Assembly: GCA_028285495.1 (NCBI GenBank)
Contig: JANQPB010000038.1
Span: forward strand, 34,161-98,160
Source of the DNA: Acidimicrobiales bacterium
Lineage (GTDB): Bacteria > Actinomycetota > Acidimicrobiia > Acidimicrobiales > SZUA-35
Direction: 5' to 3'
Length of the DNA stretch: 64,000 nt
Positions 1 to 64,000 of this stretch are shown piece after piece. The translations under genes and the position numbers were made by a program. Below the pieces are notes generated by a model that had not been told where the DNA came from, searched no databases, and was given only the letters and a program-made list of their open reading frames with translations. The stretch's first letter is position 1. Each line of letters opens with the position of its first letter.

Positions 1-398
1 GGTCGCTGCTCCTGATCCGCGAGGCACACGGCGGGGAGACCCGGTTCGCCGGCTTCAAGAAGACCATGGGTGCACAGCCGAGCGTCGTCTCGGACCGGCT
101 GAAGCGGCTCGTCGACATCGGGGTCCTCGAGCGGCACGAGTACAGCTCCCACCCACCTCGTTTCGAGTACCGCCTGACGACGATGGGCGACGACCTGTTC
201 CCGGTCCTGATCGCACTCAACACGTGGGGCGACGCCTACCTGTCCGGCGACGCCGGCCCGCCACTCGTCTATCGTCACGACCGGTGCGGGCACGCCGCCG
301 ACGCCACCGTCGTGTGCGGCCACTGCCGGGCCGAGCTGGCACCGGGAGACGTCACGGCCGAGCCTGGCCCGGGCTCAGCCAAGGGCGTCGACGAGTAG
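1..398 (+). CDS. HxlR-family winged-helix transcriptional regulator (5' end outside window)
   Basis: Frame 3 is open from the window edge into ORF 66..398. SDRLKRLVDIGVLERHEYSSHPPRFEYRLTTMGDDLFPVLIALNTWGD matches the HxlR recognition helix and wing. Confidence 0.75.
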   Translation, partial: SLLLIREAHGGETRFAGFKKTMGAQPSVVSDRLKRLVDIGVLERHEYSSHPPRFEYRLTTMGDDLFPVLIALNTWGDAYLSGDAGPPLVYRHDRCGHAADATVVCGHCRAELAPGDVTAEPGPGSAKGVDE

Positions 399-694
399 GT
401 CGTTCCACAGGCGACGAGGACCGTCTCGACCACCTCACCGACCGGGGCCTTCCCGCCGAGCAGCTCGGAGACGGACACCTCGCGCTCCTCGCTCGTCGTG
501 TCCGGTCCCGACCGCCCCCGGTCCGGGCCCACCGGTCGAGTGGGCGAACCCTTCGGCAGTTCCCGGCCCGCCGAGGTGGCCGGTGGCCGACCGGCTCCCT
601 TCGCCGAACCGGCGGAGCACCCGGCGACCGAGGCTGGTCTTGTTGACCTCGTCGGCGTCGCCGTTGGACCCAGACGACCAGCGAACGCGGGGGA

Positions 695-712
695 TAGGGA
701 CTTTCAGCCCTA
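695..712. promoter_or_regulatory. Imperfect palindrome TAGGGACTTTCAGCCCTA, DosR/DevR-box-like
   Basis: The left half GGGACT matches the core of the mycobacterial DosR consensus TTSGGGACTWWAGTCCCSAA as I recall it. The right half is degenerate. It lies ~90 nt upstream of the nar operon start. Confidence 0.2.
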
Positions 713-737
713 GTTGTCCGGGCGGAAATGGGGAAGG

Positions 738-772
738 GTCGAGTCAATGAGTCTCTGACTCATTGACTCGAC
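738..772. promoter_or_regulatory. 35-bp perfect inverted repeat (16-bp arms, 3-nt spacer) upstream of the nar operon
   Basis: GTCGAGTCAATGAGTC-TCT-GACTCATTGACTCGAC read directly. It is AT-richer than its surroundings and ends 11 nt before the AGGAGG RBS and 27 nt before the ATG at 799. Confidence 0.6.
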
Positions 773-798
773 GTTTGAACCAGCAGGAGGCCGAGGGG

Positions 799-1695
799 AT
801 GAGCCGGTTGCGTCTCGTGTCGAATCCGTCGGCCGGCCCGCTGGCGCTCGGGCTGCTGCTCGGCGGAGCGTCACTGCTCCTGGTGTCGCCGACCGCCGGA
901 CCGGCCGTCGACGCACAGAGCCCCTCCGGGTCGGACCTGTACTCGGCCAACTGCGCCAGCTGTCACCAGGCCGGCGGCGAGGGAATCGTCGGCACGTTCC
1001 CGCCGCTGCTCGGCAACCCGGCGGCGGCCGATGCGGCCTACGTCGAGTCCGTCGTCCGCGACGGCCTGAGCGGCCCGACCGAGGTACTCGGCGAGACCTA
1101 CGACGGGGTGATGCCACCGGTCGCCGGCCTGACCGATCCCGAGATCGCAGCCGTCGTCGACTACGTGGTCGACCTGGCGGGCCCGCCCGCAGCCAGTGAC
1201 GAGGATCCAACCTCGACCGAGCCCGAGCCGGCGGGCGACGCGACGAGTGACGAGGAGGCCGGCGCCGTGGTCGGCGACGCCGACCGGGGTCGGCAGTTGT
1301 TCCTCGGCTCTCGCGGCCTCGACGCCGGCACGCCGGCCTGCGGGTCGTGTCACACGGCCGGCTCGGTCGGCGACTACGGCGGGGCGGTGTTGGGCCCCGA
1401 CCTGACGGCGTCCTACGAGACCCTCGGTGGGGAGGCCGGTCTGACCGGCTGGCTGGCCAATCCCCCGACCGAGACGATGGCGGCCGTCTTCGCCGAGCGC
1501 CCGATGACCGAAGCCGAGGTGGCCGACGTCGTCGCCTTCCTGGCCGAAGCGCCGAGCGAGGAACGTCCGGACGGAGGGTTCGGCCGGGTCGTCGCCGCCG
1601 TGGTCGTCGGGCTCGTCGTCGCCTTCGGTCTGATGGCGGTGAGTGGGGCCCGCGCCCGTCGACCCTACGTTGCCAAATTGAGGAGTGCGCGATGA
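799..1695 (+). CDS. Membrane-anchored di-haem cytochrome c (Thermus NarC-like position and architecture)
   Basis: ORF 763..1695 trimmed to the ATG at 799, after the AGGAGG RBS. It has an N-terminal signal-like segment, two CxxCH motifs (CASCH, CGSCH), a downstream Met after each, and a C-terminal TM helix (VVAAVVVGLVVAFGLMAV). It overlaps the narG start. Confidence 0.8.
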   Translation: MSRLRLVSNPSAGPLALGLLLGGASLLLVSPTAGPAVDAQSPSGSDLYSANCASCHQAGGEGIVGTFPPLLGNPAAADAAYVESVVRDGLSGPTEVLGETYDGVMPPVAGLTDPEIAAVVDYVVDLAGPPAASDEDPTSTEPEPAGDATSDEEAGAVVGDADRGRQLFLGSRGLDAGTPACGSCHTAGSVGDYGGAVLGPDLTASYETLGGEAGLTGWLANPPTETMAAVFAERPMTEAEVADVVAFLAEAPSEERPDGGFGRVVAAVVVGLVVAFGLMAVSGARARRPYVAKLRSAR

Positions 1696-4600
1696 GCGCC
1701 ATGCGATCGTGGTCCCGCGAGACCGTCGACCCGGCGGCCCGCCGCTGGGAGGAGTTCTACCGGAACCGGTTCCAGCACGACAAGCGGGTCCGCACGACCC
1801 ACGGGGTCAACTGCACGGGCAGCTGTTCCTGGGAGGTGTTCGTCAAGAACGGCATCGTCACCTGGGAGCTGCAGGCCACCGACTACCCCGAGCTCGAGGA
1901 GGGCCTCCCACCGTACGAGCCCCGAGGCTGCCAGCGCGGCATCTCCTACTCCTGGTACCTCTACTCGCCGCTGCGGGTGAAGTACCCGTACGCCCGGGGT
2001 GAGCTCATCGACCTCTACCGCCAGCTGAAGTTCGAGGCCATGGGCGATCCGATCGCCGCCTGGCGCAACCTGCAGCGGTCACCGGGGTTGCGTCGCCGCT
2101 ACCAGCGGGCCCGGGGCAAGGGCGGGTTCCGTCGGATCGGATGGGACGAGGCCCTGGAGATCGCCGCCGCGTCGGTGATCCACACCATGGACCGACACGG
2201 CCCCGACCGCGTGGCCGGCTTCTCCCCCATCCCAGCCATGTCGCAGGTCAGCTACGCCGCCGGTAGCCGCTTCCTGTCGCTGATCGGCGGCACCGTCATG
2301 AGCTTCTACGACTGGTACTGCGACCTGCCCCCGGCATCGCCCGAGATCTGGGGTGAGCAGACCGACGTGCACGAGTCGGCCGATTGGTTCAACGCCAGGT
2401 TCATCGCCGTCATGGGCTCCAACCTCAACATGACGAGGACTCCGGACACCCACTTCATCTCCGAGGTCCGCCACGCCGGCGCCAAGCTGACGGTGTTCAG
2501 CCCCGACTTCTCCCAGGTCTCCAAGTACGCCGACTGGTGGATCCCCTCGAGCCCCGGTCAGGACACCGCCTTCTGGTTGGCCGTCAACCACGTCCTGCTC
2601 ACCGAGTTCTACCGGGACCGCCAGGTCGACTACTTCGAGCGCTACACCCGCCAGTACACCGACCTCCCGTTCCTGGTCCAGGTCGAGGACGGCAAGCCGA
2701 CCCGCTATCTGCGGGCCGACCGGCTCGCCGCCTATGCGGGCACCGAGAACAGCGACTGGAAGCTGCTCGTGTGGGACGGCGAGGCCCACGAGCCGAGGAT
2801 GCCGAACGGCTCGATCGGCGATCGCTGGGCCGACGAGGCCAAGGGTCGGTGGAACCTCGAGATGCACGACAGCGTGCTCGACCAGAAGATCCAGCCGGTC
2901 CTGACCCTCGACGGGGAGGGCGGGCCGACGACGCCCGTCGAGCTCGACTACTTCGGGGGTGAGGGCACCATCGCCCGCTCGGTCCCGGTCCGGACCGTCC
3001 AGACGCTCGACGGACCGGTTCAGGTGACCACCGTGTTCGATCTGATCATGGCCCGGTTCGGGGTCGACCGTGGCCTCGGCGGCTACCACGGGACGGGCTA
3101 CGACGATCCCGACTCGCCCTACACCCCGGCCTGGCAGGAGCAGCACACCGGGATCCACCGTGACACGGTGGTCGAGTTCGCCCGCCAGTGGGGGGCGAAC
3201 GCCGAGACAACCAACGGCCGCAACCTGATCATCATCGGCGCCGGGGCCAACCACTGGTACCACAACAACCTGCTGTACCGGGCGGGGATCACGGCCCTCA
3301 TGCTGACCGGTTCGGTCGGGGTCAACGGCGGTGGACTCGCCCACTACGTCGGTCAGGAGAAGGTGGTCAACCAGGCGTCGTGGGGCTCGGTCGCCTTCGG
3401 GCTCGACTGGGGCATGGTGCCGCGGCACCAGAACACGCCGTCGTTCCACTACGTGCACTCCGACCAGTGGCGCTACGAGCGGGGCTATCGGGAGTACGAC
3501 AGCCTGCCGGCCGATCACCCCGAGCGGTTCGACCACACCATCGACCACCAGGCCAGGGCCGTCCGTCGTGGCTGGCTGCCGTTCTTCCCCCAGTTCACCG
3601 AGAATCCCGTCTCGGTGGTCAGGCGGGCCAGGCGCGAGGGGGCCGAGACGAACGAGCAGGTCGTCGACCACGTCGTCGATCGTCTCCGGACCGGCGATCT
3701 GCAGTTCGCGGTCGACGATCCCGACGCCCCGGAGAGCTGGCCCCGGACGTGGTTCATCTGGCGGGGCAACGCCATCGGGACCTCGGCCAAGGGCCACGAG
3801 TTCTTCATGCGCCACTACCTGGGCACCGACTCGACCGCCATCGCCGCCGAGCCGGACGACCACGGGGTGACCGAGGTCGAGGTCCGCCCGGACGCCCCGA
3901 TCGGCAAGATGGACCTGGTCGTCGACCTCAACTTCCGCATGGACACCTCGGCCATGTACTCCGACATCGTCCTGCCGGCCGCCACCTGGTACGAGAAGGA
4001 CGACCTCAACACCACCGACATGCACTCCTTCATCAACCCGATGCAGGCCGCGGTGGCGCCGGCCTGGGAGTCGAAGTCGGACTGGGACATCTTCACCGCC
4101 CTGGCGGCCAAGGTGCAGGAGCTGGCGGCCGGACGGCTGCCGGCGGTGCTCGAGGACGTCGTGATGTCGCCGCTGGCCCACGACACCCCGGACGAGCTGG
4201 CCCAGCCGACGGTGGTCGACTGGCGCGACGGCGACGCCCCGGCCATTCCCGGCAAGACCATGCCGAAGTTCGCGGTGGTCGAACGGCGCCTCGACCAACT
4301 GCACGAGCGGATGACCTCGCTCGGCCCCGGCGTCCGGGCCAACGGCGTCGCCGCCCACGGCCTGCGGATCCCGGTCGGGGACTTCTACGACGAGCTCGCC
4401 CGCCGCCAACCGGCCGCGTCGCCGAACGGCTCGGCCCCAGGGCACGGCGCCAACGGGGACGGCACGGCTCGACCATCGCTGCTGCGAGCCCGGGAGGTCT
4501 GCGACGCCATCCTGGCCCTCGACCCGGCCAGCAACGGCGAGCTGGCCATGCGGGCGTTCGAGGCCGAGGAGGCCAAGACCGGGCGCCCGCTCCGCCACCT

Positions 4601-5345
4601 CGGAGCCGGCCAACGCGACACCCGCACCAGCTTCGCCGACATCGTGGCCCAACCGCGACGGGTCCTGACCACCCCGACCTGGAGCGGGCTCGTCGGCAAG
4701 GGCCGCCCGTACAGCCCCTTCACGGTCAACGTCGAGCACCTGGTCCCGTGGCGGACCCTGACCGGTCGCCAGCACTTCTACCTCGACCACGAGCAGTACC
4801 TGGCCTGGGGTGAGCACCTGCCGGTCTACAAGCCCCGGCCCGATCACACGATGCTGTCGGAGACCGAGCAGACGCTGGTCGAGGGTCAGGGCGGTCGGCT
4901 CTTCAACTACCTGACTCCCCACGGCAAGTGGTCGATCCACTCGACCTACGGCGACAACGAGCGGATGATGACCCTGTCCAGGGGCGGGTACCCCATCTGG
5001 CTCAACGCCAAGGACGCCAAGGACCTCGGGATCGCCGACAACGACTGGGTCGAGCTCTACAACGACAACGGCGTGTTCGTCCAGCGCTGCACGACGTCGT
5101 CCCGCATCCCCCGGGGGACCGTGTTCGTCTACCACGCCACCGAGCGCACCGTGGGCGTGCCGATCTCGCCCCGCCGCCAGAAGCGGGCCGGGATGAACAA
5201 CTCGCTGACCAGGGCCCGGCTCAAGCCGGTCCTGATGAGCGGCGGCTACGCCCAGTTCACCTACTTCTTCAACTACTGGGGCCCGACCGGGGTCAACCGC
5301 GACACCTTCGTCTACCTGCGCCGTATCGAGCGGCCCGATTACTGA
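1692..5345 (+). CDS. narG: Respiratory nitrate reductase alpha subunit
   Basis: ORF 1347..5345 trimmed to the ATG at 1692 (RBS AGGAG at 1681). The N-terminus has HGVNCTGSCSWEV (FS0 H-x3-C-x3-C). About 1217 aa with molybdopterin oxidoreductase motifs throughout. Confidence 0.95.
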   Translation: MSAMRSWSRETVDPAARRWEEFYRNRFQHDKRVRTTHGVNCTGSCSWEVFVKNGIVTWELQATDYPELEEGLPPYEPRGCQRGISYSWYLYSPLRVKYPYARGELIDLYRQLKFEAMGDPIAAWRNLQRSPGLRRRYQRARGKGGFRRIGWDEALEIAAASVIHTMDRHGPDRVAGFSPIPAMSQVSYAAGSRFLSLIGGTVMSFYDWYCDLPPASPEIWGEQTDVHESADWFNARFIAVMGSNLNMTRTPDTHFISEVRHAGAKLTVFSPDFSQVSKYADWWIPSSPGQDTAFWLAVNHVLLTEFYRDRQVDYFERYTRQYTDLPFLVQVEDGKPTRYLRADRLAAYAGTENSDWKLLVWDGEAHEPRMPNGSIGDRWADEAKGRWNLEMHDSVLDQKIQPVLTLDGEGGPTTPVELDYFGGEGTIARSVPVRTVQTLDGPVQVTTVFDLIMARFGVDRGLGGYHGTGYDDPDSPYTPAWQEQHTGIHRDTVVEFARQWGANAETTNGRNLIIIGAGANHWYHNNLLYRAGITALMLTGSVGVNGGGLAHYVGQEKVVNQASWGSVAFGLDWGMVPRHQNTPSFHYVHSDQWRYERGYREYDSLPADHPERFDHTIDHQARAVRRGWLPFFPQFTENPVSVVRRARREGAETNEQVVDHVVDRLRTGDLQFAVDDPDAPESWPRTWFIWRGNAIGTSAKGHEFFMRHYLGTDSTAIAAEPDDHGVTEVEVRPDAPIGKMDLVVDLNFRMDTSAMYSDIVLPAATWYEKDDLNTTDMHSFINPMQAAVAPAWESKSDWDIFTALAAKVQELAAGRLPAVLEDVVMSPLAHDTPDELAQPTVVDWRDGDAPAIPGKTMPKFAVVERRLDQLHERMTSLGPGVRANGVAAHGLRIPVGDFYDELARRQPAASPNGSAPGHGANGDGTARPSLLRAREVCDAILALDPASNGELAMRAFEAEEAKTGRPLRHLGAGQRDTRTSFADIVAQPRRVLTTPTWSGLVGKGRPYSPFTVNVEHLVPWRTLTGRQHFYLDHEQYLAWGEHLPVYKPRPDHTMLSETEQTLVEGQGGRLFNYLTPHGKWSIHSTYGDNERMMTLSRGGYPIWLNAKDAKDLGIADNDWVELYNDNGVFVQRCTTSSRIPRGTVFVYHATERTVGVPISPRRQKRAGMNNSLTRARLKPVLMSGGYAQFTYFFNYWGPTGVNRDTFVYLRRIERPDY

Positions 5346-5355
5346 GGAGCCCGCG

Positions 5356-6911
<1,556 letters not shown>

Positions 6912-6915
<4 letters not shown>

Positions 6916-7502
6916 TCCCGGCCGCAGCCGACCTCGCCGTCGCCTTCCGCTACCCCGAGCCCGGGGCGGCCGAACGGCTCACCGCAGCCGTCGAGCGGAT
7001 CCCCGCCGGATCGGTCCGGCGCCACCTGCAGCGCTTCGCCGATGCGGTCACCGGGCTGCCGCTGAGCCGGTGGGAGGAGCTGCACACCGACACCCTCGAC
7101 CTCGGTCCGCTCGTCACGCCCTATGTCGGCCACGTCATCTGGGCCGACAACTACCAGCGGGGTGCGTTCATGGCCGAGCTGGCCGCCGCCCAGGCCGCGG
7201 CCGGTGTCGATCCCGCCGGCGAGCTGCCCGACCACCTCGAACCCGTGCTGCGGTACCTGGCCGTGACCGAGACCGCACTCGAGGAGCTGATCGAGGTCCT
7301 GCCAAGGGCGCTGCAGCTGATGGAGCAGTCGCTGCGCCGGGCGGACGCCGACAACCCCTACCGCTTCGTCCTGGCCGCCTGCATCGATCTCGTCGGCGAC
7401 CTCCCGAGCGCCGCCCCACCGCCCCGGCGACGTCGACCCGATGGCGGGAACCCACCCATCGAGACACCGGTCCGGGTCGGCAACGGAGGAGGCCAGCCAT
7501 GA
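6912..7502 (+). CDS. narJ: Nitrate reductase Mo-cofactor assembly chaperone
   Basis: GTG at 6912 overlaps the narH stop and lies in the frame of ORF 5400..7502. It has a TorD/NarJ-like ELPDHLEPVLRYLA segment and sits between narH and narI. Confidence 0.8.
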
Positions 7503-8206
7503 CCACCAACGATCTCCTGTTCGGGGCGATCCCCTACGCCGCGGTGGTGCTCGCCGTCGTCGTCACCGTGGTCCGGTGGCGTCGCGCCGCCTTCACGGTG
7601 TCCTCGTTGTCGTCGCAGCTACTCGAGAGCCGACTGCTGTACTGGGGATCGGTTCCCTTCCACTGGGGCCTGTCGCTGATCCTGGTCGGGCACCTCGTCG
7701 GGTTGCTGATCCCCCAGGGTCTCGAGGCCTGGAACGGCGCCCCCGTCCGGCTCTACGTGGCCGAGGCCACCGGGCTGGCGCTCGCACTATGGGCCGGTTT
7801 CGGGCTCGTCGTCCTGGTGTACCGACGCCTGTCCAACGCCCGGATCCGCGCCGTGACCACACCGATGGACCTCGTCGTGCTCGCCATCATCGGCGTCCAG
7901 ATCCTCAGCGGCGTCTGGATCGCGGTGGCCCACCGCTGGGGCTCGGCCTGGGGCCCCGGCGTGCTCGGCGCCTACGTCCGATCGCTGTTCGCGCTGCAGC
8001 CGGAGCCGGGCTACGTCGCACCCCTCCCGTTCATGGTGAAGGTCCACGTCCTGGCGTTCTTCGTCTTCCTCGCCGTGTTCCCGTTCAGTCGGCTGGTCCA
8101 CATCGTGACCCTGCCGTTGCAGTACCTGGCTCGACCGTGGCAGAAGGTCGTCGCCGACCGCTACCCGCCGCATCCCTCCTACGTCACCCCCCGCCGGGGA
8201 AGGTAG
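7499..8206 (+). CDS. narI: Respiratory nitrate reductase gamma subunit (di-haem b, membrane)
   Basis: ATG at 7499 overlaps the narJ stop. Five predicted TM helices and conserved His positions (FHWGLSLILVGHLVGLL, AVAHRW, KVHVLAFF). Confidence 0.9.
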   Translation: MTTNDLLFGAIPYAAVVLAVVVTVVRWRRAAFTVSSLSSQLLESRLLYWGSVPFHWGLSLILVGHLVGLLIPQGLEAWNGAPVRLYVAEATGLALALWAGFGLVVLVYRRLSNARIRAVTTPMDLVVLAIIGVQILSGVWIAVAHRWGSAWGPGVLGAYVRSLFALQPEPGYVAPLPFMVKVHVLAFFVFLAVFPFSRLVHIVTLPLQYLARPWQKVVADRYPPHPSYVTPRRGR

Positions 8207-8210
8207 GGCC

Positions 8211-8651
8211 ATGAAACTCGAAGTCACCCGCATGAGCGACCTTGCCATCCGTGCCCTCCTCGCCCTCGACCGACAGGACGAGCGGCTCAAGAGCGGCGAA
8301 CTCGCCGAGCGCCTCGACGCGACCCCGGCGTTCATGGCGCAGGTCATGGTCCCGCTCGTCCACCGGGGCTGGGTCGAGTCGGCCCCGGGGCCGACCGGAG
8401 GGTACGAGCTCATCGCCGATCTGCGCCGGATCTCGGTGCTCCAGGTCATCGAGACGGTGGAGGGCCCGACCGACACCGGCCGATGTGTCGTCGTCGACGG
8501 ACCATGCGGGAACGACGGTTTCTGTGCGCTGCACGAGGCCTGGAGCGCGGCCAGGGATCTGCTGGCCCGGCACCTGGCCAGCACGCCGCTGAGCGAGGTG
8601 GCGGCCGACCTTTCGATCGAGTCAGGCGAACGAGGAGCGGACGATGGCTGA
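8211..8651 (+). CDS. Rrf2-family transcriptional regulator with Cys cluster ligands (NsrR/IscR-like)
   Basis: N-terminal wHTH (SDLAIRALLAL...SGELAERL) and a C-x6-C-x5-C triad (CVVVDGPCGNDGFC). It starts 4 nt after narI and overlaps the next gene. Confidence 0.85.
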   Translation: MKLEVTRMSDLAIRALLALDRQDERLKSGELAERLDATPAFMAQVMVPLVHRGWVESAPGPTGGYELIADLRRISVLQVIETVEGPTDTGRCVVVDGPCGNDGFCALHEAWSAARDLLARHLASTPLSEVAADLSIESGERGADDG

Positions 8652-10281
8652 CCAGGCACAACCGGAGACCAACGAGACGAGCGAGCCACCGCCCCAGCTC
8701 CTCGACTTCAGCCAGGAACGGATTCGGGTCCTGCACTTCACGTGGATCGCCTTCTTCATGACGTTCTACGTGTGGTTCAACCTGGCCCCGCTGGCGACGA
8801 CCATGCGGGAGAGCTCCGACTGGCTCACGAAGGAGCACGTCAAGGTCCTGCTGATCGCCAACGTGGCCCTCACCATCCCGGCCCGGATCGTCATCGGCGC
8901 CCTGATCGATCGGTTCGGGGCCCGGATCGTGTTCACCTGGCTGATGATCACGATGTCGATCCCGACCATCTGGTTCGCCTTCGCCGACGACTTCACCCAG
9001 ATGCTGATCTCCCGCCTGGCCCTGAGCTCGGTCGGCGCCGGGTTCGTCATCGGGATCAAGATGGTGGCCCAGTGGTTCCCACCCCGCTACATCGGCCGGG
9101 CCGAGGGCTTCTACGCCGGGTGGGGCAACTTCGGCTCGGCGTTCGCAGCGATGACCCTGCCGTGGTTCGCCCTCACCGTGTTGAACCGCTGGTTCGACGT
9201 CGGCGTCGACTCCTGGCGGTGGGCCATGGCGATCAACGGCGTCGTGCTGGCGGCCTACGGCGTCCTCTACTACTTCCTCGTCCGTGACGTGCCGGACGGG
9301 CGGACCCTCCAGCGGACCAAGAAGACCGAGCCGATGCTGACCTCGTCTTACCGGGACCTGGTCCAGTACCTGGTCTGGTCGATCCCACTGGTCGGCGCCC
9401 TCGGGGTGCTGGCGTGGCGGATCTCCAACGTCGACGTCGACGGCGAGCCGGTGCTCTCCGACCGCGGGCTCTCTCTGATCTGGCTCGTGCTGGCCGTCGT
9501 CTACGTCGTCCACGCCATCCGCACCCTGCAGACCAACCTCCCCCATCTCCGGGCCGGCGTGCCCGAGGAGGAGCGCTACTCCTTCGGCAGCGTGGCCGCA
9601 CTCAACTCCACCTACTTCGCGAACTTCGGGGCCGAGCTGGCGGTCGTGTCCATGCTGCCCGAGTTCTTCGAGACGGTCTTCGCCACCCTGCAGAACTCGG
9701 CCGGCCAGCCGATCGTGACCGCCACCGTCGCCGGCCTCGTCGCCTCGTCGTTCGCCTTCGTCAACCTCGGCGCCCGTCCCCTCGGCGGCTACCTCTCCGA
9801 CCGCCTCCCGAGCAGGAAGCGGACCATGCTGGTCTACATCCTCGGCATCGTCGTCGGGTTCCTGCTCATGGCCATGATCAGCAGCTGGGCTCCCGGCGTC
9901 GACGAGGACGGGCTCCGCAACCTCGAGCCCGCCTTCGGCGGCCTCGCCTGGTTGTTCGTCGCCATGGCCATCACGATCTTCGCCTCGGTGTTCGTGCAGG
10001 GGGCCGAAGGGGCGACCTTTGCCATCATCCCGATGGTCAATCGACGCATGACGGGACAGATCGCGGGCATGGCCGGCGCCTACGGCAACGTCGGCGCCGT
10101 CATCTACCTCGTCATCTTCTCCCTGGTCGACGCCAGGACGTTCTTCTTCATCCTGGCCGGCGGCGCGGCGGTCAGCTTCGCCATGACCCTGTTCCTCCTC
10201 GAGGAACCCGAGGACTCGTTCTCCGAGTCGATGGGCGACGAACCGCACCCCGTGCGAACGGAGGTGACCAGCGATGTCTGA
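8644..10281 (+). CDS. narK: MFS nitrate/nitrite transporter, copy 1
   Basis: Twelve-TM MFS profile, NarK-like glycine-rich motifs (GWGNFGSAF, GAYGNVGAV) and nar operon context. Confidence 0.85.
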   Translation: MADQAQPETNETSEPPPQLLDFSQERIRVLHFTWIAFFMTFYVWFNLAPLATTMRESSDWLTKEHVKVLLIANVALTIPARIVIGALIDRFGARIVFTWLMITMSIPTIWFAFADDFTQMLISRLALSSVGAGFVIGIKMVAQWFPPRYIGRAEGFYAGWGNFGSAFAAMTLPWFALTVLNRWFDVGVDSWRWAMAINGVVLAAYGVLYYFLVRDVPDGRTLQRTKKTEPMLTSSYRDLVQYLVWSIPLVGALGVLAWRISNVDVDGEPVLSDRGLSLIWLVLAVVYVVHAIRTLQTNLPHLRAGVPEEERYSFGSVAALNSTYFANFGAELAVVSMLPEFFETVFATLQNSAGQPIVTATVAGLVASSFAFVNLGARPLGGYLSDRLPSRKRTMLVYILGIVVGFLLMAMISSWAPGVDEDGLRNLEPAFGGLAWLFVAMAITIFASVFVQGAEGATFAIIPMVNRRMTGQIAGMAGAYGNVGAVIYLVIFSLVDARTFFFILAGGAAVSFAMTLFLLEEPEDSFSESMGDEPHPVRTEVTSDV

Positions 10282-11932
10282 TCCGAGTGGCGACGTGGCG
10301 GCGGAGGCCGCGCCCCGATCGAGGCGCACGGTCGACATCGACGACTGGGACGTCGAGGACGAGGCCTTCTGGGAGGGAACCGGGAAGCGGATCGCCACCC
10401 GGAACCTGTGGATCTCGATCCCGAGCCTGCTGTGCGGGTTCGCGGTCTGGCTCTACTGGAGCGTCATCACGGTCCAGATGCTCAACCTCGGCTTCCCGTT
10501 CGAGCAGAGCGAGCTGTTCACCATCACCGCCATCGCCGGGTTCACCGGCGCGACGTTCCGGATCCCGAACAGCTTCTTCATTCGCCTGGCCGGCGGCCGC
10601 AACACGATCTTCCTGACGACGGCGCTCCTCATGATCCCCGCCGCCGGCACCGGCATCGCCCTGCTGAGCCAGGACACACCGCTGTGGGTCTTCCAGCTGC
10701 TCGCGTTCCTGTCCGGTCTCGGCGGCGGCAACTTCGCCTCGTCGATGTCGAACATCAGCTTCTTCTACCCGAAGCGGATGCAGGGGCTGGCGTTGGGGCT
10801 GAACGCCGGGCTCGGCAACGCCGGCGTCACGACCATGCAGGTCCTCATCCCTCTCGTCATGACCAGCGCCATCTTCGGGGGTGGCGGCATGATCCTGGAG
10901 CAGACGTCCGGCACGCTGATCGGCAAGATCGATGCCGGGACCGAGACCTGGATCCACAACGCCGGCTTCGTCTGGTTGGTGTTCCTCGTCCCGCTGGCCT
11001 TCCTCGGCTGGTTCTGGATGAACAACCTCAGGACCGAGCAGGTCTCCCCGAAGATCGGCTCACCGGTCTCCGCCTTCGCCAAGATCCTCGGCATGCTCGC
11101 CATGACGGCGCTGCCGGCGGCGGCCGGCCTGGCCGTGATCCTGCCGAGCCCTACCGGGCTCGGTGCACCATCGGTGGCCAAGTGGCCGGTGATCGCCGCC
11201 GTGCTCTGGGCCACGGTGTGGCTGCTGAAGCGACTCCCGGGCGAGATCCGAACCAGCCTGGATCGCCAGTACCAGATCTTCGGTCACAAGCACACGTGGA
11301 TCATGAGCGTGATCTACACGATGACGTTCGGCAGCTTCATCGGCTACTCGGCCGGCTTCGCCCTGGCCATCCGGGTGATCTTCGGCTTCAAGCACATCGA
11401 GGTCGACGGCGTCCTGACCCACGACACACCCAACCCCGACGGTCCGTCCGCCCTGACGTTCGCCTGGATGGGCCCCTTCATCGGGGCGTTCATCCGCCCG
11501 CTCGGCGGCTGGATCGCCGATCGGGTCGGAGGCGCGCTCGTCACCCAGTGGGTGTCGATCGCCATGACCGGCAGCGCCCTCGGGGTGGCGTGGTTCATGC
11601 GGGAGGCCTATCGCTCGGAGACGCCCGAGGACTTCTTCCTGCCCTTCTTCCTCCTGTTCCTGCTGTTGTTCGCCGCCAGCGGCATCGGCAACGGCTCGAC
11701 CTTCCGGACCATCGCCATCGTCTTCGACCGGGAGCAGGCCGGGCCGGTGCTCGGATGGACCTCCGCCGTGGCCGCCTACGGCGCCTTCATCGTTCCCCAG
11801 GAGTTCGGGGCGCAGATCCGCAACGCCAGACCGGAGTACGCCCTGATCGCCTTCGCCGCCTTCTATCTGGTGTGCGTGGTCCTCAACTGGTGGTACTACC
11901 TCGGCCCGCGAGCGGAGTACCAGAATCCGTGA
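10274..11932 (+). CDS. narK: MFS nitrate/nitrite transporter, copy 2
   Basis: MFS profile, NarK motifs (GLGGGNFASSM, GLNAGLGNAGV). Overlaps the previous gene by 8 nt. Confidence 0.85.
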   Translation: MSDPSGDVAAEAAPRSRRTVDIDDWDVEDEAFWEGTGKRIATRNLWISIPSLLCGFAVWLYWSVITVQMLNLGFPFEQSELFTITAIAGFTGATFRIPNSFFIRLAGGRNTIFLTTALLMIPAAGTGIALLSQDTPLWVFQLLAFLSGLGGGNFASSMSNISFFYPKRMQGLALGLNAGLGNAGVTTMQVLIPLVMTSAIFGGGGMILEQTSGTLIGKIDAGTETWIHNAGFVWLVFLVPLAFLGWFWMNNLRTEQVSPKIGSPVSAFAKILGMLAMTALPAAAGLAVILPSPTGLGAPSVAKWPVIAAVLWATVWLLKRLPGEIRTSLDRQYQIFGHKHTWIMSVIYTMTFGSFIGYSAGFALAIRVIFGFKHIEVDGVLTHDTPNPDGPSALTFAWMGPFIGAFIRPLGGWIADRVGGALVTQWVSIAMTGSALGVAWFMREAYRSETPEDFFLPFFLLFLLLFAASGIGNGSTFRTIAIVFDREQAGPVLGWTSAVAAYGAFIVPQEFGAQIRNARPEYALIAFAAFYLVCVVLNWWYYLGPRAEYQNP

Positions 11933-11961
11933 GCCGAACCGAACCGACCACAGGTGCAACC

Positions 11962-12675
11962 ATGGACACCATCGACCCCGACACGTTGCTGGCCGACCTG
12001 GTCGACGCCAACCCGAACCTCGCTCCCGTCCTCGACGACCTCGGCCTCGACTACTGCTGCGGCGGCCTCAACAAGCTCGCTGACGCCGTTGCCCAGGCCG
12101 GTCTCGACCTCCGCATCGTGATCGGCGAGCTCTCGGCCGTCGAGCAGAGCCTCGGCGAGCCAGATTGGGCCGGCCTCGACCTGGCCGAGCTCGTCGACCA
12201 CATCGAGACCACCCACCACCGCTGGTTGCGAGCCACCCTGCCTGGTCTCACGACGCTGGCCGACAAGGTCGAGGCGACCCACGGGGACCGCCACCCCGAA
12301 CTCCACGAGGTCAGCCGACTCGTCCACGAGATCAGGGTCGACCTCGAACCCCATCTCGCCAAGGAGGAGCAGATCCTCTTCCCCATGATCCGCCAGCTTG
12401 CCGCCGCGGCGACGATCCCGGCCCTCTCCTGCCGCACCCTCCGAGATCCGATATCGGTCATGCTGACCGAACACGACCACGTCGGTGATCTCCTCGGCCG
12501 ACTGCGGGCGGGTACCGCCGGCTTCACCGTCCCGGCCGATGGGTGCGCGAGCTACCGGGCACTCTTCGATCTACTCCGGGAGCTGGAAGCCGACACCCAC
12601 CTCCACGTGCACAAGGAGAACAACGTGCTGTTCCCGGCGGTTCAGGCCGCCGAGCAGTCGTTCGGCGACACCTGA
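11962..12675 (+). CDS. Di-iron Fe-S cluster repair protein (RIC/ScdA/YtfE family, hemerythrin-like)
   Basis: ATG at 11962 within ORF 10408..12675. ScdA_N motif LGLDYCCGG, then hemerythrin-type His/Glu motifs (HHRWL, HLAKEEQILFP, HLHVHKENNVLFP). Confidence 0.85.
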   Translation: MDTIDPDTLLADLVDANPNLAPVLDDLGLDYCCGGLNKLADAVAQAGLDLRIVIGELSAVEQSLGEPDWAGLDLAELVDHIETTHHRWLRATLPGLTTLADKVEATHGDRHPELHEVSRLVHEIRVDLEPHLAKEEQILFPMIRQLAAAATIPALSCRTLRDPISVMLTEHDHVGDLLGRLRAGTAGFTVPADGCASYRALFDLLRELEADTHLHVHKENNVLFPAVQAAEQSFGDT

Positions 12676-12708
12676 CCGCACCATCGGGATCACGGCCACG
12701 CCAGTGGT

Positions 12709-12786
12709 CGTCAGCGCCGGCACGACACCCGGGCCAGCACAGAACCGTGACCCCACCTTCCGGGGTCGACCCGTCAACCATGAACC
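12709..12786 (+). repeat. Left copy of a 78-bp imperfect direct repeat (candidate island boundary)
   Basis: CGTCAGCGCCGGCACGACACCCG... aligns without gaps to 33924..34001. I count 68 of 78 positions identical by hand. Weaker similarity extends ~20 nt further upstream. Confidence 0.7.
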
Positions 12787-12992
12787 CCGGGCTTCGCCTC
12801 TTGGGTTGACTTGGTTCGGTTTCGTAGCAGCGAGAGCGGGCCGAGGGTGGTGGCGATCCATGCGGCGAGGGGCCAGGCTGCGGTCTCCGTGGCGATGATG
12901 ATTGCGGCCCAGCTGGCCGAGATGAAGAGCCAGAGCCATGGCAGGCTGGCCTGCAGGCGGCGTTGTCGGCCGTTGGTGGGCTCAGGTCGCAT
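12774..12992 (-). CDS. Hypothetical small two-TM membrane protein
   Basis: ORF 12774..13001 taken from the ATG at 12992. Two hydrophobic helices (LPWLWLFISASWAAIIIA, AAWPLAAWIATTLGPLSLL) and G/C-biased third codon positions by eye. No recognisable family. Confidence 0.3.
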   Translation of the reverse strand: MRPEPTNGRQRRLQASLPWLWLFISASWAAIIIATETAAWPLAAWIATTLGPLSLLRNRTKSTQEAKPGVHG

Positions 12993-13031
12993 CGTTGGCA
13001 CCGGCGTCGATGAGGAGGACCAACAGGGTGG

Positions 13032-14054
13032 TCATGACGATTCGTCGGTCGTGGCTGGCTGGAACGTTGCGTGACGGAGGAACGTGCGGATGGTGGTGAG
13101 CGTCCGGTCCCGGTTGTCCCAGAACATGTCGTGGCCTGCGTCGGGGATGATGGCGAGCTCCGCGTTCGGGTAGGCGTCGGCGTGGCGGGCTTGGAGGTCG
13201 GGTCCGATCCAGGTGTTGCAGGCGCCGGCCAGGAACAGCACTGGCCCGTCGAATGCTGCGGTGTCGGCGCCTTGTGCGGTGAAGGTCTCTCCGGCCAGGG
13301 CGTCACCGGCGGTCTTCCCCCATCGCCATGACGGCGCGCCCCAGGCTCGGTCTGGGCAGTGGTAGGGGTTGTCGGGGTGGTTGGTGAAGGCAGGCAGGAT
13401 GCGTTGCCCGACGAGGTAGTCGGCGGTGGCGTGGTCGTCGGGACCATCGACGTGTTGGGCTTCGAATCCGGCTTCGATGGCGAGGCGGGTGTAGGCCCAT
13501 CCGGACATCAGCTCGTCGTAGCGTTCCTGCCACGCCTCGTACTCGGTGTCGTCGAGGTAGCCGGGTTCGGCGAGGACGGCGGCGGCGACCCGGTCGGGGT
13601 GATGGCGGAGGTACCCGGCGGCCAGGGTCGCTCCCCAGGAGTGCCCGATCAGGACGACGGGGGTGTCGGGGCTGTCGTGGCCGATGAATGCGTCGAGGTC
13701 CTCGAGGGCGGTGGTCGGGGTGAGGTGGTCGGCGGTGGTTCGGGCGGAGAGGCCGGCACCTCGTTGGTCGTAGAAGACCAGGTGGTAGCGGTCGGCGAGG
13801 TCGGTGAGCGCGAGGAGGGATCGATAGTCCCCGCCGGGGCCGCCGTGGAGCACGATCACGGTCGGGTGGTCGGGGTTGCCGTGGGTTTCGGCGTGGAAGA
13901 GGTGTCCGTTGAGCTCGACTCGGGGCAGGTCGGGGTCGTCGGCAACGGTTGGGAGGACCTGGTAGTCGCCGGCGGCTCGGACGTAGAGTCCGATCACGCC
14001 AGCGAGTCCGGCGACGGCGACGATCCCGAAGCCGATCAGGATTCGGATGATCAT
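13032..14054 (-). CDS. Alpha/beta hydrolase (proline iminopeptidase-like) with N-terminal membrane anchor
   Basis: VIVLHGGPGGDYRSL oxyanion region, nucleophile elbow GHSWGA, N-terminal TM (IIRILIGFGIVAVAGLAGVIGLYV). Confidence 0.85.
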   Translation of the reverse strand: MIIRILIGFGIVAVAGLAGVIGLYVRAAGDYQVLPTVADDPDLPRVELNGHLFHAETHGNPDHPTVIVLHGGPGGDYRSLLALTDLADRYHLVFYDQRGAGLSARTTADHLTPTTALEDLDAFIGHDSPDTPVVLIGHSWGATLAAGYLRHHPDRVAAAVLAEPGYLDDTEYEAWQERYDELMSGWAYTRLAIEAGFEAQHVDGPDDHATADYLVGQRILPAFTNHPDNPYHCPDRAWGAPSWRWGKTAGDALAGETFTAQGADTAAFDGPVLFLAGACNTWIGPDLQARHADAYPNAELAIIPDAGHDMFWDNRDRTLTTIRTFLRHATFQPATTDESS

Positions 14055-14135
14055 GGCCGCACTCCGATCAACGACCGAGTGGCTTCGGCGTGTGGTGCTG
14101 GCTGGCTCGAGTGCATTGGCGGATCGCCTTTCGGG

Positions 14136-14678
14136 TTAGGGGGTGACCCAGAGCTCGGGGTTGGGGCCGGTGGTGATGACGGCGCCGGTTACGTTCACTG
14201 GGTTGGGGGTCCACGAGACGCCGTTGCCCGTGGTGAGCTGGTTGCCGAACAGGGCGTCGAGGTTGGAGGTTGGTTCGCCGGCCAGTGCGATGCTGGGTTC
14301 GCCACATTGAGGCGGGTCGGACTCGGCCAGAGCGGCGCACAGGCGGGGGATCTGGTCGACGGTGACGACGAACCCGGCGACCTGGTGGAGGTTGTCGTCG
14401 CCGATCTCGAGGACCTCGGCGACCGAGAGTGGTGTGTCGGATGGTGCGGTGGTCGCCGGGGGCTCGGTGCCCGTCGAACCCGTCGATGTGGGAACTGTGG
14501 TTGGCGTCGTGGTGGCTAGCTGGTCGCTGGTGGTCGTCGTCGGGTCGGTACCGGCGGTGGTGTTGTCGTCGCTGCCGCAGCTGGCGAGGGCCAGGACGGC
14601 GACGAGGACGACGGGGCCGAGCCATCGCCCCAGGATTGATCGATCCGATGTCGTGACGAGCTTGAGGTCGGTGGTCAT
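14136..14678 (-). CDS. Hypothetical lipoprotein
   Basis: Signal peptide with lipobox LALASC followed by a Thr/Pro-rich linker. No family recognised. Confidence 0.6.
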   Translation of the reverse strand: MTTDLKLVTTSDRSILGRWLGPVVLVAVLALASCGSDDNTTAGTDPTTTTSDQLATTTPTTVPTSTGSTGTEPPATTAPSDTPLSVAEVLEIGDDNLHQVAGFVVTVDQIPRLCAALAESDPPQCGEPSIALAGEPTSNLDALFGNQLTTGNGVSWTPNPVNVTGAVITTGPNPELWVTP

Positions 14679-14771
14679 GGGGAGCTTCCTGGTGATTGGT
14701 TGCGGCTGTCGTTTGTCTGAGGACTTGATGCTCGGGGGCGGTGGTATGGGTGGTCTTCACACTCGTGGTCT

Positions 14772-14787
14772 TCTCACCCGGGTGAGT
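14772..14787 (-). promoter_or_regulatory. Palindrome copy a (TCTCACCCGGGTGAGT), candidate LAL operator/promoter
   Basis: 15 of 16 positions palindromic. It lies ~101 nt upstream of the lipoprotein start. In gene orientation it is followed after 21 nt by CCCATACC. Confidence 0.5.
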
Positions 14788-14861
14788 CCCGGCGCCCAGG
14801 GGCGTTCGGCTGGGCTGGGGATGTGCCGGGGGCCGCCCCTGGGCACTGATGTGTCGGCGGA

Positions 14862-15662
14862 TCAGGGGTCGCTGCGGTGGGTGACGACGATGCCGATGAG
14901 CAGGGCGGCTGCGGCGTAGCCGGCGAAGATGAGGGCGCTGGTGGCCGGCGGGAAGGCGGTCGCTTCGTCTTCGTTGATGATGCCGAGCATGCCGTTGCCG
15001 GCGACGAAGGGCAGGAAGCGGGCGTAGCGCTCGTCGATGAAGACGGTGCCGAGACTCTCGACGACCAGCCACCACACCAGCAGCCCGGAGATGGCGGCTG
15101 CGCTGTGGCGGGCGATGAGACCGATCCCGAGACCGAGGAGCCCGGACAGGGTGGCGAACCCGACGGACCAGCCGACCGTGGACGGGATGGTGGAGGTGTC
15201 CCCCATCTCGACTCCACCGATCGTGGCCCCACCGAAGCCGGCGGCCAGGCCAGCCGCTGCGAGGGCCGCAGCGAAGACCGCGACGGTTGCGGTCTTGGCT
15301 GCGATCACGACGTGTCGCCGGGGTTGGGCGGCATAGGTCTGGGGCAGGGTCCGGTGTTCGGCCTCGGTGGTGATCGTCAAGATCCCGGCCACCGCGGCGA
15401 ACACGGCGGTGAAGACGGTCGAGAACGAGAACACGCCGGCCACGGTGACGACCTCGTCGGTGACGAGGGTGGCGACGAGAAAGGCGGCGAGGCCGCCAAC
15501 GAGGACGGTGAGAGCGGCGACGGCCCGGTAGGAGCGGACGGTTGTCAGCTTCACCGTCTCGCTGCGCAGGGCCGCCATGATGCCGGGTCCACGCCCGGTC
15601 GGTGCCCGCTCGGCGGCGGGTTCGGCTGCGTGGTTGAGGGGTGGGGTGGCGAGGGTGGTCAT
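14862..15662 (-). CDS. ABC-2 type transporter permease
   Basis: Six-TM profile typical of ABC-2 permeases, immediately downstream of the ATPase gene. Confidence 0.75.
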   Translation of the reverse strand: MTTLATPPLNHAAEPAAERAPTGRGPGIMAALRSETVKLTTVRSYRAVAALTVLVGGLAAFLVATLVTDEVVTVAGVFSFSTVFTAVFAAVAGILTITTEAEHRTLPQTYAAQPRRHVVIAAKTATVAVFAAALAAAGLAAGFGGATIGGVEMGDTSTIPSTVGWSVGFATLSGLLGLGIGLIARHSAAAISGLLVWWLVVESLGTVFIDERYARFLPFVAGNGMLGIINEDEATAFPPATSALIFAGYAAAALLIGIVVTHRSDP

Positions 15663-15701
15663 GGGATGTCTCTCCGTTCGTGTGCTGAGGACTGTGGGTG
15701 G

Positions 15702-16598
15702 TCAGGTCGAGGCGAACTCGGCTGAGCTGTGGGTCAGGTCGACCAGGACGTCCTCGAGGGAGGCGTGGTGGTCGGTGAGTTCGTCGAGGCGGATCTGGTG
15801 GTCGAGAGCCAGCTGGGCGACGGTCGATCGGTCGGCGCCGGTGACGCTGAGCCGGTCCCGGTCGGTCCGTTCGGAGGCCAGGCCATGTTCGTGGAGGAGC
15901 TGTTCGAACCGGTCGGCGTGCTCGGTTTGGGCCACCACTGCGGTCTCGGCAGCGCCGGCGATGGACTCGATCGGTGCGGCGGCCAGGAGCCGGCCGGCGC
16001 CGATGACGACGATGTCGTCCGCGAACATGGCCAGCTCGCCGATGAGGTGGCTGGACACGAACACGGCCCCGCCCTGGTCGGCGTAGTCGCGTAGGAAGGT
16101 GCGGAGCCAGCGGATGCCGTCGGGGTCGAGCCCGTTTGCCGGCTCGTCCAACATCAGCGTCTCGGGCTCACCGAGCAGGGCGGCGGCCAGGGCCAGGCGC
16201 TGACCCATGCCGAGCGAGAACCCGCCCACCCGCTCATCGGCGGCCGTGGTCAGCCCGACCTGGTCGAGGACGGCGTCGACCCGGCTGGTGGGGATGGCGC
16301 TCGCTGTGGCGAGGGTGCGGAGGTGGTTGCGGGCGCTGCGCCCGGGGTGAGCGGCGGCCTCCAAGGCGACCCCGATGGTGCGGGCCGGATGCGCCAGCGC
16401 CCGGTAGGAGGTGCCGTTGAAGGTGACGGTGCCGGTGTCGGGTCGGGTGAGGCCGACCATCATCCGCATGGTGGTCGACTTGCCCGATCCGTTTGGGCCG
16501 ACGAACCCGGTGACCCGCCCGCTGGTGATGCTGAACGAGAGGTTGTCGACGGCTCGGCGGGAGCCGTAGGTCTTGGTGAGTCCTTCGACGGTGATCAT
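15702..16598 (-). CDS. ABC transporter ATP-binding protein (DrrA/ABC-2 type)
   Basis: ORF 15702..16823 trimmed to the ATG at 16598 (MITVEGLTKTYG). Walker A GPNGSGKST, signature LSLGMGQRL, Walker B LMLDEP. Confidence 0.9.
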   Translation of the reverse strand: MITVEGLTKTYGSRRAVDNLSFSITSGRVTGFVGPNGSGKSTTMRMMVGLTRPDTGTVTFNGTSYRALAHPARTIGVALEAAAHPGRSARNHLRTLATASAIPTSRVDAVLDQVGLTTAADERVGGFSLGMGQRLALAAALLGEPETLMLDEPANGLDPDGIRWLRTFLRDYADQGGAVFVSSHLIGELAMFADDIVVIGAGRLLAAAPIESIAGAAETAVVAQTEHADRFEQLLHEHGLASERTDRDRLSVTGADRSTVAQLALDHQIRLDELTDHHASLEDVLVDLTHSSAEFAST

Positions 16599-17317
16599 CG
16601 GACCACCTCGGCGTTGGCGGTGGTCGGGGTGGGGTTGCGGAACAGGACGACACCGACCCAGGCGAACCAGGCGATGAGGCCGAGGCCGAAGACGATGCCG
16701 ACGTCTTCGAGGCCGGGGATGACGGTGATCAGTCCTGAGATGGCGCTGATGATGCCGAGGGCGTTCAGCGAGCGAGGCAGGGCTTTGGTGGTCCAGGCGG
16801 CCACGCTGACCAGGAGGACCCACATGCCGCCGACGAGCTCGTTACCGCCGCCGAGGCCGTTGGTGACGGCGTCGATGCTGGACCACAACGCCTCGGCCTG
16901 GGCCGGGTCGGTCTCGGCCAGGTCACCGACGGCGGTGATGCCGATGTTGTGGATCATGCCGGTGGCGAACATCAAGCCGGCCCAGATGTAGGCGAACACC
17001 GCCCCGATGTCGGCCAGCTGGGGGCTTGCGTCCCGGAGCCGGTGGTGGAGGGTCCGGGCCAGGGGGATGATGGCCGCCCCGAAGACCAGGAAGATCACGA
17101 GGTACCAGACGAAGAACGTGGCCTCGTTCTCGCCGAGGAAGGCCACCGACTCGGCCGGCGTCGGGTCACCGGAGGTGTAGTCGATCAAGCTGGTGGCGAA
17201 CAGCGCGATCCCGAAGATGAACGTGGCGGCAGCCACCAGCGCGCCGATGGCCCCGGCTTTCGCCCCGCTGGGTTCGTGCCCGGCCGGGCTCTGGGTGGTG
17301 ATGAGTGTGTTGGTCAT
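16595..17317 (-). CDS. Multi-pass membrane protein, DUF4386-like
   Basis: About six hydrophobic helices. ATGA overlaps with both neighbouring genes. Architecture resembles 28645..29367, but the family call is tentative. Confidence 0.6.
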   Translation of the reverse strand: MTNTLITTQSPAGHEPSGAKAGAIGALVAAATFIFGIALFATSLIDYTSGDPTPAESVAFLGENEATFFVWYLVIFLVFGAAIIPLARTLHHRLRDASPQLADIGAVFAYIWAGLMFATGMIHNIGITAVGDLAETDPAQAEALWSSIDAVTNGLGGGNELVGGMWVLLVSVAAWTTKALPRSLNALGIISAISGLITVIPGLEDVGIVFGLGLIAWFAWVGVVLFRNPTPTTANAEVVR

Positions 17318-17568
17318 GGGTCTTGCCTTTCACTGGTTGAGTTGGTGGGTTGATGTGCATCGTGGGGGGTGAGGCTGATGATCTCGGCGGTGACCGAGGT
17401 GAGGTGGGCCAGAACGCCGTGGAGGTGGGCGGGGTCTCGGATGACGCCAGTCAGCCGGGTCCTGCCGGGTTCGGGGTGGTCGACGGCGAAGTCGTCGAGT
17501 AGGGGGCGCAGGATGCGCTCGGTGGCACGGCCTCGGACCACGATCTCGTAGGTGGTTGGCTCGTTCAT
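17314..17568 (-). CDS. Small conserved hypothetical protein (84 aa) heading the exporter operon
   Basis: ORF 17314..17619 trimmed to the ATG at 17568 (MNEPTTYEIVVRGRATERIL). A truncated paralogue with an identical RBS context lies at 27208. Confidence 0.6.
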   Translation of the reverse strand: MNEPTTYEIVVRGRATERILRPLLDDFAVDHPEPGRTRLTGVIRDPAHLHGVLAHLTSVTAEIISLTPHDAHQPTNSTSERQDP

Positions 17569-17618
17569 GGCCTCACCATCCCCGACGACGATGTGAGCCC
17601 ACATCACCACGCCGGCCA

Positions 17619-17634
17619 TCTCACCCGGGTGAGA
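17619..17634 (-). promoter_or_regulatory. Palindrome copy b (TCTCACCCGGGTGAGA), candidate LAL operator in a divergent promoter region
   Basis: Perfect 16-bp palindrome. Its centre is 58.5 nt from the small-protein ATG. It is followed after 21 nt by CTCACATC. Confidence 0.55.
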
Positions 17635-17693
17635 TCGCCGCCCGACGGCACCCGACCCGCCGGGATCGAGACACGCTTTCTAGGCTTCAGGTC

Positions 17694-19898
17694 GTGGATG
17701 GTGAAACGGGGGTCACCTCGGTCGACACGATGACCCTGGTTGGCACGAAACTGACGGCGCCGACGCCACCGGCCCGCCTCGTTCGACGTTCCCGCCTCGA
17801 TGACGCACTGAGCACGGCGGTGCAGGATCCGGCGGTCAGGGTGGTCCTGGTCAGCGCCCCGGCCGGATCGGGCAAGTCGACCCTGGTGGCCGGGTGGTTG
17901 GAGACCACCGGCACCGCAGCGGCGTGGTTGCAGGCCGATGGCGCCGACCACGACCCCGCCCGATTCTGGTCCCATGCCATCGCCGCCGTCGCCCGCCGGC
18001 TACCCGACCTGGAGCCGGCCGTGGCCCCGGCGATCCCCGGGTCTGCCGCCGATGCCCGACCCCTCATCGAGCGGTTGACCAACCACCTCACCACCCAAGC
18101 CGAGCCCGTGGTGTTGGTCATCGACGACTACCACCTGATCGCCAACCCCGACATCGACCACGGCATCGAACAACTCGTCGACCTCGCCCCGCCTTCGTTC
18201 ACGCTCATCGTGTCTTCTCGGCTCGACCCGACCCTGCGGCTCTCCAGACTGCGGGTCCGGGGACACCTCGCCGAGATCCGAGCTGACGACCTCCGGTTCG
18301 AACCCCAGGAAGCAGCAGGCCTGCTCGACCACCGAGGCGCCGCCCCGCTCCCCCATCAGATCGCCGCGCTCTGCGAACGAACAGAAGGATGGGCCGCCGG
18401 CCTCGTCCTGGCCGGGATCTCCCTCGCCGACAGCACCGATGCCGACGCGTTCGTCGCCGCGTTCCAGGGCGACGACCGGCTCGTCGTCGACTACCTGACC
18501 GAGGAGTTCCTGGCCGGTCTCGTGCCCGATGACCGACACCGGCTCCTGCAGACCTCGATCCTCGAGCGGCTCTCCGGGCCTCTCATCGACGCCGTCTGTG
18601 GCACGAACGATGGCGCCGGATGGCTACGTCGGATGGCGGCCGCCAACCAGCTCCTGATCGGCCTCGACCGGACGGGGACCTGGTTCCGCTACCACCACCT
18701 GCTTGCCGACCTCCTGAGGGTCGAGGCCGAGAACTCGATCCAGGCCGAGCTGGCGCAACTTCACCGGCGTGCCGGGGCCTGGCACCGCCACAACGGGACC
18801 GCCCTCGCCGCCGTCGAGCACTACCTTCACAGCGGCGACCACGCCGACGCCGCCGACCTCATCTGGGACGACGCAACCGAGCTGCTCAACAGCGGTCAAC
18901 TCGCCACCCTGCAACGCCAGATAGCCCGCCTCGGACCCCTGGCCGACCAGCATGTCGGCACCGCAACGGTCAACGGCTACCTCGCCCTCTTCACCAGACG
19001 CCTGGGCGACGCCCGCCACTACCTCGACCTGGCCCGCACCCTCGAGCCCAACAAGAACCAGACCCGACTCACCATCGCGCTGGCCGTCTACATCGCCATC
19101 GCCTCCGGCGACGTCGCCCGCGCACTCGAAGAAGCCCAGGCGTCCGAACATCCGACCGAGTCGGCCCAAACGCTGAGCCTGATCTGGGCTCACACCTGGG
19201 GCGGAGACCTCGATGCCGCCGAAGCCCTGCTCCCCGTGGCCGAGCGGCTCGCCGACCAAGAACACAACACGCTCGTCGCCGGCAGCGTCCCGATCTACGA
19301 GGGCATCATCGCCATCGAGAGCGGCCGCACCGCGGACGCCCGCCGGGCCGCCGAGCGGGCCCTCGAGATCGCCGAGGCGAACGGATTGGCCGATAGCACC
19401 AACGTCGCGCTGGCCCACAGCATCATCGGCCTCACCAGCGACGACCCCGCCCAAGCGATTGCAGCCGCGATGAGGGGGGTCGAGCTGGCAGACGAGACAG
19501 CCCTGATCCTCAGTCGCGGCTATGCGCTGGTCTCGGCCGCCGACGTGTTGTCTCGGCTCCAACATCCCGACAGCGACGCGATCCTGGGGCAAGCCCGAAC
19601 GGTCATCGACCGGTGCCCCGACCCCGGCATCATCGGCCAGTACGTCAACCAAGTCGAGGCCCGCCGCGGCACCCTACCCGCTCTGCCCGAGACCCCTGGG
19701 CTGGTGGAACGACTGACCGATCGCGAGCAGGCGGTTCTTCGCTACTTGCCATCGCAACTGACCCAGCGGGACATCGCCAACGAGCTCTACGTGTCGCTCA
19801 ACACCATCCGGACCCACTGCAAGTCGATCTACCGCAAACTCGGCGTCGGCGACCGCAAGACGGCGGTCCAGGCCGCCCGGGACAACGGCCTGCTCTGA
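17694..19898 (+). CDS. LAL/MalT-type LuxR-family regulator (STAND ATPase + TPR-like + C-terminal HTH), copy 1
   Basis: ORF 17556..19898. GTG at 17694 chosen by alignment with paralogue 3 (VDGE.. versus MDGE..). Walker A SAPAGSGKST, Walker B VVLVIDDYH, C-terminal LTDREQAVLRYL...SLNTIRTHCKSIYRKLGV. Confidence 0.9.
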   Translation: MDGETGVTSVDTMTLVGTKLTAPTPPARLVRRSRLDDALSTAVQDPAVRVVLVSAPAGSGKSTLVAGWLETTGTAAAWLQADGADHDPARFWSHAIAAVARRLPDLEPAVAPAIPGSAADARPLIERLTNHLTTQAEPVVLVIDDYHLIANPDIDHGIEQLVDLAPPSFTLIVSSRLDPTLRLSRLRVRGHLAEIRADDLRFEPQEAAGLLDHRGAAPLPHQIAALCERTEGWAAGLVLAGISLADSTDADAFVAAFQGDDRLVVDYLTEEFLAGLVPDDRHRLLQTSILERLSGPLIDAVCGTNDGAGWLRRMAAANQLLIGLDRTGTWFRYHHLLADLLRVEAENSIQAELAQLHRRAGAWHRHNGTALAAVEHYLHSGDHADAADLIWDDATELLNSGQLATLQRQIARLGPLADQHVGTATVNGYLALFTRRLGDARHYLDLARTLEPNKNQTRLTIALAVYIAIASGDVARALEEAQASEHPTESAQTLSLIWAHTWGGDLDAAEALLPVAERLADQEHNTLVAGSVPIYEGIIAIESGRTADARRAAERALEIAEANGLADSTNVALAHSIIGLTSDDPAQAIAAAMRGVELADETALILSRGYALVSAADVLSRLQHPDSDAILGQARTVIDRCPDPGIIGQYVNQVEARRGTLPALPETPGLVERLTDREQAVLRYLPSQLTQRDIANELYVSLNTIRTHCKSIYRKLGVGDRKTAVQAARDNGLL

Positions 19899-20201
19899 CG
19901 GACCTCCCGTGCCGGCAGCTGGCCGGGCTTGCCCAGCGGTCCGGTCCGCACCATCGGTCGACTCATCACTCCGTTCAACCCGAACGCTGGCGCCAACCTC
20001 CAGATGTTCACCCTCATGGGACAACATGACCCCGATCGACCGGGCCGGCGCCAGGTCGACCTTCTGTCCACCCGGTAGGTGGCGGGAACCGTCGAGCGGC
20101 TCGATGAGGCGACCGAGTTGGCAATCCAGCGCCTCACCCCGGTCGGCGACCATACCGTCAGGATCAACCCGGCCGAGCGGCGTGCTCGGGCCGGTTCCAG
20201 G

Positions 20202-22379
20202 TCAGAGGAGGCCGAGGTCTCGGGCGGTTTGGACCGCGGTCTTGCGGTCGGTGACTCCGAGCTTCCGGTAGATCGCTCGGCAGTGGCTCTTGACCGTGTT
20301 GAGCGACACGTAGAGCTCCGAGGCGATGTCACGCTGGGAGAGCTCGCTCGGCAGGAGCCGGAGCACCGCATACTCACGATCGGTGAGCTCCTCGATCAAT
20401 TCGACGATCTTGGGCGCTGCGACGTCGGTCCCGTGGCGGCTCTCGGCTCGGGCCAGGAAGACACCGGTGAACCCAGGATCGGGACAGCGATCGATGACCG
20501 TTCGGGCTTCGGCAAGAAGGCCAGGACCCTCGGGATCGCCCTGGACGCTCAAGACGTCGCCTGCGCTCACCAAGGCGTAGGCCAACATGAGGAACTCTGG
20601 AGCTCGTCGAGCCAGCTCGACTCCTCGGCGGGCCGATCTGGCCGCCTCTGCGGGGTCGGTAGAGGTGCGGGCCACGATGCTGTGGGCCAGTGCAGTTTGC
20701 GGGGCTTCGGTCAGCGAGTAGCGGTCAGCGAGTTCGAGTGCGGTGCGGGCGTGACGCTCGGCCGAGGCGGGGGATCCGTCCTCGAGGTCGGCCGTGGCGA
20801 CCGAGATCGGAGCGATGGTAGCGACGAAGTGGTCAGGCTCAGCGGCCGCCATCTCAAGAGCGAGATCGAGGACGGGCCGAGCGTCGTCGAATCGACCGGC
20901 ACAGACCAGGGCCAGGCCCAGCGCCATGGCTTGGGTCGCCTCGGTCGGCTCCGTCGAGCCTGCCGCGGCGCCGAGCGCGCCAGCGACGTCACCAGCGGCG
21001 ATGTAGGTCATGATCCCGAGTGCGGCGATCAGGCCCTCGTCGGCGCCGTCGATATCGATCTGGTAGGCGGCGCGGTGGCATCGTTTGGCCTCGGCGAAGC
21101 GGCCGGCAATAAGTGCCACCCAGCCACGGACCACCAGGGCACCGACGTGGGTATCGGCCACGTCTCCGAGCCGATCGAGGTGCCCGATCACGGTTCGGAG
21201 CTGACCGCCATTGAGCAGCGCCGTTGCGTGTTCGACGATGAGGTCTGCGGCTGTCGCCCGTTCTCCCGCTGACAGGTAGTGCTCGATGGCATCGTGCATG
21301 CTGCCGTTGAGTCGGTGCCAGTCAGCGGCCGCCCGATGGAGGTCCGCCATTTGGTCGGCGAGTGCCGTCTCAGCCTCGAGCAGAAGAAGATCTCGGAGCA
21401 GATGGTGGTAGCGGTACCACGTCCCCGACCGATCCAGCCCGATGAGAAGCTGGTTGGTGGCAGCGGTCCGGCGGAGCCACGCTCCCCCACCGCCAAGCCC
21501 AGTCACCGCATCGATCAGTGGGCCGGTCAATCGCTCCAGCACCGACGTCGCCAACAGCCGCTGCCGATCCTCATCGGTGACGGTTGCGAGCAGCTCGTCG
21601 CTCAGGTAGTCGACGATCAACTGGTCGTCGCCCCGGAACCCATCAACGAACCCATCGATGCTGCTGGCCGACCGCATCGAGAGCTCGGCGAGAACGAGGC
21701 CGGCCGCCCACCCCTCGGTCCGTTGTACCAGCGCACCGACGATCTCGGCATCGATCGAGGCCGAACTGAGGAGCGGGCCGGCCTCGGCCCGGTCGAACCG
21801 CAGGTCGGCAGCTCTGATCTCGGTCAGCTGACCTCTCACCCGGAGCCGCCCCAACCGGAACGGTGGATCCATCCTGGTCGACAGGACCAGGGTGACCTGT
21901 GGTGGACACAACTCGATCAGCCGTTCCACCTCAGATTGGACCTGGTCGCTGTCGATCACGTGATAGTCATCGATCACGACCACGAGAGGAGTCGTCAGCG
22001 CAGACAGCGCGTTCGCCAGGGCCGCCACCAAACCAGTGCCGTCGGCCGCAGCGCTCGGCACCCGAGGGCCGACGCTTGCCTCGACCTTGGGATCGATACG
22101 CCCGATTGCGGCCACGACGTAGGACCAGAAACGAGCCGAATCGGAGTCGCTGCTCTCGGCCTGGAACCACGCCACGGGCGATGGGCGCTCGGAAAGCCAC
22201 CCAGCGAGCAACGTCGACTTGCCCGCACCAGCCGGGGCGCTGAGCAGCACCATCCGATGACGCTCATCCAGGGCGAGGTCGAGCAACTCGTGCAGTCGTG
22301 GCCGCACCACGAATGGGCCTGGGAGCGTCGGTGGGACCAGTTTGGTCAGCACCAGCTCGCCGGCGTCGGTGTCGGTCAT
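20202..22379 (-). CDS. LAL/MalT-type LuxR-family regulator, copy 2 (more divergent)
   Basis: Walker A SAPAGAGKST, Walker B VVVIDDYH, C-terminal LTDREYAVLRLL...SLNTVKSHCRAIYRKLGV. Confidence 0.9.
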   Translation of the reverse strand: MTDTDAGELVLTKLVPPTLPGPFVVRPRLHELLDLALDERHRMVLLSAPAGAGKSTLLAGWLSERPSPVAWFQAESSDSDSARFWSYVVAAIGRIDPKVEASVGPRVPSAAADGTGLVAALANALSALTTPLVVVIDDYHVIDSDQVQSEVERLIELCPPQVTLVLSTRMDPPFRLGRLRVRGQLTEIRAADLRFDRAEAGPLLSSASIDAEIVGALVQRTEGWAAGLVLAELSMRSASSIDGFVDGFRGDDQLIVDYLSDELLATVTDEDRQRLLATSVLERLTGPLIDAVTGLGGGGAWLRRTAATNQLLIGLDRSGTWYRYHHLLRDLLLLEAETALADQMADLHRAAADWHRLNGSMHDAIEHYLSAGERATAADLIVEHATALLNGGQLRTVIGHLDRLGDVADTHVGALVVRGWVALIAGRFAEAKRCHRAAYQIDIDGADEGLIAALGIMTYIAAGDVAGALGAAAGSTEPTEATQAMALGLALVCAGRFDDARPVLDLALEMAAAEPDHFVATIAPISVATADLEDGSPASAERHARTALELADRYSLTEAPQTALAHSIVARTSTDPAEAARSARRGVELARRAPEFLMLAYALVSAGDVLSVQGDPEGPGLLAEARTVIDRCPDPGFTGVFLARAESRHGTDVAAPKIVELIEELTDREYAVLRLLPSELSQRDIASELYVSLNTVKSHCRAIYRKLGVTDRKTAVQTARDLGLL

Positions 22380-22649
22380 CGCTTCACGTGCCGATAGATC
22401 GATGCCCGGCTCACCCCGACCACCTCAGCGATCGCGGCCACCGTGTCGTCACCGGTATCGAGCATCCTGCGAGCGGTGGCGATCTTGTCCGGCGTCATGA
22501 CGCTCGGCCGACTCGGGCGGCTCATCCAACGCACCAGACGCGTGGTCGGTGAACAACCGGGAACAGCCAGCTACCTCCAGGGCGTCGACTTGCAGCGACG
22601 GATCCTGATCTGCTGCCGAGACCCGCGCATAGCCCAGGAGTTCCCCCAT
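22376..22649 (-). pseudogene. Serine recombinase (resolvase/invertase family) relic with internal deletion and frameshift
   Basis: The N-terminal piece MGELLGYARVSAADQDPSLQVDALEVAGCSRLFTDHASG carries the catalytic-Ser motif. In another frame, 22376..22498 encodes only the C-terminal HTH (MTPDKIATARRMLDTGDDTVAAIAEVVGVSRASIYRHVKR). The ~100-aa catalytic core between them is missing. Confidence 0.7.
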
Positions 22650-22813
22650 CTCCCGCGACACTATCTCAGAGAGGCTCATGGAGAAGGCTCGTGAGACGTT
22701 GACTTCGGACACGAGTTCCGAACACCGACCGGAGGTTCTCCATCACCCCGGGCCCGCTTGTCCCAGAATCGTTCGTTGCGGAGATGCCAGACCGAGGTCC
22801 CCGCCCGTCTCGT

Positions 22814-23380
22814 TCACGTGAGGTGGTCGAGCGTGGTGGCGATGACGGGTTCCAAGATGGAGTGGTCGACGCCGGTGGTGGCCATGACCATGAGTCCTTG
22901 CATGAGGACCAGGATGGTCTCAGCGGCGGTGTCGGGGTCGACGCCTGAGGCTCGCTGGTCGGCCGGGGCTGTGCGGAACGCTCGTTGGAGTTGTTGGCGG
23001 GTGATCTCGAACGCCGCGGCGGTTGCGGTTACGGCGGCGGGGTGTTGGTCGTTGCGTTCACAGGCGGTGTTGACGACGAGGCAGCCGCGTCCCTGGGCGC
23101 TGTCGACGAGGGCGGTGAGGATCAGGTGGAGTCGGTCTCGGAGGGGGAGGTCGAGGTCGAGGGTGTTGTCGACGAAGCGTTGGCCTTGGTCGATGTAGCG
23201 CTGGAGGGCGAGGTCGTAGAGGTTGTCCTTGTTGCCGAACGTGTCGTAGATGGAGCCTCGGTTGATACCGAGGTGGTCGACGAGGTCTTGGACCGAGGTG
23301 GCGGCGTGGCCTTTCGAGCGGAACAGGTCGACGGCTCGGTCGATGGTGGCGTCGACGTCGAACTCTTTGGTGCGGGCCAT
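22814..23380 (-). CDS. TetR-family transcriptional regulator
   Basis: ORF 22814..23614 trimmed to the ATG at 23380 (MARTKEFDVDATIDRAVDLFRSKGHAATSVQDLVDHLGINRGSIYDTFGNK, a TetR HTH). Confidence 0.9.
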   Translation of the reverse strand: MARTKEFDVDATIDRAVDLFRSKGHAATSVQDLVDHLGINRGSIYDTFGNKDNLYDLALQRYIDQGQRFVDNTLDLDLPLRDRLHLILTALVDSAQGRGCLVVNTACERNDQHPAAVTATAAAFEITRQQLQRAFRTAPADQRASGVDPDTAAETILVLMQGLMVMATTGVDHSILEPVIATTLDHLT

Positions 23381-23399
23381 GGTGGGGGTCTCGGTTGGT

Positions 23400-23885
23400 T
23401 CAGTCGGCGTTCGGTCGGCCGGCGAAGTGGGTGATGACGTCGGGCCGGAACAGGAGTCCGATGACGGCGAGCTGGAGGGCGAGGAAGAGGCTGATGGAGC
23501 CGTAGGTGAGGGCTGCGTTGTCGAGGGGGTGGATCCACTGGGTGGCGAGCCCGTGCACGTAGTCGAAGGCGCCGATGGCGTTGTAGCCGATGAGGGCTCC
23601 CCAGACCACGACACCGCGGCGGCTCCAGGCCAGGTAGGCCATGACGGGTACGAGGAGTCCGAGGATGGTGTCGCTGACCCAGGGCGCGAACCAGGCGTCG
23701 GGGCTGGTGCCGTCGAACATCTCCAACGAGGGCAGTCGGAACACGACGGAGAACCGTGTGATCGTGAGCAGCATCAGAACGGTGATCCAGACCAAGGCCC
23801 GGGGTCGTGTCGAGTCTGCCGTCGCCGCAGCGATGGTCGGTCCGGGGGTTGGGGTGAGCGTGGTGTTCGATGTCATGCCCATCAC
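23400..23885 (-). CDS. Hypothetical four-TM membrane protein (upstream gene of the TetR operon)
   Basis: Hydrophobic helices; alternative starts at 23882 and 23876. No family recognised. Confidence 0.55.
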   Translation of the reverse strand: MMGMTSNTTLTPTPGPTIAAATADSTRPRALVWITVLMLLTITRFSVVFRLPSLEMFDGTSPDAWFAPWVSDTILGLLVPVMAYLAWSRRGVVVWGALIGYNAIGAFDYVHGLATQWIHPLDNAALTYGSISLFLALQLAVIGLLFRPDVITHFAGRPNAD

Positions 23886-23898
23886 GCTGGCTTATTTG

Positions 23899-23910
23899 GA
23901 ACGTACGTTC
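23899..23910. promoter_or_regulatory. 12-bp perfect palindrome GAACGTACGTTC, candidate TetR operator
   Basis: It lies in an AT-richer patch (TTATTTGGAACGTACGTTCAAGAAAGG) 14-23 nt upstream of the possible starts of the membrane-protein/TetR operon. Confidence 0.4.
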
Positions 23911-24513
23911 AAGAAAGGTTGGCCCTGCCTCGTTCCCAGAATCGAGTCGCAACACGAAGCCGGTCTGGCTCGACGGCGCCAACGCCCCGGGAAGGCCGGC
24001 CTTCCCAGGCCGCTTGGCAACGGGACCACTCGGGGTCCCGGCGGGCATCCTTGCCTCGACTTCTGCTTGGTTCTCACCTTCGAGGGAAGCCAGACTCCGC
24101 CATCCGGTGATCCCTGCGCAGCGCCGGTGCCGCTACCCAGACGGGAGGTGACTCCCGGCGCCTCGCGTTGATCAGCTCGTCGCTCGTGGCCAGCCGCACT
24201 CGAGGAGCGCAGCGGGCCAAGCCCATCGGCGGCAGGCGGATTGGTCGCAGTGGGCGGCATCGTCGCCATCGTTTGCAGCGGCTCGATACCAGCTCTTGCG
24301 AAACCAACGCGGGCCGCCGGGGTCGGGCACGTACCCGCCTCGTCGCTGGCGACGCCGAGCAACCCGTCGTCATGCGAGCAGTTCCGGCGATATCGCTCTA
24401 CCTGACCACACCTTCATCTCAGCGACCGACAGTGGAACCCGTCTCCCCGCAGTCACTCAACGTGCTCACCAGCCTCTGACCCGCAAGCTCGTTGCAGCAG
24501 TGACTCCCACCTC

Positions 24514-24774
24514 CTACGAGTCGTCGGCGGGTTTGGCGAGGAAGAGGACGAGCCCGTGGACGGCGATACCGAGGCTCCAGCCGATGAGGGCCCAGACGGA
24601 CCACCAGGCCGACCATTGACCGGCGATGCCGGCGGAGAGGTTGACGAAGAGGTTCACGGCGAAGATGACCGTCATCGTCACTGCGAAGACGCCGGCATGG
24701 GCCTGGAAGGCACGAACCTGGCGCGGGTACTCGTTGGTGGTTGGCGTCGAGTTGATCTGATCGTGGGTTGACAT
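24514..24774 (-). CDS. Small 2TM-domain membrane protein (86 aa)
   Basis: ORF 24514..25173 trimmed to the ATG at 24774 (MSTHDQ...). Two helices separated by GQWSAWWSVWALIGW, which is 2TM-domain-like. Confidence 0.6.
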   Translation of the reverse strand: MSTHDQINSTPTTNEYPRQVRAFQAHAGVFAVTMTVIFAVNLFVNLSAGIAGQWSAWWSVWALIGWSLGIAVHGLVLFLAKPADDS

Positions 24775-24824
24775 GAAGCCAGCCTGCCGACGGTCGATGT
24801 GAGGCGTCATCGCTCGCCCGCTCA

Positions 24825-24840
24825 TCTCACCATGGTGAGA
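24825..24840 (-). promoter_or_regulatory. Palindrome copy c (TCTCACCATGGTGAGA)
   Basis: Perfect palindrome. Its centre is 58.5 nt upstream of the 2TM gene ATG. It is followed after 21 nt by CTCACATC in gene orientation. Confidence 0.55.
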
Positions 24841-24887
24841 TCGCGCCGAACCTGGAGGGCTCAGGGGCTCTGACCGGCGATGATCGT

Positions 24888-27092
24888 CTAGAGCAGGTCG
24901 TGATCTCGGGCGGCCTGAACCGCAGACTTGCGGTCGCTCACACCGAGCTTGCGGTAGATGGCCTTGCAGTGGGTCCGCACGGTGTTGAGCGACACGTACA
25001 ACTCGCCGGCGATATCTCGATGGGAGAGTTGCGACGGCAGGTACCGCAACACGGCGTGTTCGCGGTCCGTCAGCTTCTCCACCAAGCCCGGCGAGTCGGG
25101 CGGTGCGGGGAGCGTGCCCTGGCGGGCCTCGACGCGGTGGAGGTACTGGCCGACGATGCCCGGGTCGGGGCACCGATCGAGAATCGTTCGGGCTTGGCGC
25201 AGCAGATCATGGCCGTCGGGGTGGTCATGCCGAGACACGACCTCAGCCGCCGAGGTCAGGGCGTAGGCGCGGGTGAGGGCCATGGCGGTCTCGTCTGCGA
25301 GTGCAGCTCCCCGTCGAGCAGCTGCGACGGACTCGTCGGGTTGGTCGCTGGTCCGGCCGATGATGCTGTGAGCCAGCGCAACGCGGGTGGTGTCGTTCAA
25401 CCCCTCGGCGGCTGCGATGTCGAGCGCCCGTTCTGCGGCTCGTCTGGCATCAGCGGCGCCGCCGGTCTCGAGGGCGATGATGGCCTCGCAGACCGGGACG
25501 CTGGCAGCGACGAGGGTGTTGCCTTGTTGGTCCGCAAGCCGTTCGGCCACCCCCAGCAGGGAAGCCGCCTCGTCGAAGTCGCCGGCCCAGGTCCGAACCC
25601 AGATCAGGCTCAGGGCCTGGGCCGCCTCGGTCGGATGATCCGACGCCCGGGCTTCCTGCAGAGCGGAGCCGACGTCACCGGAAGCCATCGCGATGTAGAC
25701 GGCGAGCGCGATGGTCAGGCGGATCTCGTCGTCGTCAGGTCCGAGCGTGCGGGCCAGGTCGAGAGAGTACTGGGCGTCGGGGAGCCGCCCGGCGAACAAG
25801 GCGAGAAAGCCGCTGACGACCGTGGTGCCGACGTGTTCGTCGGCTAGCGGGCCGAGGCCAGTGATCTGGCGTCGGAGGGTGGCGAGTTGACCGCTGTTGA
25901 GCAGTTCGTTCGCCTCGTCATGGATGAGGTCGGCGGCCTCGTCGTGGTCACCACTGTTCAGGTAGTGCTCGATAGCGTCCATGGCTGAGCCGTGGTCGCG
26001 GTGCCATCCGCCAGCCCGTCGGTGGAGCTCGGCGAGCTCACCCCTGATCGAGTTCTCGGCCTCGACCCGGAGAAGGTCGGCGAGCAGGTGGTGGTAGCGG
26101 AACCAGGTGCCATTCCGGTCGAGGCCGATCAGCAGCTGGTTGGTGGCCGCCAAACGGCGGAGCCATCCGCCGCCATCGGTGATCTCGCACACGGCTTCGA
26201 CGAGGGGCCCGGAGAGGCGCTCCAGGATCGAGGTTCGCAGCAGCCGTTCCCGGTCCTCGGGTGGGAGACCGGCGAGGAACTCCTCGGTGAGGTAGTCGAC
26301 GACGAGGCGGTCATCGCCTTGGAACGCAGCGACGAAGGCGTCAGCATCTTCACTGTCGGCCAAGGACATGCCGGCCAGGACCAGACCGGCCGCCCAGCCC
26401 TCGGTTCGCTCACAGAGCGCGGCGACCTGGTGGGGAAGCGGGGCGGAGCCTTGCCGGCCGAGCAACACCGCAGCTTCGGGAGGTGCGAAGCGGAGATCAT
26501 CGGCCCGGATCTCGAGCAGACGACCACGAACCCGGAGCCTTGAGAGCCGAAGTGACGGGTCGACCCGGGAGCACACGACGAGGGTGAAGGTGGGCGGGGC
26601 CAGGTCGACGAGTCGCTCGATGCCATGGTCGACGTCCTGGTTGGCGATCAGGTGATAGTCGTCGACGACCAACGTGACCGGCTCAGCCCACTGTTCGAGG
26701 TGATTGGCCAGACGCTCGATCAGTGGCCTGGCGTCCGCACCCGACCCTGGGACGGTCGACGCCACGGCACGGTCGAGCCCGGGCAGCTGCCGGCCGAGCG
26801 CGGCGACCGCATGGGTCCAGAAGCGGGCCGGGTCGTGATCGGCGCTGTCAGCTTGCAGCCAGCCGGCAGCGATCTCGGCGGCGTGCAACCAGGCCGCCAC
26901 GAGGGTCGATTTGCCCGAGCCGGCCGGGGCACTCACGACGACCACCCGAACCCCCGGATCGCCGATCCCGGCGCTGAGGGCGTCTTCGAGCCGAGAACGC
27001 CGAACCAGCTGCACTGGCGGTGTCGGGGCGGTCACCTTCGTGCCGACGAGAGTCACCGTGTCAGCCGTGGCCACCCTCACCTCACCATCCAC
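24888..27092 (-). CDS. LAL/MalT-type LuxR-family regulator, copy 3 (close paralogue of copy 1, inverted orientation)
   Basis: I count 67 of 92 N-terminal residues identical to copy 1 by hand alignment. Walker A SAPAGSGKST, C-terminal LTDREHAVLRYL...SLNTVRTHCKAIYRKLGV. Confidence 0.9.
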   Translation of the reverse strand: MDGEVRVATADTVTLVGTKVTAPTPPVQLVRRSRLEDALSAGIGDPGVRVVVVSAPAGSGKSTLVAAWLHAAEIAAGWLQADSADHDPARFWTHAVAALGRQLPGLDRAVASTVPGSGADARPLIERLANHLEQWAEPVTLVVDDYHLIANQDVDHGIERLVDLAPPTFTLVVCSRVDPSLRLSRLRVRGRLLEIRADDLRFAPPEAAVLLGRQGSAPLPHQVAALCERTEGWAAGLVLAGMSLADSEDADAFVAAFQGDDRLVVDYLTEEFLAGLPPEDRERLLRTSILERLSGPLVEAVCEITDGGGWLRRLAATNQLLIGLDRNGTWFRYHHLLADLLRVEAENSIRGELAELHRRAGGWHRDHGSAMDAIEHYLNSGDHDEAADLIHDEANELLNSGQLATLRRQITGLGPLADEHVGTTVVSGFLALFAGRLPDAQYSLDLARTLGPDDDEIRLTIALAVYIAMASGDVGSALQEARASDHPTEAAQALSLIWVRTWAGDFDEAASLLGVAERLADQQGNTLVAASVPVCEAIIALETGGAADARRAAERALDIAAAEGLNDTTRVALAHSIIGRTSDQPDESVAAARRGAALADETAMALTRAYALTSAAEVVSRHDHPDGHDLLRQARTILDRCPDPGIVGQYLHRVEARQGTLPAPPDSPGLVEKLTDREHAVLRYLPSQLSHRDIAGELYVSLNTVRTHCKAIYRKLGVSDRKSAVQAARDHDLL

Positions 27093-27142
27093 CCGTCTGA
27101 TCCTAGGAGCGGCAGCCGTGGCCGGGCCGAACCAGACCCGTG

Positions 27143-27158
27143 TCTCACCATGGTGAGA
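27143..27158 (+). promoter_or_regulatory. Palindrome copy d (TCTCACCATGGTGAGA) in a divergent promoter region
   Basis: Perfect palindrome. Its centre is 57.5 nt from the ATG at 27208. It is followed after 20 nt by CTCACATC and by the same GGGGATGGTGAGGCC-ATG RBS context as copy b. Confidence 0.55.
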
Positions 27159-27207
27159 TCGGCCGGTTGTGAGGCCGACTCACATCACCAGCGGGGATGG
27201 TGAGGCC

Positions 27208-27342
27208 ATGGACAAGCCCACTACCTACGAGATCGCGATTTCGGGTCGGGCCACCGAACGCCTGCTCGGCCGGCTGACGGACGACTTCGTGGTCGATCGG
27301 CCGGCCCTGCCCCCAGGCCGTGACCGCCGGAGGTGTCCATGA
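27208..27342 (+). pseudogene. Truncated paralogue (44 codons) of the 84-aa small protein
   Basis: MDKPTTYEIAISGRATERLLGRLTDDFVVDRP aligns with MNEPTTYEIVVRGRATERILRPLLDDFAVDHP. It then diverges and stops, overlapping the next gene start. Too short to appear in the ORF track. Confidence 0.5.
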
Positions 27343-28346
27343 CCAACGTCGACGCAACCACCAACCACACTCCACCTTCAGCCGCCACCAGGGAGATTCC
27401 AATGTCATCACCAACCAACGCCGCTGGCTACAGGGCAACTCGCATCACGGACACCGTTCGGCAGCGACCAATCCACCTCGACTACTGGTACCCGGCTGCA
27501 CCGGGCAACCGGGAGACGACCATCGACTATCACTTCGGTGTCGGCGCCGTCGCCCACGAGGCGCCGCTCGCCGCCGGACCTCACCCTCTGGTCATGCTCT
27601 CCCACGGATCGATGGGCTCCGCCTCCAACTACTCGTGGATCGCCGAACACCTGGCCCGGTCGGGCTTCGTCGTCGCCGGCGTCTCCCACTACGGCGAGTC
27701 GCCCGTCTACGGGGCCGAGACGCTCGACTTCGCGGCCGCAACGCGTCTCTGGGAGCGCCCACTCGACGTGACCCGAGCGCTCGACCACACCATCGCCGAA
27801 CCCTTCTTCGCCAGCTCGCTCTCGGGTCGCGTCGGCATCATCGGACACTCAGCCGGCGGTGCCACCGCAATCGCCATCGCGGGGGCCCCATTCACCCAGG
27901 CGGCTGTCGAAGCCTACTGTGCCAGCCCAGCGGCGGAGGGCGACCTCGGCTGCGCCTATGAAGGCGACGACGCCGACAACACCCAACCGACCCAGGCCGA
28001 CCCCCGCATCGATGCCGCCGTCGCCCTCGATCCTGCGCTCGGGCCTGGTTTCTCACCCAGCGCACTCGCCTCCATCGACGTGCCCGCCCTCGTCATCGGA
28101 GCCACCCGGAACGACTTCCTGCCCCACCACGCCCACGCAGGCCATTACACCGCCCACATCCCAGGCGCACAGTCTGTCGAGCTCTCCGATGGGGAAGGTC
28201 ACTTCGTCTTTCTCGACACCACCGACCTCGCTTTCGACGTCATGGGCATCGGTCTCGGTGAGGACCGCCCCGGTATCGACCGGCGCGCCGTCCACGACCG
28301 ACTCAAGCCGGTCATCGCCGACTTCTTCAACGGTGCGCTCGGCTAG
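27333..28346 (+). CDS. Alpha/beta hydrolase (dienelactone hydrolase / PAF-acetylhydrolase-like)
   Basis: Nucleophile elbow GHSAGGATA, VMLSHGSMGS oxyanion region and a late His (GEGHFVFLD). Start uncertain (27333, 27339 or 27402). Confidence 0.75.
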   Translation: MSMTNVDATTNHTPPSAATREIPMSSPTNAAGYRATRITDTVRQRPIHLDYWYPAAPGNRETTIDYHFGVGAVAHEAPLAAGPHPLVMLSHGSMGSASNYSWIAEHLARSGFVVAGVSHYGESPVYGAETLDFAAATRLWERPLDVTRALDHTIAEPFFASSLSGRVGIIGHSAGGATAIAIAGAPFTQAAVEAYCASPAAEGDLGCAYEGDDADNTQPTQADPRIDAAVALDPALGPGFSPSALASIDVPALVIGATRNDFLPHHAHAGHYTAHIPGAQSVELSDGEGHFVFLDTTDLAFDVMGIGLGEDRPGIDRRAVHDRLKPVIADFFNGALG

Positions 28347-28546
28347 ATCGCTCGCTCTCCACGAGGGCGCAGCACCTGGTACGCATCCCGGGCGACCCCA
28401 TCCCGGCCAATGACGTAGCCCCTGACCGGCCCGCGAGAAGGCGGTCGGTTCCGCTGACCAAGGCCGTGTCGGGCCGCTCCTGAAGACGATCCAGGTCTGG
28501 AGAGCACAGGGCGTGTCGGTCCTTCGAGTACATGACGTCGGTCCCA

Positions 28547-28562
28547 TCTCACCCGGGTGAGA
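28547..28562 (+). promoter_or_regulatory. Palindrome copy e (TCTCACCCGGGTGAGA)
   Basis: Perfect palindrome ~90 nt upstream of the DUF4386 gene ATG. It is followed after 21 nt by CTCATACC. Confidence 0.55.
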
Positions 28563-28644
28563 TCAGCCGTCGTGCGAGGCCGTCTCATACCGGCCGGCAA
28601 GACCGTATGGGTTCACCGCTTCACCGATTCCTACCGGAGGAACA

Positions 28645-29367
28645 ATGACCACCACATCGCTCACCGCAAACCCACGAACCCCCGCCACTCCCCCACCCAA
28701 CCGCCAGAGGTCCGACCGCGCCACGGCCGGGCCCTCGGCCCTGGTCGCTGGGCTGGCCCTGTTGGCCATGACCGTGATCGGCGTGTTCGCGAACTTCGTC
28801 GCCATCGGTGGCCTGGTCACCGATGGCGACGCCGCCGCCACGGCGGCCGACATCGCCGGGTCGCAGACGCTGTTCCGGGTCGGGATTCTGGGCCAGGCCG
28901 CCGTGGCCGTGCTCGATCTCGTCGTCGCTTGGGCCCTGTTCAGTGCCTTCCGCTCGACCCATGACGGCCTGGCTCGGTTCTCGGCCTGGGTACGAGCCAT
29001 CTACGCTGGGATCCTCGTCGTCGCCGTCACCCATCTCCAGGCGGCCGTCCGCCATCTCGACGACGGCGACGTCCTGGCTCGCATCGACGCCTACAACGAC
29101 ACCTGGGCCCTCGGCCTCGGTGTCTTCGGCATCCACCTCATCGTCCTGGGCTGGCTGGTGTGGCGAACCCCCTGGCTCCCACGGGCCTTGGGTGCCCTCG
29201 TGGCCCTGGCCGGGTTCGGCTACGTTGCCGACACCGTCGGCACCGTGCTGTCGGCCGACGACGACACCAACATCGCCGCCTTCACCTTCTTCGGCGAGCC
29301 CCTGCTGATGATCTGGCTCATCGTCCTGGGCTGGAAGGCCACCCGCGCCCCAGTCGCCAACCAGTAG
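28645..29367 (+). CDS. DUF4386-family membrane protein
   Basis: GVFANFVAIGGLVTDGDAAATAADIAGSQTLFRVGILGQAAVAVLDLVVAWALF is the characteristic DUF4386 N-terminal region. Multi-pass. RBS GGAGG. Confidence 0.8.
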   Translation: MTTTSLTANPRTPATPPPNRQRSDRATAGPSALVAGLALLAMTVIGVFANFVAIGGLVTDGDAAATAADIAGSQTLFRVGILGQAAVAVLDLVVAWALFSAFRSTHDGLARFSAWVRAIYAGILVVAVTHLQAAVRHLDDGDVLARIDAYNDTWALGLGVFGIHLIVLGWLVWRTPWLPRALGALVALAGFGYVADTVGTVLSADDDTNIAAFTFFGEPLLMIWLIVLGWKATRAPVANQ

Positions 29368-29543
29368 CACCCAGCCGCCCTTCAACCCGACGTGTGCACT
29401 CGACAACTATGGGACCATCTGAATGTCGAGTGTCCAGGACCGGTTCCGCTCGACGAGACGAGGTCGAATGGCTCGTGGTTGATGCCGAGACCGAGCTGCC
29501 CTGGGCTCGTGACTGAGCCGATTCCGACCCCGAGACAGGACCG

Positions 29544-30599
29544 CTACACCTCCGGGGGTGTGACTCCGTTGATGGTTGTGCCGCCCTGCTGGTACACGAC
29601 GGCGCCGGTGTTGAGGAATTCGGCGGGGTAGTTGAGGATCGGCGTGGTCTGCTCGGTGAGACGGGCCATCGCCGCGTCGTCGAGCGTGACGTCGACAGAG
29701 GTGAGGTTGGCGTTGAGCTGGTCGAGGGTGCGAGCGCCGATCAGGGTGGAGGTGACGCCGGGACGCTGGCGGACCCAGGCCAGGGCCACGTTGGCGACGG
29801 TGGTGTCGTGGTCGGCGGCGATCTCGGCCATCAGGTCGAGGGTGTCGAAGGCGTTCTCGTCGACGTAACGGGAGGCGAAGGCGGCCCGCCCGGACTCGGG
29901 GTTGAGGTCATCGCGGGTGTACTTGCCGGTGAGCACCCCCATGGCCAGAGGGCTCCACGGCATGACGCCGATGTCGAAGTGTCGAGCCGCCGGGACCAGC
30001 TCGCCCTCGATGGTCCGGCGGAGCAGCGAGTACTCGACCTGAAGCGCCGCCACCGGCGCCCACCCACGGAACTCGGCCATCGTGGCTGCGGTGGCGACGG
30101 CCCAACCGGGGTTGCTCGACAACCCGATGTAGCGGACCTTCCCGAGCCGGACCTGGTCGTCGAGGGTGGCCATGACCTCCTCGATCGGGGTGTGCCGGTC
30201 GAAGTTGTGCTGCCAGTAGAGGTCGATGTAGTCGGTACCGAGTCGCCGGAGCGAGCCTTCGAGCTGCTGGATGATGGCCTTGCGGCCGCCCCCTCCGGCG
30301 TTGGGGTCGCCTGGGTGGAGGTTGCCGGAGAACTTGGTGGCGATGACGAGACGATCCCGTCGGCCGGGGTTGGCGGCCAGATAGCTGCCGATGATCTCCT
30401 CCGAGGCGCCGCCGCCATAGCCGTTGGCGGTGTCGATGAAGTTGCCGCCGGCGTCGAAGAACGTGTCCATGATCTGGTGGGAGGTGGCCTCCTCGGCCCC
30501 GCCCCAGGTCGGTGAGGGACCGAAGGTCATGGTGCCGAGGCAGAGGGGGCTGACCCGGAGGCCGGTTCGGCCGACGGTGACATACGAGCTGAGTGTCAT
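29544..30599 (-). CDS. Aldo/keto reductase
   Basis: ORF 29544..30698 trimmed to the ATG at 30599. LGTMTFG, FIDTANGYGGGASEEIIG and LVIATKF motifs. Confidence 0.9.
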   Translation of the reverse strand: MTLSSYVTVGRTGLRVSPLCLGTMTFGPSPTWGGAEEATSHQIMDTFFDAGGNFIDTANGYGGGASEEIIGSYLAANPGRRDRLVIATKFSGNLHPGDPNAGGGGRKAIIQQLEGSLRRLGTDYIDLYWQHNFDRHTPIEEVMATLDDQVRLGKVRYIGLSSNPGWAVATAATMAEFRGWAPVAALQVEYSLLRRTIEGELVPAARHFDIGVMPWSPLAMGVLTGKYTRDDLNPESGRAAFASRYVDENAFDTLDLMAEIAADHDTTVANVALAWVRQRPGVTSTLIGARTLDQLNANLTSVDVTLDDAAMARLTEQTTPILNYPAEFLNTGAVVYQQGGTTINGVTPPEV

Positions 30600-30642
30600 G
30601 GATCTCCAGTGGTTATGCGGTGAGCGGAAGCGCTGCGTCGGT

Positions 30643-30780
30643 TCAGGGCGACTCGGGTCCTTCGTCAATCGTGATCTCGAAGGTGCTGGCCAGTGCACGG
30701 GGCTCGACTGCGCCGGGCAACAGGTAGCTGGCGTTGCGCTGCTCGAGTGCGGCGAGCTCGGCTTGGTTGGTCGGTGTCAC
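30643..30780 (-). CDS. Possible 45-codon ORF translationally coupled to the SDR gene
   Basis: Its GTG overlaps the SDR stop (GTGA). Encodes VTPTNQAELAALEQRNASYLLPGAVEPRALASTFEITIDEGPESP with G/C-rich third positions. No family recognised. Confidence 0.3.
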   Translation of the reverse strand: MTPTNQAELAALEQRNASYLLPGAVEPRALASTFEITIDEGPESP

Positions 30781-31736
30781 GAGCCGCTCTCTTGAGGGTC
30801 GAGGTAGTCGCTGGCATCGACGCCGATGAGTGCCTGGGTCACAGCCCAGAGCTTGTCGATGTCGTCGGGGTCGAAGTGGGAGTCGTCGATCTCGGTCGGA
30901 ACCGGTGCTCCCGTCGCCTCGAATCTCGACCCCGGGGCGTACACCTTGTCGGGCTTGACGTTGTCGGCGATGAGCGCCTCCACTGCCGGGAGCGCTCCGT
31001 GGTAGAGGTCGTGGCTCAGACGCAGCCAGCCCGACACGCGCATCAGGGCACGGGAACCGAATCGAGCGATGGCCGAGTCGGCTGAGTGTCCGAGATTGGT
31101 TCGAGCCCATCCGGGGTGACACGCCAACGACATCGATGTCGAACCGATCCGCTCGAACTCTCGCTGGAGCTTGACGGCGAACAGGATGCTGCAGAGCTTC
31201 GCCTTGCAGTACTCCTGCATCTGGTTGAAGTCATCCGCACGCGTGACCTGCAGGTTGTCGACGTCGAGGTCGTTCCGGAGGAACCGCTTGTAGCCCATGC
31301 TCGAGAACGTCACGACGCGGCTCCCATCTCTCAGGACCGGCAGCAGCTGGATCGTGAGTGCGACGTGACCGAAGTAGTTGACGGCCATCTGACCCTCGAG
31401 ACCGTCATCGGTCGTCATGAAGTGGGACGGGCCGCCGCCAGCGTTGTTCGCCAGGAAGTCGACCTTGTCGTACTCGCCGGTGATGCGATCGCAGAAGCGC
31501 CTGATGCTGTCGAGGTCGGCGAGATCGACGATCTCGAGACGGAGATCGGCGCCGGGCACCTCGCCGAGAAGTCGAGATCGTGCCTCCTGCAGCTTCGCTT
31601 CGTTGCGTGACGCCATGATCACCGTGCAGCCGTGCTTGGCGAGGTGAGACGCAATCCCGTAGCCGGTGCCACTGTTGGAGCCGGTGACGATCGCCACCTT
31701 GCCGGCGAGGTCAGGGATGTTCTCGTGGTTGTTCAT
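30777..31736 (-). CDS. Short-chain dehydrogenase/reductase (retinol-dehydrogenase-like)
   Basis: ORF 30777..31982 trimmed to the ATG at 31736. TGSNSGTGYG cofactor motif, NNAG, and YCKAK (YxxxK) active site. Confidence 0.9.
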   Translation of the reverse strand: MNNHENIPDLAGKVAIVTGSNSGTGYGIASHLAKHGCTVIMASRNEAKLQEARSRLLGEVPGADLRLEIVDLADLDSIRRFCDRITGEYDKVDFLANNAGGGPSHFMTTDDGLEGQMAVNYFGHVALTIQLLPVLRDGSRVVTFSSMGYKRFLRNDLDVDNLQVTRADDFNQMQEYCKAKLCSILFAVKLQREFERIGSTSMSLACHPGWARTNLGHSADSAIARFGSRALMRVSGWLRLSHDLYHGALPAVEALIADNVKPDKVYAPGSRFEATGAPVPTEIDDSHFDPDDIDKLWAVTQALIGVDASDYLDPQESGS

Positions 31737-31840
31737 GGTCTCCTCGTCGGCGCGGTGCTGGGGTTTGCGGTGGTAGGGCGGCGGCGCCGTTTCGACGCCG
31801 CCGCCGTTCGGGACTCGTGGATGAGCGGGCGGCCCGGCCG

Positions 31841-32761
31841 CTACTTGTTGAAGAACTCGGCGACGGCGTCGGTCGAGGCCTTCACCGCGTCGGGCTTGTA
31901 GTAGAAGTCGACGTGGCCGAACTGCTCGAAGGTGATGACCTCCGGATCGTTGGTCAGCTTGTCCACGAAGTTGACCGAGCACACGCTCGTGTGGGCCCCG
32001 GTGCTGTAGATCACGAGCGTCGGCTGCGTGATCTTGTCGGCGTAGTGCTCACCGATCGAGATGAGCGACTGCATCGCCTGGTCGCCGATGTGCTGGGTCG
32101 TGAAGTTCGGGATCGTCCCCGGCCCGGCGAAACCGTCCTTGCCGTAGTAGCCGTAGGTCTCGTCGGCCATCGGGACTCCGGTGGCGACGAACTCCTCGAG
32201 GGTCATCGAGTCGTTGAGCACGATGGGCCAGGCGAGGTCGGCTTCGCCGGTCTCGTACATCTTCTGCCTCGAGGCGTTCGCCGCGGCGATCATCTGATCG
32301 ACCATGGCCCGGTCGGTCCACTGGAACTGGTCGGCGGCCATCATGCCCGAGACGGTGGCGATCTTCTTGATGCGGTGATCGGTCACCGCGGCCGAGGCGA
32401 TGATCGAGCCCCCCTGACAGACCCCGAGTCCGTAGATCTCGTCGACGAAGGGAAGCGTCCCGAGATACGAGACCGCGTCCCAGGTGTTCTCGATCAGGCG
32501 GAACATGTAGCGCGACTTCATGTGCTCGCCGGGCAGGGCCGGCGAGTCACCCATGCCGAGGTAGTCGAAGCCGAGGGCGACGAACCCACGTGCCGCCATC
32601 TCGGGCCCGTAGGTGGCCATGACCTGGCCCCGCACCTGCGGGAACGGGCTGGCCAGCACGATGGCCTTGTAGGCCTTGGTCTCGTCGAAGTCGTCGGGGA
32701 GGTAGAGATCGCCGACGAGGTCGACGCCGAACGACGTGAAGGTCACTCGCTCCGTGGTCAT
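31841..32761 (-). CDS. Alpha/beta hydrolase
   Basis: ORF 31841..32821 trimmed to the ATG at 32761 (a GGAG lies upstream). LGFDYLGMGDS and a GVCQGGS nucleophile-elbow-like motif. Confidence 0.75.
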   Translation of the reverse strand: MTTERVTFTSFGVDLVGDLYLPDDFDETKAYKAIVLASPFPQVRGQVMATYGPEMAARGFVALGFDYLGMGDSPALPGEHMKSRYMFRLIENTWDAVSYLGTLPFVDEIYGLGVCQGGSIIASAAVTDHRIKKIATVSGMMAADQFQWTDRAMVDQMIAAANASRQKMYETGEADLAWPIVLNDSMTLEEFVATGVPMADETYGYYGKDGFAGPGTIPNFTTQHIGDQAMQSLISIGEHYADKITQPTLVIYSTGAHTSVCSVNFVDKLTNDPEVITFEQFGHVDFYYKPDAVKASTDAVAEFFNK

Positions 32762-32920
32762 CAGAACTCCATTCTTGGGGAGGTTGGTTGCGTGGCTGTA
32801 GGGCTCATGCCGTCTTGCCATGTGCTTGAACGTTCTTTACGCTAGACCTCGTCAGGGCAGCCGAATACCCTGCTTGGCCTCGTTTAGTTGCACAATCCCC
32901 TCAGACGCATCGGAGCAGTC

Positions 32921-33832
32921 GTGACGACACCCAGCGACATCGCCGCCAAGATCGCCAGCCACGTGCCCCACGACGGCCCAGTGTCGACGCCCCTCGATGG
33001 CGTGCAGCTCTTCCGCATGTCCGAACCCGTGGCCCGGGTCGCCGGGGTCTACGACCCGAGCCTGTGCGTCATCGCACGGGGCGCGAAGCACGCGTATCTC
33101 GGGACCCACACCCACACCTACGCAGCAGGCCACTACCTGACTGCCACCATGCCAACACCGGTCGAGGCCGAGATCCGCCATGCGTCCCCCGACGAACCCG
33201 TGTTGGGCGCGCTCATCAACCTGCAGTCACGAACCATGACCGAGCTCGTCGTGCAGCTTCGGTCCATCACCCCCGAGCCCCCGCCGCCGACCGACGACGT
33301 CGCCGGCCTCACCGTCACACGGTGGGACAACCGATTCACCACCGCACTCGACCGCGCGCTCGACCTGCTCGACTCCCCGATCGACATCGATCTCCTGGGG
33401 CCCGGCCGACTCCGCGAACTGCTCTACGCCGTCCTGCGAGGACCCGCCGGACCCTCGATCCGCCACCACCTCGGCGGCCCCGCGTCAGACCTGAGCAACG
33501 TCTTGACGTTCATGCGCAACAACCTCGACCAACCCCTCGCGATCGACGACCTCGCCGACCAAGCCGGCATGAGCCGAGCCGCATTCGACCGCCACTTCAA
33601 AACGACAACCACGCTGTCCCCACTGAAGTACCTCAAGACCCTCCGACTCAACGACGCCGCCATGCTCATCGCCAACGGCACCGACATCGGCACCGCAGCA
33701 AGACGAGTCGGCTACACCAACGCCTCACAATTCAGCCGAGAGTTCAAACGCCAGTTCGGCCACTCCCCCCGAAGCTGGGCCACCACCAACGCCGGCGCCA
33801 CAGACCCACAAGCCATGGCCAACACTGCATAG
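32921..33832 (+). CDS. AraC-family transcriptional regulator (AraC_N/cupin-like N-terminus + dual HTH)
   Basis: ORF 32888..33832. GTG at 32921 preferred (GGAG 9 nt upstream). C-terminal LAIDDLADQAGMSRAAFDRHFK...VGYTNASQFSREFKRQFG. Confidence 0.85.
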   Translation: MTTPSDIAAKIASHVPHDGPVSTPLDGVQLFRMSEPVARVAGVYDPSLCVIARGAKHAYLGTHTHTYAAGHYLTATMPTPVEAEIRHASPDEPVLGALINLQSRTMTELVVQLRSITPEPPPPTDDVAGLTVTRWDNRFTTALDRALDLLDSPIDIDLLGPGRLRELLYAVLRGPAGPSIRHHLGGPASDLSNVLTFMRNNLDQPLAIDDLADQAGMSRAAFDRHFKTTTTLSPLKYLKTLRLNDAAMLIANGTDIGTAARRVGYTNASQFSREFKRQFGHSPRSWATTNAGATDPQAMANTA

Positions 33833-33923
33833 CGCCGCGCAACTCCGGAGCTCTCGCGTCACCCTGCCGAGCTCGATCGCACTGATCGTTCTCATCGCCG
33901 GCCACGGGCAGGAACCGCACAAC

Positions 33924-34001
33924 CGTCAGCGCCGGCACGACACCCGCTCCGGCACAGAACCGTCACCCCACCGTCCGCGGCCGACCGGTCGACGATGAAC
34001 C
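33924..34001 (+). repeat. Right copy of the 78-bp imperfect direct repeat
   Basis: Aligns to 12709..12786 and lies ~110 nt from the 3' end of tRNA-Ile. Confidence 0.7.
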
Positions 34002-34076
34002 GGAACAGCACACAGTCATGGGCCAGCAATCGGGCCAGCAGCACCGACCGGCGGAAGGGTCGGTGAGCGTTCGGAC

Positions 34077-34104
34077 ACAAAAAACCCGCTGCTGGAGCGG
34101 GTTT
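34077..34104 (-). terminator. Rho-independent terminator after tRNA-Ile
   Basis: On the minus strand: AAACCCGCT-CCAGC-AGCGGGTTT followed by a T-run (TTTTTTG), starting 6 nt after the tRNA. Confidence 0.65.
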
Positions 34105-34110
34105 CTCACG

Positions 34111-34184
<74 letters not shown>

Positions 34185-34227
34185 GGAGGACACAACGCTA
34201 TCGGGCGGCCGGCCCGACGGCTACCGA

Positions 34228-36030
34228 CTATCCCACCGACGCGTCGACCTCGGGCTGGGCCTTGCGGCGCCGCACCCTGACCGTCTCCTCCTCGATCACG
34301 GTCATGCGGATCCCGCCGACCAGATCCGAGATCAGGTTGAAGACCACGGTCAACAGCACGAGCAGCACCGACGACGCCAGGGTCAGGATCCCGGCGATCG
34401 CCACGGCGGCCCGGAACACCACGTCGCCCTTGATCTCGAACGTCTCGTAGTCGCCCAACTCCAGGATGAAGCCCTCGAGGTCCTCGATCGTGCCCGCCGC
34501 CTCGGCTGCGTTCCACACCAGCACGCTGGCCAGCAGCAGCGCGGCGAACACACACAGGTGGAACAGCACCGAGAACGTCAGCACCGACCACGGATCGATG
34601 TGGCGGACCACCCGCCGCACCTTGCGGGACTGCAGTCGCCGTGACCGGCGGAACAGGTTGATCCACGACCCTCGCTTGAAGACCTCACGTCCGGCCTCTC
34701 GCGCCCGGGACTCGGCCTCGAGCCGGGCCGCCTGGATCTCGTCGTCGCGGGTCTCGACGCGGCTGATCTCACCGGTGTGTGCGGGATGGGCGTCGGGTCG
34801 GTCGAGCTCGGGGGCCCGGTTGGACGGTGCCTCGCCGACGATCGGCGGGGCCGACGGCACCGCCATGCCCGGCGTGACCTCGGCTGGCACCGCCGGAACC
34901 GACGGCCCGGGCGGGGCCGCCGTCGATGTGGTCGCCGACGGCGCCAGGCCGGCCTCGGCCAGGGCCTCGTCGACCGTCAGACGATCGAGCTCGCCGGTCA
35001 CCGCGACCGTGTCGGCCATGGCCACCGACGCAGCGATCGACGCCTCGGGCTCGGGCTCGGCCATCCCGGCCGGCACGGCAGCACCGACGGGCGGACCGTC
35101 GAGGGTCGTCTCGTCGGCGGACGAGCCGCCACCGTCGGGCCCATCGGAACCCTCGGAACCGTCCGACCCGACGGGTGCATCGGTGCCGTCGACCGTCGTC
35201 GACGTGGCGCCATCAGCGTGGTCGGCGGCGGCACCGTCTGGCGCGATCTCGACGGTTGCATCCTCCGCCGACCCACCAGCGTCGGCTCGTGGCTCCGACC
35301 GGTCACCCGGCTCGTCGGACCCATCGCCGTCGGACCCATCGCCGTCGGACGAGGACGACGACTCGGTCAGATCGACGCCGGCGCCGGAGATCTCGGCGGT
35401 CTCGGTTGCGTCGGTCAGGATCCCGTCGGCTGAGGTGGCGGGATCGGCTGTGGTGACGTCGCCGGCCGCGTCCCCGTCGGCCGACTCGCCGGTGGCCTCC
35501 CCATTGGTCGAGCGATCGTCGGCCCTGGCCTCGACCGAGACCCAGCCGTCCTCCAGGTCGTCCTCGCTACCCCCGACGATGATCTTCGAGCGGTCGGACA
35601 CGGCGGGCTTGGCCGCCGACTTGATGTCGTCGAGGGCCGACTTGACCCCCTGCACGACGGCCTCGTCGACCGCGGCCTGTGCAGCGTCGGCGTCGACGGC
35701 GGCGGCCTCGACATCGACGGCGGCCAGCTCGGTCGGGGGCGCTGGGCCGCTGCCGACGATGTCGAACTCGGCGGTGTCACCGTTGCCGGACGTCGAGCGG
35801 GCTCGATCGGACGCAGCGCCACCGGAGCGGTTCTTGCGGCGGGACTTCTTCGAGCGTCGCTGGCCCGCATTGGACCGGCCGCCCTGGCCACCGGGTCCGC
35901 CGTCACCGGACGTGGCCGTCGATCCCTTGCGACCCTGCTTGATGCCCTCGGTCGGCTCGAACCCGAGGGCAGCGACGAGCGCCTCACCGATGTCGGCCTG
36001 ACCGGCCGGCGGGTTGTCCTCAGCGCTCAT
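34228..36030 (-). CDS. DUF3566-domain membrane protein with long acidic low-complexity N-terminal region
   Basis: ORF 34228..36393 trimmed to the ATG at 36030. The C-terminus RHIDPWSVLTFSVLFHLCVFAALLLASVLVWNAA...NLISDLVGGIRMTV is the DUF3566 signature. It occupies the conserved post-gyrA position. Confidence 0.8.
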   Translation of the reverse strand: MSAEDNPPAGQADIGEALVAALGFEPTEGIKQGRKGSTATSGDGGPGGQGGRSNAGQRRSKKSRRKNRSGGAASDRARSTSGNGDTAEFDIVGSGPAPPTELAAVDVEAAAVDADAAQAAVDEAVVQGVKSALDDIKSAAKPAVSDRSKIIVGGSEDDLEDGWVSVEARADDRSTNGEATGESADGDAAGDVTTADPATSADGILTDATETAEISGAGVDLTESSSSSDGDGSDGDGSDEPGDRSEPRADAGGSAEDATVEIAPDGAAADHADGATSTTVDGTDAPVGSDGSEGSDGPDGGGSSADETTLDGPPVGAAVPAGMAEPEPEASIAASVAMADTVAVTGELDRLTVDEALAEAGLAPSATTSTAAPPGPSVPAVPAEVTPGMAVPSAPPIVGEAPSNRAPELDRPDAHPAHTGEISRVETRDDEIQAARLEAESRAREAGREVFKRGSWINLFRRSRRLQSRKVRRVVRHIDPWSVLTFSVLFHLCVFAALLLASVLVWNAAEAAGTIEDLEGFILELGDYETFEIKGDVVFRAAVAIAGILTLASSVLLVLLTVVFNLISDLVGGIRMTVIEEETVRVRRRKAQPEVDASVG

Positions 36031-36109
36031 ACAGTCCCCGAGTCTATGGCAGGATCGTGACGGAAGATGGTCAGGCCGGGAGGCAATCCACACCCCTCGT
36101 CTGGCGGAT

Positions 36110-36619
36110 TCACGGGGTGACGACGGCGTATCGGGCGGCCCCGGCGCTGGCTCGCAGCCGGCCCGACGCCACCTCGACCACCACGGTAGGCGAGATCGCC
36201 GCCGACGCGCCGACTCCCGTTGTACTTCCCATCCCGGGAACGTCGGCGCCGGCCGGGTCCGACCCGACAACGGTGATCGAGAGCAGCCTGGCTCCGTTCG
36301 CCTCGGCCAGCTCGGTCGCAGCTGCGACCGCTCGCGAACCCCCGTCGGCCGGTCCCGCCACCACTTCCGCCGCGGCCGCCAGCGCCGCGGCATCGGCCGC
36401 CCACTGCACCCGAGCCTGACGGACCCGTACCTCGGCCGACACCATCAACAACCCGAGTGCGAGCGCCGTCACCCCGAGGGCGACGGCCGCCACGGGAACC
36501 GCCGACCCCCGCTCCGACCGCCACGGCGACGCCCGCCACCGATCCGGATCCCGCGCCGGCGCTCGCTGCCGCGCCCTCCGGGCGCGATCGGCCACGAGCC
36601 GTCGTCGATCCTCGTCCAC
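36110..36619 (-). CDS. TadE-like (Rv3654c-type) pilus/secretion-associated protein candidate
   Basis: ERGSAVPVAAVALGVTALALGLLMVSAEVRVRQARVQWAADAAALAAA matches the (D/E)RGSA-TM-...AADxAALAGA pattern of this family as I recall it. Several overlapping high-GC ORFs make the call uncertain. Confidence 0.5.
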   Translation of the reverse strand: MDEDRRRLVADRARRARQRAPARDPDRWRASPWRSERGSAVPVAAVALGVTALALGLLMVSAEVRVRQARVQWAADAAALAAAAEVVAGPADGGSRAVAAATELAEANGARLLSITVVGSDPAGADVPGMGSTTGVGASAAISPTVVVEVASGRLRASAGAARYAVVTP

Positions 36620-36726
36620 GTGTGTGCTCCTGCTCGCCGGTCGTCGGCAGCAGTGCGCTGCGAGGTGTGATGCTCGGCTCCGGACGACGATGCCGGTCGT
36701 CGCCCCGATCGGGACGACGGCCGTCG

Positions 36727-39396
36727 TCAGCCGGAGCCGTTTGCGTCGTCGCCGGTTCCACCGTCGCCCGGGGTGTCACCGTTGTCGGATTGCACGTCGC
36801 CGTTGGCGGCCGCAGCGTCGGCGATATCACCGGTGACGTGGCTCGCCGAGCCTCCACCGGAATCGCCGGGCGCCACATCGGAGGGATCGGTGGCGTCGGA
36901 ACGGTCGTCGTCCTCGTCGACCACGAACAGGCGGGCCAGCGCCGCCACCCGCTCGCCGTCGCCGAGGCTCATCACCGTGACCCCGGTGGCGTCACGGCCC
37001 TGGATCGAGATGTCGTCGACCATCGTGCGGATGATCACCCCGCCGGACGACACGAGCATGATCTCGTCGTCGGGGGCGACGAACATCGCGCCGATGACCT
37101 CGCCCTTGCGCTCGTTGACGCCGATGGCCCGAACGCCGAGCCCCGACCGCTTCTTGCGCGAGAACTGATCCGGCCCGACCCGCTTGCCGAAGCCCTCGCT
37201 GGTCACGACGAGGAACTCGGTGCCCTCGGCCTCGGAGAACACGTCGCAGCTGACGAGGGCATCGCCCTCGCGGAACTTCATGCCGACCACACCGGCCGCC
37301 GTCCGCCCCATCGGTCGCACGTCCTGCTCGGAGAACCGCAGCGCCTGACCACGGCGGGAGGTGAGGAAGATGTCGTCCTCGCCGTTGGTCGGCACCACCG
37401 AGACCAGCTCGTCACCGTCGTTGAGCTTGATGGCGATCAGGCCGGCCTTGAGCGACGAGTCGTAGGCGGTGAACAGCGTCTTCTTCACCCGGCCCTGGCG
37501 GGTGGCGAAGAAGAGGAACCGGTTGGTCTCGTAGTCGCGGGTGTCGATGATCGTCTGGATCGCCTCGTCACCCTCGAGCGGCAGCAGGTTGACCAGCGCC
37601 GTACCCCGCGAGGTCCGCCCGGTGACCGGGATCTCGTGGGCCTTGATCCGGTACACCCGACCGCGGTTGGAGAAGAACAGCAGGTAGGCGTGGGCCGACG
37701 TGTGCAGCAGCTGGGTGACGAGATCGTCGTCGTCGTCCTTCAGCTTGGCTGCGCTGACCCCCCGTCCGCCGCGACCCTGGGTGCGGAACTCCTCGGCCGA
37801 CACCGACTTGATGTACCCGCTCGACGACAGCGTGACCACGAGGTCCTCGTCGTCGATCAGGTCCTCGATGTCGAGCTCGCCGGGGTCGGGCACCAGCTCG
37901 GTCTGCCGGGGGGTGGCGTGCTCGGCGGCGATGGCCGCCATCTCCTCCTTGATGACCGCGTCGAGCTTGGCCGGATCGGCCAGCAGGCCCTCCAGGTACT
38001 CGATCGTCTGGCGCAGCTCGGCCAGCTCCTCCTCGAGCTCGATGCGGGCCAGCCGGGTGAGGCGGCCGAGCGGCAGGTCGAGGATGAAGTTGGCCTGCAC
38101 CTGCGAGAACTCGAACGGCTCCGCCATCAGGGCCTCGCGGGCCGCCGGACGATCCTCGGACGCCCGGATGGTGGCGATGATCTCGTCGATGACGTCGAGC
38201 GCCTTGATGAGTCCCTCGAGGATGTGGGCCCGGTCGTTGGCCTTGCGCAGCCGCTCCTCGCTCCGACGGCGGAGCACGTCACGCTGGTGCTCGACGTAGG
38301 CGACGAGCAGCTCCCGCAGGTTCAGGGTGCGGGGCACGCCGTCGACGAGGGCCACCATGTTGACCGAGAACGTCGACTGCATCGGCGTGTGCTTGTAGAG
38401 GTTGTTGAGCACGACCAGGGCGTTGGCGTCACGCTTCAGCTCGAACACCAGCCGCAGCTTGCCCTTGGCCGACTCGTTGCGGATCTCCCGGATGCCGGTG
38501 ACGTCGCCCCGCTCGACCAGCTCGGCGGTCTTGCGGGCGATCTGGTCGACCGACGTCTGGTACGGGACCTCGGTGACCACGATCTGGTGGCCGCCGGTGC
38601 GGGTCTCGACGATCTCGGCCACCGCCCGCATCCGCACCGAGCCACGCCCGGTCCGGTAGGCGTCACGGATGCCGACCCGCCCGAGGATCTGAGCCCGGGT
38701 GGGGAAGTCGGGACCCTTGACGAACTCCATCAGCTCGTCCGGCGTCGAGTCGGGGTTGTCGATCAGGTGGATGGCGGCGTCGACCGTCTCCTGCAGGTTG
38801 TGGGGCGGGATGTTGGTGGCCATCCCGACCGCGATGCCCTGCGAGCCGTTGACCAGCAGGTTGGGGAACCGGGCCGGCAGGACCTCGGGCTCGGAGTGCT
38901 TGCCGTCGAAGTTGGGGGCGAAGTCGACGGTGTCCTCGTCGATGTCGGCCAGCAGCTCCATGGCCAGGCTGGTCAACCGGCACTCGGTGTAGCGGTAGGC
39001 GGCCGGCGGATCGTCTGGCGAGCCGAAGTTGCCGTGGGGGTCGATCAGCGTGTGCCGGAGCGAGAAGTCCTGACCCATGCGGACCAGCGAGTCGTAGATC
39101 GCGGTGTCGCCGTGGGGGTGGTACTTGCCGATGACGTCGCCGACGACGGTGGCGCACTTGACGTGGCCACGGTCGGGACGGTGCCCGGCGTCGAACATCG
39201 ACCAGAGGATCCGGCGGTGGACCGGCTTGAGCCCGTCGCGGGCGTCTGGCAGGGCCCGGGCGATGATGACCGACATCGCATACTCGAGAAAGGACTGCTC
39301 CATCTCGTTCTGGATCTCGATCGGCTCGACACTGTCGTCGGGGCCACGGTCGGGCTGGTCACCCTCCTCCTCGGTTGGAGGCGCCTGATCGCTCAT
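36727..39396 (-). CDS. gyrA: DNA gyrase subunit A
   Basis: [38 protein letters not shown] active-site Tyr region, and C-terminal beta-pinwheel repeats with an acidic tail. Confidence 0.97.
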
Positions 39397-39727
39397 GTGC
39401 AGCTGCCAAGTGGTCGGTTCGGCACCTTCCTAGTGTACCGGCGAGACGCTCCGGTCAGCCGCAACGGCCCACCCTGCATCAGCGGAGACGGGCGGCGGCC
39501 CGGCGCGCAGACTGTTCGGTATCTGGGCTCGCGGGGCGCCGTCTGGTTCGAGACACGCCGCCGAGACCCGTCGATCGCAGCCAGGAAGCCACCGACCCAT
39601 GCCGCACCAGGGCGACCACCCGACCACGCTCCACCGTCTCGACGCCGGAGCCCCGCACGAGCCGGTACAGCGTCGGCCCCGCCCAAGCCGACAACCGGCG
39701 GACCGATCGAACCGACCGCAGTTCGGT

Positions 39728-40033
39728 GTGGTTGCGCCGGCGCCGCCGACCAGGTCGCTGGTCCTGACCGCCCTGGCGGCGTGCTGCTTCCTGGCCGGCG
39801 GTCTCGCCAGCTATGCCGTTCCCGATGTCAGCAGCCCGCTCCAGATCGCGGGGAGCGCGACCATGTTGCTGAACGTGGCCGCCTCCTCCGGGCTGCGGCT
39901 GCAGCTGGTGCGCCGACCGGTCGGCGGCCGGCACGGCTGGCGGCGGACGCTCGTCCGGCCGGCGCCCGCCGGCGTTCTGGACCGTGATCCTGCCCGTTTC
40001 CGAGCAGACCTGCAGCCACAACGAGGAGGGTGA
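39728..40033 (+). CDS. Possible small membrane protein encoded antisense in the gyrB-gyrA spacer
   Basis: Part of ORF 39599..40033, from the GTG at 39728. Two hydrophobic segments (SLVLTALAACCFLAGGLASYAV, IAGSATMLLNVAASSGL). Third-position G/C bias is strong only in the first ~70 codons. Confidence 0.3.
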   Translation: MVAPAPPTRSLVLTALAACCFLAGGLASYAVPDVSSPLQIAGSATMLLNVAASSGLRLQLVRRPVGGRHGWRRTLVRPAPAGVLDRDPARFRADLQPQRGG

Positions 40034-40047
40034 CCGTCCCCTCGGCG

Positions 40048-42129
<2,082 letters not shown>

Positions 42130-42249
42130 CTATCCAGTCTAGCAGTTCCGACCACGCCAACCGACGGAGGCCCCGGTCCTGGGCGACGGCCGAAGCCCGC
42201 TCGGCAAGCGGAGTTTTGGTGGCGACGACCGCTCGACACGGGCGTGGGC

Positions 42250-42618
42250 TCAGCGGTCGACCCTGGTCCGGACCCGCTCGAGCTGACCCGCCCCGAACAC
42301 CTCGTCGAACCGATCGCGGACCTGGGCCTCCATCCACGACACCTGGGCGGCGACGGCCCCGTCCGAACAGGCGACGGTGAGCGTGCCGTCGACCAGCTCG
42401 ACCGGGCGGGTCACCTCGGCCAGCGCCGGACCGACCAGATCGGGCCACCGCTCCCCCAGCCGGGTCAGGATCGAAACCGGCGGCGCGCCGAGGTTGCGAA
42501 CGAGCTGCTCCAGCGGCTCCTTCAGCCGGCTCGGCTCCGGCGAAGCGGCGAGGCGGGCGCGCAGGTCGTCGTCGTCCTCGTCGTCGCGTCCGTCGAACCG
42601 CCGGGGCATCGTCGTCAC
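42250..42618 (-). CDS. DUF721-domain protein (Rv0004/DciA-like position)
   Basis: Its GTG overlaps the recF stop (GTGA). The conserved recF-DUF721-gyrB order and the LGERWPDLVGPALAEVTRPVELVDGTLTV segment are typical of DUF721. Confidence 0.75.
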   Translation of the reverse strand: MTTMPRRFDGRDDEDDDDLRARLAASPEPSRLKEPLEQLVRNLGAPPVSILTRLGERWPDLVGPALAEVTRPVELVDGTLTVACSDGAVAAQVSWMEAQVRDRFDEVFGAGQLERVRTRVDR

Positions 42619-43736
42619 TCCTCGACCGTCGACGACGACCCTCCGCCGTCAGGCGGGGCCGAGCGAGACGCGCCGTCGTCGGCGCCGAAGCGGAGGAGGC
42701 GGTCGGGCACGGCGTCCGACGGCAGGTCCGACGCCGACGTGATCACCGTCTGGCCGGGCGGCAGGTTGCTCAGCAGGGCGGTCGAGCGGTCGGGATCGAG
42801 CTCGGACAGCACGTCGTCGAGCAGGAGCAGCGGCGGCTCGCCGACGACGTCGGTCACCAGCAGGTGCCCGGCCAGCCGGAGGGCCAGGGCCAACGTGCGC
42901 TGCTCCCCCTGGGAGGCCTCGGTCCTGGCCGAGAGCCCGTCGAGAGTCAGCACCAGCTCGTCGCGGTGCGGGCCGACCGACGTCACCCCACGACGCACGT
43001 CGGTGTCGCGCTCGGCCAGCAGTGCCTGGGCCAGCGTCGGCTGCGACCACGACCGCTCGTAGTGGGCGTCGACCGGGACCGGCTTGCCGGCCAGCAGCTC
43101 GTAGGCCCGCTCGATGTGGGGCAGGATCTGGGTCGCCAACTCCTGGCGGCGCTCGGTCACCACACCGCCGATCTCGGCCAGCTTGGCGTCCCACACCTCC
43201 AGGGTGGCCTCGCTGCCCTCGTCGAGCCGCCCGTGCGACTGACGGAGCAGTGCGTTGCGCTGTCGGACGACCCGGTCGAGGTCTCGCAGCTCGGCATCGA
43301 AGCGAGGATCGACCGCAACGGCCACGTCGTCGAGGTAGCCGCGGCGCAGCGCGGGACCCTCCTTCACGAGGGCCAGGTCGTCGGGGGCGAACACCGTGAT
43401 CCGCAGCGCCCCGAGCAGATCACGGGCCCGCTGCAGGCGCTGCCGATTGACCTGGGCCCTGGTCCGCTTGGCCCCCAGCTCCAGCTCGATCAGGACTTCA
43501 CGATCGTCGCGGACCCCCTCGGCCCGGACCACCGCCCGCTCGGCCCCCCGCCGGATCAGGCTGTCGGTCGGCGCCCCGCGGAACGACTTCAGCGTGGCCA
43601 GCAGACCGATCGCCTCGAGCAGGTTGGTCTTGCCGACCCCGTTCGGGCCGACGATGGCCGTCAGGCCATCGTGGAGGGTGAGCTCCAGCTCGGTGTAGCT
43701 GCGGAAGTCGCTGAGCCAGAGCCGGGAGATGCGCAC
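42615..43736 (-). CDS. recF: DNA replication/repair protein RecF
   Basis: MRISRLWLSDFRSYTELEL...GPNGVGKTNLLEAI Walker A, signature SQGEQRTLALALRLA, Walker B LLLDDVLSELD. Confidence 0.95.
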   Translation of the reverse strand: MRISRLWLSDFRSYTELELTLHDGLTAIVGPNGVGKTNLLEAIGLLATLKSFRGAPTDSLIRRGAERAVVRAEGVRDDREVLIELELGAKRTRAQVNRQRLQRARDLLGALRITVFAPDDLALVKEGPALRRGYLDDVAVAVDPRFDAELRDLDRVVRQRNALLRQSHGRLDEGSEATLEVWDAKLAEIGGVVTERRQELATQILPHIERAYELLAGKPVPVDAHYERSWSQPTLAQALLAERDTDVRRGVTSVGPHRDELVLTLDGLSARTEASQGEQRTLALALRLAGHLLVTDVVGEPPLLLLDDVLSELDPDRSTALLSNLPPGQTVITSASDLPSDAVPDRLLRFGADDGASRSAPPDGGGSSSTVEE

Positions 43737-43784
43737 GGACGGGGCCGGTTGGGCGACGCGGCGAGCGAGCCAGACCCGGGCGGG

Positions 43785-44876
43785 TCAGGACACCCGGACC
43801 GGCATGATCAGGTACAGGAAGTCCTCGGCGTCGACGCCGCGAACCACCGCCGGCTTCAGCTCGTCGATCGTGGCCAGGGTGATCCGGTCGCCCGAGGCGA
43901 CCTCGATGCCCTCCATCAGGAACTGGGGATTGAAGGCGACGGTGAGATCCGACCCCTCGTAGGCACCCTCGACGCTCTCCCTCGCGGTGCCGACGTCCTG
44001 GGTGATGGCCACCAGCTCGACGCCGCCGTCGGCGATCTCCAGCCGGATCGGCGTCGACTCGCGGGCGAGCAGCCGAACCCGGCGAAGCGCGTCGAGCAGC
44101 TCACCCCGGTCGACGGAGAGGGTGTTGGGATGCGAGTCGGGGATCAGGCCGCGATAGTTCGGGAAGTCGCCCTCGATCAGGCGGGTGACCAGCCGGACGT
44201 CGCCGACGGTGAAGCTGGCCTCGCGCTCGCCCAGCCGCAGCTCGACGGTCTCGCCCTGGCCGAGGATCCGGTTGAGCTCGCCGAGGGCCCGCGACGGGAT
44301 CAGCACGCTCTGGCCCTCGTCGAGCACCGAGACCCCGGCGACGTCACGCATGGCCAGCCGGAACGAGTCGGTGGCGACCAGGCGGAGCCCGCCGGACTCG
44401 GCCGCCAGCAGCACGCCGGTCAGGATCGGTCGGGAGTCGTCGCCGCTGGCCGCGGGCACGACCTGCTTGAGCGCCTCGGCCAACTGGGCCGAGGCCAACG
44501 ACACCGACTCGGGACTGGGCTCGGCCTGCTGGGGGAACTCGTCGCCGGCGATGAGGCGGATGCTGAACTCGGAGCGACCGGAGGCGATGCTGAGCGATTC
44601 GTCTGCCGCGGCGAACGACACGGCACCGGGCTGCAGGGCCCGCACGATGTCGGTGGCCAGCCGGGCCGGGATGACGGCGACCCCGTCCGATTCACCCGAG
44701 ACGGTGACCGTGATCGAGATCGTGAGGTCGAGATCGCTCCCGGTCAGGGTGAGGGCATCGCCGGCCAGCTCGGCCCGAACGCCGGACAGACCGGGCATGC
44801 CGCCCCGCCCGCTCACGGCCCGCCCGGCGATGCCGAGCGCCTCGACGATGACGTCTCTTTCGCAACGGAACTTCAT
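43785..44876 (-). CDS. dnaN: DNA polymerase III beta sliding clamp
   Basis: MKFRCERDVIVEAL..., three-domain clamp length (363 aa), position between dnaA and recF. Confidence 0.95.
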   Translation of the reverse strand: MKFRCERDVIVEALGIAGRAVSGRGGMPGLSGVRAELAGDALTLTGSDLDLTISITVTVSGESDGVAVIPARLATDIVRALQPGAVSFAAADESLSIASGRSEFSIRLIAGDEFPQQAEPSPESVSLASAQLAEALKQVVPAASGDDSRPILTGVLLAAESGGLRLVATDSFRLAMRDVAGVSVLDEGQSVLIPSRALGELNRILGQGETVELRLGEREASFTVGDVRLVTRLIEGDFPNYRGLIPDSHPNTLSVDRGELLDALRRVRLLARESTPIRLEIADGGVELVAITQDVGTARESVEGAYEGSDLTVAFNPQFLMEGIEVASGDRITLATIDELKPAVVRGVDAEDFLYLIMPVRVS

Positions 44877-45281
44877 GGCGACACTCTCACATTGGGGGTG
44901 GCAAGTTGGGGGGTGGCGGCTGGTCAGCCGGGCCGGTGGATCGGGGAGGCTCCAAGCACGCTAACCATGCCCGGAAACGGACGGGGTGACAAGTGGTCTC
45001 GGGAAGGTCCCGAAGCGGGTTGTCCGCAACCAAGACTCGTGGGTGTATTCAGATCGGAGGTAGGGGTAGTAGGGCTGTGGATTGTGGATGGACCGGCGTT
45101 TCGCCTGGTCAGGGCCGGTTTCGTCATCCAGAGGGGGTGGTGGTTCGTCCCCAGCGCAATCGATGGCCCGATCGGCGACTGTGGACGATGCCGGCGCCGT
45201 CCACCGGTGCCCGGTGGTGGTGCACAGGGGAATGCACAGTCACCTGCACCGGAGCTCCACACGACCGGCCGAGGTTTTCCA
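44877..45281. other. Candidate oriC (DnaA-box cluster in the dnaA-dnaN intergenic region)
   Basis: Boxes read by eye: TGTGGATTGTGGATGG (two overlapping, 45076..45091), TGTGGACGA (45180..45188), TTGTCCGCA (45020..45028), TTTTCCACT (45275..45283). This is the typical actinobacterial oriC location. Confidence 0.7.
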
Positions 45282-46769
45282 CTAGATATCCCCAGCATGT
45301 GCTTGGCTGCGAACGGCCTTGTCGAGCGCCATCACGTGGTTGTAGATCTGCGACCGCTCCTTCATGAGGGCCGAGATCTTGTCGCAGGCGTGCATGACGG
45401 TGGTGTGATCTCGGCCGCCGAACTCGCGGGCGATCAGCGGGAAGGAGAGGTCGGTCAGCTCTCGGGTGACGTACATCGCCATCTGGCGGGCGATCACCAG
45501 TGGCCGGCGCCGTGACTTGCCGATCAGCTCCTCCTTGGAGAACCCGAACTGGTCGACGGTGGCGTCGAGGATCATGTCGACCGTGATCGGTCGGGGCTGG
45601 CGATCGGCGATGAAGTCGCCGAGCACCTGCTGGGCCAGTGCGGTGGTCATCGGCTCGCCGTTGAGCTTGGCGAAGGCCGTCACCTTGTTCAACGCGCCCT
45701 CGAGCTCACGGATGTTGTTGGTGATGTTGGCGGCGATGAACTCGGAGACGTCGTTCGGCAGGTTGATCTGCTCTCGATCGGCCTTCTTGCGCAGGATCGC
45801 CATCCTGGTCTCGATGTCGGGCGGCTGGATGTCGGTCAGCAGCCCCATCATGAATCGGCTCTTGAGCCGCTCCTCGAGCGTCGGGATGGCGTCTGGCGGG
45901 CGATCGGACGACAGCACGATCTGCCGGTTGGCCCCGTACAGGTCGTTGAAGGTGTGGAACAGCTCCTCCTGGAGCCGGTCCTTGCCCTCGATGAACTGGA
46001 TGTCGTCGACCAGGAGCACGTCGATCTGGCGGTAGCGACGCTTGAAGTCGTTGCCGGACGAGTTCCTGATCGAGTCGACGAACTCGTTGAGGAAGGTCTC
46101 GGTGGAGACGTACAGCACCTTGCGCTGGGGCTCGACCTCGTTGATGAAGTGCTCGATGGCCCGCAGGATGTGCGTCTTGCCGAGCCCGGCCGACCCGTAG
46201 ATGAACAGCGGGTTGTAGGACCCGCCTGGTCGCTCGGCCACCGACAGGGCGGCGGCGATGGCGAACCGGTTGGACGGGCCGGTGACGAAGCTCTTGAACG
46301 TGTAGCGGTTGGTCTGGTCGCCGTCGAGCGGCGCATCGATGCCGGCCCCGCGACGGCCCTGATCGTGGTGGGTGGGCCCGTCACCGCCGTTGCCGCCGTC
46401 GAGGCCGAGATCGTCGAGCAGCGCCCCGGTGGTGGTGGTCGTCGAGCCGGTGGCGACGCCGGCCAGCGTGCCGTTCGGCTCGCCGGTCAGGTCGATCGTG
46501 TCGGCGTCGAACAGGGTCGGCTCGACCAGGTGGAAGTCGAGGCGGAGCTCGCGGCCGGCGGCCTCGTTGACCGCATCCTCGACGAGGGGTCGATAGCGTC
46601 CGTCGAGCCGATCACGGATGATGCCGTTCGGCAGGGCCAGGGTGAAGGTGTCGTCGCTCAGGTCGAGCGGGGAAACCTGGGCGAAGGTGCTCTGCCAGAC
46701 GCCGTCCGACACCTGGCTGCGCAGCAGCTCGGCGGCGGTGATCCAGAGCTCGTCGGCCGCTAGTGCCAC
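45282..46769 (-). CDS. dnaA: Chromosomal replication initiator DnaA
   Basis: ORF 45282..47102 trimmed to the GTG at 46769, so the perfect DnaA box at 47000 stays outside the CDS. AAA+ motifs GSAGLGKTHIL and LLVDDIQF, and a C-terminal DnaA signature region (IAREFGGRDHTTVMHA). Confidence 0.95.
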   Translation of the reverse strand: MALAADELWITAAELLRSQVSDGVWQSTFAQVSPLDLSDDTFTLALPNGIIRDRLDGRYRPLVEDAVNEAAGRELRLDFHLVEPTLFDADTIDLTGEPNGTLAGVATGSTTTTTGALLDDLGLDGGNGGDGPTHHDQGRRGAGIDAPLDGDQTNRYTFKSFVTGPSNRFAIAAALSVAERPGGSYNPLFIYGSAGLGKTHILRAIEHFINEVEPQRKVLYVSTETFLNEFVDSIRNSSGNDFKRRYRQIDVLLVDDIQFIEGKDRLQEELFHTFNDLYGANRQIVLSSDRPPDAIPTLEERLKSRFMMGLLTDIQPPDIETRMAILRKKADREQINLPNDVSEFIAANITNNIRELEGALNKVTAFAKLNGEPMTTALAQQVLGDFIADRQPRPITVDMILDATVDQFGFSKEELIGKSRRRPLVIARQMAMYVTRELTDLSFPLIAREFGGRDHTTVMHACDKISALMKERSQIYNHVMALDKAVRSQAHAGDI

Positions 46770-46999
46770 GGCGCCACCCCGGTGCTCCGCCGGTTGACCG
46801 GCTCGATCCGGGGCCGGTGGTGGACGCCGGTGGCACCGGGTGCGGCGAAGCGGATTGTGGTTGGTTGACTGGACGCTGACATCGACCGGGTGTTGAGAAC
46901 GGGGTTGCAGAGACGGTGTGGAGAGGCCGGAGGCCGCCGTCATCCGGAACCGGGGATTCGTGCCACGGACCGGGGCCTTTCTCCCCAGTTCCCACAGAT

Positions 47000-47008
47000 T
47001 TATCCACA
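47000..47008. promoter_or_regulatory. Perfect consensus DnaA box TTATCCACA in the dnaA/rpmH divergent promoter region
   Basis: Read directly. Weaker boxes nearby are TTCCCACA (46989..46996) and TGTGGAAAA (47173..47181). Confidence 0.7.
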
Positions 47009-47449
47009 GATGCCAAAAAGGCGAAGCTACGTGACCCCGGTTGCCGTGTGACAACCTGGCCCCGATCGCCCGCAGTCCCTTCCTAGCATGCACCCAACCC
47101 ATCGAAGTCGTCGTGGGTCGTTCGCTGAGTCGGTCACGCTAGCAGCGACCGCGGCCGGCCTCCACCCGCGTCTGTGGAAAAGATCGCGTGGAGCCAGCCG
47201 AACCATGGAGAGCGCGAGGTTCGGCCACCGCGGGTGGCACCGCAGCGACCGAACGTTAGCCTTGACCCGTAGCGGCGTGGTGCATGGTGCCGTGATTCGG
47301 TCACCACCCCACGTCCGACACCCACGAGCCCTCTCCCCCGCTTGCCATCGGCCGCCGGCCGAGCCGGGTCGAGCCCGGAGAGGCTGGGCCTGCGGTGCCG
47401 CGATCCGGCCGAGGCCCGACACGACACCCGAGCGACCGGAGATGGTCCC

Positions 47450-47584
47450 GTGAAACGAACCTTTCAGCCCAACAACCTGAAGCGAGCCCGCAAGCACGGG
47501 TTCCGGGCCCGGGCCTCGACCCGCGCCGGTCGGGCCGTGCTCAAGGCCCGCAGGGCCAAGGGCCGCCATCGCCTGAGTGCGTGA
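47450..47584 (+). CDS. rpmH: 50S ribosomal protein L34
   Basis: GTG at 47450 gives [44 protein letters not shown], the L34 sequence. Confidence 0.92.
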
Positions 47585-47973
47585 TCTCGTCGGTCGAACG
47601 CCGTCGTACGTTCGCCGACTTCCGACGTGAGGGCCTCCGGGTCCGTCACGGTGTGGTCCGGCTGAACCACCTGCCGCCCGAGCGGCTCGGCGCCGACGCG
47701 CCGGGCCCACAGGTCGCGTTTGCCATCAGCCGGGCGTTCGGCAACGCCGTCGCCCGCAACCGGGGCCGACGCCGCCTCCGGGCCGCGTTCGTCGACGCCT
47801 GGCAGCGACTCACCCCCGAGCGCTCCGGGCGGCTGGCCGGCGCCTTCCTCGTCGGTGCCTCACCCGTCGCCCTGGTCGCTCCCTACCGTCAGCTCGTCGC
47901 CGACATCGAGTCGTGCTTCGACGAGCTGGTCGACCGGCTCGACCCCGTCGACCCGGCCGGCGTCGGACGATGA
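47581..47973 (+). CDS. rnpA: Ribonuclease P protein component
   Basis: Its GTG overlaps the rpmH stop. [12 protein letters not shown] and [23 protein letters not shown] (RNR motif). Confidence 0.85.
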
Positions 47974-48374
47974 CGGCCAGCCTGCCCGCCGTCGACGCCG
48001 ATCCGGGAGAGCCGGGCGTCGGGTCGGGCGGTCAGGCTGGCGACGCGCCCCGCCGTGGTCCGATCACCCGGGCTGCCCTCAAGGCCATCGAGCTGTACCG
48101 GCTGACCTCGGTCGCTCGCATGCCGCGCTGCCGGTACATCCCCACCTGCTCGGCCTATACCGCCGAAGCGATCGAGGTCCATGGCCTCGGCCGGGGGATC
48201 TGGCTCGGTCTGCGCCGCCTGAGCCGCTGCCACCCGTTCGGCTCGTTCGGCTTCGACCCGGTTCCCCAGCCGGGCGAGCGCCGTCGCCGCAACCACGATC
48301 ACACCTGCCACGTTCACCAGCACCCGCCCGAGCAGGTCGCGCCCGCCCCCGGCGACGAGCCCGAGAGGACCTGA
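47970..48374 (+). CDS. yidD: Membrane protein insertion efficiency factor YidD (with C-terminal extension)
   Basis: ATG at 47970 overlaps the rnpA stop. [48 protein letters not shown]. Confidence 0.85.
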
Positions 48375-48377
48375 GCC

Positions 48378-49664
48378 ATGTTCACCCAGATCACCGACGT
48401 CAGCCTCGAAGCCGTCTCGGCCCTCCTCGCCTTCTTCTACTCGCTTCCGGTCGTCGGTGGCTCCTATGGCGTCGCCATCATCCTGCTCACCTTCGCGGTG
48501 ATGGTCCTGCTGATGCCGTTGACCCTGAAGGCGACCCGTTCGACCATCAAGATGACCCAGCTCCAGCCCGAGCTGAAGGCGCTGCAGAAGAAGTACAAGG
48601 GCAGCGACGACCGTCAGGCCATGAACCAGGAGATGATGGCCCTCTACCAGGCCAACGGCGTCAACCCGGTCGGCGGCTGCCTGCCGATGCTGGCCCAGCT
48701 CCCGGTCTTCCTGCTGCTGTTCAACGTGCTGCGGGGACTGTCGCGGCGGGTGTCCGATCTGCCCTACTACACGCTGTCGCAGCGGGCCCAGGAGCTCAGT
48801 ACCGGCATCACCGCCGATCCGGCCGACGCCGAGAAGTTCGACCCGCAATACCTCGACAAGGACTCCGAGCTCTACGTGAGCCTGTCGGAGCAGACCGAGA
48901 TCGGGTTCGGTCCCTTCGACCTGTCGGCCAGGGCGTGGGACGTCCTGCTCGACAACGTCTTCACCTCGATCCCCTACCTGCTGCTCATCCTCTTCGTGGT
49001 GCTCTCCTCCTATTACCAGCAGCGGCAGATCTCGTCTCGGCGTGGGGCCGTGCCGGACGACCCGACGCCCCAGCAGCGCACCCAGCAGCAGCTCCTGCGG
49101 ATCCTGCCGCTGATGTCCGGCATCTGGAGCTTCCTGTTCCCGGCCGGCCTCGTCCTCTACTGGGCCACCTCCAACCTGTTCCGGATCGGTCAGCAGTCGT
49201 ACATCACCCGCTCGCTGTACGCCGAGGACGGCGAGGGCACGAAGGCGATGCAGGCCATGGAGGACGCCAAGAAGCGGGAAGCGGAAGAGGACGACGACGC
49301 CGACGCAGCCAAGCCGGGAAGCAGCGGTGCGGGCAGCTCGGGCAAGGGCGGTGGCTCGGGGTCGAAGAACGGGCAGAAGGGTGGCTCGAAGTCGGGTGGG
49401 GGGTCCGGCGGCCGAGCCGGAGGGGGCAAGCGGGCGACGTCCGGCGCCAATGGTGCCGGCAAGGTCAACGGTTCGGGCTCGGGTCGCGATGGCGAGCCGG
49501 TCACGGCCGGCGACCGCAACGAGGCCTGGGCTCGACGCCGAGCCGAGCGGGCCAAGACCAAGCCGAGCCGGAAGGCGTCGTCCGGTGGGAGCGGCGCCGC
49601 CAGCAGTCGGGTGACCCCGAAGGGGACCAAGCCGACCGCGGCCAAGAAGAAGCGAAAGAGGTAG
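48378..49664 (+). CDS. yidC: Membrane protein insertase YidC (short Gram-positive type) with Lys/Gly-rich tail
   Basis: GVAIILLTFAVMVLLMPLTLK, NPVGGCLPMLAQLPVFLLLF, LVLYWATSNLFRIGQQ. Confidence 0.9.
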   Translation: MFTQITDVSLEAVSALLAFFYSLPVVGGSYGVAIILLTFAVMVLLMPLTLKATRSTIKMTQLQPELKALQKKYKGSDDRQAMNQEMMALYQANGVNPVGGCLPMLAQLPVFLLLFNVLRGLSRRVSDLPYYTLSQRAQELSTGITADPADAEKFDPQYLDKDSELYVSLSEQTEIGFGPFDLSARAWDVLLDNVFTSIPYLLLILFVVLSSYYQQRQISSRRGAVPDDPTPQQRTQQQLLRILPLMSGIWSFLFPAGLVLYWATSNLFRIGQQSYITRSLYAEDGEGTKAMQAMEDAKKREAEEDDDADAAKPGSSGAGSSGKGGGSGSKNGQKGGSKSGGGSGGRAGGGKRATSGANGAGKVNGSGSGRDGEPVTAGDRNEAWARRRAERAKTKPSRKASSGGSGAASSRVTPKGTKPTAAKKKRKR

Positions 49665-49671
49665 CGCGAGC

Positions 49672-50853
49672 GTGGAGTGGGTAAAGACGACGGCGAAGAC
49701 CCTGCCGGAGGCCATCGACCTGGCCCTCGACAACCTGGGGGTCGACGAGTCGGAGGCCGAGATCGTGGTGCTCGAGGAGCCCCGTCCCGGGCTGTTCGGC
49801 CGCATGCGGGGCACGGCCCGGGTCGAGGCCAGGGTGAAGCCGAAGCCGATCCGGCCGAAGAACGAGCGGAACCGGAACCGGCGCAACCGTTCCGATGACG
49901 GCGGTGGCGGCGGCGGTCGCAACCGCAACCGGAACCGGAATCGCAACCGGGGCAAGGGCCGCGGTGACGGCGGTGACCGCTCCGGTGGCGGTGGTCGCGA
50001 CGGCGGCCGGGCCGGCGAGGCCGATCGGAACGACCAGGCCCGCGACGGTGGCGACCAGCGAGGCGGCGACGGCGGCCAGCGCGGCGGTCGCAACCGGAAC
50101 CGGAATCGCAGCCGCAACCGCGGTCGTGGCCAGGGTGACCAGGACCGACAGCAGGGCGGCCGCTCGGACGAGCGTCGCCAGTCGGCCCCGGTCGGCGGTC
50201 GGGGCGGACACGGCGCGAACGGTGGCGGTGCCGAGGGAAGTGCCCAGGAGAGTGCCCAAGCGATGCAAGGAGCAGCAGTGGAAGACGTGGCAACCCATCT
50301 CGAGACGTTCCTCACCGATCTGAACGACGCCTTCGGGTTCGACAGCGGTGTGACGATCGACGATTCCGAGGAAGGCACGCTTGTCGGCCGGATCGAGGGG
50401 CGGCACGGCCTGCTCGTCGGGCCGAAGGGCCGGACCCTCGACGCGGTGCAGGAGCTGGCCAGGATCTCGTGCCAGCGCACGGCGCCGAGCAACATCCGCA
50501 TCAAGGTCGACGTCGGCGGCTACCGCGAGCAGCGGGCGGCCGCCCTGGCCGACTTCGCCAGGAAGGCAGCCGACCGGGCGATCGACGAGGGCGCCGAGGT
50601 GGCGCTCGAGCCGATGTCGCCGGCCGATCGCAAGTCGGTGCACGACGCCCTCAACGGCGACGATCGGGTGGAGACCCGCTCGGTCGGCTCCGAGCCTCGT
50701 CGGCGGGTGGTCGTGGTGCCCCTCGACGTCGACGATGACGACGATGATCTCGACGACACGGCGGATGCCAACGGTGCCGCCCCGGCCGCCGACGACGGCC
50801 TGACCGAGGTCGAGGACGTCGCCGACGCCAACACGGTCGACGACGACGAGTAG
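49672..50853 (+). CDS. jag: Jag/KhpB-type RNA-binding protein (Jag_N + KH + R3H)
   Basis: GTG start. VKTTAKTLPEAIDLALDNLGVDESEAEIVVLEEP (Jag_N), a long NR/RGG linker, a KH-like GRIEGRHGLLVGPKGRTLDAVQEL, and R3H (MSPADRKSVHDAL). Confidence 0.85.
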   Translation: MEWVKTTAKTLPEAIDLALDNLGVDESEAEIVVLEEPRPGLFGRMRGTARVEARVKPKPIRPKNERNRNRRNRSDDGGGGGGRNRNRNRNRNRGKGRGDGGDRSGGGGRDGGRAGEADRNDQARDGGDQRGGDGGQRGGRNRNRNRSRNRGRGQGDQDRQQGGRSDERRQSAPVGGRGGHGANGGGAEGSAQESAQAMQGAAVEDVATHLETFLTDLNDAFGFDSGVTIDDSEEGTLVGRIEGRHGLLVGPKGRTLDAVQELARISCQRTAPSNIRIKVDVGGYREQRAAALADFARKAADRAIDEGAEVALEPMSPADRKSVHDALNGDDRVETRSVGSEPRRRVVVVPLDVDDDDDDLDDTADANGAAPAADDGLTEVEDVADANTVDDDE

Positions 50854-50857
50854 TCCC

Positions 50858-51511
50858 GTGACGGGGCCCGACGGGCCCGACCGGTCGGACGGGCCGGATC
50901 GACTCGCCGCCCTGCGCCAGGTGCTGGAGCGGGCGCGGTCGGTCGGGTTCCTCGGCCCGGGGCCCGTCGACGACCACGTCGCCAACGCCAACCGCTTCGT
51001 CGATGCCCTGTCGGCGTCGGGGGTCGGGCGCGGTCCGGTCGCCGACCTCGGCGCCGGCGGTGGCGTCCCCGGTCTGGTGGTGTCGCTCGCCGACCCGTCG
51101 CGGGAGCTGGTGCTGATCGATGCGGCCCAGAAGCGCTGCTCGTTCCTGGTGTGGGCGCTGGCCGAGCTCGGTCTCGACGGGCGGTCGGAGGTGTGGTGCG
51201 CTCGGGCCGAGGAGCTCGGCCGCGAGCCTCGGGTCCGTGAGCGGTTCGAGGCCGTCGTCGCCCGGGGGTTCGGCCCGCCGGCCACGACGCTCGAGTGCGC
51301 CGCGCCGCTGGTCCGGCCGGGTGGTTGGGTGATCGTCAGCGAGCCCCCGACGCGGCGTCGGTGGCCGGCCGACGGCGTTGGGCAGCTGGCGCTGGTCGAG
51401 GCCCCTCCCCTGCCCGGCGTCGCCCGCTTCGAACGGGGCCCCGGTCTCGACGACCGCTACCCGCGCTCGGCCAAGCAGCAGCAACGCGCCCCACTGTTCG
51501 ACGTCGAGTGA
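50858..51511 (+). CDS. rsmG: 16S rRNA (guanine527-N7)-methyltransferase
   Basis: GTG start. DLGAGGGVPGLV SAM motif, and conserved position between jag and parA. Confidence 0.88.
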   Translation: MTGPDGPDRSDGPDRLAALRQVLERARSVGFLGPGPVDDHVANANRFVDALSASGVGRGPVADLGAGGGVPGLVVSLADPSRELVLIDAAQKRCSFLVWALAELGLDGRSEVWCARAEELGREPRVRERFEAVVARGFGPPATTLECAAPLVRPGGWVIVSEPPTRRRWPADGVGQLALVEAPPLPGVARFERGPGLDDRYPRSAKQQQRAPLFDVE

Positions 51512-51564
51512 ACGGCCACCCCGCCGTGGTGGTCTACGCTCGGTGGGGGCCAGATAGCGTGGGG

Positions 51565-52422
51565 ATGCCCCGGGAGATGGGGCGAGCTGCGCCGACCGAG
51601 GAGTACCCGTTGACCACCACCGAAGCCAGTGAGTCGTCGACCCAGTGGGACGAGCCGGGCGCACGCCTGATCGCGGTGGCCAACCAGAAGGGTGGCGTCG
51701 GCAAGACCACGACGGCGGTGAACCTCGGCGCGGCGGCGGCCGAGCTCGGCCACCGGGTCCTGATCGTCGACCTCGATCCCCAGGGCAACGCCAGCACCGG
51801 TCTCGGCATCAACCCACGATCGCTCGAGTCGTCGATGTACGACGTGCTGCTGCACGACGTGCCGATGGATGACGCCATCGAGGCCGCAGCCGTGCGCAAT
51901 CTGTTCCTCGCCCCGGCGAACCTCGATCTGGCCGGCGCCGAGATCGAGCTGGTGCCGGCGTTCTCGCGTGAGATGCGGCTGAAGAACGCGATCATGAAGA
52001 TCCGCGACGACTACGACCTCATCCTGATCGACTGCCCGCCGTCGCTCGGCCTGTTGACGGTGAACGCGCTGGCGGCGGCGTCCGAGGTCCTCGTGCCGAT
52101 CCAGTGCGAGTACTACGCACTGGAGGGCCTCGGTCAGCTGCTGCGCAACGTCGACCTCGTCAAGCGCAACCTCAACGCCGACCTGCATCTCTCGCACATC
52201 GTGCTGGTGATGTTCGACGCTCGCACGAACCTGGCCTCGCAGGTGGCCACCGAGGTGCGGGAGCACTTCGGTGACCTGGTGTGCAAGACGGTCATCCCCC
52301 GGACCGTCCGGCTCTCGGAGGCCCCCAGCTTCGGGCAGCCGATCACCGTGTTCGACACCGCCTCGCGGGGTGCGCTTGCGTACCGGGACCTGGCTCGCGA
52401 GGTCGCCGGCGAGCCGAGCTGA
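51565..52422 (+). CDS. parA: Chromosome partitioning ATPase ParA/Soj
   Basis: ORF 51295..52422 trimmed to the ATG at 51565. IAVANQKGGVGKTTTAVNL deviant Walker A, ILIDCPPSLG, IPRTVRLSEAPSFG. Confidence 0.9.
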   Translation: MPREMGRAAPTEEYPLTTTEASESSTQWDEPGARLIAVANQKGGVGKTTTAVNLGAAAAELGHRVLIVDLDPQGNASTGLGINPRSLESSMYDVLLHDVPMDDAIEAAAVRNLFLAPANLDLAGAEIELVPAFSREMRLKNAIMKIRDDYDLILIDCPPSLGLLTVNALAAASEVLVPIQCEYYALEGLGQLLRNVDLVKRNLNADLHLSHIVLVMFDARTNLASQVATEVREHFGDLVCKTVIPRTVRLSEAPSFGQPITVFDTASRGALAYRDLAREVAGEPS

Positions 52423-52424
52423 CC

Positions 52425-53678
52425 GTGGGCCGCCCCGACGAGGGTCGACGGAGCGAGCTCGATGCGCTGCTGGCCTCCCGCACGCCGAGCCCGGAATCGG
52501 CGGTGTCGGGCGAGTCCCGGTCGTCGCACGACGAGGTCGGCGGCGCCGATGGTGTTGGCGTCGGCGCCGACGGTGGCGGTGGCGTCGACGGGCCGGGTGA
52601 CCGGCCTCGCACGTCGTCACCGGTGCGGGGACGGCTGGAGGCGTGGTTGCGTGGCGGTCGCCACGACGAGGCCGTCGAGGCCGGCGAGGCCGTCGAGGCG
52701 GATGTCGAGTCCGATGGCGGGCGGCAGGTGCCGAGCGAGCCCGACGAGGTCGACGGCCGGATCGGTGTCCCGGAGTCGGAGGGCGGTGATGGAGTCGACC
52801 GTCGTGGCGCGGGGCCGAACGATCGTTCTGGCGGTGTGTCTGCCGTCGACGACCTCGGCGAGCTGCGGCTGCTACCCGTCGGGCTCATCGTTCCGAACCG
52901 GTATCAGCCTCGCCGGCGGTTCGACGATGCTGCGCTGACGTCGTTGACCGAGTCGATCCGCGAGCTCGGCGTGTTGCAGCCGGTGCTGGTCCGGCCGCTC
53001 GACGACGAGCGGTTCGAGCTCGTCGCCGGTGAGCGCCGGTGGCGGGCGAGCCAGCGGGCCGGCCTGCACGAGATCCCGGCGTTGGTTCGGGGGTCGAGCG
53101 ATCAGAGCGCTCTGGAGCGGGCGATCGTGGAGAACCTGCATCGCCAGGATCTGTCGCCGCTCGAAGAGGCGGCGGCGTACCAGGAGCTGGTGGTCGACTT
53201 CGGCCTGACCCAGGAGGCCGTGGCCAAGCGCGTTGGGAAGAGCCGTTCGGCGGTGACGAACACGCTGCGGCTGTTGCAGCTGCCGGTGTCGGTCCAGCGT
53301 CTGGTGGCCGATGGGGAGGTGTCGGCGGGGCACGCTCGAGCGCTGCTGTCGGTGAGCGATCCGGAGGCCCAGGCGGCGCTGGCGGCTCGGGTGGTCGACG
53401 AGGAGTGGAGCGTCCGGCGGACCGAGGAGGCGGCGCGGTCGTGGGCGACGCGCCAGTCGAGCGGCTCGCCCGCCTCGGCTCGGGACGAGCGCTCGACGTC
53501 GCAGACCTCGGCGGCGGAGTTGGAGGTTCGGGCGCTGCTCGAGGATCGTCTGGCCACCCAGGTCGAGGTGACAGGCGGAGCCGGCAGCGGCGGTCGTCTG
53601 GTGATCCGGTTCGCCGACGGCGAGGACCTGGACCGCCTGGTTCAGGCGATTCTCCAGGGTCGTCCGGGGGCCGATTGA
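52425..53678 (+). CDS. parB: Chromosome partitioning protein ParB/Spo0J with long acidic N-terminal extension
   Basis: ORF 52281..53678 trimmed to the GTG at 52425. NRYQPRRRFD, LVAGERRWRASQRAGL, IVENLHRQDLSPLEEA, and an HTH (QEAVAKRVGKSRSAVTNTLRLLQLP). Confidence 0.9.
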   Translation: MGRPDEGRRSELDALLASRTPSPESAVSGESRSSHDEVGGADGVGVGADGGGGVDGPGDRPRTSSPVRGRLEAWLRGGRHDEAVEAGEAVEADVESDGGRQVPSEPDEVDGRIGVPESEGGDGVDRRGAGPNDRSGGVSAVDDLGELRLLPVGLIVPNRYQPRRRFDDAALTSLTESIRELGVLQPVLVRPLDDERFELVAGERRWRASQRAGLHEIPALVRGSSDQSALERAIVENLHRQDLSPLEEAAAYQELVVDFGLTQEAVAKRVGKSRSAVTNTLRLLQLPVSVQRLVADGEVSAGHARALLSVSDPEAQAALAARVVDEEWSVRRTEEAARSWATRQSSGSPASARDERSTSQTSAAELEVRALLEDRLATQVEVTGGAGSGGRLVIRFADGEDLDRLVQAILQGRPGAD

Positions 53679-53746
53679 TCACTCACGCACAGGTTGTGGA
53701 CGACCCTGTGGGTAGAGCGAAGTGGTCTGGGGACGCAGTCGGCGGG

Positions 53747-53762
53747 CGTTTCACGTGAAACG
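53747..53762. promoter_or_regulatory. parS centromere site
   Basis: cGTTTCACGTGAAACg matches the consensus tGTTTCACGTGAAACa at the central 14 of 16 positions. It lies 69 nt after parB. Confidence 0.8.
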
Positions 53763-53908
53763 TGTGCTGGCTTGGGGGCGGCGTGTGGCGCCGGACCGGG
53801 CTCGACCCGATCGTGACCCGTCGGTCGTCGATCAGGCCCGGGTCTGGGTGTGATCCGGCGCGAGTCGGGCGAGAGCGGGGTTCATATGCGGCGTGATCGG
53901 GGTAGAGA

Positions 53909-53919
53909 TGGGTATGAAC
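53909..53919 (+). repeat. Half-site S1 (TGGGTATGAAC) of the palindrome family
   Basis: GTAGAGATGGGTATGAACGGG. An inverted partial half-site, GTTCATATGC, lies at 53879..53888. Confidence 0.5.
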
Positions 53920-54407
53920 GGGCTCTCGGCGGGTACGTCCGGGGACCCGTGGCGTCACGCGGTCGGGTCGAGGTCGGTGGTCGAGCGCCCCGACGCTGGA
54001 TCACGTCGTGGCCTATGGCGTCGGTGGATTGGCGAGTGTGTTCAGGTGGCGCGGAACCCGAGCGCCGGTCACGGTGGGCGATCCTCGCCGTCGGGCTTGG
54101 CGGGCCGGTTCGTCTCGGTCCCCGTTCGCCCTCGACGGACGTCGCCGTCCGGACCCACGTGCGGGCCGGTGGTACCCACGTGAGGAACCGTCCTGGTGTG
54201 GTGATGGGCCTCGACGGTCCGGAGGGCGCCGGCCGCCGCATCCGCTGACTGGCCGCCGTGACGAACGCTCTCGCTCGGGACAGGGTTCGGTGGGTCGGAT
54301 CGGTGAGGCGAGGCGGGCCGGGAGGGCGAGCTCGGGGTGGTCGGGATCGGGCCGGGTAGGACGATCGGGGTTGATCGCCGAGAAACGTCGGAAGATCAGG
54401 GGATGAA

Positions 54408-54417
54408 TGGGTATGTC
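54408..54417 (+). repeat. Degenerate half-site S2 (TGGGTATGTC)
   Basis: GATGAATGGGTATGTCGGGGGATGAAG. Confidence 0.35.
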
Positions 54418-55077
54418 GGGGGATGAAGCGGTGGGGATGGGCGGCTCGACGTCCTGGTGCGATCGGGCCCTGACGGCCCGGGGGCCAGCCGGCCATCGCC
54501 TTGCTGCGGCGTTGCCGACGTGGGAATGGGTGCCCTCGGTCGACGTGACCACGGACGCGTCAGGACGGCACTGTGCGGCACTGTGCGGCGCTGGGAGACG
54601 GCGGCCGGCTCGTCGGCGGCCGAGGGGCGATCGTCGCCATGGCCGACGGTCTCGATCGGTGCCGGGTGGACGGTCGCCCGTGATCCCGGCCGGCGGCCCA
54701 GATGTGACCGGTCGTCCCCGTGTCGTACCCGCGATGTACCCCGTCGGCACCCGTTGTCCCCATTGCTGGGGACAAACGGTGGATAGCCGGGTGGACCGAT
54801 CGTCGGTGGTCGGCCGCCAGGCGACGCGCCGAGCATGCGTCCGGGTGCGGGCGCCGTGGCCGAGGTCGGCGCCCGCCGGTGACCCCGAGCGGTGTCGAAG
54901 GCGATCGGCTGCGATCGTGGTCCGCCGCACTGCGCCAACGGCCGAGGACCACGGGGGCCGACGACGGCGGCCCGCATCTGGCCACCGCAGCCGGCGCCGC
55001 CACGTCGACGGCAGCGACGACTGGCGGCGAGCGGGGATCCCGGGCCGCGGCGTTGCCAGCCCCCGGGCGCCTGCGAT

Positions 55078-55172
55078 GGCGACGACGAGCGGAGACGGCG
55101 ACGACGAGCGGAGACGGCGACCACGAGCGGAGACGGCGACCACGAGCGGAGACGGCGACGACGAGCGGAGAC
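55078..55172. repeat. Tandem array of five 19-bp direct repeats (iteron-like)
   Basis: GGCGAC(G/C)ACGAGCGGAGAC x5, head to tail. Copies 3 and 4 carry the C variant. A 19-bp period is not a multiple of 3. Confidence 0.85.
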
Positions 55173-55255
55173 GGGAGGCCCCCGTTGCGTCCCGGCCCGG
55201 CCTCGGGAGGGCGATGGTCCCCGCCAAGCGTCACCAACCCGTCCCATCCATCGAA

Positions 55256-55287
55256 CCGGTTCATACCCACTAGTGGGTATGAACCGG
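55256..55287. promoter_or_regulatory. 32-bp perfect palindrome CCGGTTCATACCCACT|AGTGGGTATGAACCGG
   Basis: Read directly. It lies ~90 nt downstream of the RHH gene stop, and its half-site recurs at S1, S2 and S4. Confidence 0.6.
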
Positions 55288-55375
55288 GTAGTCTCAAGGG
55301 GTAAGGGGCGGACGCCTGGGTAGAACAGGGTGGGACCGGGGGGCTCGAACCACCCGCCGGGTGAGCGGGCGGTCG

Positions 55376-55894
55376 TCAGTCGCCGCCCGGCGCGCCCAGG
55401 AGCTCGACGGTCAGCAGTACGGCCACCGTCTCCGACCGATTCCACCCCCGCGACTCGCCGAGCCGGCTGATCTTGTCGAACTCGGCGTCGGAGATCGACA
55501 GGCGCAACCGCTGGCGACCGCGAGACACCATGCGTCCGCCCGATCCCGCATAGATCGCGTCGCCGTGCCTGCGGTAGGCGCCCATCACGAGATCGGCCGG
55601 GTTGATCCCGGTCGCCGCCACCGCCTCGGCCACCGGGATCGGGACCGACAGCTCGCGTCGCTTGCGCCGCAGGCCGGGGACCACGGCCCGATGGGGGGTC
55701 GGCGGTTGGCTGGCGTCCGCCTCGGGCGCCGCCGGGGCCACCGTCTCGGTCGGCGACGCGTCGTCGACCACAGCCGGCTCCGGCGGGGAAGGATCCCCGC
55801 CTGCTCGCCCCCGTCGACCCCGACTGCCCTTGAACGCCGATGGGTCGGCGATCGAATTCAGTCCCCTGGCTCGGCCGAGCGTGCGGTCGCTCAT
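55376..55894 (-). CDS. Ribbon-helix-helix (ParG/CopG-like) DNA-binding protein, candidate centromere-binding partner
   Basis: ORF 55376..55993 trimmed to the ATG at 55894 (RBS GGAGG). The C-terminus RLRLSISDAEFDKISRLGESRGWNRSETVAVLLTVEL fits a beta-strand/helix/helix RHH pattern. The N-terminal half is basic and looks disordered. Confidence 0.6.
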   Translation of the reverse strand: MSDRTLGRARGLNSIADPSAFKGSRGRRGRAGGDPSPPEPAVVDDASPTETVAPAAPEADASQPPTPHRAVVPGLRRKRRELSVPIPVAEAVAATGINPADLVMGAYRRHGDAIYAGSGGRMVSRGRQRLRLSISDAEFDKISRLGESRGWNRSETVAVLLTVELLGAPGGD

Positions 55895-55943
55895 CGCCGA
55901 CCCTCCTCTCGTGTCGTCACCCGTCGAACCGACCGACCGCCGT

Positions 55944-56816
55944 TCACGAGGCCCTCGGCTGCAGGAGGTCCTCGGCCAGGGCGATCCGGTCATCGACCTC
56001 GTCGGCCAGCTCGTAGAACTCGCGGGCCAGGTCGGCGAGGTTGGTCGGGATCTTGATGCCGGTGCGGATCTGGTTCGTCACCGACACCGTCGTCGCCCAC
56101 TCGGCGTACTCATGCAGGAAGAGGCCGGCCTTGCGGCTGTCGTCGTAGGCCGCCCCCGCCTCCCGGATGATCGTCTGGAACGGGTCGGCGACGCCGGCCA
56201 GGATCTCCGAGACCTCCTGCCTGGCCTCGGCCCGCTTCCTGGGCGCCGCCGCACTGATCTTCATCAGCACCACGCCGAGCAGGAGGATGTCGGAGTCGAG
56301 CTCGTCCAGCTCGCCGGCCAGCACCCGCAGGCCCTCGATGTTGTCGACCCCGCTCGAGGTGGGGACCAGCAGGTACTTGCCGGTCTGCATGGCCATGTCG
56401 GCGAGCCGGGACGAGCCCGACGGCGGCAGGTCGAACACCAGGCGGTCGTAGCGGCCGCTGGCCATGATCTTCTCGAACGGCAGGGCGAAGGCGTCCTGGG
56501 GTGCCGTTGCCGTCACGAGGTGGTTCGACAGCGTCTTGGTGTGCCGCCCGGCGACGACCAGGTCGAGGTTGTCCCGGGCGTTGACGGTGGTCAGCTGGTC
56601 GCCGTACATGACGGCGTCCATCAGGTGGCGACCGGCGCCGTGCTGCACGGGGTCGAGCCCGACCACCTTGGTGGCCGAGGCCTGCATGTCGAGGTCGGCG
56701 AGCAGGATCCGCTTGCCCTCGCTGGCCCAGATGCCGGCCAGCTGGGTGGCCAGGGTCGTCTTGCAGCTCCCGCCCTTGCCGATTCCCACGACGACCGAGT
56801 TCGGTATCGTCCGCAT
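55944..56816 (-). CDS. ParA/MinD-family partition ATPase (small, plasmid type Ib-like)
   Basis: ORF 55944..56825. ATG at 56816 preferred (GGAAGG ~10 nt upstream). Deviant Walker A GIGKGGSCKTTLA, LLADLDMQ, VFDLPPS. Confidence 0.85.
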   Translation of the reverse strand: MRTIPNSVVVGIGKGGSCKTTLATQLAGIWASEGKRILLADLDMQASATKVVGLDPVQHGAGRHLMDAVMYGDQLTTVNARDNLDLVVAGRHTKTLSNHLVTATAPQDAFALPFEKIMASGRYDRLVFDLPPSGSSRLADMAMQTGKYLLVPTSSGVDNIEGLRVLAGELDELDSDILLLGVVLMKISAAAPRKRAEARQEVSEILAGVADPFQTIIREAGAAYDDSRKAGLFLHEYAEWATTVSVTNQIRTGIKIPTNLADLAREFYELADEVDDRIALAEDLLQPRAS

Positions 56817-56948
56817 CCGCTTCACCCCTTCCGCGCCCGCCGACCGAGGCTGGAGATCGGCGGTCGGCCAGAGCCTAGCGACGGTCCGGGTCGAAACGGG
56901 TGACGGGAGGGTGAAACCGAGGGCTCATCGGGTCCGAACGGGTGTAGA

Positions 56949-56959
56949 TGGGTATGAAT
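56949..56959 (+). repeat. Half-site S4 (TGGGTATGAAT) upstream of the ParA-like gene
   Basis: GTGTAGATGGGTATGAATCGGTGG, ~130 nt upstream of the ParA-like start. Nearby direct repeats are CGAAACGGGTGA and CCGAACGGGTGTA. Confidence 0.5.
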
Positions 56960-57163
56960 CGGTGGGGGAGGGGTAGACAATCGTCGCCCGCCCGCCAGCT
57001 CAACCCCCCCAACCCGGCCGAGCCGTCCACACCCCGACCGCAGCCGGACGCGCCGACGCCGCCACACCAACGGGAGGGGTGGCGGCGTCGAGCGACCGTT
57101 CTCGTGCTGGCGGGTGGCCCGGATGCGCCGGCCGGGACGGCCGACCCTCGCCCGGGCCGATGG

Positions 57164-57484
57164 CTAGAGGCCCAGCTCCTCCATGAGCATGGCCTTCGGC
57201 TTGGCCCCGACGATCGTCTTCGTCACCTCGCCGTTCTCGAACACCAGCATCGTCGGGATGCTCATCACCTGGTACTTGAGCGAGGTGTTGGGGTTCTCGT
57301 CGACGTTGAGCTTGGTGACCTTCACCTTGCCCTCCTGCTCCTCGGCGATCTCGTCGAGGATGGGGGCGATCATCTTGCAGGGGCCACACCACTCGGCCCA
57401 GAAGTCGACCACGACCGGCTCGGCCGAGGCGTTGACCACCTCGTCGAAGGTGGCGTCGGTGAGGTGGGTGATCTTGTCTGACAT
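57164..57484 (-). CDS. trxA: Thioredoxin
   Basis: ORF trimmed to the ATG at 57484. [18 protein letters not shown] active site. Confidence 0.95.
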
Positions 57485-57669
57485 TCCTACGACCTCCGTC
57501 GTTCGTGGCGGACGTGCCGGCCGGGTGCCCACCCGGGAGGTCGTTCCGCTGCCCTTGCGGTCTTTCCAAACCTGAAAGAAGAAACCCTCGACGGCCCCAG
57601 AAATTCCCTCGGCCGTCACGTGCCAAGTGTCTCAGCACGTGCGCCGCGGCCCAACCCGGGCCACGACGA

Positions 57670-58635
57670 TCAGCCGTGCTCGTTGGCCTCCAGCCAGCGC
57701 TCGGCATCGATCGCCGCCGCGCAGCCGGAGCCGGCGGCGGTGATGGCCTGGCGGTAGACATCATCCTGGACGTCGCCGCAGGCGAACACGCCTTCGACGC
57801 TGGTCCGGGCGCTCGGAGCCTGGGTGATCAGGTACCCGTTGTCCTTCATGGCCAGCTGGTCGACGAAGAGGTCGGTGTTGGGCCGGTGACCGATGGCGAC
57901 GAACAGCCCCGTTGCGGCCAGCTCCGAGCGCTCGCCGGTCCGGGTGTCCTCGAGCACGACGCCGGCCACCTTCTCGTCGCCGAGGATCTCGACCACCTGG
58001 CTGTTCCACCGGAACTCGATCTTGGGGTTGGCGAACGCCCGCTCCTGCATGATCTTGGACGCCCGCAGCTCGTCGCGGCGGTGCACGATCGTGACCTTCG
58101 AGGCGAACTTGGTCAGGAAGCTGGCCTCCTCCATCGCCGAGTCGCCGCCGCCGACGACCACGATCTCCTGATCGCGGAAGAAGAAGCCGTCGCATGTGGC
58201 GCAGGTCGACACGCCGTGACCGATCAGGCGATTCTCGTTCGGCAGCCCCAGCATCAGGGCCTTGGCCCCGGTCGACACGATCACCGTCTTGGCCAGATGG
58301 GTCGGCTCGGGCGCCTCCGGGTCGCCGACCCAGATCTTGAACGGGCGCTCCGAGAAGTCGACCTTGCTCGCCTTGACCGTCTCCATCTTGGCGCCGAACC
58401 GCTCGGCCTGGGCCCGGAAGTTGATCATCAGCTCGGGGCCCATGATCCCCTCGGGGAAGCCGGGGTAGTTCTCGACCTCGGTGGTCAGCATCAGCTGGCC
58501 GCCTGGCTGATCGCCGGTCGACGACGGCTCACCCTCCAGCACCAGCGGATCGAGGCTGGCCCTGGCGGTGTAGATGGCGGCGGTCAGACCAGCCGGCCCG
58601 CTGCCGATGATCACCACGTCGTGTAGGTCACTCAC
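57670..58635 (-). CDS. trxB: Thioredoxin-disulfide reductase
   Basis: [19 protein letters not shown] motif, redox [24 protein letters not shown] motif. Confidence 0.95.
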
Positions 58636-58791
58636 TGCTCACTCCTCGTTGCGATCGGGGCGCACCTCGGGCCCCGCTGCCACCCAGCCGGGGCGGCCTC
58701 TCTCTCTACGAACCGCTGATGGAAGGCCTCGATTCCAGCGGACCGATCGGACCGACGGTCGCCGGACCGTCACCGGGGCCGTCGTTCGAAC

Positions 58792-59163
58792 CTAGGCCTC
58801 TTTCTTGCGCCAGAGGAAGCTGCCGCCGAGCACGAAGATCGCGCCGAGGATGTAGTACGCCAGCCAGGTCTCGCCCTGGTCGACGAACGGCAGCTCGCCG
58901 GTGGCGGAGACCAGCAGCCGGACCAGCAACAGCAGCAGGAGCACGGCCAGGACCAGACCGATCAGCGCCATCGCCAGCACGTAGACGGCGTAGCGGGAGG
59001 CCACCAGAGCCGGGCCGGTCGTGCGGTCGCGCACCGTGCCCACGTAGTGGACGACCGTGGCCGAGGCCTTGGCCGGCCAGTCGTCCCCCTCGGTCGCCGC
59101 CGCCACCGGGCCATCGATCGGTTCGCCAGACATCCAAGCGAGCTTATCGTGAGCCTCCGCCAT
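58792..59163 (-). CDS. Hypothetical two-TM membrane protein
   Basis: Two hydrophobic helices (YAVYVLAMALIGLVLAVLLLLLLV, WLAYYILGAIFVLGGSFLW). No family recognised. Confidence 0.5.
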   Translation of the reverse strand: MAEAHDKLAWMSGEPIDGPVAAATEGDDWPAKASATVVHYVGTVRDRTTGPALVASRYAVYVLAMALIGLVLAVLLLLLLVRLLVSATGELPFVDQGETWLAYYILGAIFVLGGSFLWRKKEA

Positions 59164-59371
59164 CGCCCGGTGATCGGGGCCAGCAGGGACGATCGCCGAC
59201 GCGCCCGCCGGCGGCGACGATGCGCCTGCGTCGACCCCACCCCGGCGGACCGATCGGGCCGGATCCGACCGTCTCCGGTCCGCGTTTCGACTGCGGGCCC
59301 GAGCTCGAGCGCCTCATCCGGCCGATCCCCGACCAGACGGCACCGGAGCAGGACCACTACCGTTTCTCTCC

Positions 59372-59770
59372 ATGCCCGTCGATCTGTGCCTCGAGGCCTC
59401 CGGCTCGGTTGCCCACTTCTTCGCCGCCGATGCCGCCCAGGCCAGACTGGCCATGCGGTGGCGGTTGCGCCGACCGTCGGGGCGCCAGCCGGTTGCTGGC
59501 CGACCGGCACCGCTGACGGCCGATGCGCTCAACGCCTTCGATCGACGGGTGGCTGCGGCCATCGACCGACTGCCGTTCCTGCTGGCCCACGTGCTCTGGT
59601 TGGTCGACGTGTGCCGGTGCAGCTACGAGACGGCGGCGGTCGAGCTCGGCGTCACGCCCGAGCGGGTCGAGCGACTGGTGGTCGAGGCTCGGGAGCGGGT
59701 CCGCCACGACGCCGCCGTCGTCGACGTCGTACCGCCCGGCTCGCCGACCGTTCGTCGCCGACGTCTCTGA
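59372..59770 (+). CDS. Sigma-70 region-4-like HTH protein lacking a recognisable region 2 (orphan or ECF-sigma remnant)
   Basis: IDRLPFLLAHVLWLVDVCRCSYETAAVELGVTPERVERLVVEARERVR resembles sigma70_r4_2. I found no region-2 motif in any upstream frame. Confidence 0.4.
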   Translation: MPVDLCLEASGSVAHFFAADAAQARLAMRWRLRRPSGRQPVAGRPAPLTADALNAFDRRVAAAIDRLPFLLAHVLWLVDVCRCSYETAAVELGVTPERVERLVVEARERVRHDAAVVDVVPPGSPTVRRRRL

Positions 59771-59806
59771 CCACCGGGCCGGCATCGCCGCAGCCCGATG
59801 CGCGGG

Positions 59807-60250
59807 TCACCGTTGCTCGTCGAAGTTCCGCAGGATCCACCATCCCGCACCGGCGAGGGTGGCGGCCGCCAACCCGTTGATCATCGACAGCCAGATGCGT
59901 CCGAGGAGCGGGGTGAACGGCAGCGTCAGCGTGTGCAGCGCGCCGAGCAGGCCGAGCACGGTCACGGTGGCGGCGACGCGGCGGACCAGATCCGCGGTTG
60001 CGGTCGACACGCTGCCTCGGGGCGACAACACCACGATCAGCACCGAGCTCAACGTGAGGATGCCGACGGTCGAGCCGATCTGGGCGAAGAGCCGGACGAG
60101 GAGCTCGCGGGTCTCGGTCGGACCGATCAGCTCGTCGACCGCCTGCAACACGCCGGCACCGATGCGGAGTGCCAGCGTGATCAGCAGGGCCATGATCGTG
60201 ACCTCGCGCGCCTCGTCGCGGGAGACCCCCCTCGTCGGCCGACCCTCCAT
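59807..60250 (-). CDS. Hypothetical four-TM membrane protein
   Basis: Hydrophobic profile; alternative start at 60193 (MALLITL). No family recognised. Confidence 0.5.
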   Translation of the reverse strand: MEGRPTRGVSRDEAREVTIMALLITLALRIGAGVLQAVDELIGPTETRELLVRLFAQIGSTVGILTLSSVLIVVLSPRGSVSTATADLVRRVAATVTVLGLLGALHTLTLPFTPLLGRIWLSMINGLAAATLAGAGWWILRNFDEQR

Positions 60251-60263
60251 CGCCGGCCGACCC

Positions 60264-60677
60264 TCAGCTGACCTCGAGCTGGCCGGCGTCGTCGATCCGC
60301 CGGTAGTAGCAGCTCATTCGGGCCTTCCCGTCGGCCCCCTTGGTGTGACATGCGCCGACGCCGTTCGGCCGAACCCGGTACAGCAGCGAGTTCTGCTCGC
60401 AGTTGACGCGGACCTCGACGATGGCCAGCGTGTCGCCGCTGGTGGCCCCCTTGTGCCACAGCTCCTGGCGCGAGGTGCTGTAGAACACCGCTTCGCCCCG
60501 TTCGAGCGTTGCCGCGAGCGCCTCGGCCGTGGCGTAGGCCACGATCATGACCTCGCCGGTGTCGGCGTGCTGGACGGCGACCGGAACCACCTCGTGGCCC
60601 CCGTGGCCGATCTTCTGCAGCTTGGTGAAGTCGAGGTCGAGGGCGGAGCCCTCTTCGAGTTGGGTGTGATCGCTCAT
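60264..60677 (-). CDS. hisI: Phosphoribosyl-AMP cyclohydrolase
   Basis: VPVAVQHADTGEVMIVAYATAEAL, FYSTSRQELWHKGATSGDTL, VNCEQNSLLYRVRP...ACH. Confidence 0.9.
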   Translation of the reverse strand: MSDHTQLEEGSALDLDFTKLQKIGHGGHEVVPVAVQHADTGEVMIVAYATAEALAATLERGEAVFYSTSRQELWHKGATSGDTLAIVEVRVNCEQNSLLYRVRPNGVGACHTKGADGKARMSCYYRRIDDAGQLEVS

Positions 60678-60803
60678 CGCTCGCTCCTGCGTCGGGCCGT
60701 CAGCCGACGGGCCGGACCATCGACCCTATCGACGGAGCGGGGAACCAGGACCGCACCCCCCGTCGTCACAGGGGTACGGTCATCGACTCCCGGAGGAACC
60801 GCC

Positions 60804-62144
60804 ATGCGATGGAGAACCGTGTTGATCCTGGGCCTGGCCCTCGGCGCGGCCACCGCGCTGGCCGCCTGCGGCGACGATCGGGCCGGCCCGAGCGTGGACG
60901 CGGACGCCTCGGCCGACGACACCGCCGACGCCGACGCCGCCAACGACGATGGCCAGCCGCGACCCCCGGTCACGGCGGCCATGCTCGACGGCTCCTCGTG
61001 GACGCTGCGGGCCGGTGGGGGGCCGGAGGGCCCGATCGCATTGGTCGACGGCTGGCCGATCACGCTCACCTTCGACGGTGACACGCTCGGCGGGACCGCC
61101 GCCTGCAACGACTACGGCGGCCGCTACTCGATCGACGAGCGCACGCTTCGCATCGACGAGATCGGCTCGAACGACATGGGCTGCGAGCCCGCCGTTCAGG
61201 CGGCCGAGTCGCAGTACATCGCCGCGCTGCTCGACGTCGACGGCATCGACATCGCCGGTGTCGGCGAGGACGGTGACCTCGGCGGCGCCGAGCTCGCCCT
61301 GTCAGGCCCGGCCACCGAGCTGGTCTTCGCTCCGGTCCCGGCGGTGGCCGCCGGCGACGTGTTCGACCGGCTCTGGCTCCTGGAGGCCATCGTGGCCGAC
61401 GGCCAGGAAACGGCGCCCCTCGGCGAGCCGGCGACCCTGCTGCTGCGGGCCGACGGGACGGCGACGGGCTCGACCGGCTGCCGCGATCTCAGCGGTCGCT
61501 TCACGGTCTTCGGGGGAGAGGTGCTGCTCAACGAGTTCGGGGCCGACGGCGAGTGCCCGGCCTCGCTGGCCGAGCAGGACGGCCACGTCATCGGCGTGCT
61601 CGGCGACGGGTTCGTCCCCACCGTCGAGGGCGACATGCTCATGGTGACGTCGGCCGGCAGCCAGGGGCTCCGCTACCGGGCGACGACCGACGACGAGGTC
61701 GGCGCACTGGCCGCCACCGGGGGTTCGGGGGCCGTCGGCGACGCCGGTGCCGCTCCGACCGATGCCGAGGCGCTCGACGGGGTCGAGTGGGTCTTCGTCG
61801 GTGGCGACTCGCCGGACGGCCCGATCCCGGATCCCCGCACCATCGATCCAGACGCCCGCATCACGCTGACCGTCACCGAGGTCGGGACGGCCTACGGCGG
61901 CGAGGCGGTCTGCAACACCTATCGCGGCGAGGCCGACATCGGCGCGAGCCTGTGGCAGTTCTCCCTCGGGCAGGCTGCGAGCACCCGGGTCGCCTGCGGC
62001 CCCGACCTCGACCCGATCGCCGCCGCCTATCTGCGTGCCCTGCCCCGGATGACCGAGGGTGGGATCCAGGCCGACGGGCGCCAGCTCGTCATGAACGGCG
62101 ACGAGATCGAGCTGTTGTTCGAACGGGCCGACGCCGCCGGGTAG
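60804..62144 (+). CDS. Lipoprotein with three META (HslJ-like) domains
   Basis: ATG at 60804 within ORF 59523..62144. Lipobox LAAC. Three repeats of the G..W.L...G.......ITL.F......G...CN.Y.G type (CNDYGGRY, GCRDLSGRF, CNTYRGEA). Confidence 0.8.
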   Translation: MRWRTVLILGLALGAATALAACGDDRAGPSVDADASADDTADADAANDDGQPRPPVTAAMLDGSSWTLRAGGGPEGPIALVDGWPITLTFDGDTLGGTAACNDYGGRYSIDERTLRIDEIGSNDMGCEPAVQAAESQYIAALLDVDGIDIAGVGEDGDLGGAELALSGPATELVFAPVPAVAAGDVFDRLWLLEAIVADGQETAPLGEPATLLLRADGTATGSTGCRDLSGRFTVFGGEVLLNEFGADGECPASLAEQDGHVIGVLGDGFVPTVEGDMLMVTSAGSQGLRYRATTDDEVGALAATGGSGAVGDAGAAPTDAEALDGVEWVFVGGDSPDGPIPDPRTIDPDARITLTVTEVGTAYGGEAVCNTYRGEADIGASLWQFSLGQAASTRVACGPDLDPIAAAYLRALPRMTEGGIQADGRQLVMNGDEIELLFERADAAG

Positions 62145-62166
62145 CGCTCCCGGCTAGCCTCGTGCG

Positions 62167-62544
62167 ATGCCAGCCCCGACCGACGATCCGGCGGTCGCCG
62201 CCGCTCTCGCCAACGACCTGACGATCGACATCACCACCACCGGCCGCCGCTCGGGCGAGCCGCGGCGGATCGAGATCTGGTTCCTGAACGTCGACGGCCG
62301 CATCTTCATCACCGGCACGCCCGGTCGGCGCGACTGGCTGGCCAACCTGCTCGCCGAGCCACGGTTCACGTTCCATCTGAAGGAGTCGGTGACCGCCGAT
62401 CTGGAGGCGCAGGCCCGCCCGGTCGACGACGAGCCGACCCGCCGACGCGTCCTCGAACACGCCGTGGCCACCTGGTACCGGTCCCAGACGTCGGTCGACC
62501 AACTGGTCGACTCGGCTCCCATGGTCGAGGTCGCCTTCGTCTGA
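62167..62544 (+). CDS. Deazaflavin (F420)-dependent nitroreductase-family / PNPOx-like small oxidoreductase
   Basis: ITTTGRRSGEPRRIEIWF...DGRIFITGTPGRRDWLANLLAEP is typical of the DUF385/DDN-like family. Confidence 0.7.
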   Translation: MPAPTDDPAVAAALANDLTIDITTTGRRSGEPRRIEIWFLNVDGRIFITGTPGRRDWLANLLAEPRFTFHLKESVTADLEAQARPVDDEPTRRRVLEHAVATWYRSQTSVDQLVDSAPMVEVAFV

Positions 62545-62692
62545 GGGGTGCTGACCCATCCGAGCGCCGTCGGATGGTTCCCGGGGAGGGGGGAATCCTT
62601 TTGCCTCCGCTTTCGGTTCCGGAACGTAGAAGTAGTCGTAGAAGCGCACACGACCCTTTCCGGTGACGAAAGCCAGCACGAGACCCGAGACG

Positions 62693-64000
62693 ATGACCTC
62701 CCCGACCGTTCCCTCCGATTCGCCCATCGACGCCGACCGCACCCGCCGGTTCGCCGCCCCGACCGGCGCCCCGTCCGGCTCGGCCCCGGCGACCGCCGCC
62801 GGTCCGGGTGCGGACGTCGGCCCGGAGAGCGTCGTCTCCCGCCATCTCGCCGCCCCCCGCACCGCTTCACCAGCTGGGCCCCCGGTCGATGACCGGCCCG
62901 CCCAGCCGTCGCGGCTCGAGCCACGCCCCGTGAGCCCAGCACCTCGGGCTCACACGTTCGAGCCGCCAAGCGCCCCGCCGGCGGGACTCTCGCCCACCCC
63001 GCCGGCGGGGCCACGTCCGTCCATGCCGACCGCCGACGCCGCCTCGCCGACGTCGTCTCCGGCCACCGCATCCCCGTCGGCCCCGTCGGCCCCGCCCCGT
63101 TCGCCGGTGACCATCCCGCCGTCATCGACAACCGCCGGCGCCCGACCGGGCGACACGTCGCGTGCCCCACTGGCCTCCCCGCCCGTCGGTCGGCCGTCGA
63201 CCTCGGTCCCGTCGTCGCCCCTCGGCACCACGCCGCCGGCCGGTCCGTCGGCGGGCCAGGGGGCTGCGGTCGGACCGAGCACCCTGACTCGGGGCCAGCC
63301 TCCGACGATCCCGCCCGCCGGTACCGCCGCCTCGCCCGCTCCCCGCCGCCGTCGGGGGGCCACGGCGGCCGCCGTCGTCGGCGCCTTCGTGCTCGGTGGG
63401 GCGGTCGGGATCGGCGGCTACGCCGTCGGTCAGCAGGCCGGGAGCGACGACACCACCCCGGCCCCGGCCGTCGTCACCACTGCGGCCCCGGTCACCGAGG
63501 CCCCGGTCGAGCGCTCGTCCGGCACCACCGCCGAGGCGCCGCCGATCGTCGCCGGCGAGGAGCCGGCCGCTGCCGTCGCCAGGGCCGTCGGCCCCTCGGT
63601 CGTGCAGGTCGAGACCAATCGCGGTCAGGGCTCCGGCGTGGTCTACGCCGACGGCCTCATCCTGACCAACCATCACGTGATCGAGGACGCTGCGCAGATC
63701 CAGATCCGCTCGGACGACGGCCGGGTGTTCAGCGTCGAGCTGCTCGGCTCCGACCCCCGCAACGACATCGCCGTCCTGTCGGCCCCCGGCGCCGACCTCC
63801 CGGTCGCCGCCATCGGCTCGAGTGCCGATCTCGAGGTCGGCCAGCTGACCGTCGCCATCGGCAGCCCCTTCCAGCTCCAGCAGACGGTGACCTCCGGCAT
63901 CGTGTCGTCGCTCAACCGGCCGGTCCCGAACGCCACCGGCAGCGTGACCGCCATGGTCCAGACCGACGCCCCGATCAACCCGGGCAACTCGGGTGGGGCG
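62693..64000 (+). CDS. HtrA/PepD-like trypsin-family serine protease (3' end outside window; missing from the ORF track)
   Basis: Frame 2 is open from 62642 to the window end; ATG at 62693 (alternative GTG at 62663). Pro-rich N-terminus, TM helix (AAAVVGAFVLGGAVGIGGYAV), catalytic His (ILTNHHVI), Asp (RNDIAVL) and Ser (NPGNSGG). Confidence 0.85.
   Translation, partial: MTSPTVPSDSPIDADRTRRFAAPTGAPSGSAPATAAGPGADVGPESVVSRHLAAPRTASPAGPPVDDRPAQPSRLEPRPVSPAPRAHTFEPPSAPPAGLSPTPPAGPRPSMPTADAASPTSSPATASPSAPSAPPRSPVTIPPSSTTAGARPGDTSRAPLASPPVGRPSTSVPSSPLGTTPPAGPSAGQGAAVGPSTLTRGQPPTIPPAGTAASPAPRRRRGATAAAVVGAFVLGGAVGIGGYAVGQQAGSDDTTPAPAVVTTAAPVTEAPVERSSGTTAEAPPIVAGEEPAAAVARAVGPSVVQVETNRGQGSGVVYADGLILTNHHVIEDAAQIQIRSDDGRVFSVELLGSDPRNDIAVLSAPGADLPVAAIGSSADLEVGQLTVAIGSPFQLQQTVTSGIVSSLNRPVPNATGSVTAMVQTDAPINPGNSGGA

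Follow-up and report, generated by a model that had tools for sequence, protein, structure and literature searches.

A 78-bp direct repeat beside tRNA-Ile in the origin region of an Acidimicrobiales bacterium probably consists of two decayed left ends of an IS481-family insertion sequence

An uncultured bacterium of the Acidimicrobiales carries, in its replication-origin region (analysed here as a window of 64 kb), two imperfect direct copies of a 78-bp sequence, one behind a nar gene cluster and the other near the 3' end of a tRNA-Ile gene, with about 21 kb of DNA between them. A preliminary description took this arrangement for the trace of an old integration event with attL/attR-like duplication. 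The locus therefore raises the question of what the repeated sequence is, and of what it says about the DNA that it brackets. The coordinates of the features involved are collected in Table 1.

Table 1. Features at and around the repeat pair (window positions; relic assignments are the probable ones argued for in the text)
Feature	Position	Strand	Basis or remark
ScdA/RIC di-iron protein	11962..12675	+	Pfam PF04405 + PF01814
Left repeat copy, putative truncated relic	12709..12786	minus	Begins at IS position 12 (GGTTCATGGTTGAC...), without the outer 11 nt and the tRNA context
Accessory-looking segment	12787..33923	.	Pfam, composition, no homologues at related loci
Serine-recombinase (resolvase) relic	22376..22712	minus	Two frames; PF00239 25.8 bits, HTH_7 PF02796 35.5 bits
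Right repeat copy	33924..34001	minus	IS positions ~12-91 of the putative tRNA-proximal relic; within the region of the left-end profile match
Putative right relic, outer part	33950..34012	minus	IS position 1 (TGTGCTGTTCCGGTTCAT...) at 34012, reading leftwards
Tandem 12-nt duplication GGGCCAGCAATC / GGGCCAGCAGCA (+ strand letters)	34020..34043	minus	Spacer just beyond the IS end; read from sequence
tRNA-Ile intrinsic terminator	34079..34104	minus	Hairpin CCCGC...GCGGG, then T run; read from sequence
tRNA-Ile(GAT)	34110..34184	minus	ARAGORN; Rfam RF00005, 75 bits

The repeat is real and lies far above chance expectation. As first described, the two copies align without gaps and in direct orientation, with 68 of 78 positions identical (87%, i.e. 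a divergence of 13%), and share the perfect 23-nt run CGTCAGCGCCGGCACGACACCCG, which is found at the 5' ends of both. The pair scores 96.9 bits in blastn; when the whole window was shuffled 30 times with dinucleotides preserved, the top non-self match reached at most 51.8 bits (mean 39.6). The two copies, the only ones within the 64-kb window, are also more alike than the paralogous regulator genes found in the DNA between them (72-78%). Both sit between convergent genes, the left one 33 nt from the stop codon of RIC (12675) and the right one 108 nt from the 3' end of tRNA-Ile, practically where they had been placed (34 and about 110 nt). The weaker similarity that had been noticed further upstream proved marginal (p about 0.02 against shuffles, local alignment) and falls partly within the coding end of RIC. 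At the tRNA-proximal edge of the repeat the similarity ends sharply (p = 0.73 in the same kind of comparison), and none was found past position 12786 of the left copy. On a Logan contig, a 72-aa ORF without Pfam match was called at 12774-12992 of the minus strand (GC3 0.77); it extends over the final 13 nt of the left copy. The 23-mer was not found among 185,579 species genomes, and the 20-mer core gave 30 metagenome matches, none of which aligned past about 36 nt and most of which covered only 20-25 nt.

In our reading, which we hold with a probability of roughly 0.85, both copies are decayed left-end fragments of one lineage of insertion sequences (IS) of the IS481 family, the left-terminal region in question being one that would comprise the terminal inverted repeat and subterminal transposase-binding repeats. 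A nhmmer profile was built from seven IS left ends of other genomes, three of them located away from tRNA-Ile, and included no sequence of the window. It gave two significant matches in the window, in register with each other: the right relic (34012-33950, E = 6.7e-5, profile positions 1-62) and the left relic (12786-12743, E = 5.8e-4, profile positions 12-54), whereas the next match had E = 0.22. A four-sequence profile returned the same two top matches. Independent profile support is limited to these IS positions, 1-62 on the right and 12-54 on the left, with modest E-values of 1e-4 to 1e-3, and in the innermost stretch, to which the perfect 23-mer belongs, the two window copies resemble only each other.

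The right relic starts with TGTGCTGTTCCGG at IS position 1, that is with a terminus of the TGT type, and in blastn it is 64-67% identical over about 160 nt to two related loci (L065 and L068). The right intergenic region as a whole aligns at equal offset with the regions downstream of tRNA-Ile in L065, L068, L042 and L050. Weaker similarity to the IS left end runs on to about 33882, an extent obtained with a five-sequence profile that included the window copy itself. The right relic has lost the transposase gene and the right end and preserves IS positions from 1 to about 91-130; the left relic retains positions of about 12-91 in the same orientation. The window copies have derived departures from the family consensus in common and, as judged by eye, are about 60-65% identical to the other copies; these shared differences, together with the likeness of 87%, indicate that both belong to one sub-lineage. 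No transposase remnant was detected in the window by tblastn with three parts of the transposase of L042, and therefore the copies are relics rather than elements. A right-end profile likewise found no IS right end in the window (best E = 1.7), so that the relic status is derived from the left end. The fact that both relics lost the body and the right end, and yet retain the same left-end stretch, is a parallel loss that counts against this account.

Related genomes contain an intact 1.7-kb element of the IS481 family at the matching place, about 97-130 nt after tRNA-Ile. The intact IS of L068 (12515-14195 of that locus, 1681 bp) starts 96 nt after tRNA-Ile, has TGT...ACA ends and a 14-bp target-site duplication, and encodes a transposase of 476 aa, whose match to NCBIfam NF033577 (IS481 family; cutoff 224) reaches 294 bits. 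A frameshifted copy occupies the same position in L042, and the single element copy behind tRNA-Ile of L065 is the IS end. When 12 IS copies were sampled regardless of context, 11 were found 85-110 nt after the 3' end of a tRNA (Met, Pro, Ser and others), and in each case it was the left end that faced the tRNA; the one sampled copy not beside a tRNA is that of L095. Target-site duplications of the IS measure 12-15 bp. An identical transposase (P0214) was found behind several different tRNAs, and many of the contigs that carry this transposase are of IS length. This IS family is strongly directed to tRNA genes, inserting in a fixed orientation about 87 nt from the tRNA end, and the right relic of the window lies 98 nt from the tRNA 3' end. 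We found no description of a tRNA-proximal target preference for the IS481 family. The preliminary description had set a dispersed repeat family against its own interpretation, and this is in spirit what we observed: the 78-mer, with two copies within the 64 kb analysed, belongs to the family of a mobile, multi-copy element.

A tRNA-Ile gene after the DUF3566 gene is a conserved landmark in nearly all of 57 related loci. It serves as the target landmark for the IS and, among relatives, for tyrosine-integrase elements too, and is an insertion hot spot within Acidimicrobiales. The terminator of tRNA-Ile is kept in L005, L038, L042, L050, L065 and L068. The tandem duplication in the spacer of the window (Table 1) may be the target-site-duplication footprint of a past insertion followed by excision; similar tandem duplications of about 12 nt, each with a locus-specific sequence, are present outside the left end in L065, L068, L042, L094, L097, L098 and L106.

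The 21-kb segment between the two copies looks accessory. According to Pfam, it encodes three paralogous regulators with AAA_16 and GerE domains (LuxR/MalT-like), one TetR and one AraC regulator, an ABC exporter pair, two DUF4386 proteins, three hydrolases of the alpha/beta or dienelactone type, an aldo-keto reductase and a short-chain dehydrogenase; its internal paralogy includes an inverted repeat of 1798 nt (78%). Its composition differs from that of the flanks, and the shift is weak (GC3 0.854 vs. 0.906-0.908, p = 0.002; GC content 67.5% vs. 69.0% and 70.6%; tetranucleotide r 0.974-0.975 between segment and flanks as compared to 0.985 between flanks). The recombinase relic mentioned in the preliminary description is real, being made of an N-terminal (PF00239) and an HTH_7 (PF02796) fragment, and a weak Resolvase call was obtained on the Logan contig too. 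None of the segment genes was found within 10 kb of DUF3566/tRNA-Ile in 59 related loci (the set of 57 with the addition of L004 and L005). The lower GC3, the absence from relatives and the resolvase relic bear out the earlier view that the repeat brackets a block of accessory genes beside a tRNA. However, nar and RIC were also absent near tRNA-Ile in these 59 loci, and since the nar block (NarG, NarH, Rrf2 regulator, two MFS transporters and, as the last gene, RIC) is equally lineage-specific here, the left copy does not mark a boundary between core and accessory DNA. The closest relatives (GyrA 89-92% identical) show other content or a contig end at this locus, and none is near enough for an empty-site comparison at the DNA level.

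Direct repeats around accessory genes beside a tRNA are what an attL/attR-like scar of an old site-specific island integration would leave, had the integrase been lost since, and tRNA-Ile is a genuine integrase hot spot in relatives. In L080, where a true att duplication is present at tRNA-Ile, a tyrosine integrase (PF00589) lies 114 nt from the tRNA, a Rep protein is encoded as well, and the tRNA 3' end is part of a 59-nt repeat whose second copy lies 8.4 kb away; L043 has a 53-nt repeat of the tRNA end. These two loci served as positive controls, and integrase fragments occur at the tRNA-Ile locus of L004 and L039. In the window, on the contrary, the repeat lies 109-186 nt beyond the tRNA, does not overlap it and contains no part of its 3' end, and blastn found no second copy of the tRNA, the terminator or the spacer. 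Neither a tyrosine nor a large serine integrase was detected by Pfam among the segment ORFs, in which the sole recombinase is the small mid-segment resolvase relic, and the two copies are only 87% identical. Above all, the repeated sequence is that of an IS end, present behind many tRNAs and elsewhere. This identity largely refutes the att reading, which we regard as very improbable.

A similarly small credit is due to the view that the repeat is a functional non-coding element in two copies (a small RNA, a 3'-UTR element, an operator region or a small ORF). The location of both copies in 3' intergenic regions of convergent genes would suit it, and so would their conservation above that of the paralogous regulator genes, and a short frame (MNRNSTQ...) that starts from an ATG at 33994 also exists in L065 and L068, where it lies inside the IS end and the spacer. 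Against it, folding z-scores are close to zero on either strand of either copy (-0.03 to +0.47), in agreement with the earlier argument against a structured RNA, and the sole Rfam match in the window is the tRNA. The substitutions are not codon-like in any frame (at best 5 of 10 at third positions, counted by hand), the short frame is frameshifted in the window and cut to 9 codons in the left copy, and the conservation across genomes is accounted for by the IS.

As for how two left ends came to flank the segment, the right copy is, on the identification given above, what is left of an IS that landed at the place usual for its family, about 97 nt downstream of the tRNA, past the terminator and with its left end towards the tRNA, and the left copy is the shorter remnant of a closely related IS copy, now found between the nar/RIC cluster and the segment, with its tRNA context lost. 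Because the IS almost never occurs away from a tRNA, the left relic is most simply seen as an older occupant of the tRNA-Ile site. Accessory DNA may have been inserted between this relic and the tRNA, pushing the relic 21 kb off; the vacated site may then have been struck again by the same IS, and internal deletions would subsequently have eroded both copies. The repeat would then indeed bracket DNA that was added beside the tRNA, but would itself have arisen as a side effect of repeated targeting by the IS, or of recombination between IS copies, rather than as a recombination-site duplication due to an integrase. The order of these events is much less certain than the identity of the relics, and each of the scenarios that we could construct requires at least three events.

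The same relics could also have been left behind if the segment arrived as one unit by means of IS copies, either because a circular DNA with one IS recombined with a chromosomal copy behind tRNA-Ile or because of replicative transposition (cointegrate or composite transposon), with two direct IS copies that both decayed. We consider this the less probable course. In its favour, two direct relics of one IS sub-lineage surround a block that is missing from relatives and has a lower GC3, and the resolvase relic that it contains is typical of plasmids and transposons. Nevertheless, the left relic is without its outer 11 nt, the tRNA, terminator and spacer expected from the donor IS are not found on its outer flank, neither copy has a right end, several subsequent deletions would still be required, and the nar block past the left relic is just as lineage-specific. 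If, instead, the two relics derived from unrelated, independent insertions of the same IS family, with an accidental match in orientation, the repeat would be silent on the history of the intervening DNA. IS families are multi-copy, as the many IS-length contigs with this transposase illustrate, the chance of the same orientation is 50%, and the copy of L095 does lie away from tRNAs. This explanation is nonetheless unlikely: with 11 of 12 sampled copies behind a tRNA, a primary insertion at the 3' flank of RIC, where there is no tRNA, would be an exception, and the cut of the left relic at IS position 12 indicates a rearrangement rather than a primary insertion.

The reading of the copies as IS left ends can be extended to a broader proposal, to which we would give somewhat less than an even chance. 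The copies may be relics of an undescribed kind of IS, a member of the IS481 family common in Acidimicrobiales, for which tRNA genes in general would be the landmark. It would insert in one orientation and at a ruler-like distance, about 87 nt if counted from the tRNA 3' end or about 108 nt if counted from the T-loop box. This spacing would grow in steps of about 12 nt that coincide with the tandem footprints of target duplication. The tRNA-Ile gene behind gyrA would be a reusable safe-haven pad, and the window would record two rounds of its use, with 21 kb accreted between them.

The IS481 family of ISfinder comprises elements with a DDE transposase and target-site duplications of about 4-15 bp, and classical IS481 is about 1.05 kb long. 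The intact relatives of our copies likewise encode a single transposase over the NF033577 cutoff, with HTH, rve and rve_3 domains, and share the TGT...ACA termini and imperfect terminal inverted repeats, but they are longer than classical IS481, with a C-terminal extension containing two Mu-transposase C-terminal-2 domains, and, unlike it, carry long subterminal repeat arrays. The window copies match the left end of these elements in register, and differ from them in consisting of left-end fragments only, with neither transposase nor right end. With composite transposons and IS cointegrates of the IS26 or IS1 type the locus has in common two direct copies of one IS lineage around an accessory block, although here they are only left-end fragments, one of which is without its terminus. 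It resembles tRNA-linked islands and AICEs (pSAM2-type), of which L080 is an example, in the accessory DNA at the 3' side of a tRNA and in the bracketing direct repeats, whereas its repeat contains no tRNA sequence, is 13% diverged between copies and corresponds to an IS end, and genes for an integrase, Rep or transfer functions are missing from the window.

Transposons that insert at safe havens include Tn7 (attTn7 behind glmS), the tRNA-proximal type V-K CRISPR-associated transposons, the IS1202 group (dif) and, in eukaryotes, Ty3 and the Dictyostelium TRE elements (tRNA genes). Like these, the IS inserts in a specific orientation and at a constant short distance from a conserved gene, which is left intact, and its TGT/ACA ends and putative subterminal arrays of binding repeats recall the ends of Tn7-like elements. 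It differs in having a single gene, with no TnsC, TniQ, TnsD or guide RNA visible in 1.7 kb, and in targeting many different tRNA genes rather than one att site. If the tRNA targeting is real and undescribed, it would represent a compact, single-protein form of bacterial safe-haven targeting of a gene class, relevant to work on the mechanism of transposition and possibly to tools for targeted insertion.

For the annotation of this region, a false lead is removed: the repeat is no att scar, and the limits of an integrase-type island should not be drawn from it, nor is the nar/RIC junction a boundary between core and accessory DNA. In Acidimicrobiales MAGs, what looks like a short imperfect direct repeat near a tRNA can be a solo end of this IS, which probably also causes breaks in assemblies directly behind tRNA genes.

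The two copies of the 78-bp repeat proved to be as the preliminary description had it: they align in direct orientation and without gaps, with 68 of 78 positions identical and a perfect run of 23 nt. The pair scored 96.9 bits, whereas no non-self match exceeded 51.8 bits when the window was shuffled 30 times with dinucleotides preserved, and the 64 kb contain these 2 copies only. Between the stop codon of RIC (the ScdA/RIC gene) and the left copy are 33 nt. On the side towards the tRNA, similarity between the copies ends sharply; on the opposite side it fades over a further 50 nt (p about 0.02). When both copies were folded, on both strands, they performed no better than shuffled sequence. The exact 23-mer had no match in the species-representative genome collection, and a search with the short motif TGACGGTTSTG returned nothing meaningful-looking besides the two copies. 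The 20-mer core gave 30 metagenome-contig matches, most of which ended at 20-25 nt; since none extended past about 36 nt, they were taken as chance.

The right intergenic region of the window aligns, at an equal offset, with the sequence just past tRNA-Ile in the related loci L065, L068, L042 and L050. In L068, an intact insertion sequence (IS) has the aligned sequence as its left end, and the 476-aa transposase of this IS scored 294 bits on NCBIfam NF033577, the IS481 family (cutoff 224). Homologous transposases number roughly 8,000, and more IS copies obtained via such homologues share this conserved left end although their genomic surroundings differ. A profile of seven left ends, none taken from the window, matched the 64-kb window twice, from IS position 1 (the outer tip) at the right copy and from position 12 at the left one. 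The next-best match had E = 0.22, and a four-sequence profile agreed. Neither a transposase remnant nor IS right-end sequence was found in the window, and a right end or large-transposon boundary was sought near the left copy with negative result. Because the profile matches only at these two places, where no transposase remnant or right end accompanies it, sequence comparison indicates that both copies are very probably (probability about 0.85) left-end relics of one IS sub-lineage. In the right relic the outer tip is complete; the left one is truncated 11 nt inward from it. The relics are 87% alike, as compared to roughly 60-65% (by eye) with respect to other IS copies. A small ORF (MNRNSTQ...) starting at 33994 was rejected as a candidate, being frameshifted in the window, truncated in the left copy and, in relatives, contained within the IS end and spacer.

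Coordinates of the features discussed (L handles are loci or contigs used for comparison)
Feature	Sequence	Coordinates	Details
Repeat, left copy	window	12709-12786
Repeat, right copy	window	33924-34001
Left-end profile match, from IS position 1	window	34012-33950	E = 6.7e-5
Left-end profile match, from IS position 12	window	12786-12743	E = 5.8e-4
tRNA-Ile(GAT)	window	34110-34184	minus strand; 108 nt from its 3' end to the right repeat copy
Left block	window		HxlR regulator, cytochrome c, NarG, NarH, Rrf2 regulator, two MFS transporters, RIC
21-kb segment genes	window		hydrolases, ABC exporter, two DUF4386, three paralogous AAA_16 + GerE regulators, TetR, aldo-keto reductase, short-chain dehydrogenase, AraC regulator
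Large AAA_16 + GerE (LuxR/MalT-like) regulators	window	17556-19898, 20202-22379, 24888-27092	mutual nucleotide identity 72-78%
Upstream intergenic regions reached by inverted duplication	window	17480-17610, 27166-27296
Serine-resolvase relic	window	22376-22712	two frames, between two AAA_16 + GerE regulator paralogues
Stretch without convincing ORF	window	23900-24500	~1 kb
Right block	window		tRNA-Ile, DUF3566, gyrA, gyrB, DciA-like gene, recF, dnaN, dnaA; families named from calls on the homologous locus L004
19-nt tandem repeat	window	55056-55174	unit GACGGCGACGACGAGCGGA, x5-6
Intact IS	L068	12515-14195	1681 bp; TGT...ACA termini; 14-bp target-site duplication (TGGTAACCAGGGAA)
IS copy	L042	11826-13572	frameshifted; inverted ends recognisable
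Tandem duplications outside IS left end	window	34020-34043
	L065	3115-3139
	L068	12490-12514
	L042	11764-11825
	L098	about 190-219
Integrated element	L080	10445-18913	tyrosine integrase (PF00589) 114 nt past tRNA-Ile; Rep protein (PF23343)
IS left-end relic and TIR-domain ORF	L065	3116-5479	ORF of 429 aa (PF13676)
IS481-family copy with nested IS3-family element	L095	1513-4529	nested ORFs 1690-2924; no adjoining tRNA

As a feature, the repeat is nothing out of the ordinary, being a pair of IS remnants; what deserves further attention is how the IS family chooses its targets. These IS481-family elements, which are common in Acidimicrobiales, are hardly ever seen other than 85-131 nt downstream of a tRNA gene (Ile, Met, Pro, Ser or another), after the terminator and with the left end always turned to the tRNA, as observed in L042, L068, L093-L106 and the window (33950-34012). 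Among 12 IS copies having upstream sequence and chosen without regard to context, 11 were located just 3' of a tRNA (Met, Pro, Ser and others), in all of them with the left end facing the tRNA, and an identical transposase (P0214) follows a number of different tRNAs. Measured from the T-loop box (GTTCRAnyC), the IS starts at ruler-like distances: 106-111 nt at 10 loci, 118-119 nt at 3 (the window among them), 131 nt at 1 and 152-153 nt at 2. Directly outside the left end, about 12 nt of locus-specific sequence are nearly always duplicated in tandem. The tRNA-to-IS distance rises in matching steps (87, 98, 110 and 131 nt), and the extra distance coincides with the tandem duplications. Since their length matches that of the IS target-site duplications (12-15 bp), they may be footprints left by an IS that repeatedly inserted into and excised from a single site. 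Integrase arm sites were discarded as an explanation of the double 12-nt motif for the same match in length and for its locus-specific sequence. Tn7-like ends had been suggested by subterminal repeats and tRNA proximity; they were rejected because the element is an IS of 1.7 kb that has a single gene and a target-site duplication of its own. A literature search did not find tRNA targeting by IS481-type elements described, which is no proof of novelty; a review mentions only that TGT/ACA ends are common to IS481 and Tn7-like elements (PMC11406308).

The window (G+C 69%) covers the region of the replication origin in an uncultured Acidimicrobiales bacterium. For comparison, 57 Acidimicrobiales MAG loci were collected via alignment of DUF3566 homologues. 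In nearly all of them DUF3566 is followed by tRNA-Ile, and in none are nar, RIC or segment genes present within 10 kb. Content after tRNA-Ile varies even among the closest relatives (GyrA 89-92% identical). This is a hypervariable locus, at which the nar block and the 21-kb segment are equally lineage-specific. RIC homologues, searched for an empty site, were at best 62% identical and too distant to serve. Assemblies of the source organism and its relatives break in or just past tRNA-Ile or within the IS (ends of L002, L036/L003 and L050), which is consistent with repeats (tRNA, IS) and strain variation at this locus. In the origin region, on its par/jag side, a 19-nt unit is repeated in tandem; were the region coding, a unit length not divisible by three would be unusual.

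Compositional comparison with the flanks, proposed in the preliminary description, set the 21-kb segment weakly apart: mean GC3 was 0.854 vs. 0.908 and 0.906 in the left and right flank, respectively (Mann-Whitney p = 0.002), G+C was slightly lower and tetranucleotide correlation weaker. The three large regulators include an inverted duplication of 1.8 kb that reaches into the upstream intergenic regions, and DUF4386 and hydrolase genes are likewise duplicated near the regulator paralogues. Therefore, this paralogue-rich segment has partly been built by internal duplication. After the serine-resolvase relic come a gene for a TetR regulator and one for a small membrane protein, then the stretch without convincing ORF. 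Given its absence from related loci, its shift in GC3 and composition, the resolvase relic and the paralogues, the segment is plausibly acquired DNA.

The looser idea that accessory DNA was added beside a tRNA hot spot remains plausible, whereas the attL/attR-like scar of the original proposal is not supported: the repeat is an IS end, no integrase is found among the window genes, and no part of tRNA-Ile, terminator or spacer occurs a second time in the window. A canonical integrated element with a true att duplication does occur at the same tRNA-Ile in the relative L080, where 59 nt of the tRNA 3' end recur 8.4 kb away. A 53-nt copy is found 0.9 kb away in L043, and integrase fragments 2-2.5 kb past the tRNA, at contig ends, in L004 and L039. 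Because the IS is almost always behind a tRNA, the left relic is presumably a former occupant of the tRNA-Ile site. DNA added between it and the tRNA would have displaced it, and the site would afterwards have been struck again by the IS. The main alternative, entry of the segment via IS-IS recombination or a cointegrate, we consider unlikely. Every scenario, displacement of the left relic included, requires several deletions, and none accounts for both relics having lost body and right end in parallel.

In L065, the 2.3-kb unit of left-end relic and TIR-domain ORF has a perfect 24-nt direct repeat (CTGTGAGCCATTCTGTGAGCCATC) on both sides, and may be an IS derivative with a defence-type gene in place of the transposase. 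The tRNA-Pro or tRNA-Met upstream of the IS is incomplete in L098, L101 and L102: within the left 60-110 nt of these contigs, just its 3' half is present, from the anticodon loop onwards, with unrelated DNA before it. Such a pattern is expected if an element of the integrase type integrated later into those tRNAs and thereby moved the former 3' half away along with the IS. Several of the contigs also look like chimeras joined through identical IS copies, their right flanks being swapped. Finally, about 210 nt upstream of the L095 copy there is a double motif (TTCTAACGG, twice), and the same motif abuts the IS in L094 and L106.

Follow-up and report, generated by a model that had tools for sequence, protein, structure and literature searches.

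Five palindromes in an Acidimicrobiales locus most likely mark promoters switched on by neighbouring MalT-like regulators

Introduction

The stretch of DNA analysed here, 64 kb long and called the window below, carries several copies of a palindrome, TCTCACC-NN-GGTGAGA, interspersed with three genes for large MalT-like regulators (LAL1, LAL2 and LAL3), and it raises the question of which protein reads the palindrome and with what effect on the genes it faces. Judged from sequence, the palindromes most likely mark promoters switched on by the three neighbouring ATP-dependent regulators. A first-pass annotation had called the locus a self-contained regulon, which was overstated: the locus appears to be a locally expanded copy (three regulators, five promoters) of a widespread module of one regulator and one divergent operon.

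Results

The palindrome in the window

A scan of the window with TCTCACCNNGGTGAGA, allowing up to two mismatches, returned exactly five matches, against a shuffle mean of 0.22 and with five reached in none of 100 shuffles; an independent repeat search returned the identical five-copy family. The positions, and the count of four perfect copies and one with a single mismatch (site a, ending ...GAGT), agree with the first-pass annotation, as do the absence of any further copy within two mismatches in the 64 kb and the location of all five outside coding sequences. By the gene map, each is intergenic and upstream of a gene. Sites a, b and e have CG as the central dinucleotide, sites c and d have AT. 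The centre thus preserves palindromy, as annotated, but a palindromic centre is no requirement, since LAL3-type orthologues have CT or AG there. The 12-bp core of the palindrome is TCACCCGGGTGA.

Candidate operators (position, strand, description):
14772–14787, minus: operator a, ACTCACC-CG-GGTGAGA, one mismatch, facing the lipoprotein-like/hydrolase operon
17619–17634, no strand: operator b, perfect palindrome TCTCACCCGGGTGAGA, in the gap that separates LAL1 from the divergently oriented 84-aa gene
24825–24840, minus: operator c, TCTCACC-AT-GGTGAGA, beyond the stop codon of LAL3, oriented towards the 2TM gene
27143–27158, no strand: operator d, TCTCACC-AT-GGTGAGA, in the gap that separates LAL3 from the divergently oriented truncated small gene
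28547–28562, plus: operator e, perfect palindrome, oriented towards the second DUF4386 gene

The repeat search also revealed an old inverted segmental duplication that contains sites b and d as well as LAL1 and LAL3, and b and d are therefore not independent. This duplication, the two hexamers described below and a 44-aa truncated paralogue were absent from the earlier annotation.

Promoter architecture

The promoters share a conserved design: palindrome, N11, GTGA(G/T)G, N4, CTCACNCC, N9, GAnnnT, N6, ATG. The hexamer H3, G(T/C)GA(G/T/A)G, follows each palindrome after 11 nt (10 nt at d), and between palindrome and octamer H4 lie 21 nt at every site except d, which has 20; this bears out the previously described spacing of 20–21 nt. 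H4 is CTCACATC at b, c and d, CTCATACC at e and CCCATACC at a, none of these words occurring elsewhere in the window, and exactly 9 nt after each octamer comes an nAnnnT hexamer (GAGCAT, GATGGT, CAGGCT, GATGGT and GACCGT at a to e). From palindrome centre to ATG the distance is 58.5 nt at b and c and 57.5 nt at d, as annotated. No sigma-70-type −35/−10 pair was found in the region.

Promoters (position, strand, elements):
14728–14760, minus: promoter a, H3 GTGAAG 14755–14760, H4 CCCATACC 14743–14750, putative −10 GAGCAT 14728–14733; putative leader of about 45 nt with AGGAAG ahead of ATG 14678
17566–17607, minus: promoter b, H3 GTGATG 17602–17607, H4 CTCACATC 17590–17597, −10 GATGGT 17575–17580, N6, ATG 17568 as predicted leaderless +1
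24514–24813, minus: promoter c with gene, H3 GCGATG 24808–24813, H4 CTCACATC 24796–24803, −10 CAGGCT 24781–24786, N6, ATG 24774, predicted leaderless
27169–28346, plus: promoter d with operon, H3 GTGAGG 27169–27174 (N10 spacer), H4 CTCACATC 27179–27186, −10 GATGGT 27196–27201, ATG 27208
28574–29367, plus: promoter e with gene, H3 GCGAGG 28574–28579, H4 CTCATACC 28584–28591, putative −10 GACCGT 28601–28606, putative leader with GGAGGA

Sites b and d do share an identical GGGGATGGTGAGGCCATG, formerly described as a ribosome-binding context, but its GATGGT is more plausibly the −10 of a promoter without a leader, and leaderless transcripts are predicted at b, c and d. Because of this reading the palindrome would lie near −58.5 and not abut the −35 position, so that of the class II geometry once proposed only a class-II-like contact is retained, probably supplied by the separate half-site GGTGAG that ends at −35. 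The octamer, in turn, appears to be a fourth half-site near −25 rather than the −10, because the conserved design places GAnnnT-N6-ATG downstream of it. Between boxes of the same orientation the offsets, 17 and 36 bp, do not amount to whole helical turns.

The regulators

17694–19898, plus: LAL1, 734-aa MalT-like STAND regulator, putative start GTG 17694; −10 TAGGCT 17681–17686, probably leaderless, palindrome b centred at −67.5
20202–22379, minus: LAL2, 725-aa MalT-like regulator, 51% identical to LAL1 and LAL3
24888–27092, minus: LAL3, 734-aa MalT-like regulator, 74.5% identical to LAL1, start GTG 27092; −10 TAGGAT 27100–27105, palindrome d centred at −58.5

The regulators carry AAA_16, WHD_MalT and GerE domains and match the MalT NOD structure 8bob (E = 4.5e-48). 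All three fall within the palindrome-associated clade (73–81% HTH identity to LAL1), and LAL2, with no palindrome upstream, is without an operator of its own. A resolvase remnant lies within the cluster, directly upstream of LAL2. As an internal control, the regulator genes that share an intergenic region with the target promoters compared across genomes have TAnnnT 6–8 nt before the start codon in about 33 of 37 cases, in agreement with the leaderless/TANNNT rule reported for M. tuberculosis (PMC3898074).

Conservation in other genomes

The palindrome and the LAL genes co-occur across genomes, and the first-pass proposal of a regulatory operator tied to the adjacent regulators is upheld by its conservation beside homologues in many genomes and by its 7-2-7 GerE/LuxR geometry. 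Among loci found through the regulator protein it is present, with up to two mismatches, in 39 of 82. Of the 34 regulators with at least 64% HTH identity, 31 have it; two of the other three carry 3-mismatch versions and one has no upstream sequence. At or below 63% HTH identity no palindrome with up to two mismatches was found upstream of the regulator start, and locus L035 (63.6%) has a version with four mismatches. The clade spans Acidimicrobiales, Nonomuraea and MAGs of Frankiales and Streptosporangiaceae, the palindrome typically lying 55–130 bp upstream of the regulator gene, also in cultured Nonomuraea strains. It is on this co-localisation and clade co-occurrence that the proposed link between regulator and operator rests.

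In the reverse direction, 121 exact palindromes were sampled from metagenomes blind to genes; 67 had a LAL1-like or small-protein match in the locus, 55 of the 121 within 400 bp. Of the roughly 45% not beside a regulator, most sat within long ORFs or on contigs of low GC content, as would fit chance 16-mers, and some may be hidden regulon members or sites of other binders.

In a phylogenetic footprint of 45 promoters from 40 other loci, conservation was confined to five elements (palindrome, H3, H4, −10 and start codon) and did not extend to the spacers. The GA of H3 is invariant (45/45). H4 has the family consensus CTCACCCC and is lost in about a quarter of the promoters (about 10 of 45; loci L018, L021–L023, L028, L036 and L063), where GAnnnT-N6-ATG is retained. 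The start codon stands at +65/66 from the palindrome start, after nAnnnT-N6, in 34 of 45, and the first position of the target −10 is G in 27 of these 34. When the 64 kb were scored on both strands with a weight matrix for H3-H4-(−10), built exclusively from other genomes, the five window promoters took the first five ranks among all positions. Directly observed are the layout of the sequence elements, the fact that it is conserved, and its occurrence together with the regulator clade.

The genes driven

The target genes had been listed correctly.

12774–14678, minus: operon a
14136–14678, minus: 180-aa lipoprotein-like protein (Pfam)
13032–14054, minus: alpha/beta hydrolase (Pfam)
12774–13001, minus: 75-aa 2-TM ORF, probable member (homologues in palindrome-driven operons of loci L018 and L028)
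14862–17568, minus: operon b (Pfam; gene order conserved in loci L001, L002 and L204)
17314–17568, minus: 84-aa ferredoxin/ACT-like protein (structure model)
16595–17317, minus: DUF4386 protein (Pfam)
15702–16598, minus: ABC ATPase (Pfam)
14862–15662, minus: ABC-2 permease (Pfam)
24514–24774, minus: gene c, 86-aa 2TM-domain protein (order LAL-palindrome-2TM also at locus L203)
27208–27342, plus: operon d, 44-aa truncated small-protein paralogue
27339–28346, plus: operon d, chlorophyllase/DLH/PETase-like hydrolase
28645–29367, plus: gene e, second DUF4386 protein

The predicted structure of the 84-aa protein is a ferredoxin/ACT-like beta-beta-beta-alpha-beta fold without HTH and with no significant match in the PDB. 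The small ORF at d is a truncated paralogue of its gene, and the intact ancestral form of operon d is present at locus L203. The conserved output would comprise a small ferredoxin/ACT-like protein and, after it, either DUF4386 or an ABC-2 exporter, together with hydrolases and small proteins of the membrane.

Discussion

The locus appears to be an undescribed regulon of a familiar type, with a regulator, operator and promoter design that recurs in dozens of actinobacterial genomes. The nearest parallel discussed here is MalT of Actinoplanes sp. SE50/110 (ACSP50_3915), with its maltose-regulated region of 51 genes. That regulator activates 17 promoters by way of MalT-box half-sites arranged as a palindrome, the 3′ end of which is 34.4 nt from the transcription start (PMC7567727). 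Both are actinobacterial MalT-like LALs encoded in a local cluster whose genes are poorly annotated, with a second MalT-like paralogue, a palindrome of MalT-box-like half-sites at many cluster promoters, a proximal half-site ending about 35 nt from the start (H3 at the putative −35 here) and a motif conserved in related genomes. The Actinoplanes motif, however, is TCATCC-N5-GGATGA, a single element overlapping −35, whereas the window has a 7-2-7 palindrome at −58.5 and two separate half-sites flanking −35; gene content also differs, and activation in the window is inferred.

With E. coli MalT the window regulators share a homologous NOD and the WHD_MalT and GerE domains, and the promoters share several asymmetric boxes with a proximal one that replaces −35; the E. 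coli box GGGGA(T/G)GAGG resembles GGGTGAG(G/A) of the window. The window proteins are nevertheless about 170 aa shorter with a barely detectable TPR_MalT sensor, their boxes form an inverted 7-2-7 pair instead of the repeated boxes reported for E. coli, and no maltose genes are present. Their score with the MalT equivalog model is 300 bits, short of its 537-bit cutoff, so they are no orthologues of MalT. Inverted heptamers in a 7-2-7 arrangement are bound by dimers of GerE-type output domains, as at NarL/NarP operators, which likewise have heptamers 2 bp apart and extra single heptamers at some promoters (PMC4549865), but there the heptamer is TACYYMT, not TCTCACC, and the protein has a phosphorylated receiver domain, not a STAND ATPase. 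Streptomyces LALs (SCO6993 and the SARP-LAL regulators, for example) are also large ATP-binding LuxR-family proteins acting on cluster-local promoters, and the SARP-LAL title names heptameric direct repeats; they are reported to control antibiotic biosynthetic clusters, unlike the window, which has no biosynthetic genes (PMC9628970, PMC5930380).

We consider it probable that the palindrome is the high-affinity operator of this clade of MalT-like LALs (STAND ATPase with a C-terminal GerE/LuxR HTH) and that the promoters are activated. One half-site, (G)GGTGAG(A/G) with complement CTCACC(C), would occur four times in each regulated promoter: twice in the 7-2-7 inverted repeat centred near −58.5, a third time (H3) at −40 to −35 and a fourth time (H4) at −29 to −23 in opposite orientation, followed by a weak −10 (GAnnnT) with no −35 hexamer. 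Ligand and ATP would drive oligomerisation, flexibly tethered HTH domains would occupy the boxes, and the proximal box would take the place of the −35 element and recruit RNA polymerase in a MalT-like manner. Transcription of b, c and d from the A of ATG would then give leaderless mRNAs, that of a and e short leaders. DNA binding, activation as opposed to repression, transcription start positions and ligand dependence are what we infer. The regulator genes have good TAnnnT leaderless promoters of their own at variable distance from the palindrome, and autoregulation therefore probably differs between genomes.

That the palindrome is instead chiefly a repressor or autoregulatory site, the resting regulator or its DNA-binding domain occluding promoters until ligand relieves it, is unlikely. 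GerE-family repression from 7-2-7 sites is possible (frdA; PMC4549865), and in eight loci the palindrome centre, about 26–35 bp upstream of the regulator's own inferred start, overlaps that promoter, where a site near −30 would be a repressor site. At target promoters, however, it is fixed at −58.5, outside the core promoter, and these lack a −35 and have a weak −10 that mostly starts with G, the hallmark of promoters that depend on an activator; both characterised relatives compared (MalT of E. coli and of Actinoplanes) are activators (PMC7567727). Still less probable is the original reading of the octamer C(T/C)CA(C/T)A(T/C)C as the −10, with the palindrome abutting −35 in pure class II fashion and b and d having a short leader with GGTGAGG as ribosome-binding site. 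The octamers are highly similar across the five sites. GGTGAGG is partly complementary to the 3′ end of 16S rRNA (anti-SD). Yet no hexamer within the octamer combines A at position 2 with T at position 6, promoters that have lost the octamer keep GAnnnT-N6-ATG, the pre-ATG variants GACCGT, GACGAT, GAGCAT and CAGGGT preserve a −10 and abolish an SD, and the neighbouring regulator genes are visibly leaderless.

It is quite improbable that another protein, such as a NarL-type response regulator with its gene elsewhere or the 84-aa protein, reads the palindrome while the LAL link is conserved synteny. Linkage to the palindrome is as tight for the small protein gene as for the regulator gene, but the small protein is modelled without HTH; palindrome presence goes with how far the LAL HTH has diverged, the half-site is similar to the MalT box, and no other regulator is conserved in the compared homologous loci. 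Non-regulatory repeats, REP/MITE-like or left by the LAL1/LAL3 duplication, might be suggested by b and d lying within it and by the resolvase remnant. Sites a, c and e, however, lie outside the duplication, the 64 kb holds no sixth copy, and motif position and spacing to start codons are kept across genomes with regulators only 43–60% identical while flanking spacers are not; this extremely improbable reading is effectively refuted by the comparative data.

Putative operator copies in the window

The window (about 69% G+C) was searched with TCTCACCNNGGTGAGA, allowing at most two mismatches, and exactly five palindromes were found, against a mean of 0.22 in 100 dinucleotide-preserving shuffles, none of which reached five. 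A separate repeat search returned the same five-copy family (D6). The first-pass annotation had reported these five copies, one of them mismatched, and had placed none inside a coding sequence. Both points hold, since in a gene map built from GC3-filtered ORFs and Pfam matches every copy is intergenic and points at a gene; the octamers, spacers and distances to ATG that it had listed were likewise correct on re-measurement.

Palindromes, the genes they face and the neighbouring MalT-like regulators (LAL1 to LAL3), in window coordinates
14772 (site a, one mismatch): faces a lipoprotein-like protein and an alpha/beta hydrolase
17619 (site b): faces the 84-aa small protein, DUF4386, ABC ATPase and ABC-2 permease; LAL1 is divergent
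24825 (site c): faces a 2TM-domain protein; immediately downstream of LAL3
27143 (site d): faces a shortened copy (44 aa) of the 84-aa gene followed by a chlorophyllase/DLH-like hydrolase; LAL3 is divergent
28547 (site e): faces a second DUF4386 protein
17694-19898 (+): LAL1
20202-22379 (-): LAL2
24888-27092 (-): LAL3

The geometry of inverted heptamers exactly 2 bp apart (7-2-7) is found at all five sites and at 31 loci of the regulator clade. Sites b and d are not independent, because they lie within the old inverted duplication that also gave rise to LAL1 and LAL3 (74.5% identical). A dispersed repeat of the REP/MITE type would be another source of such copies; the window holds only five, all promoter-proximal, and, unlike in such repeats, the flanks outside the functional boxes are not conserved. 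A structured RNA was also considered and rejected, since the sole Rfam match in the window is a tRNA gene located elsewhere (34111-34184, minus strand).

Promoter architecture

Alignment of 44 target-facing flanks on the palindrome, repeated outside the window with 45 promoters from 40 loci, revealed two conserved elements at all five sites that the first-pass annotation had overlooked, a hexamer (H3) and a -10-like hexamer. In the 45 outside promoters conservation is confined to the palindrome, H3, the octamer (H4), a hexamer having A and T as its second and sixth bases (A2/T6), and the start codon. The promoter-proximal palindrome half GGTGAGA is kept in 38 of the 45, versus 28 for the distal half. 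H3, [G/A][T/C]GA[G/T]G, lies exactly 11 nt past the palindrome and contains GA in 45/45; at site d in the window this first spacer is 10 nt instead of 11. H4, CTCAC[C/A]CC, follows after 4 nt, and 9 nt further on stands the A2/T6 hexamer, most commonly GATGGT and with G as its first base in 27/34, the start codon being exactly 6 nt beyond it. Since H3 repeats the right half-site (GGTGAG) and H4 the left one (CTCACC), each promoter carries four half-sites. When a weight matrix of the downstream module was trained on other genomes only, the five window promoters were its top five matches on both strands of the 64 kb.

Element positions relative to the putative transcription start (+1 at the A of ATG)
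Palindrome: -66 to -51, centre -58.5
H3, third half-site: -40 to -35
H4, fourth half-site: -29 to -23
-35 hexamer: none

The octamer had been tentatively read as the -10 region in the first-pass annotation, which would make the palindrome abut or overlap -35, and the sequence GGGGATGGTGAGG before the ATG at sites b and d had been taken as a shared ribosome-binding context. The comparison rejects the first reading, and the second as a general one. No hexamer inside the octamer combines A2 with T6, and the octamer is lost in about one quarter of the orthologous promoters that retain GAnnnT-N6-ATG. In place of GGGGATGGTGAGG orthologues carry hexamers that are not Shine-Dalgarno (SD) sequences and yet retain A2/T6. 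With the putative start at the A of ATG the palindrome lies well upstream of -35, and no sigma-70-type pair of -35 and -10 elements is detectable anywhere in the region.

Because the octamer is excluded and the neighbouring regulator genes display a leaderless TAnnnT pattern, GATGGT at b, CAGGCT at c and GATGGT at d are read as putative -10 elements of leaderless mRNAs. The corresponding hexamers at a (GAGCAT) and e (GACCGT) would serve as -10 elements for mRNAs that have a short leader and a good SD. An A2/T6 hexamer 6-8 nt before the start codon and without SD occurs at b, c, d, LAL1 and LAL3, and leaderless-type spacing recurs in 34/45 orthologous target promoters. As an internal control from the same intergenic regions, about 33 of 37 regulator genes have TAnnnT 6-8 nt ahead of the long-ORF start, the pattern described for M. 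tuberculosis (PMC3898074). All 45 of the outside promoters keep the spacing of H3 unchanged; its placement at -40 to -35 depends on the putative start.

Public gene calls disagree with these predicted leaderless starts, and the annotations could be amended: database entries of the small protein extend its N-terminus (96-114 aa; 96 aa in entry P0121), and entry P0001 (692 aa) starts LAL1 later than the GTG at 17694.

The regulators

All three regulators carry the Walker A motif SAPAGSGKST and match AAA_16 above cutoff (E = 3.7e-12, 1.5e-8 and 5.7e-11). The MalT chain 8bob_C matches over residues 15-412 (phmmer, E = 4.5e-48), covering the NOD (NBD-HD-WHD), and WHD_MalT (PF25873), assigned to all three, appears as a precomputed match on every close homologue. 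In all three a helical region of about 250 aa, at the position expected for a TPR/SUPR-like sensor domain, separates the NOD from the C-terminal HTH, which scores 45-48 bits with PF00196 (GerE; cutoff 23.5) in each; TPR matches in this set are found in LAL2 only and lie below cutoff (TPR_12, 27.9 bits against 30.1; TPR_MalT, 19.7 bits against 45). With the MalT equivalog NF003420 the scores are 300-305 bits versus a cutoff of 537, and the proteins (725-734 aa versus a 903-position model) are about 170 residues shorter than MalT. LAL1-3 are members of the MalT/LAL STAND family and not orthologues of MalT. A role in STAND anti-phage defence of the Avs-like kind was discarded, since PADLOC gave only weak matches, to the HTH segment, and the proteins end in a DNA-binding HTH.

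How far the palindrome lies from the regulators' own promoters is variable (one class near -58, another near -30), and autoregulation is probably not the same in every genome. No palindrome belongs to LAL2, which may have moved in by recombination.

Conservation of palindrome and regulator clade

Homologues of LAL1 number in the thousands, chiefly in Acidimicrobiales and Ilumatobacteraceae MAGs. At the two nearest loci examined the order of LAL, palindrome, 84-aa gene and DUF4386 is kept and the palindrome is unchanged in position. Scanning of a genome collection by regulator alignment gave at least 80 loci at 32-62% identity, and the matches listed are mostly such homologues rather than nearest relatives. 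Among the 82 loci listed, 39 have the palindrome (at most two mismatches), commonly 55-130 bp upstream of the regulator start.

A sharp boundary appeared when these 82 loci were ranked by identity over the last 70 residues, the HTH. The palindrome is present in 31/34 regulators with at least 64% HTH identity, in samples of genomes and metagenomes that are not de-replicated by species and whose MAG loci may carry assembly errors. Two of the three exceptions have 3-mismatch palindromes with the full architecture and the third is a locus without upstream sequence. Regulators with at most 63% HTH identity, mycobacterial ones included, have no palindrome (at most two mismatches) upstream of their start. 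At the boundary itself, L035 (63.6%) has a 4-mismatch palindrome in the same architecture. This comparison ties the palindrome to the regulator clade, a co-occurrence with related LAL genes that the first-pass annotation had proposed as a check. Among the palindrome-positive loci are those of cultured Nonomuraea strains and of Frankiales MAGs; a Streptosporangiaceae MAG (L042) has the palindrome too, there downstream of a regulator whose HTH identity is only 55.8%.

In the reverse direction, copies were sampled without regard to genes. Out of 121 exact copies of TCTCACCCGGGTGAGA drawn from a metagenome collection, 67 share their short contig with a LAL1-like or small-protein match, and a profile search places such a match at most 400 bp away for 55. 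Most unassociated copies are on low-GC contigs or within long ORFs, a distribution expected of chance 16-mers given the size of the collection; some show the sister arrangement described below.

One 12-mer, TCACCCGGGTGA, forms the operator's invariant core. The operator centre is CG in 42/45 promoters outside the window and AT at the LAL3-linked window sites, which would fit a paralogue-specific code (AT for LAL3, CG for LAL1). Four LAL3-type orthologues show CT/AG or CG, including the non-palindromic TCTCACC-CT-GGTGAGA in comparison loci L203 (9924 and 12241) and L204 (9790), and no consistent code emerges. Nor is any recognition-helix residue diagnostic for the palindrome, as THC[K/R] and the THS, THT and THA variants all have it. 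A literature search found nothing on the palindrome, and for the 12-bp core just two matches, both in unrelated contexts.

Two variants of the operator were also seen. Degenerate forms (CCTCACCCGGGTGATT, ATTCACCCGGGTGAAC) stand at L011 5917, L027 5935 and L035 5947 with complete downstream architecture. In a sister arrangement the palindrome is directly flanked by G-rich MalT-box-like repeats (GGGGTGAGGGG boxes; e.g. TCTCACCCGGGTGAGAtgGGGTGAGGGG), at metagenome loci L089, L090, L134 and L178 and also at L096, L098, L110, L180, L187 and L190; several of these loci have a LAL homologue about 3.0 kb off.

The small protein and the predicted regulon

Across genomes the small protein (72-94 aa; TYEIVIRGRAS.RLLRPLLDDF...) is almost always encoded by the first gene past the operator. 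It has no Pfam or NCBIfam model, and its family counts at least 1,169 representatives when clustered at 50% identity. Its predicted fold is beta-beta-beta-alpha-beta, ferredoxin/ACT-like (pLDDT 80.9). The model is good and yet has no PDB match at E <= 1e-3, the likeness being to generic ferredoxin-like folds only; we therefore rejected its assignment as a DNA binder or as a member of a known fold. The domain is also fused in frame to varied downstream partners, namely ABC ATPase, beta-lactamase family, CAAX protease and DUF4386 (loci L003 with DUF4386 and L024 with ABC ATPase; database entries P0253, P0272, P0285, P0305 and P0351), some of which may be MAG assembly or stop-codon errors. Such fusions could have served as a Rosetta stone for one partner; they are uninformative in this respect since the domain is fused to whichever gene comes next, which argues against one specific partner.

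The genes after the small protein are either DUF4386, or an ABC ATPase with an ABC-2 permease and a DUF4389-like membrane protein (DUF4389 recognized by eye), or a Zn-dependent dehydrogenase with small membrane proteins. Further genes driven by the palindrome code for beta-lactamase-family hydrolases and 2TM proteins (both by Pfam) and MMPL-like transporters (by eye). Judged from domain names, this content suggests an envelope or xenobiotic response.

The window contains an expanded and partly decayed form of this module, with three regulators. Operon d is headed by the 44-aa truncated paralogue of the small protein (27208-27342, plus strand). As the orthologous operon in L203 is intact, with an 86-aa protein, DUF4386 and the same hydrolase, DUF4386 and one half of the small gene were lost from operon d in the window. 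The alpha/beta hydrolase gene is followed by a 75-aa ORF with two TM segments (12774-13001, minus strand). Since homologues of this ORF sit in palindrome-driven operons of L018 and L028, it is probably genuine and belongs to operon a.

Discussion

Output domains of the GerE type bind as dimers to inverted heptamers with a 2-bp gap (PMC4549865), a spacing identical to that of the palindrome described here. A GerE-HTH dimer would be the candidate reader of the 7-2-7 site, which co-occurs with GerE-bearing regulators. The most plausible model is one in which ligand and ATP would drive oligomerisation of the LAL protein, the 7-2-7 site would act as its anchor, and the proximal boxes would stand in for the absent -35. 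This oligomerisation model is best supported because of the 7-2-7/GerE precedent and because the GGTGAG box is MalT-box-like and ends at -35 on the putative start. Binding, the direction of regulation, transcription starts and the role of a ligand, like every functional statement made here, are deduced from sequence conservation.

E. coli MalT boxes, GGGGA(T/G)GAGG with the core GGA(T/G)GA, overlap -35 (PMC7567727). The proximal box of MalT promoters overlaps or replaces -35 and ends about 35 nt from the start, as H3 does on the putative start. The half-site (G)GGTGAG(A/G) has a G-run and TGAG(G) in common with the MalT box but is one base or an indel apart from it. In MalT-box promoters the upstream boxes are repeated in one orientation, whereas an inverted 7-2-7 pair is found here. 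The closest experimentally studied analogue is the MalT region of Actinoplanes sp. SE50/110, where a MalT-like regulator activates 17 promoters in a local 51-gene region and the operator is a palindrome built from MalT-box-like half-sites, with its 3' end 34.4 nt from the mapped start (PMC7567727). That operator is a single 6-5-6 palindrome over -35, whereas here a 7-2-7 palindrome at -58.5 is joined by two flanking half-sites; the putative leaderless design and the gene content of the module also differ. By analogy the system would behave as MalT/LAL activator regulons do, and its mechanism is probably a familiar one.

The interest lies in the wide conservation and in a handle on two orphan protein families, DUF4386, for which our literature search found nothing, and the small protein. 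Both fall under a single predicted regulator whose operator is precisely defined, which would allow induction conditions to be screened with reporters. The four-box layout may show how a STAND/LAL oligomer reads DNA, as a promoter grammar testable in cultured Nonomuraea or Ilumatobacter, and once the ligand is known the promoter could become an inducible part for high-GC Actinomycetota.

MalK, MalY and Aes act on MalT. One may speculate, as an improbable joint reading, that LAL, operator and leaderless small protein form an unrecognised actinobacterial signalling unit that senses a membrane-active or ester-type xenobiotic. The small protein, always the first product and sometimes fused, would then either act on the STAND regulator as co-sensor or feedback partner, in the way those proteins act on MalT, or be a regulatory subunit of the DUF4386/ABC-2 membrane proteins, and the three paralogues would be three inputs to one promoter code.

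Some further features of the window were recorded. A serine recombinase remnant (22380-22712, minus strand) retains an N-terminal Resolvase domain in an 87-aa ORF, and a resolvase-type HTH (AIAEVVGVSRASIYRHVK) can be read in the 80 nt immediately before the LAL2 start. The stretch of about 630 bp between the 2TM gene and the gene for a 161-aa membrane protein (23886-24513) contains no ORF passing GC3 and no Rfam match, and could be a decayed gene or non-coding DNA. At about 11950-12675 (plus strand) the C-terminal part of a long ORF, its translation read by eye, resembles hemerythrin-like iron-sulfur cluster repair di-iron proteins of the RIC/ScdA type.
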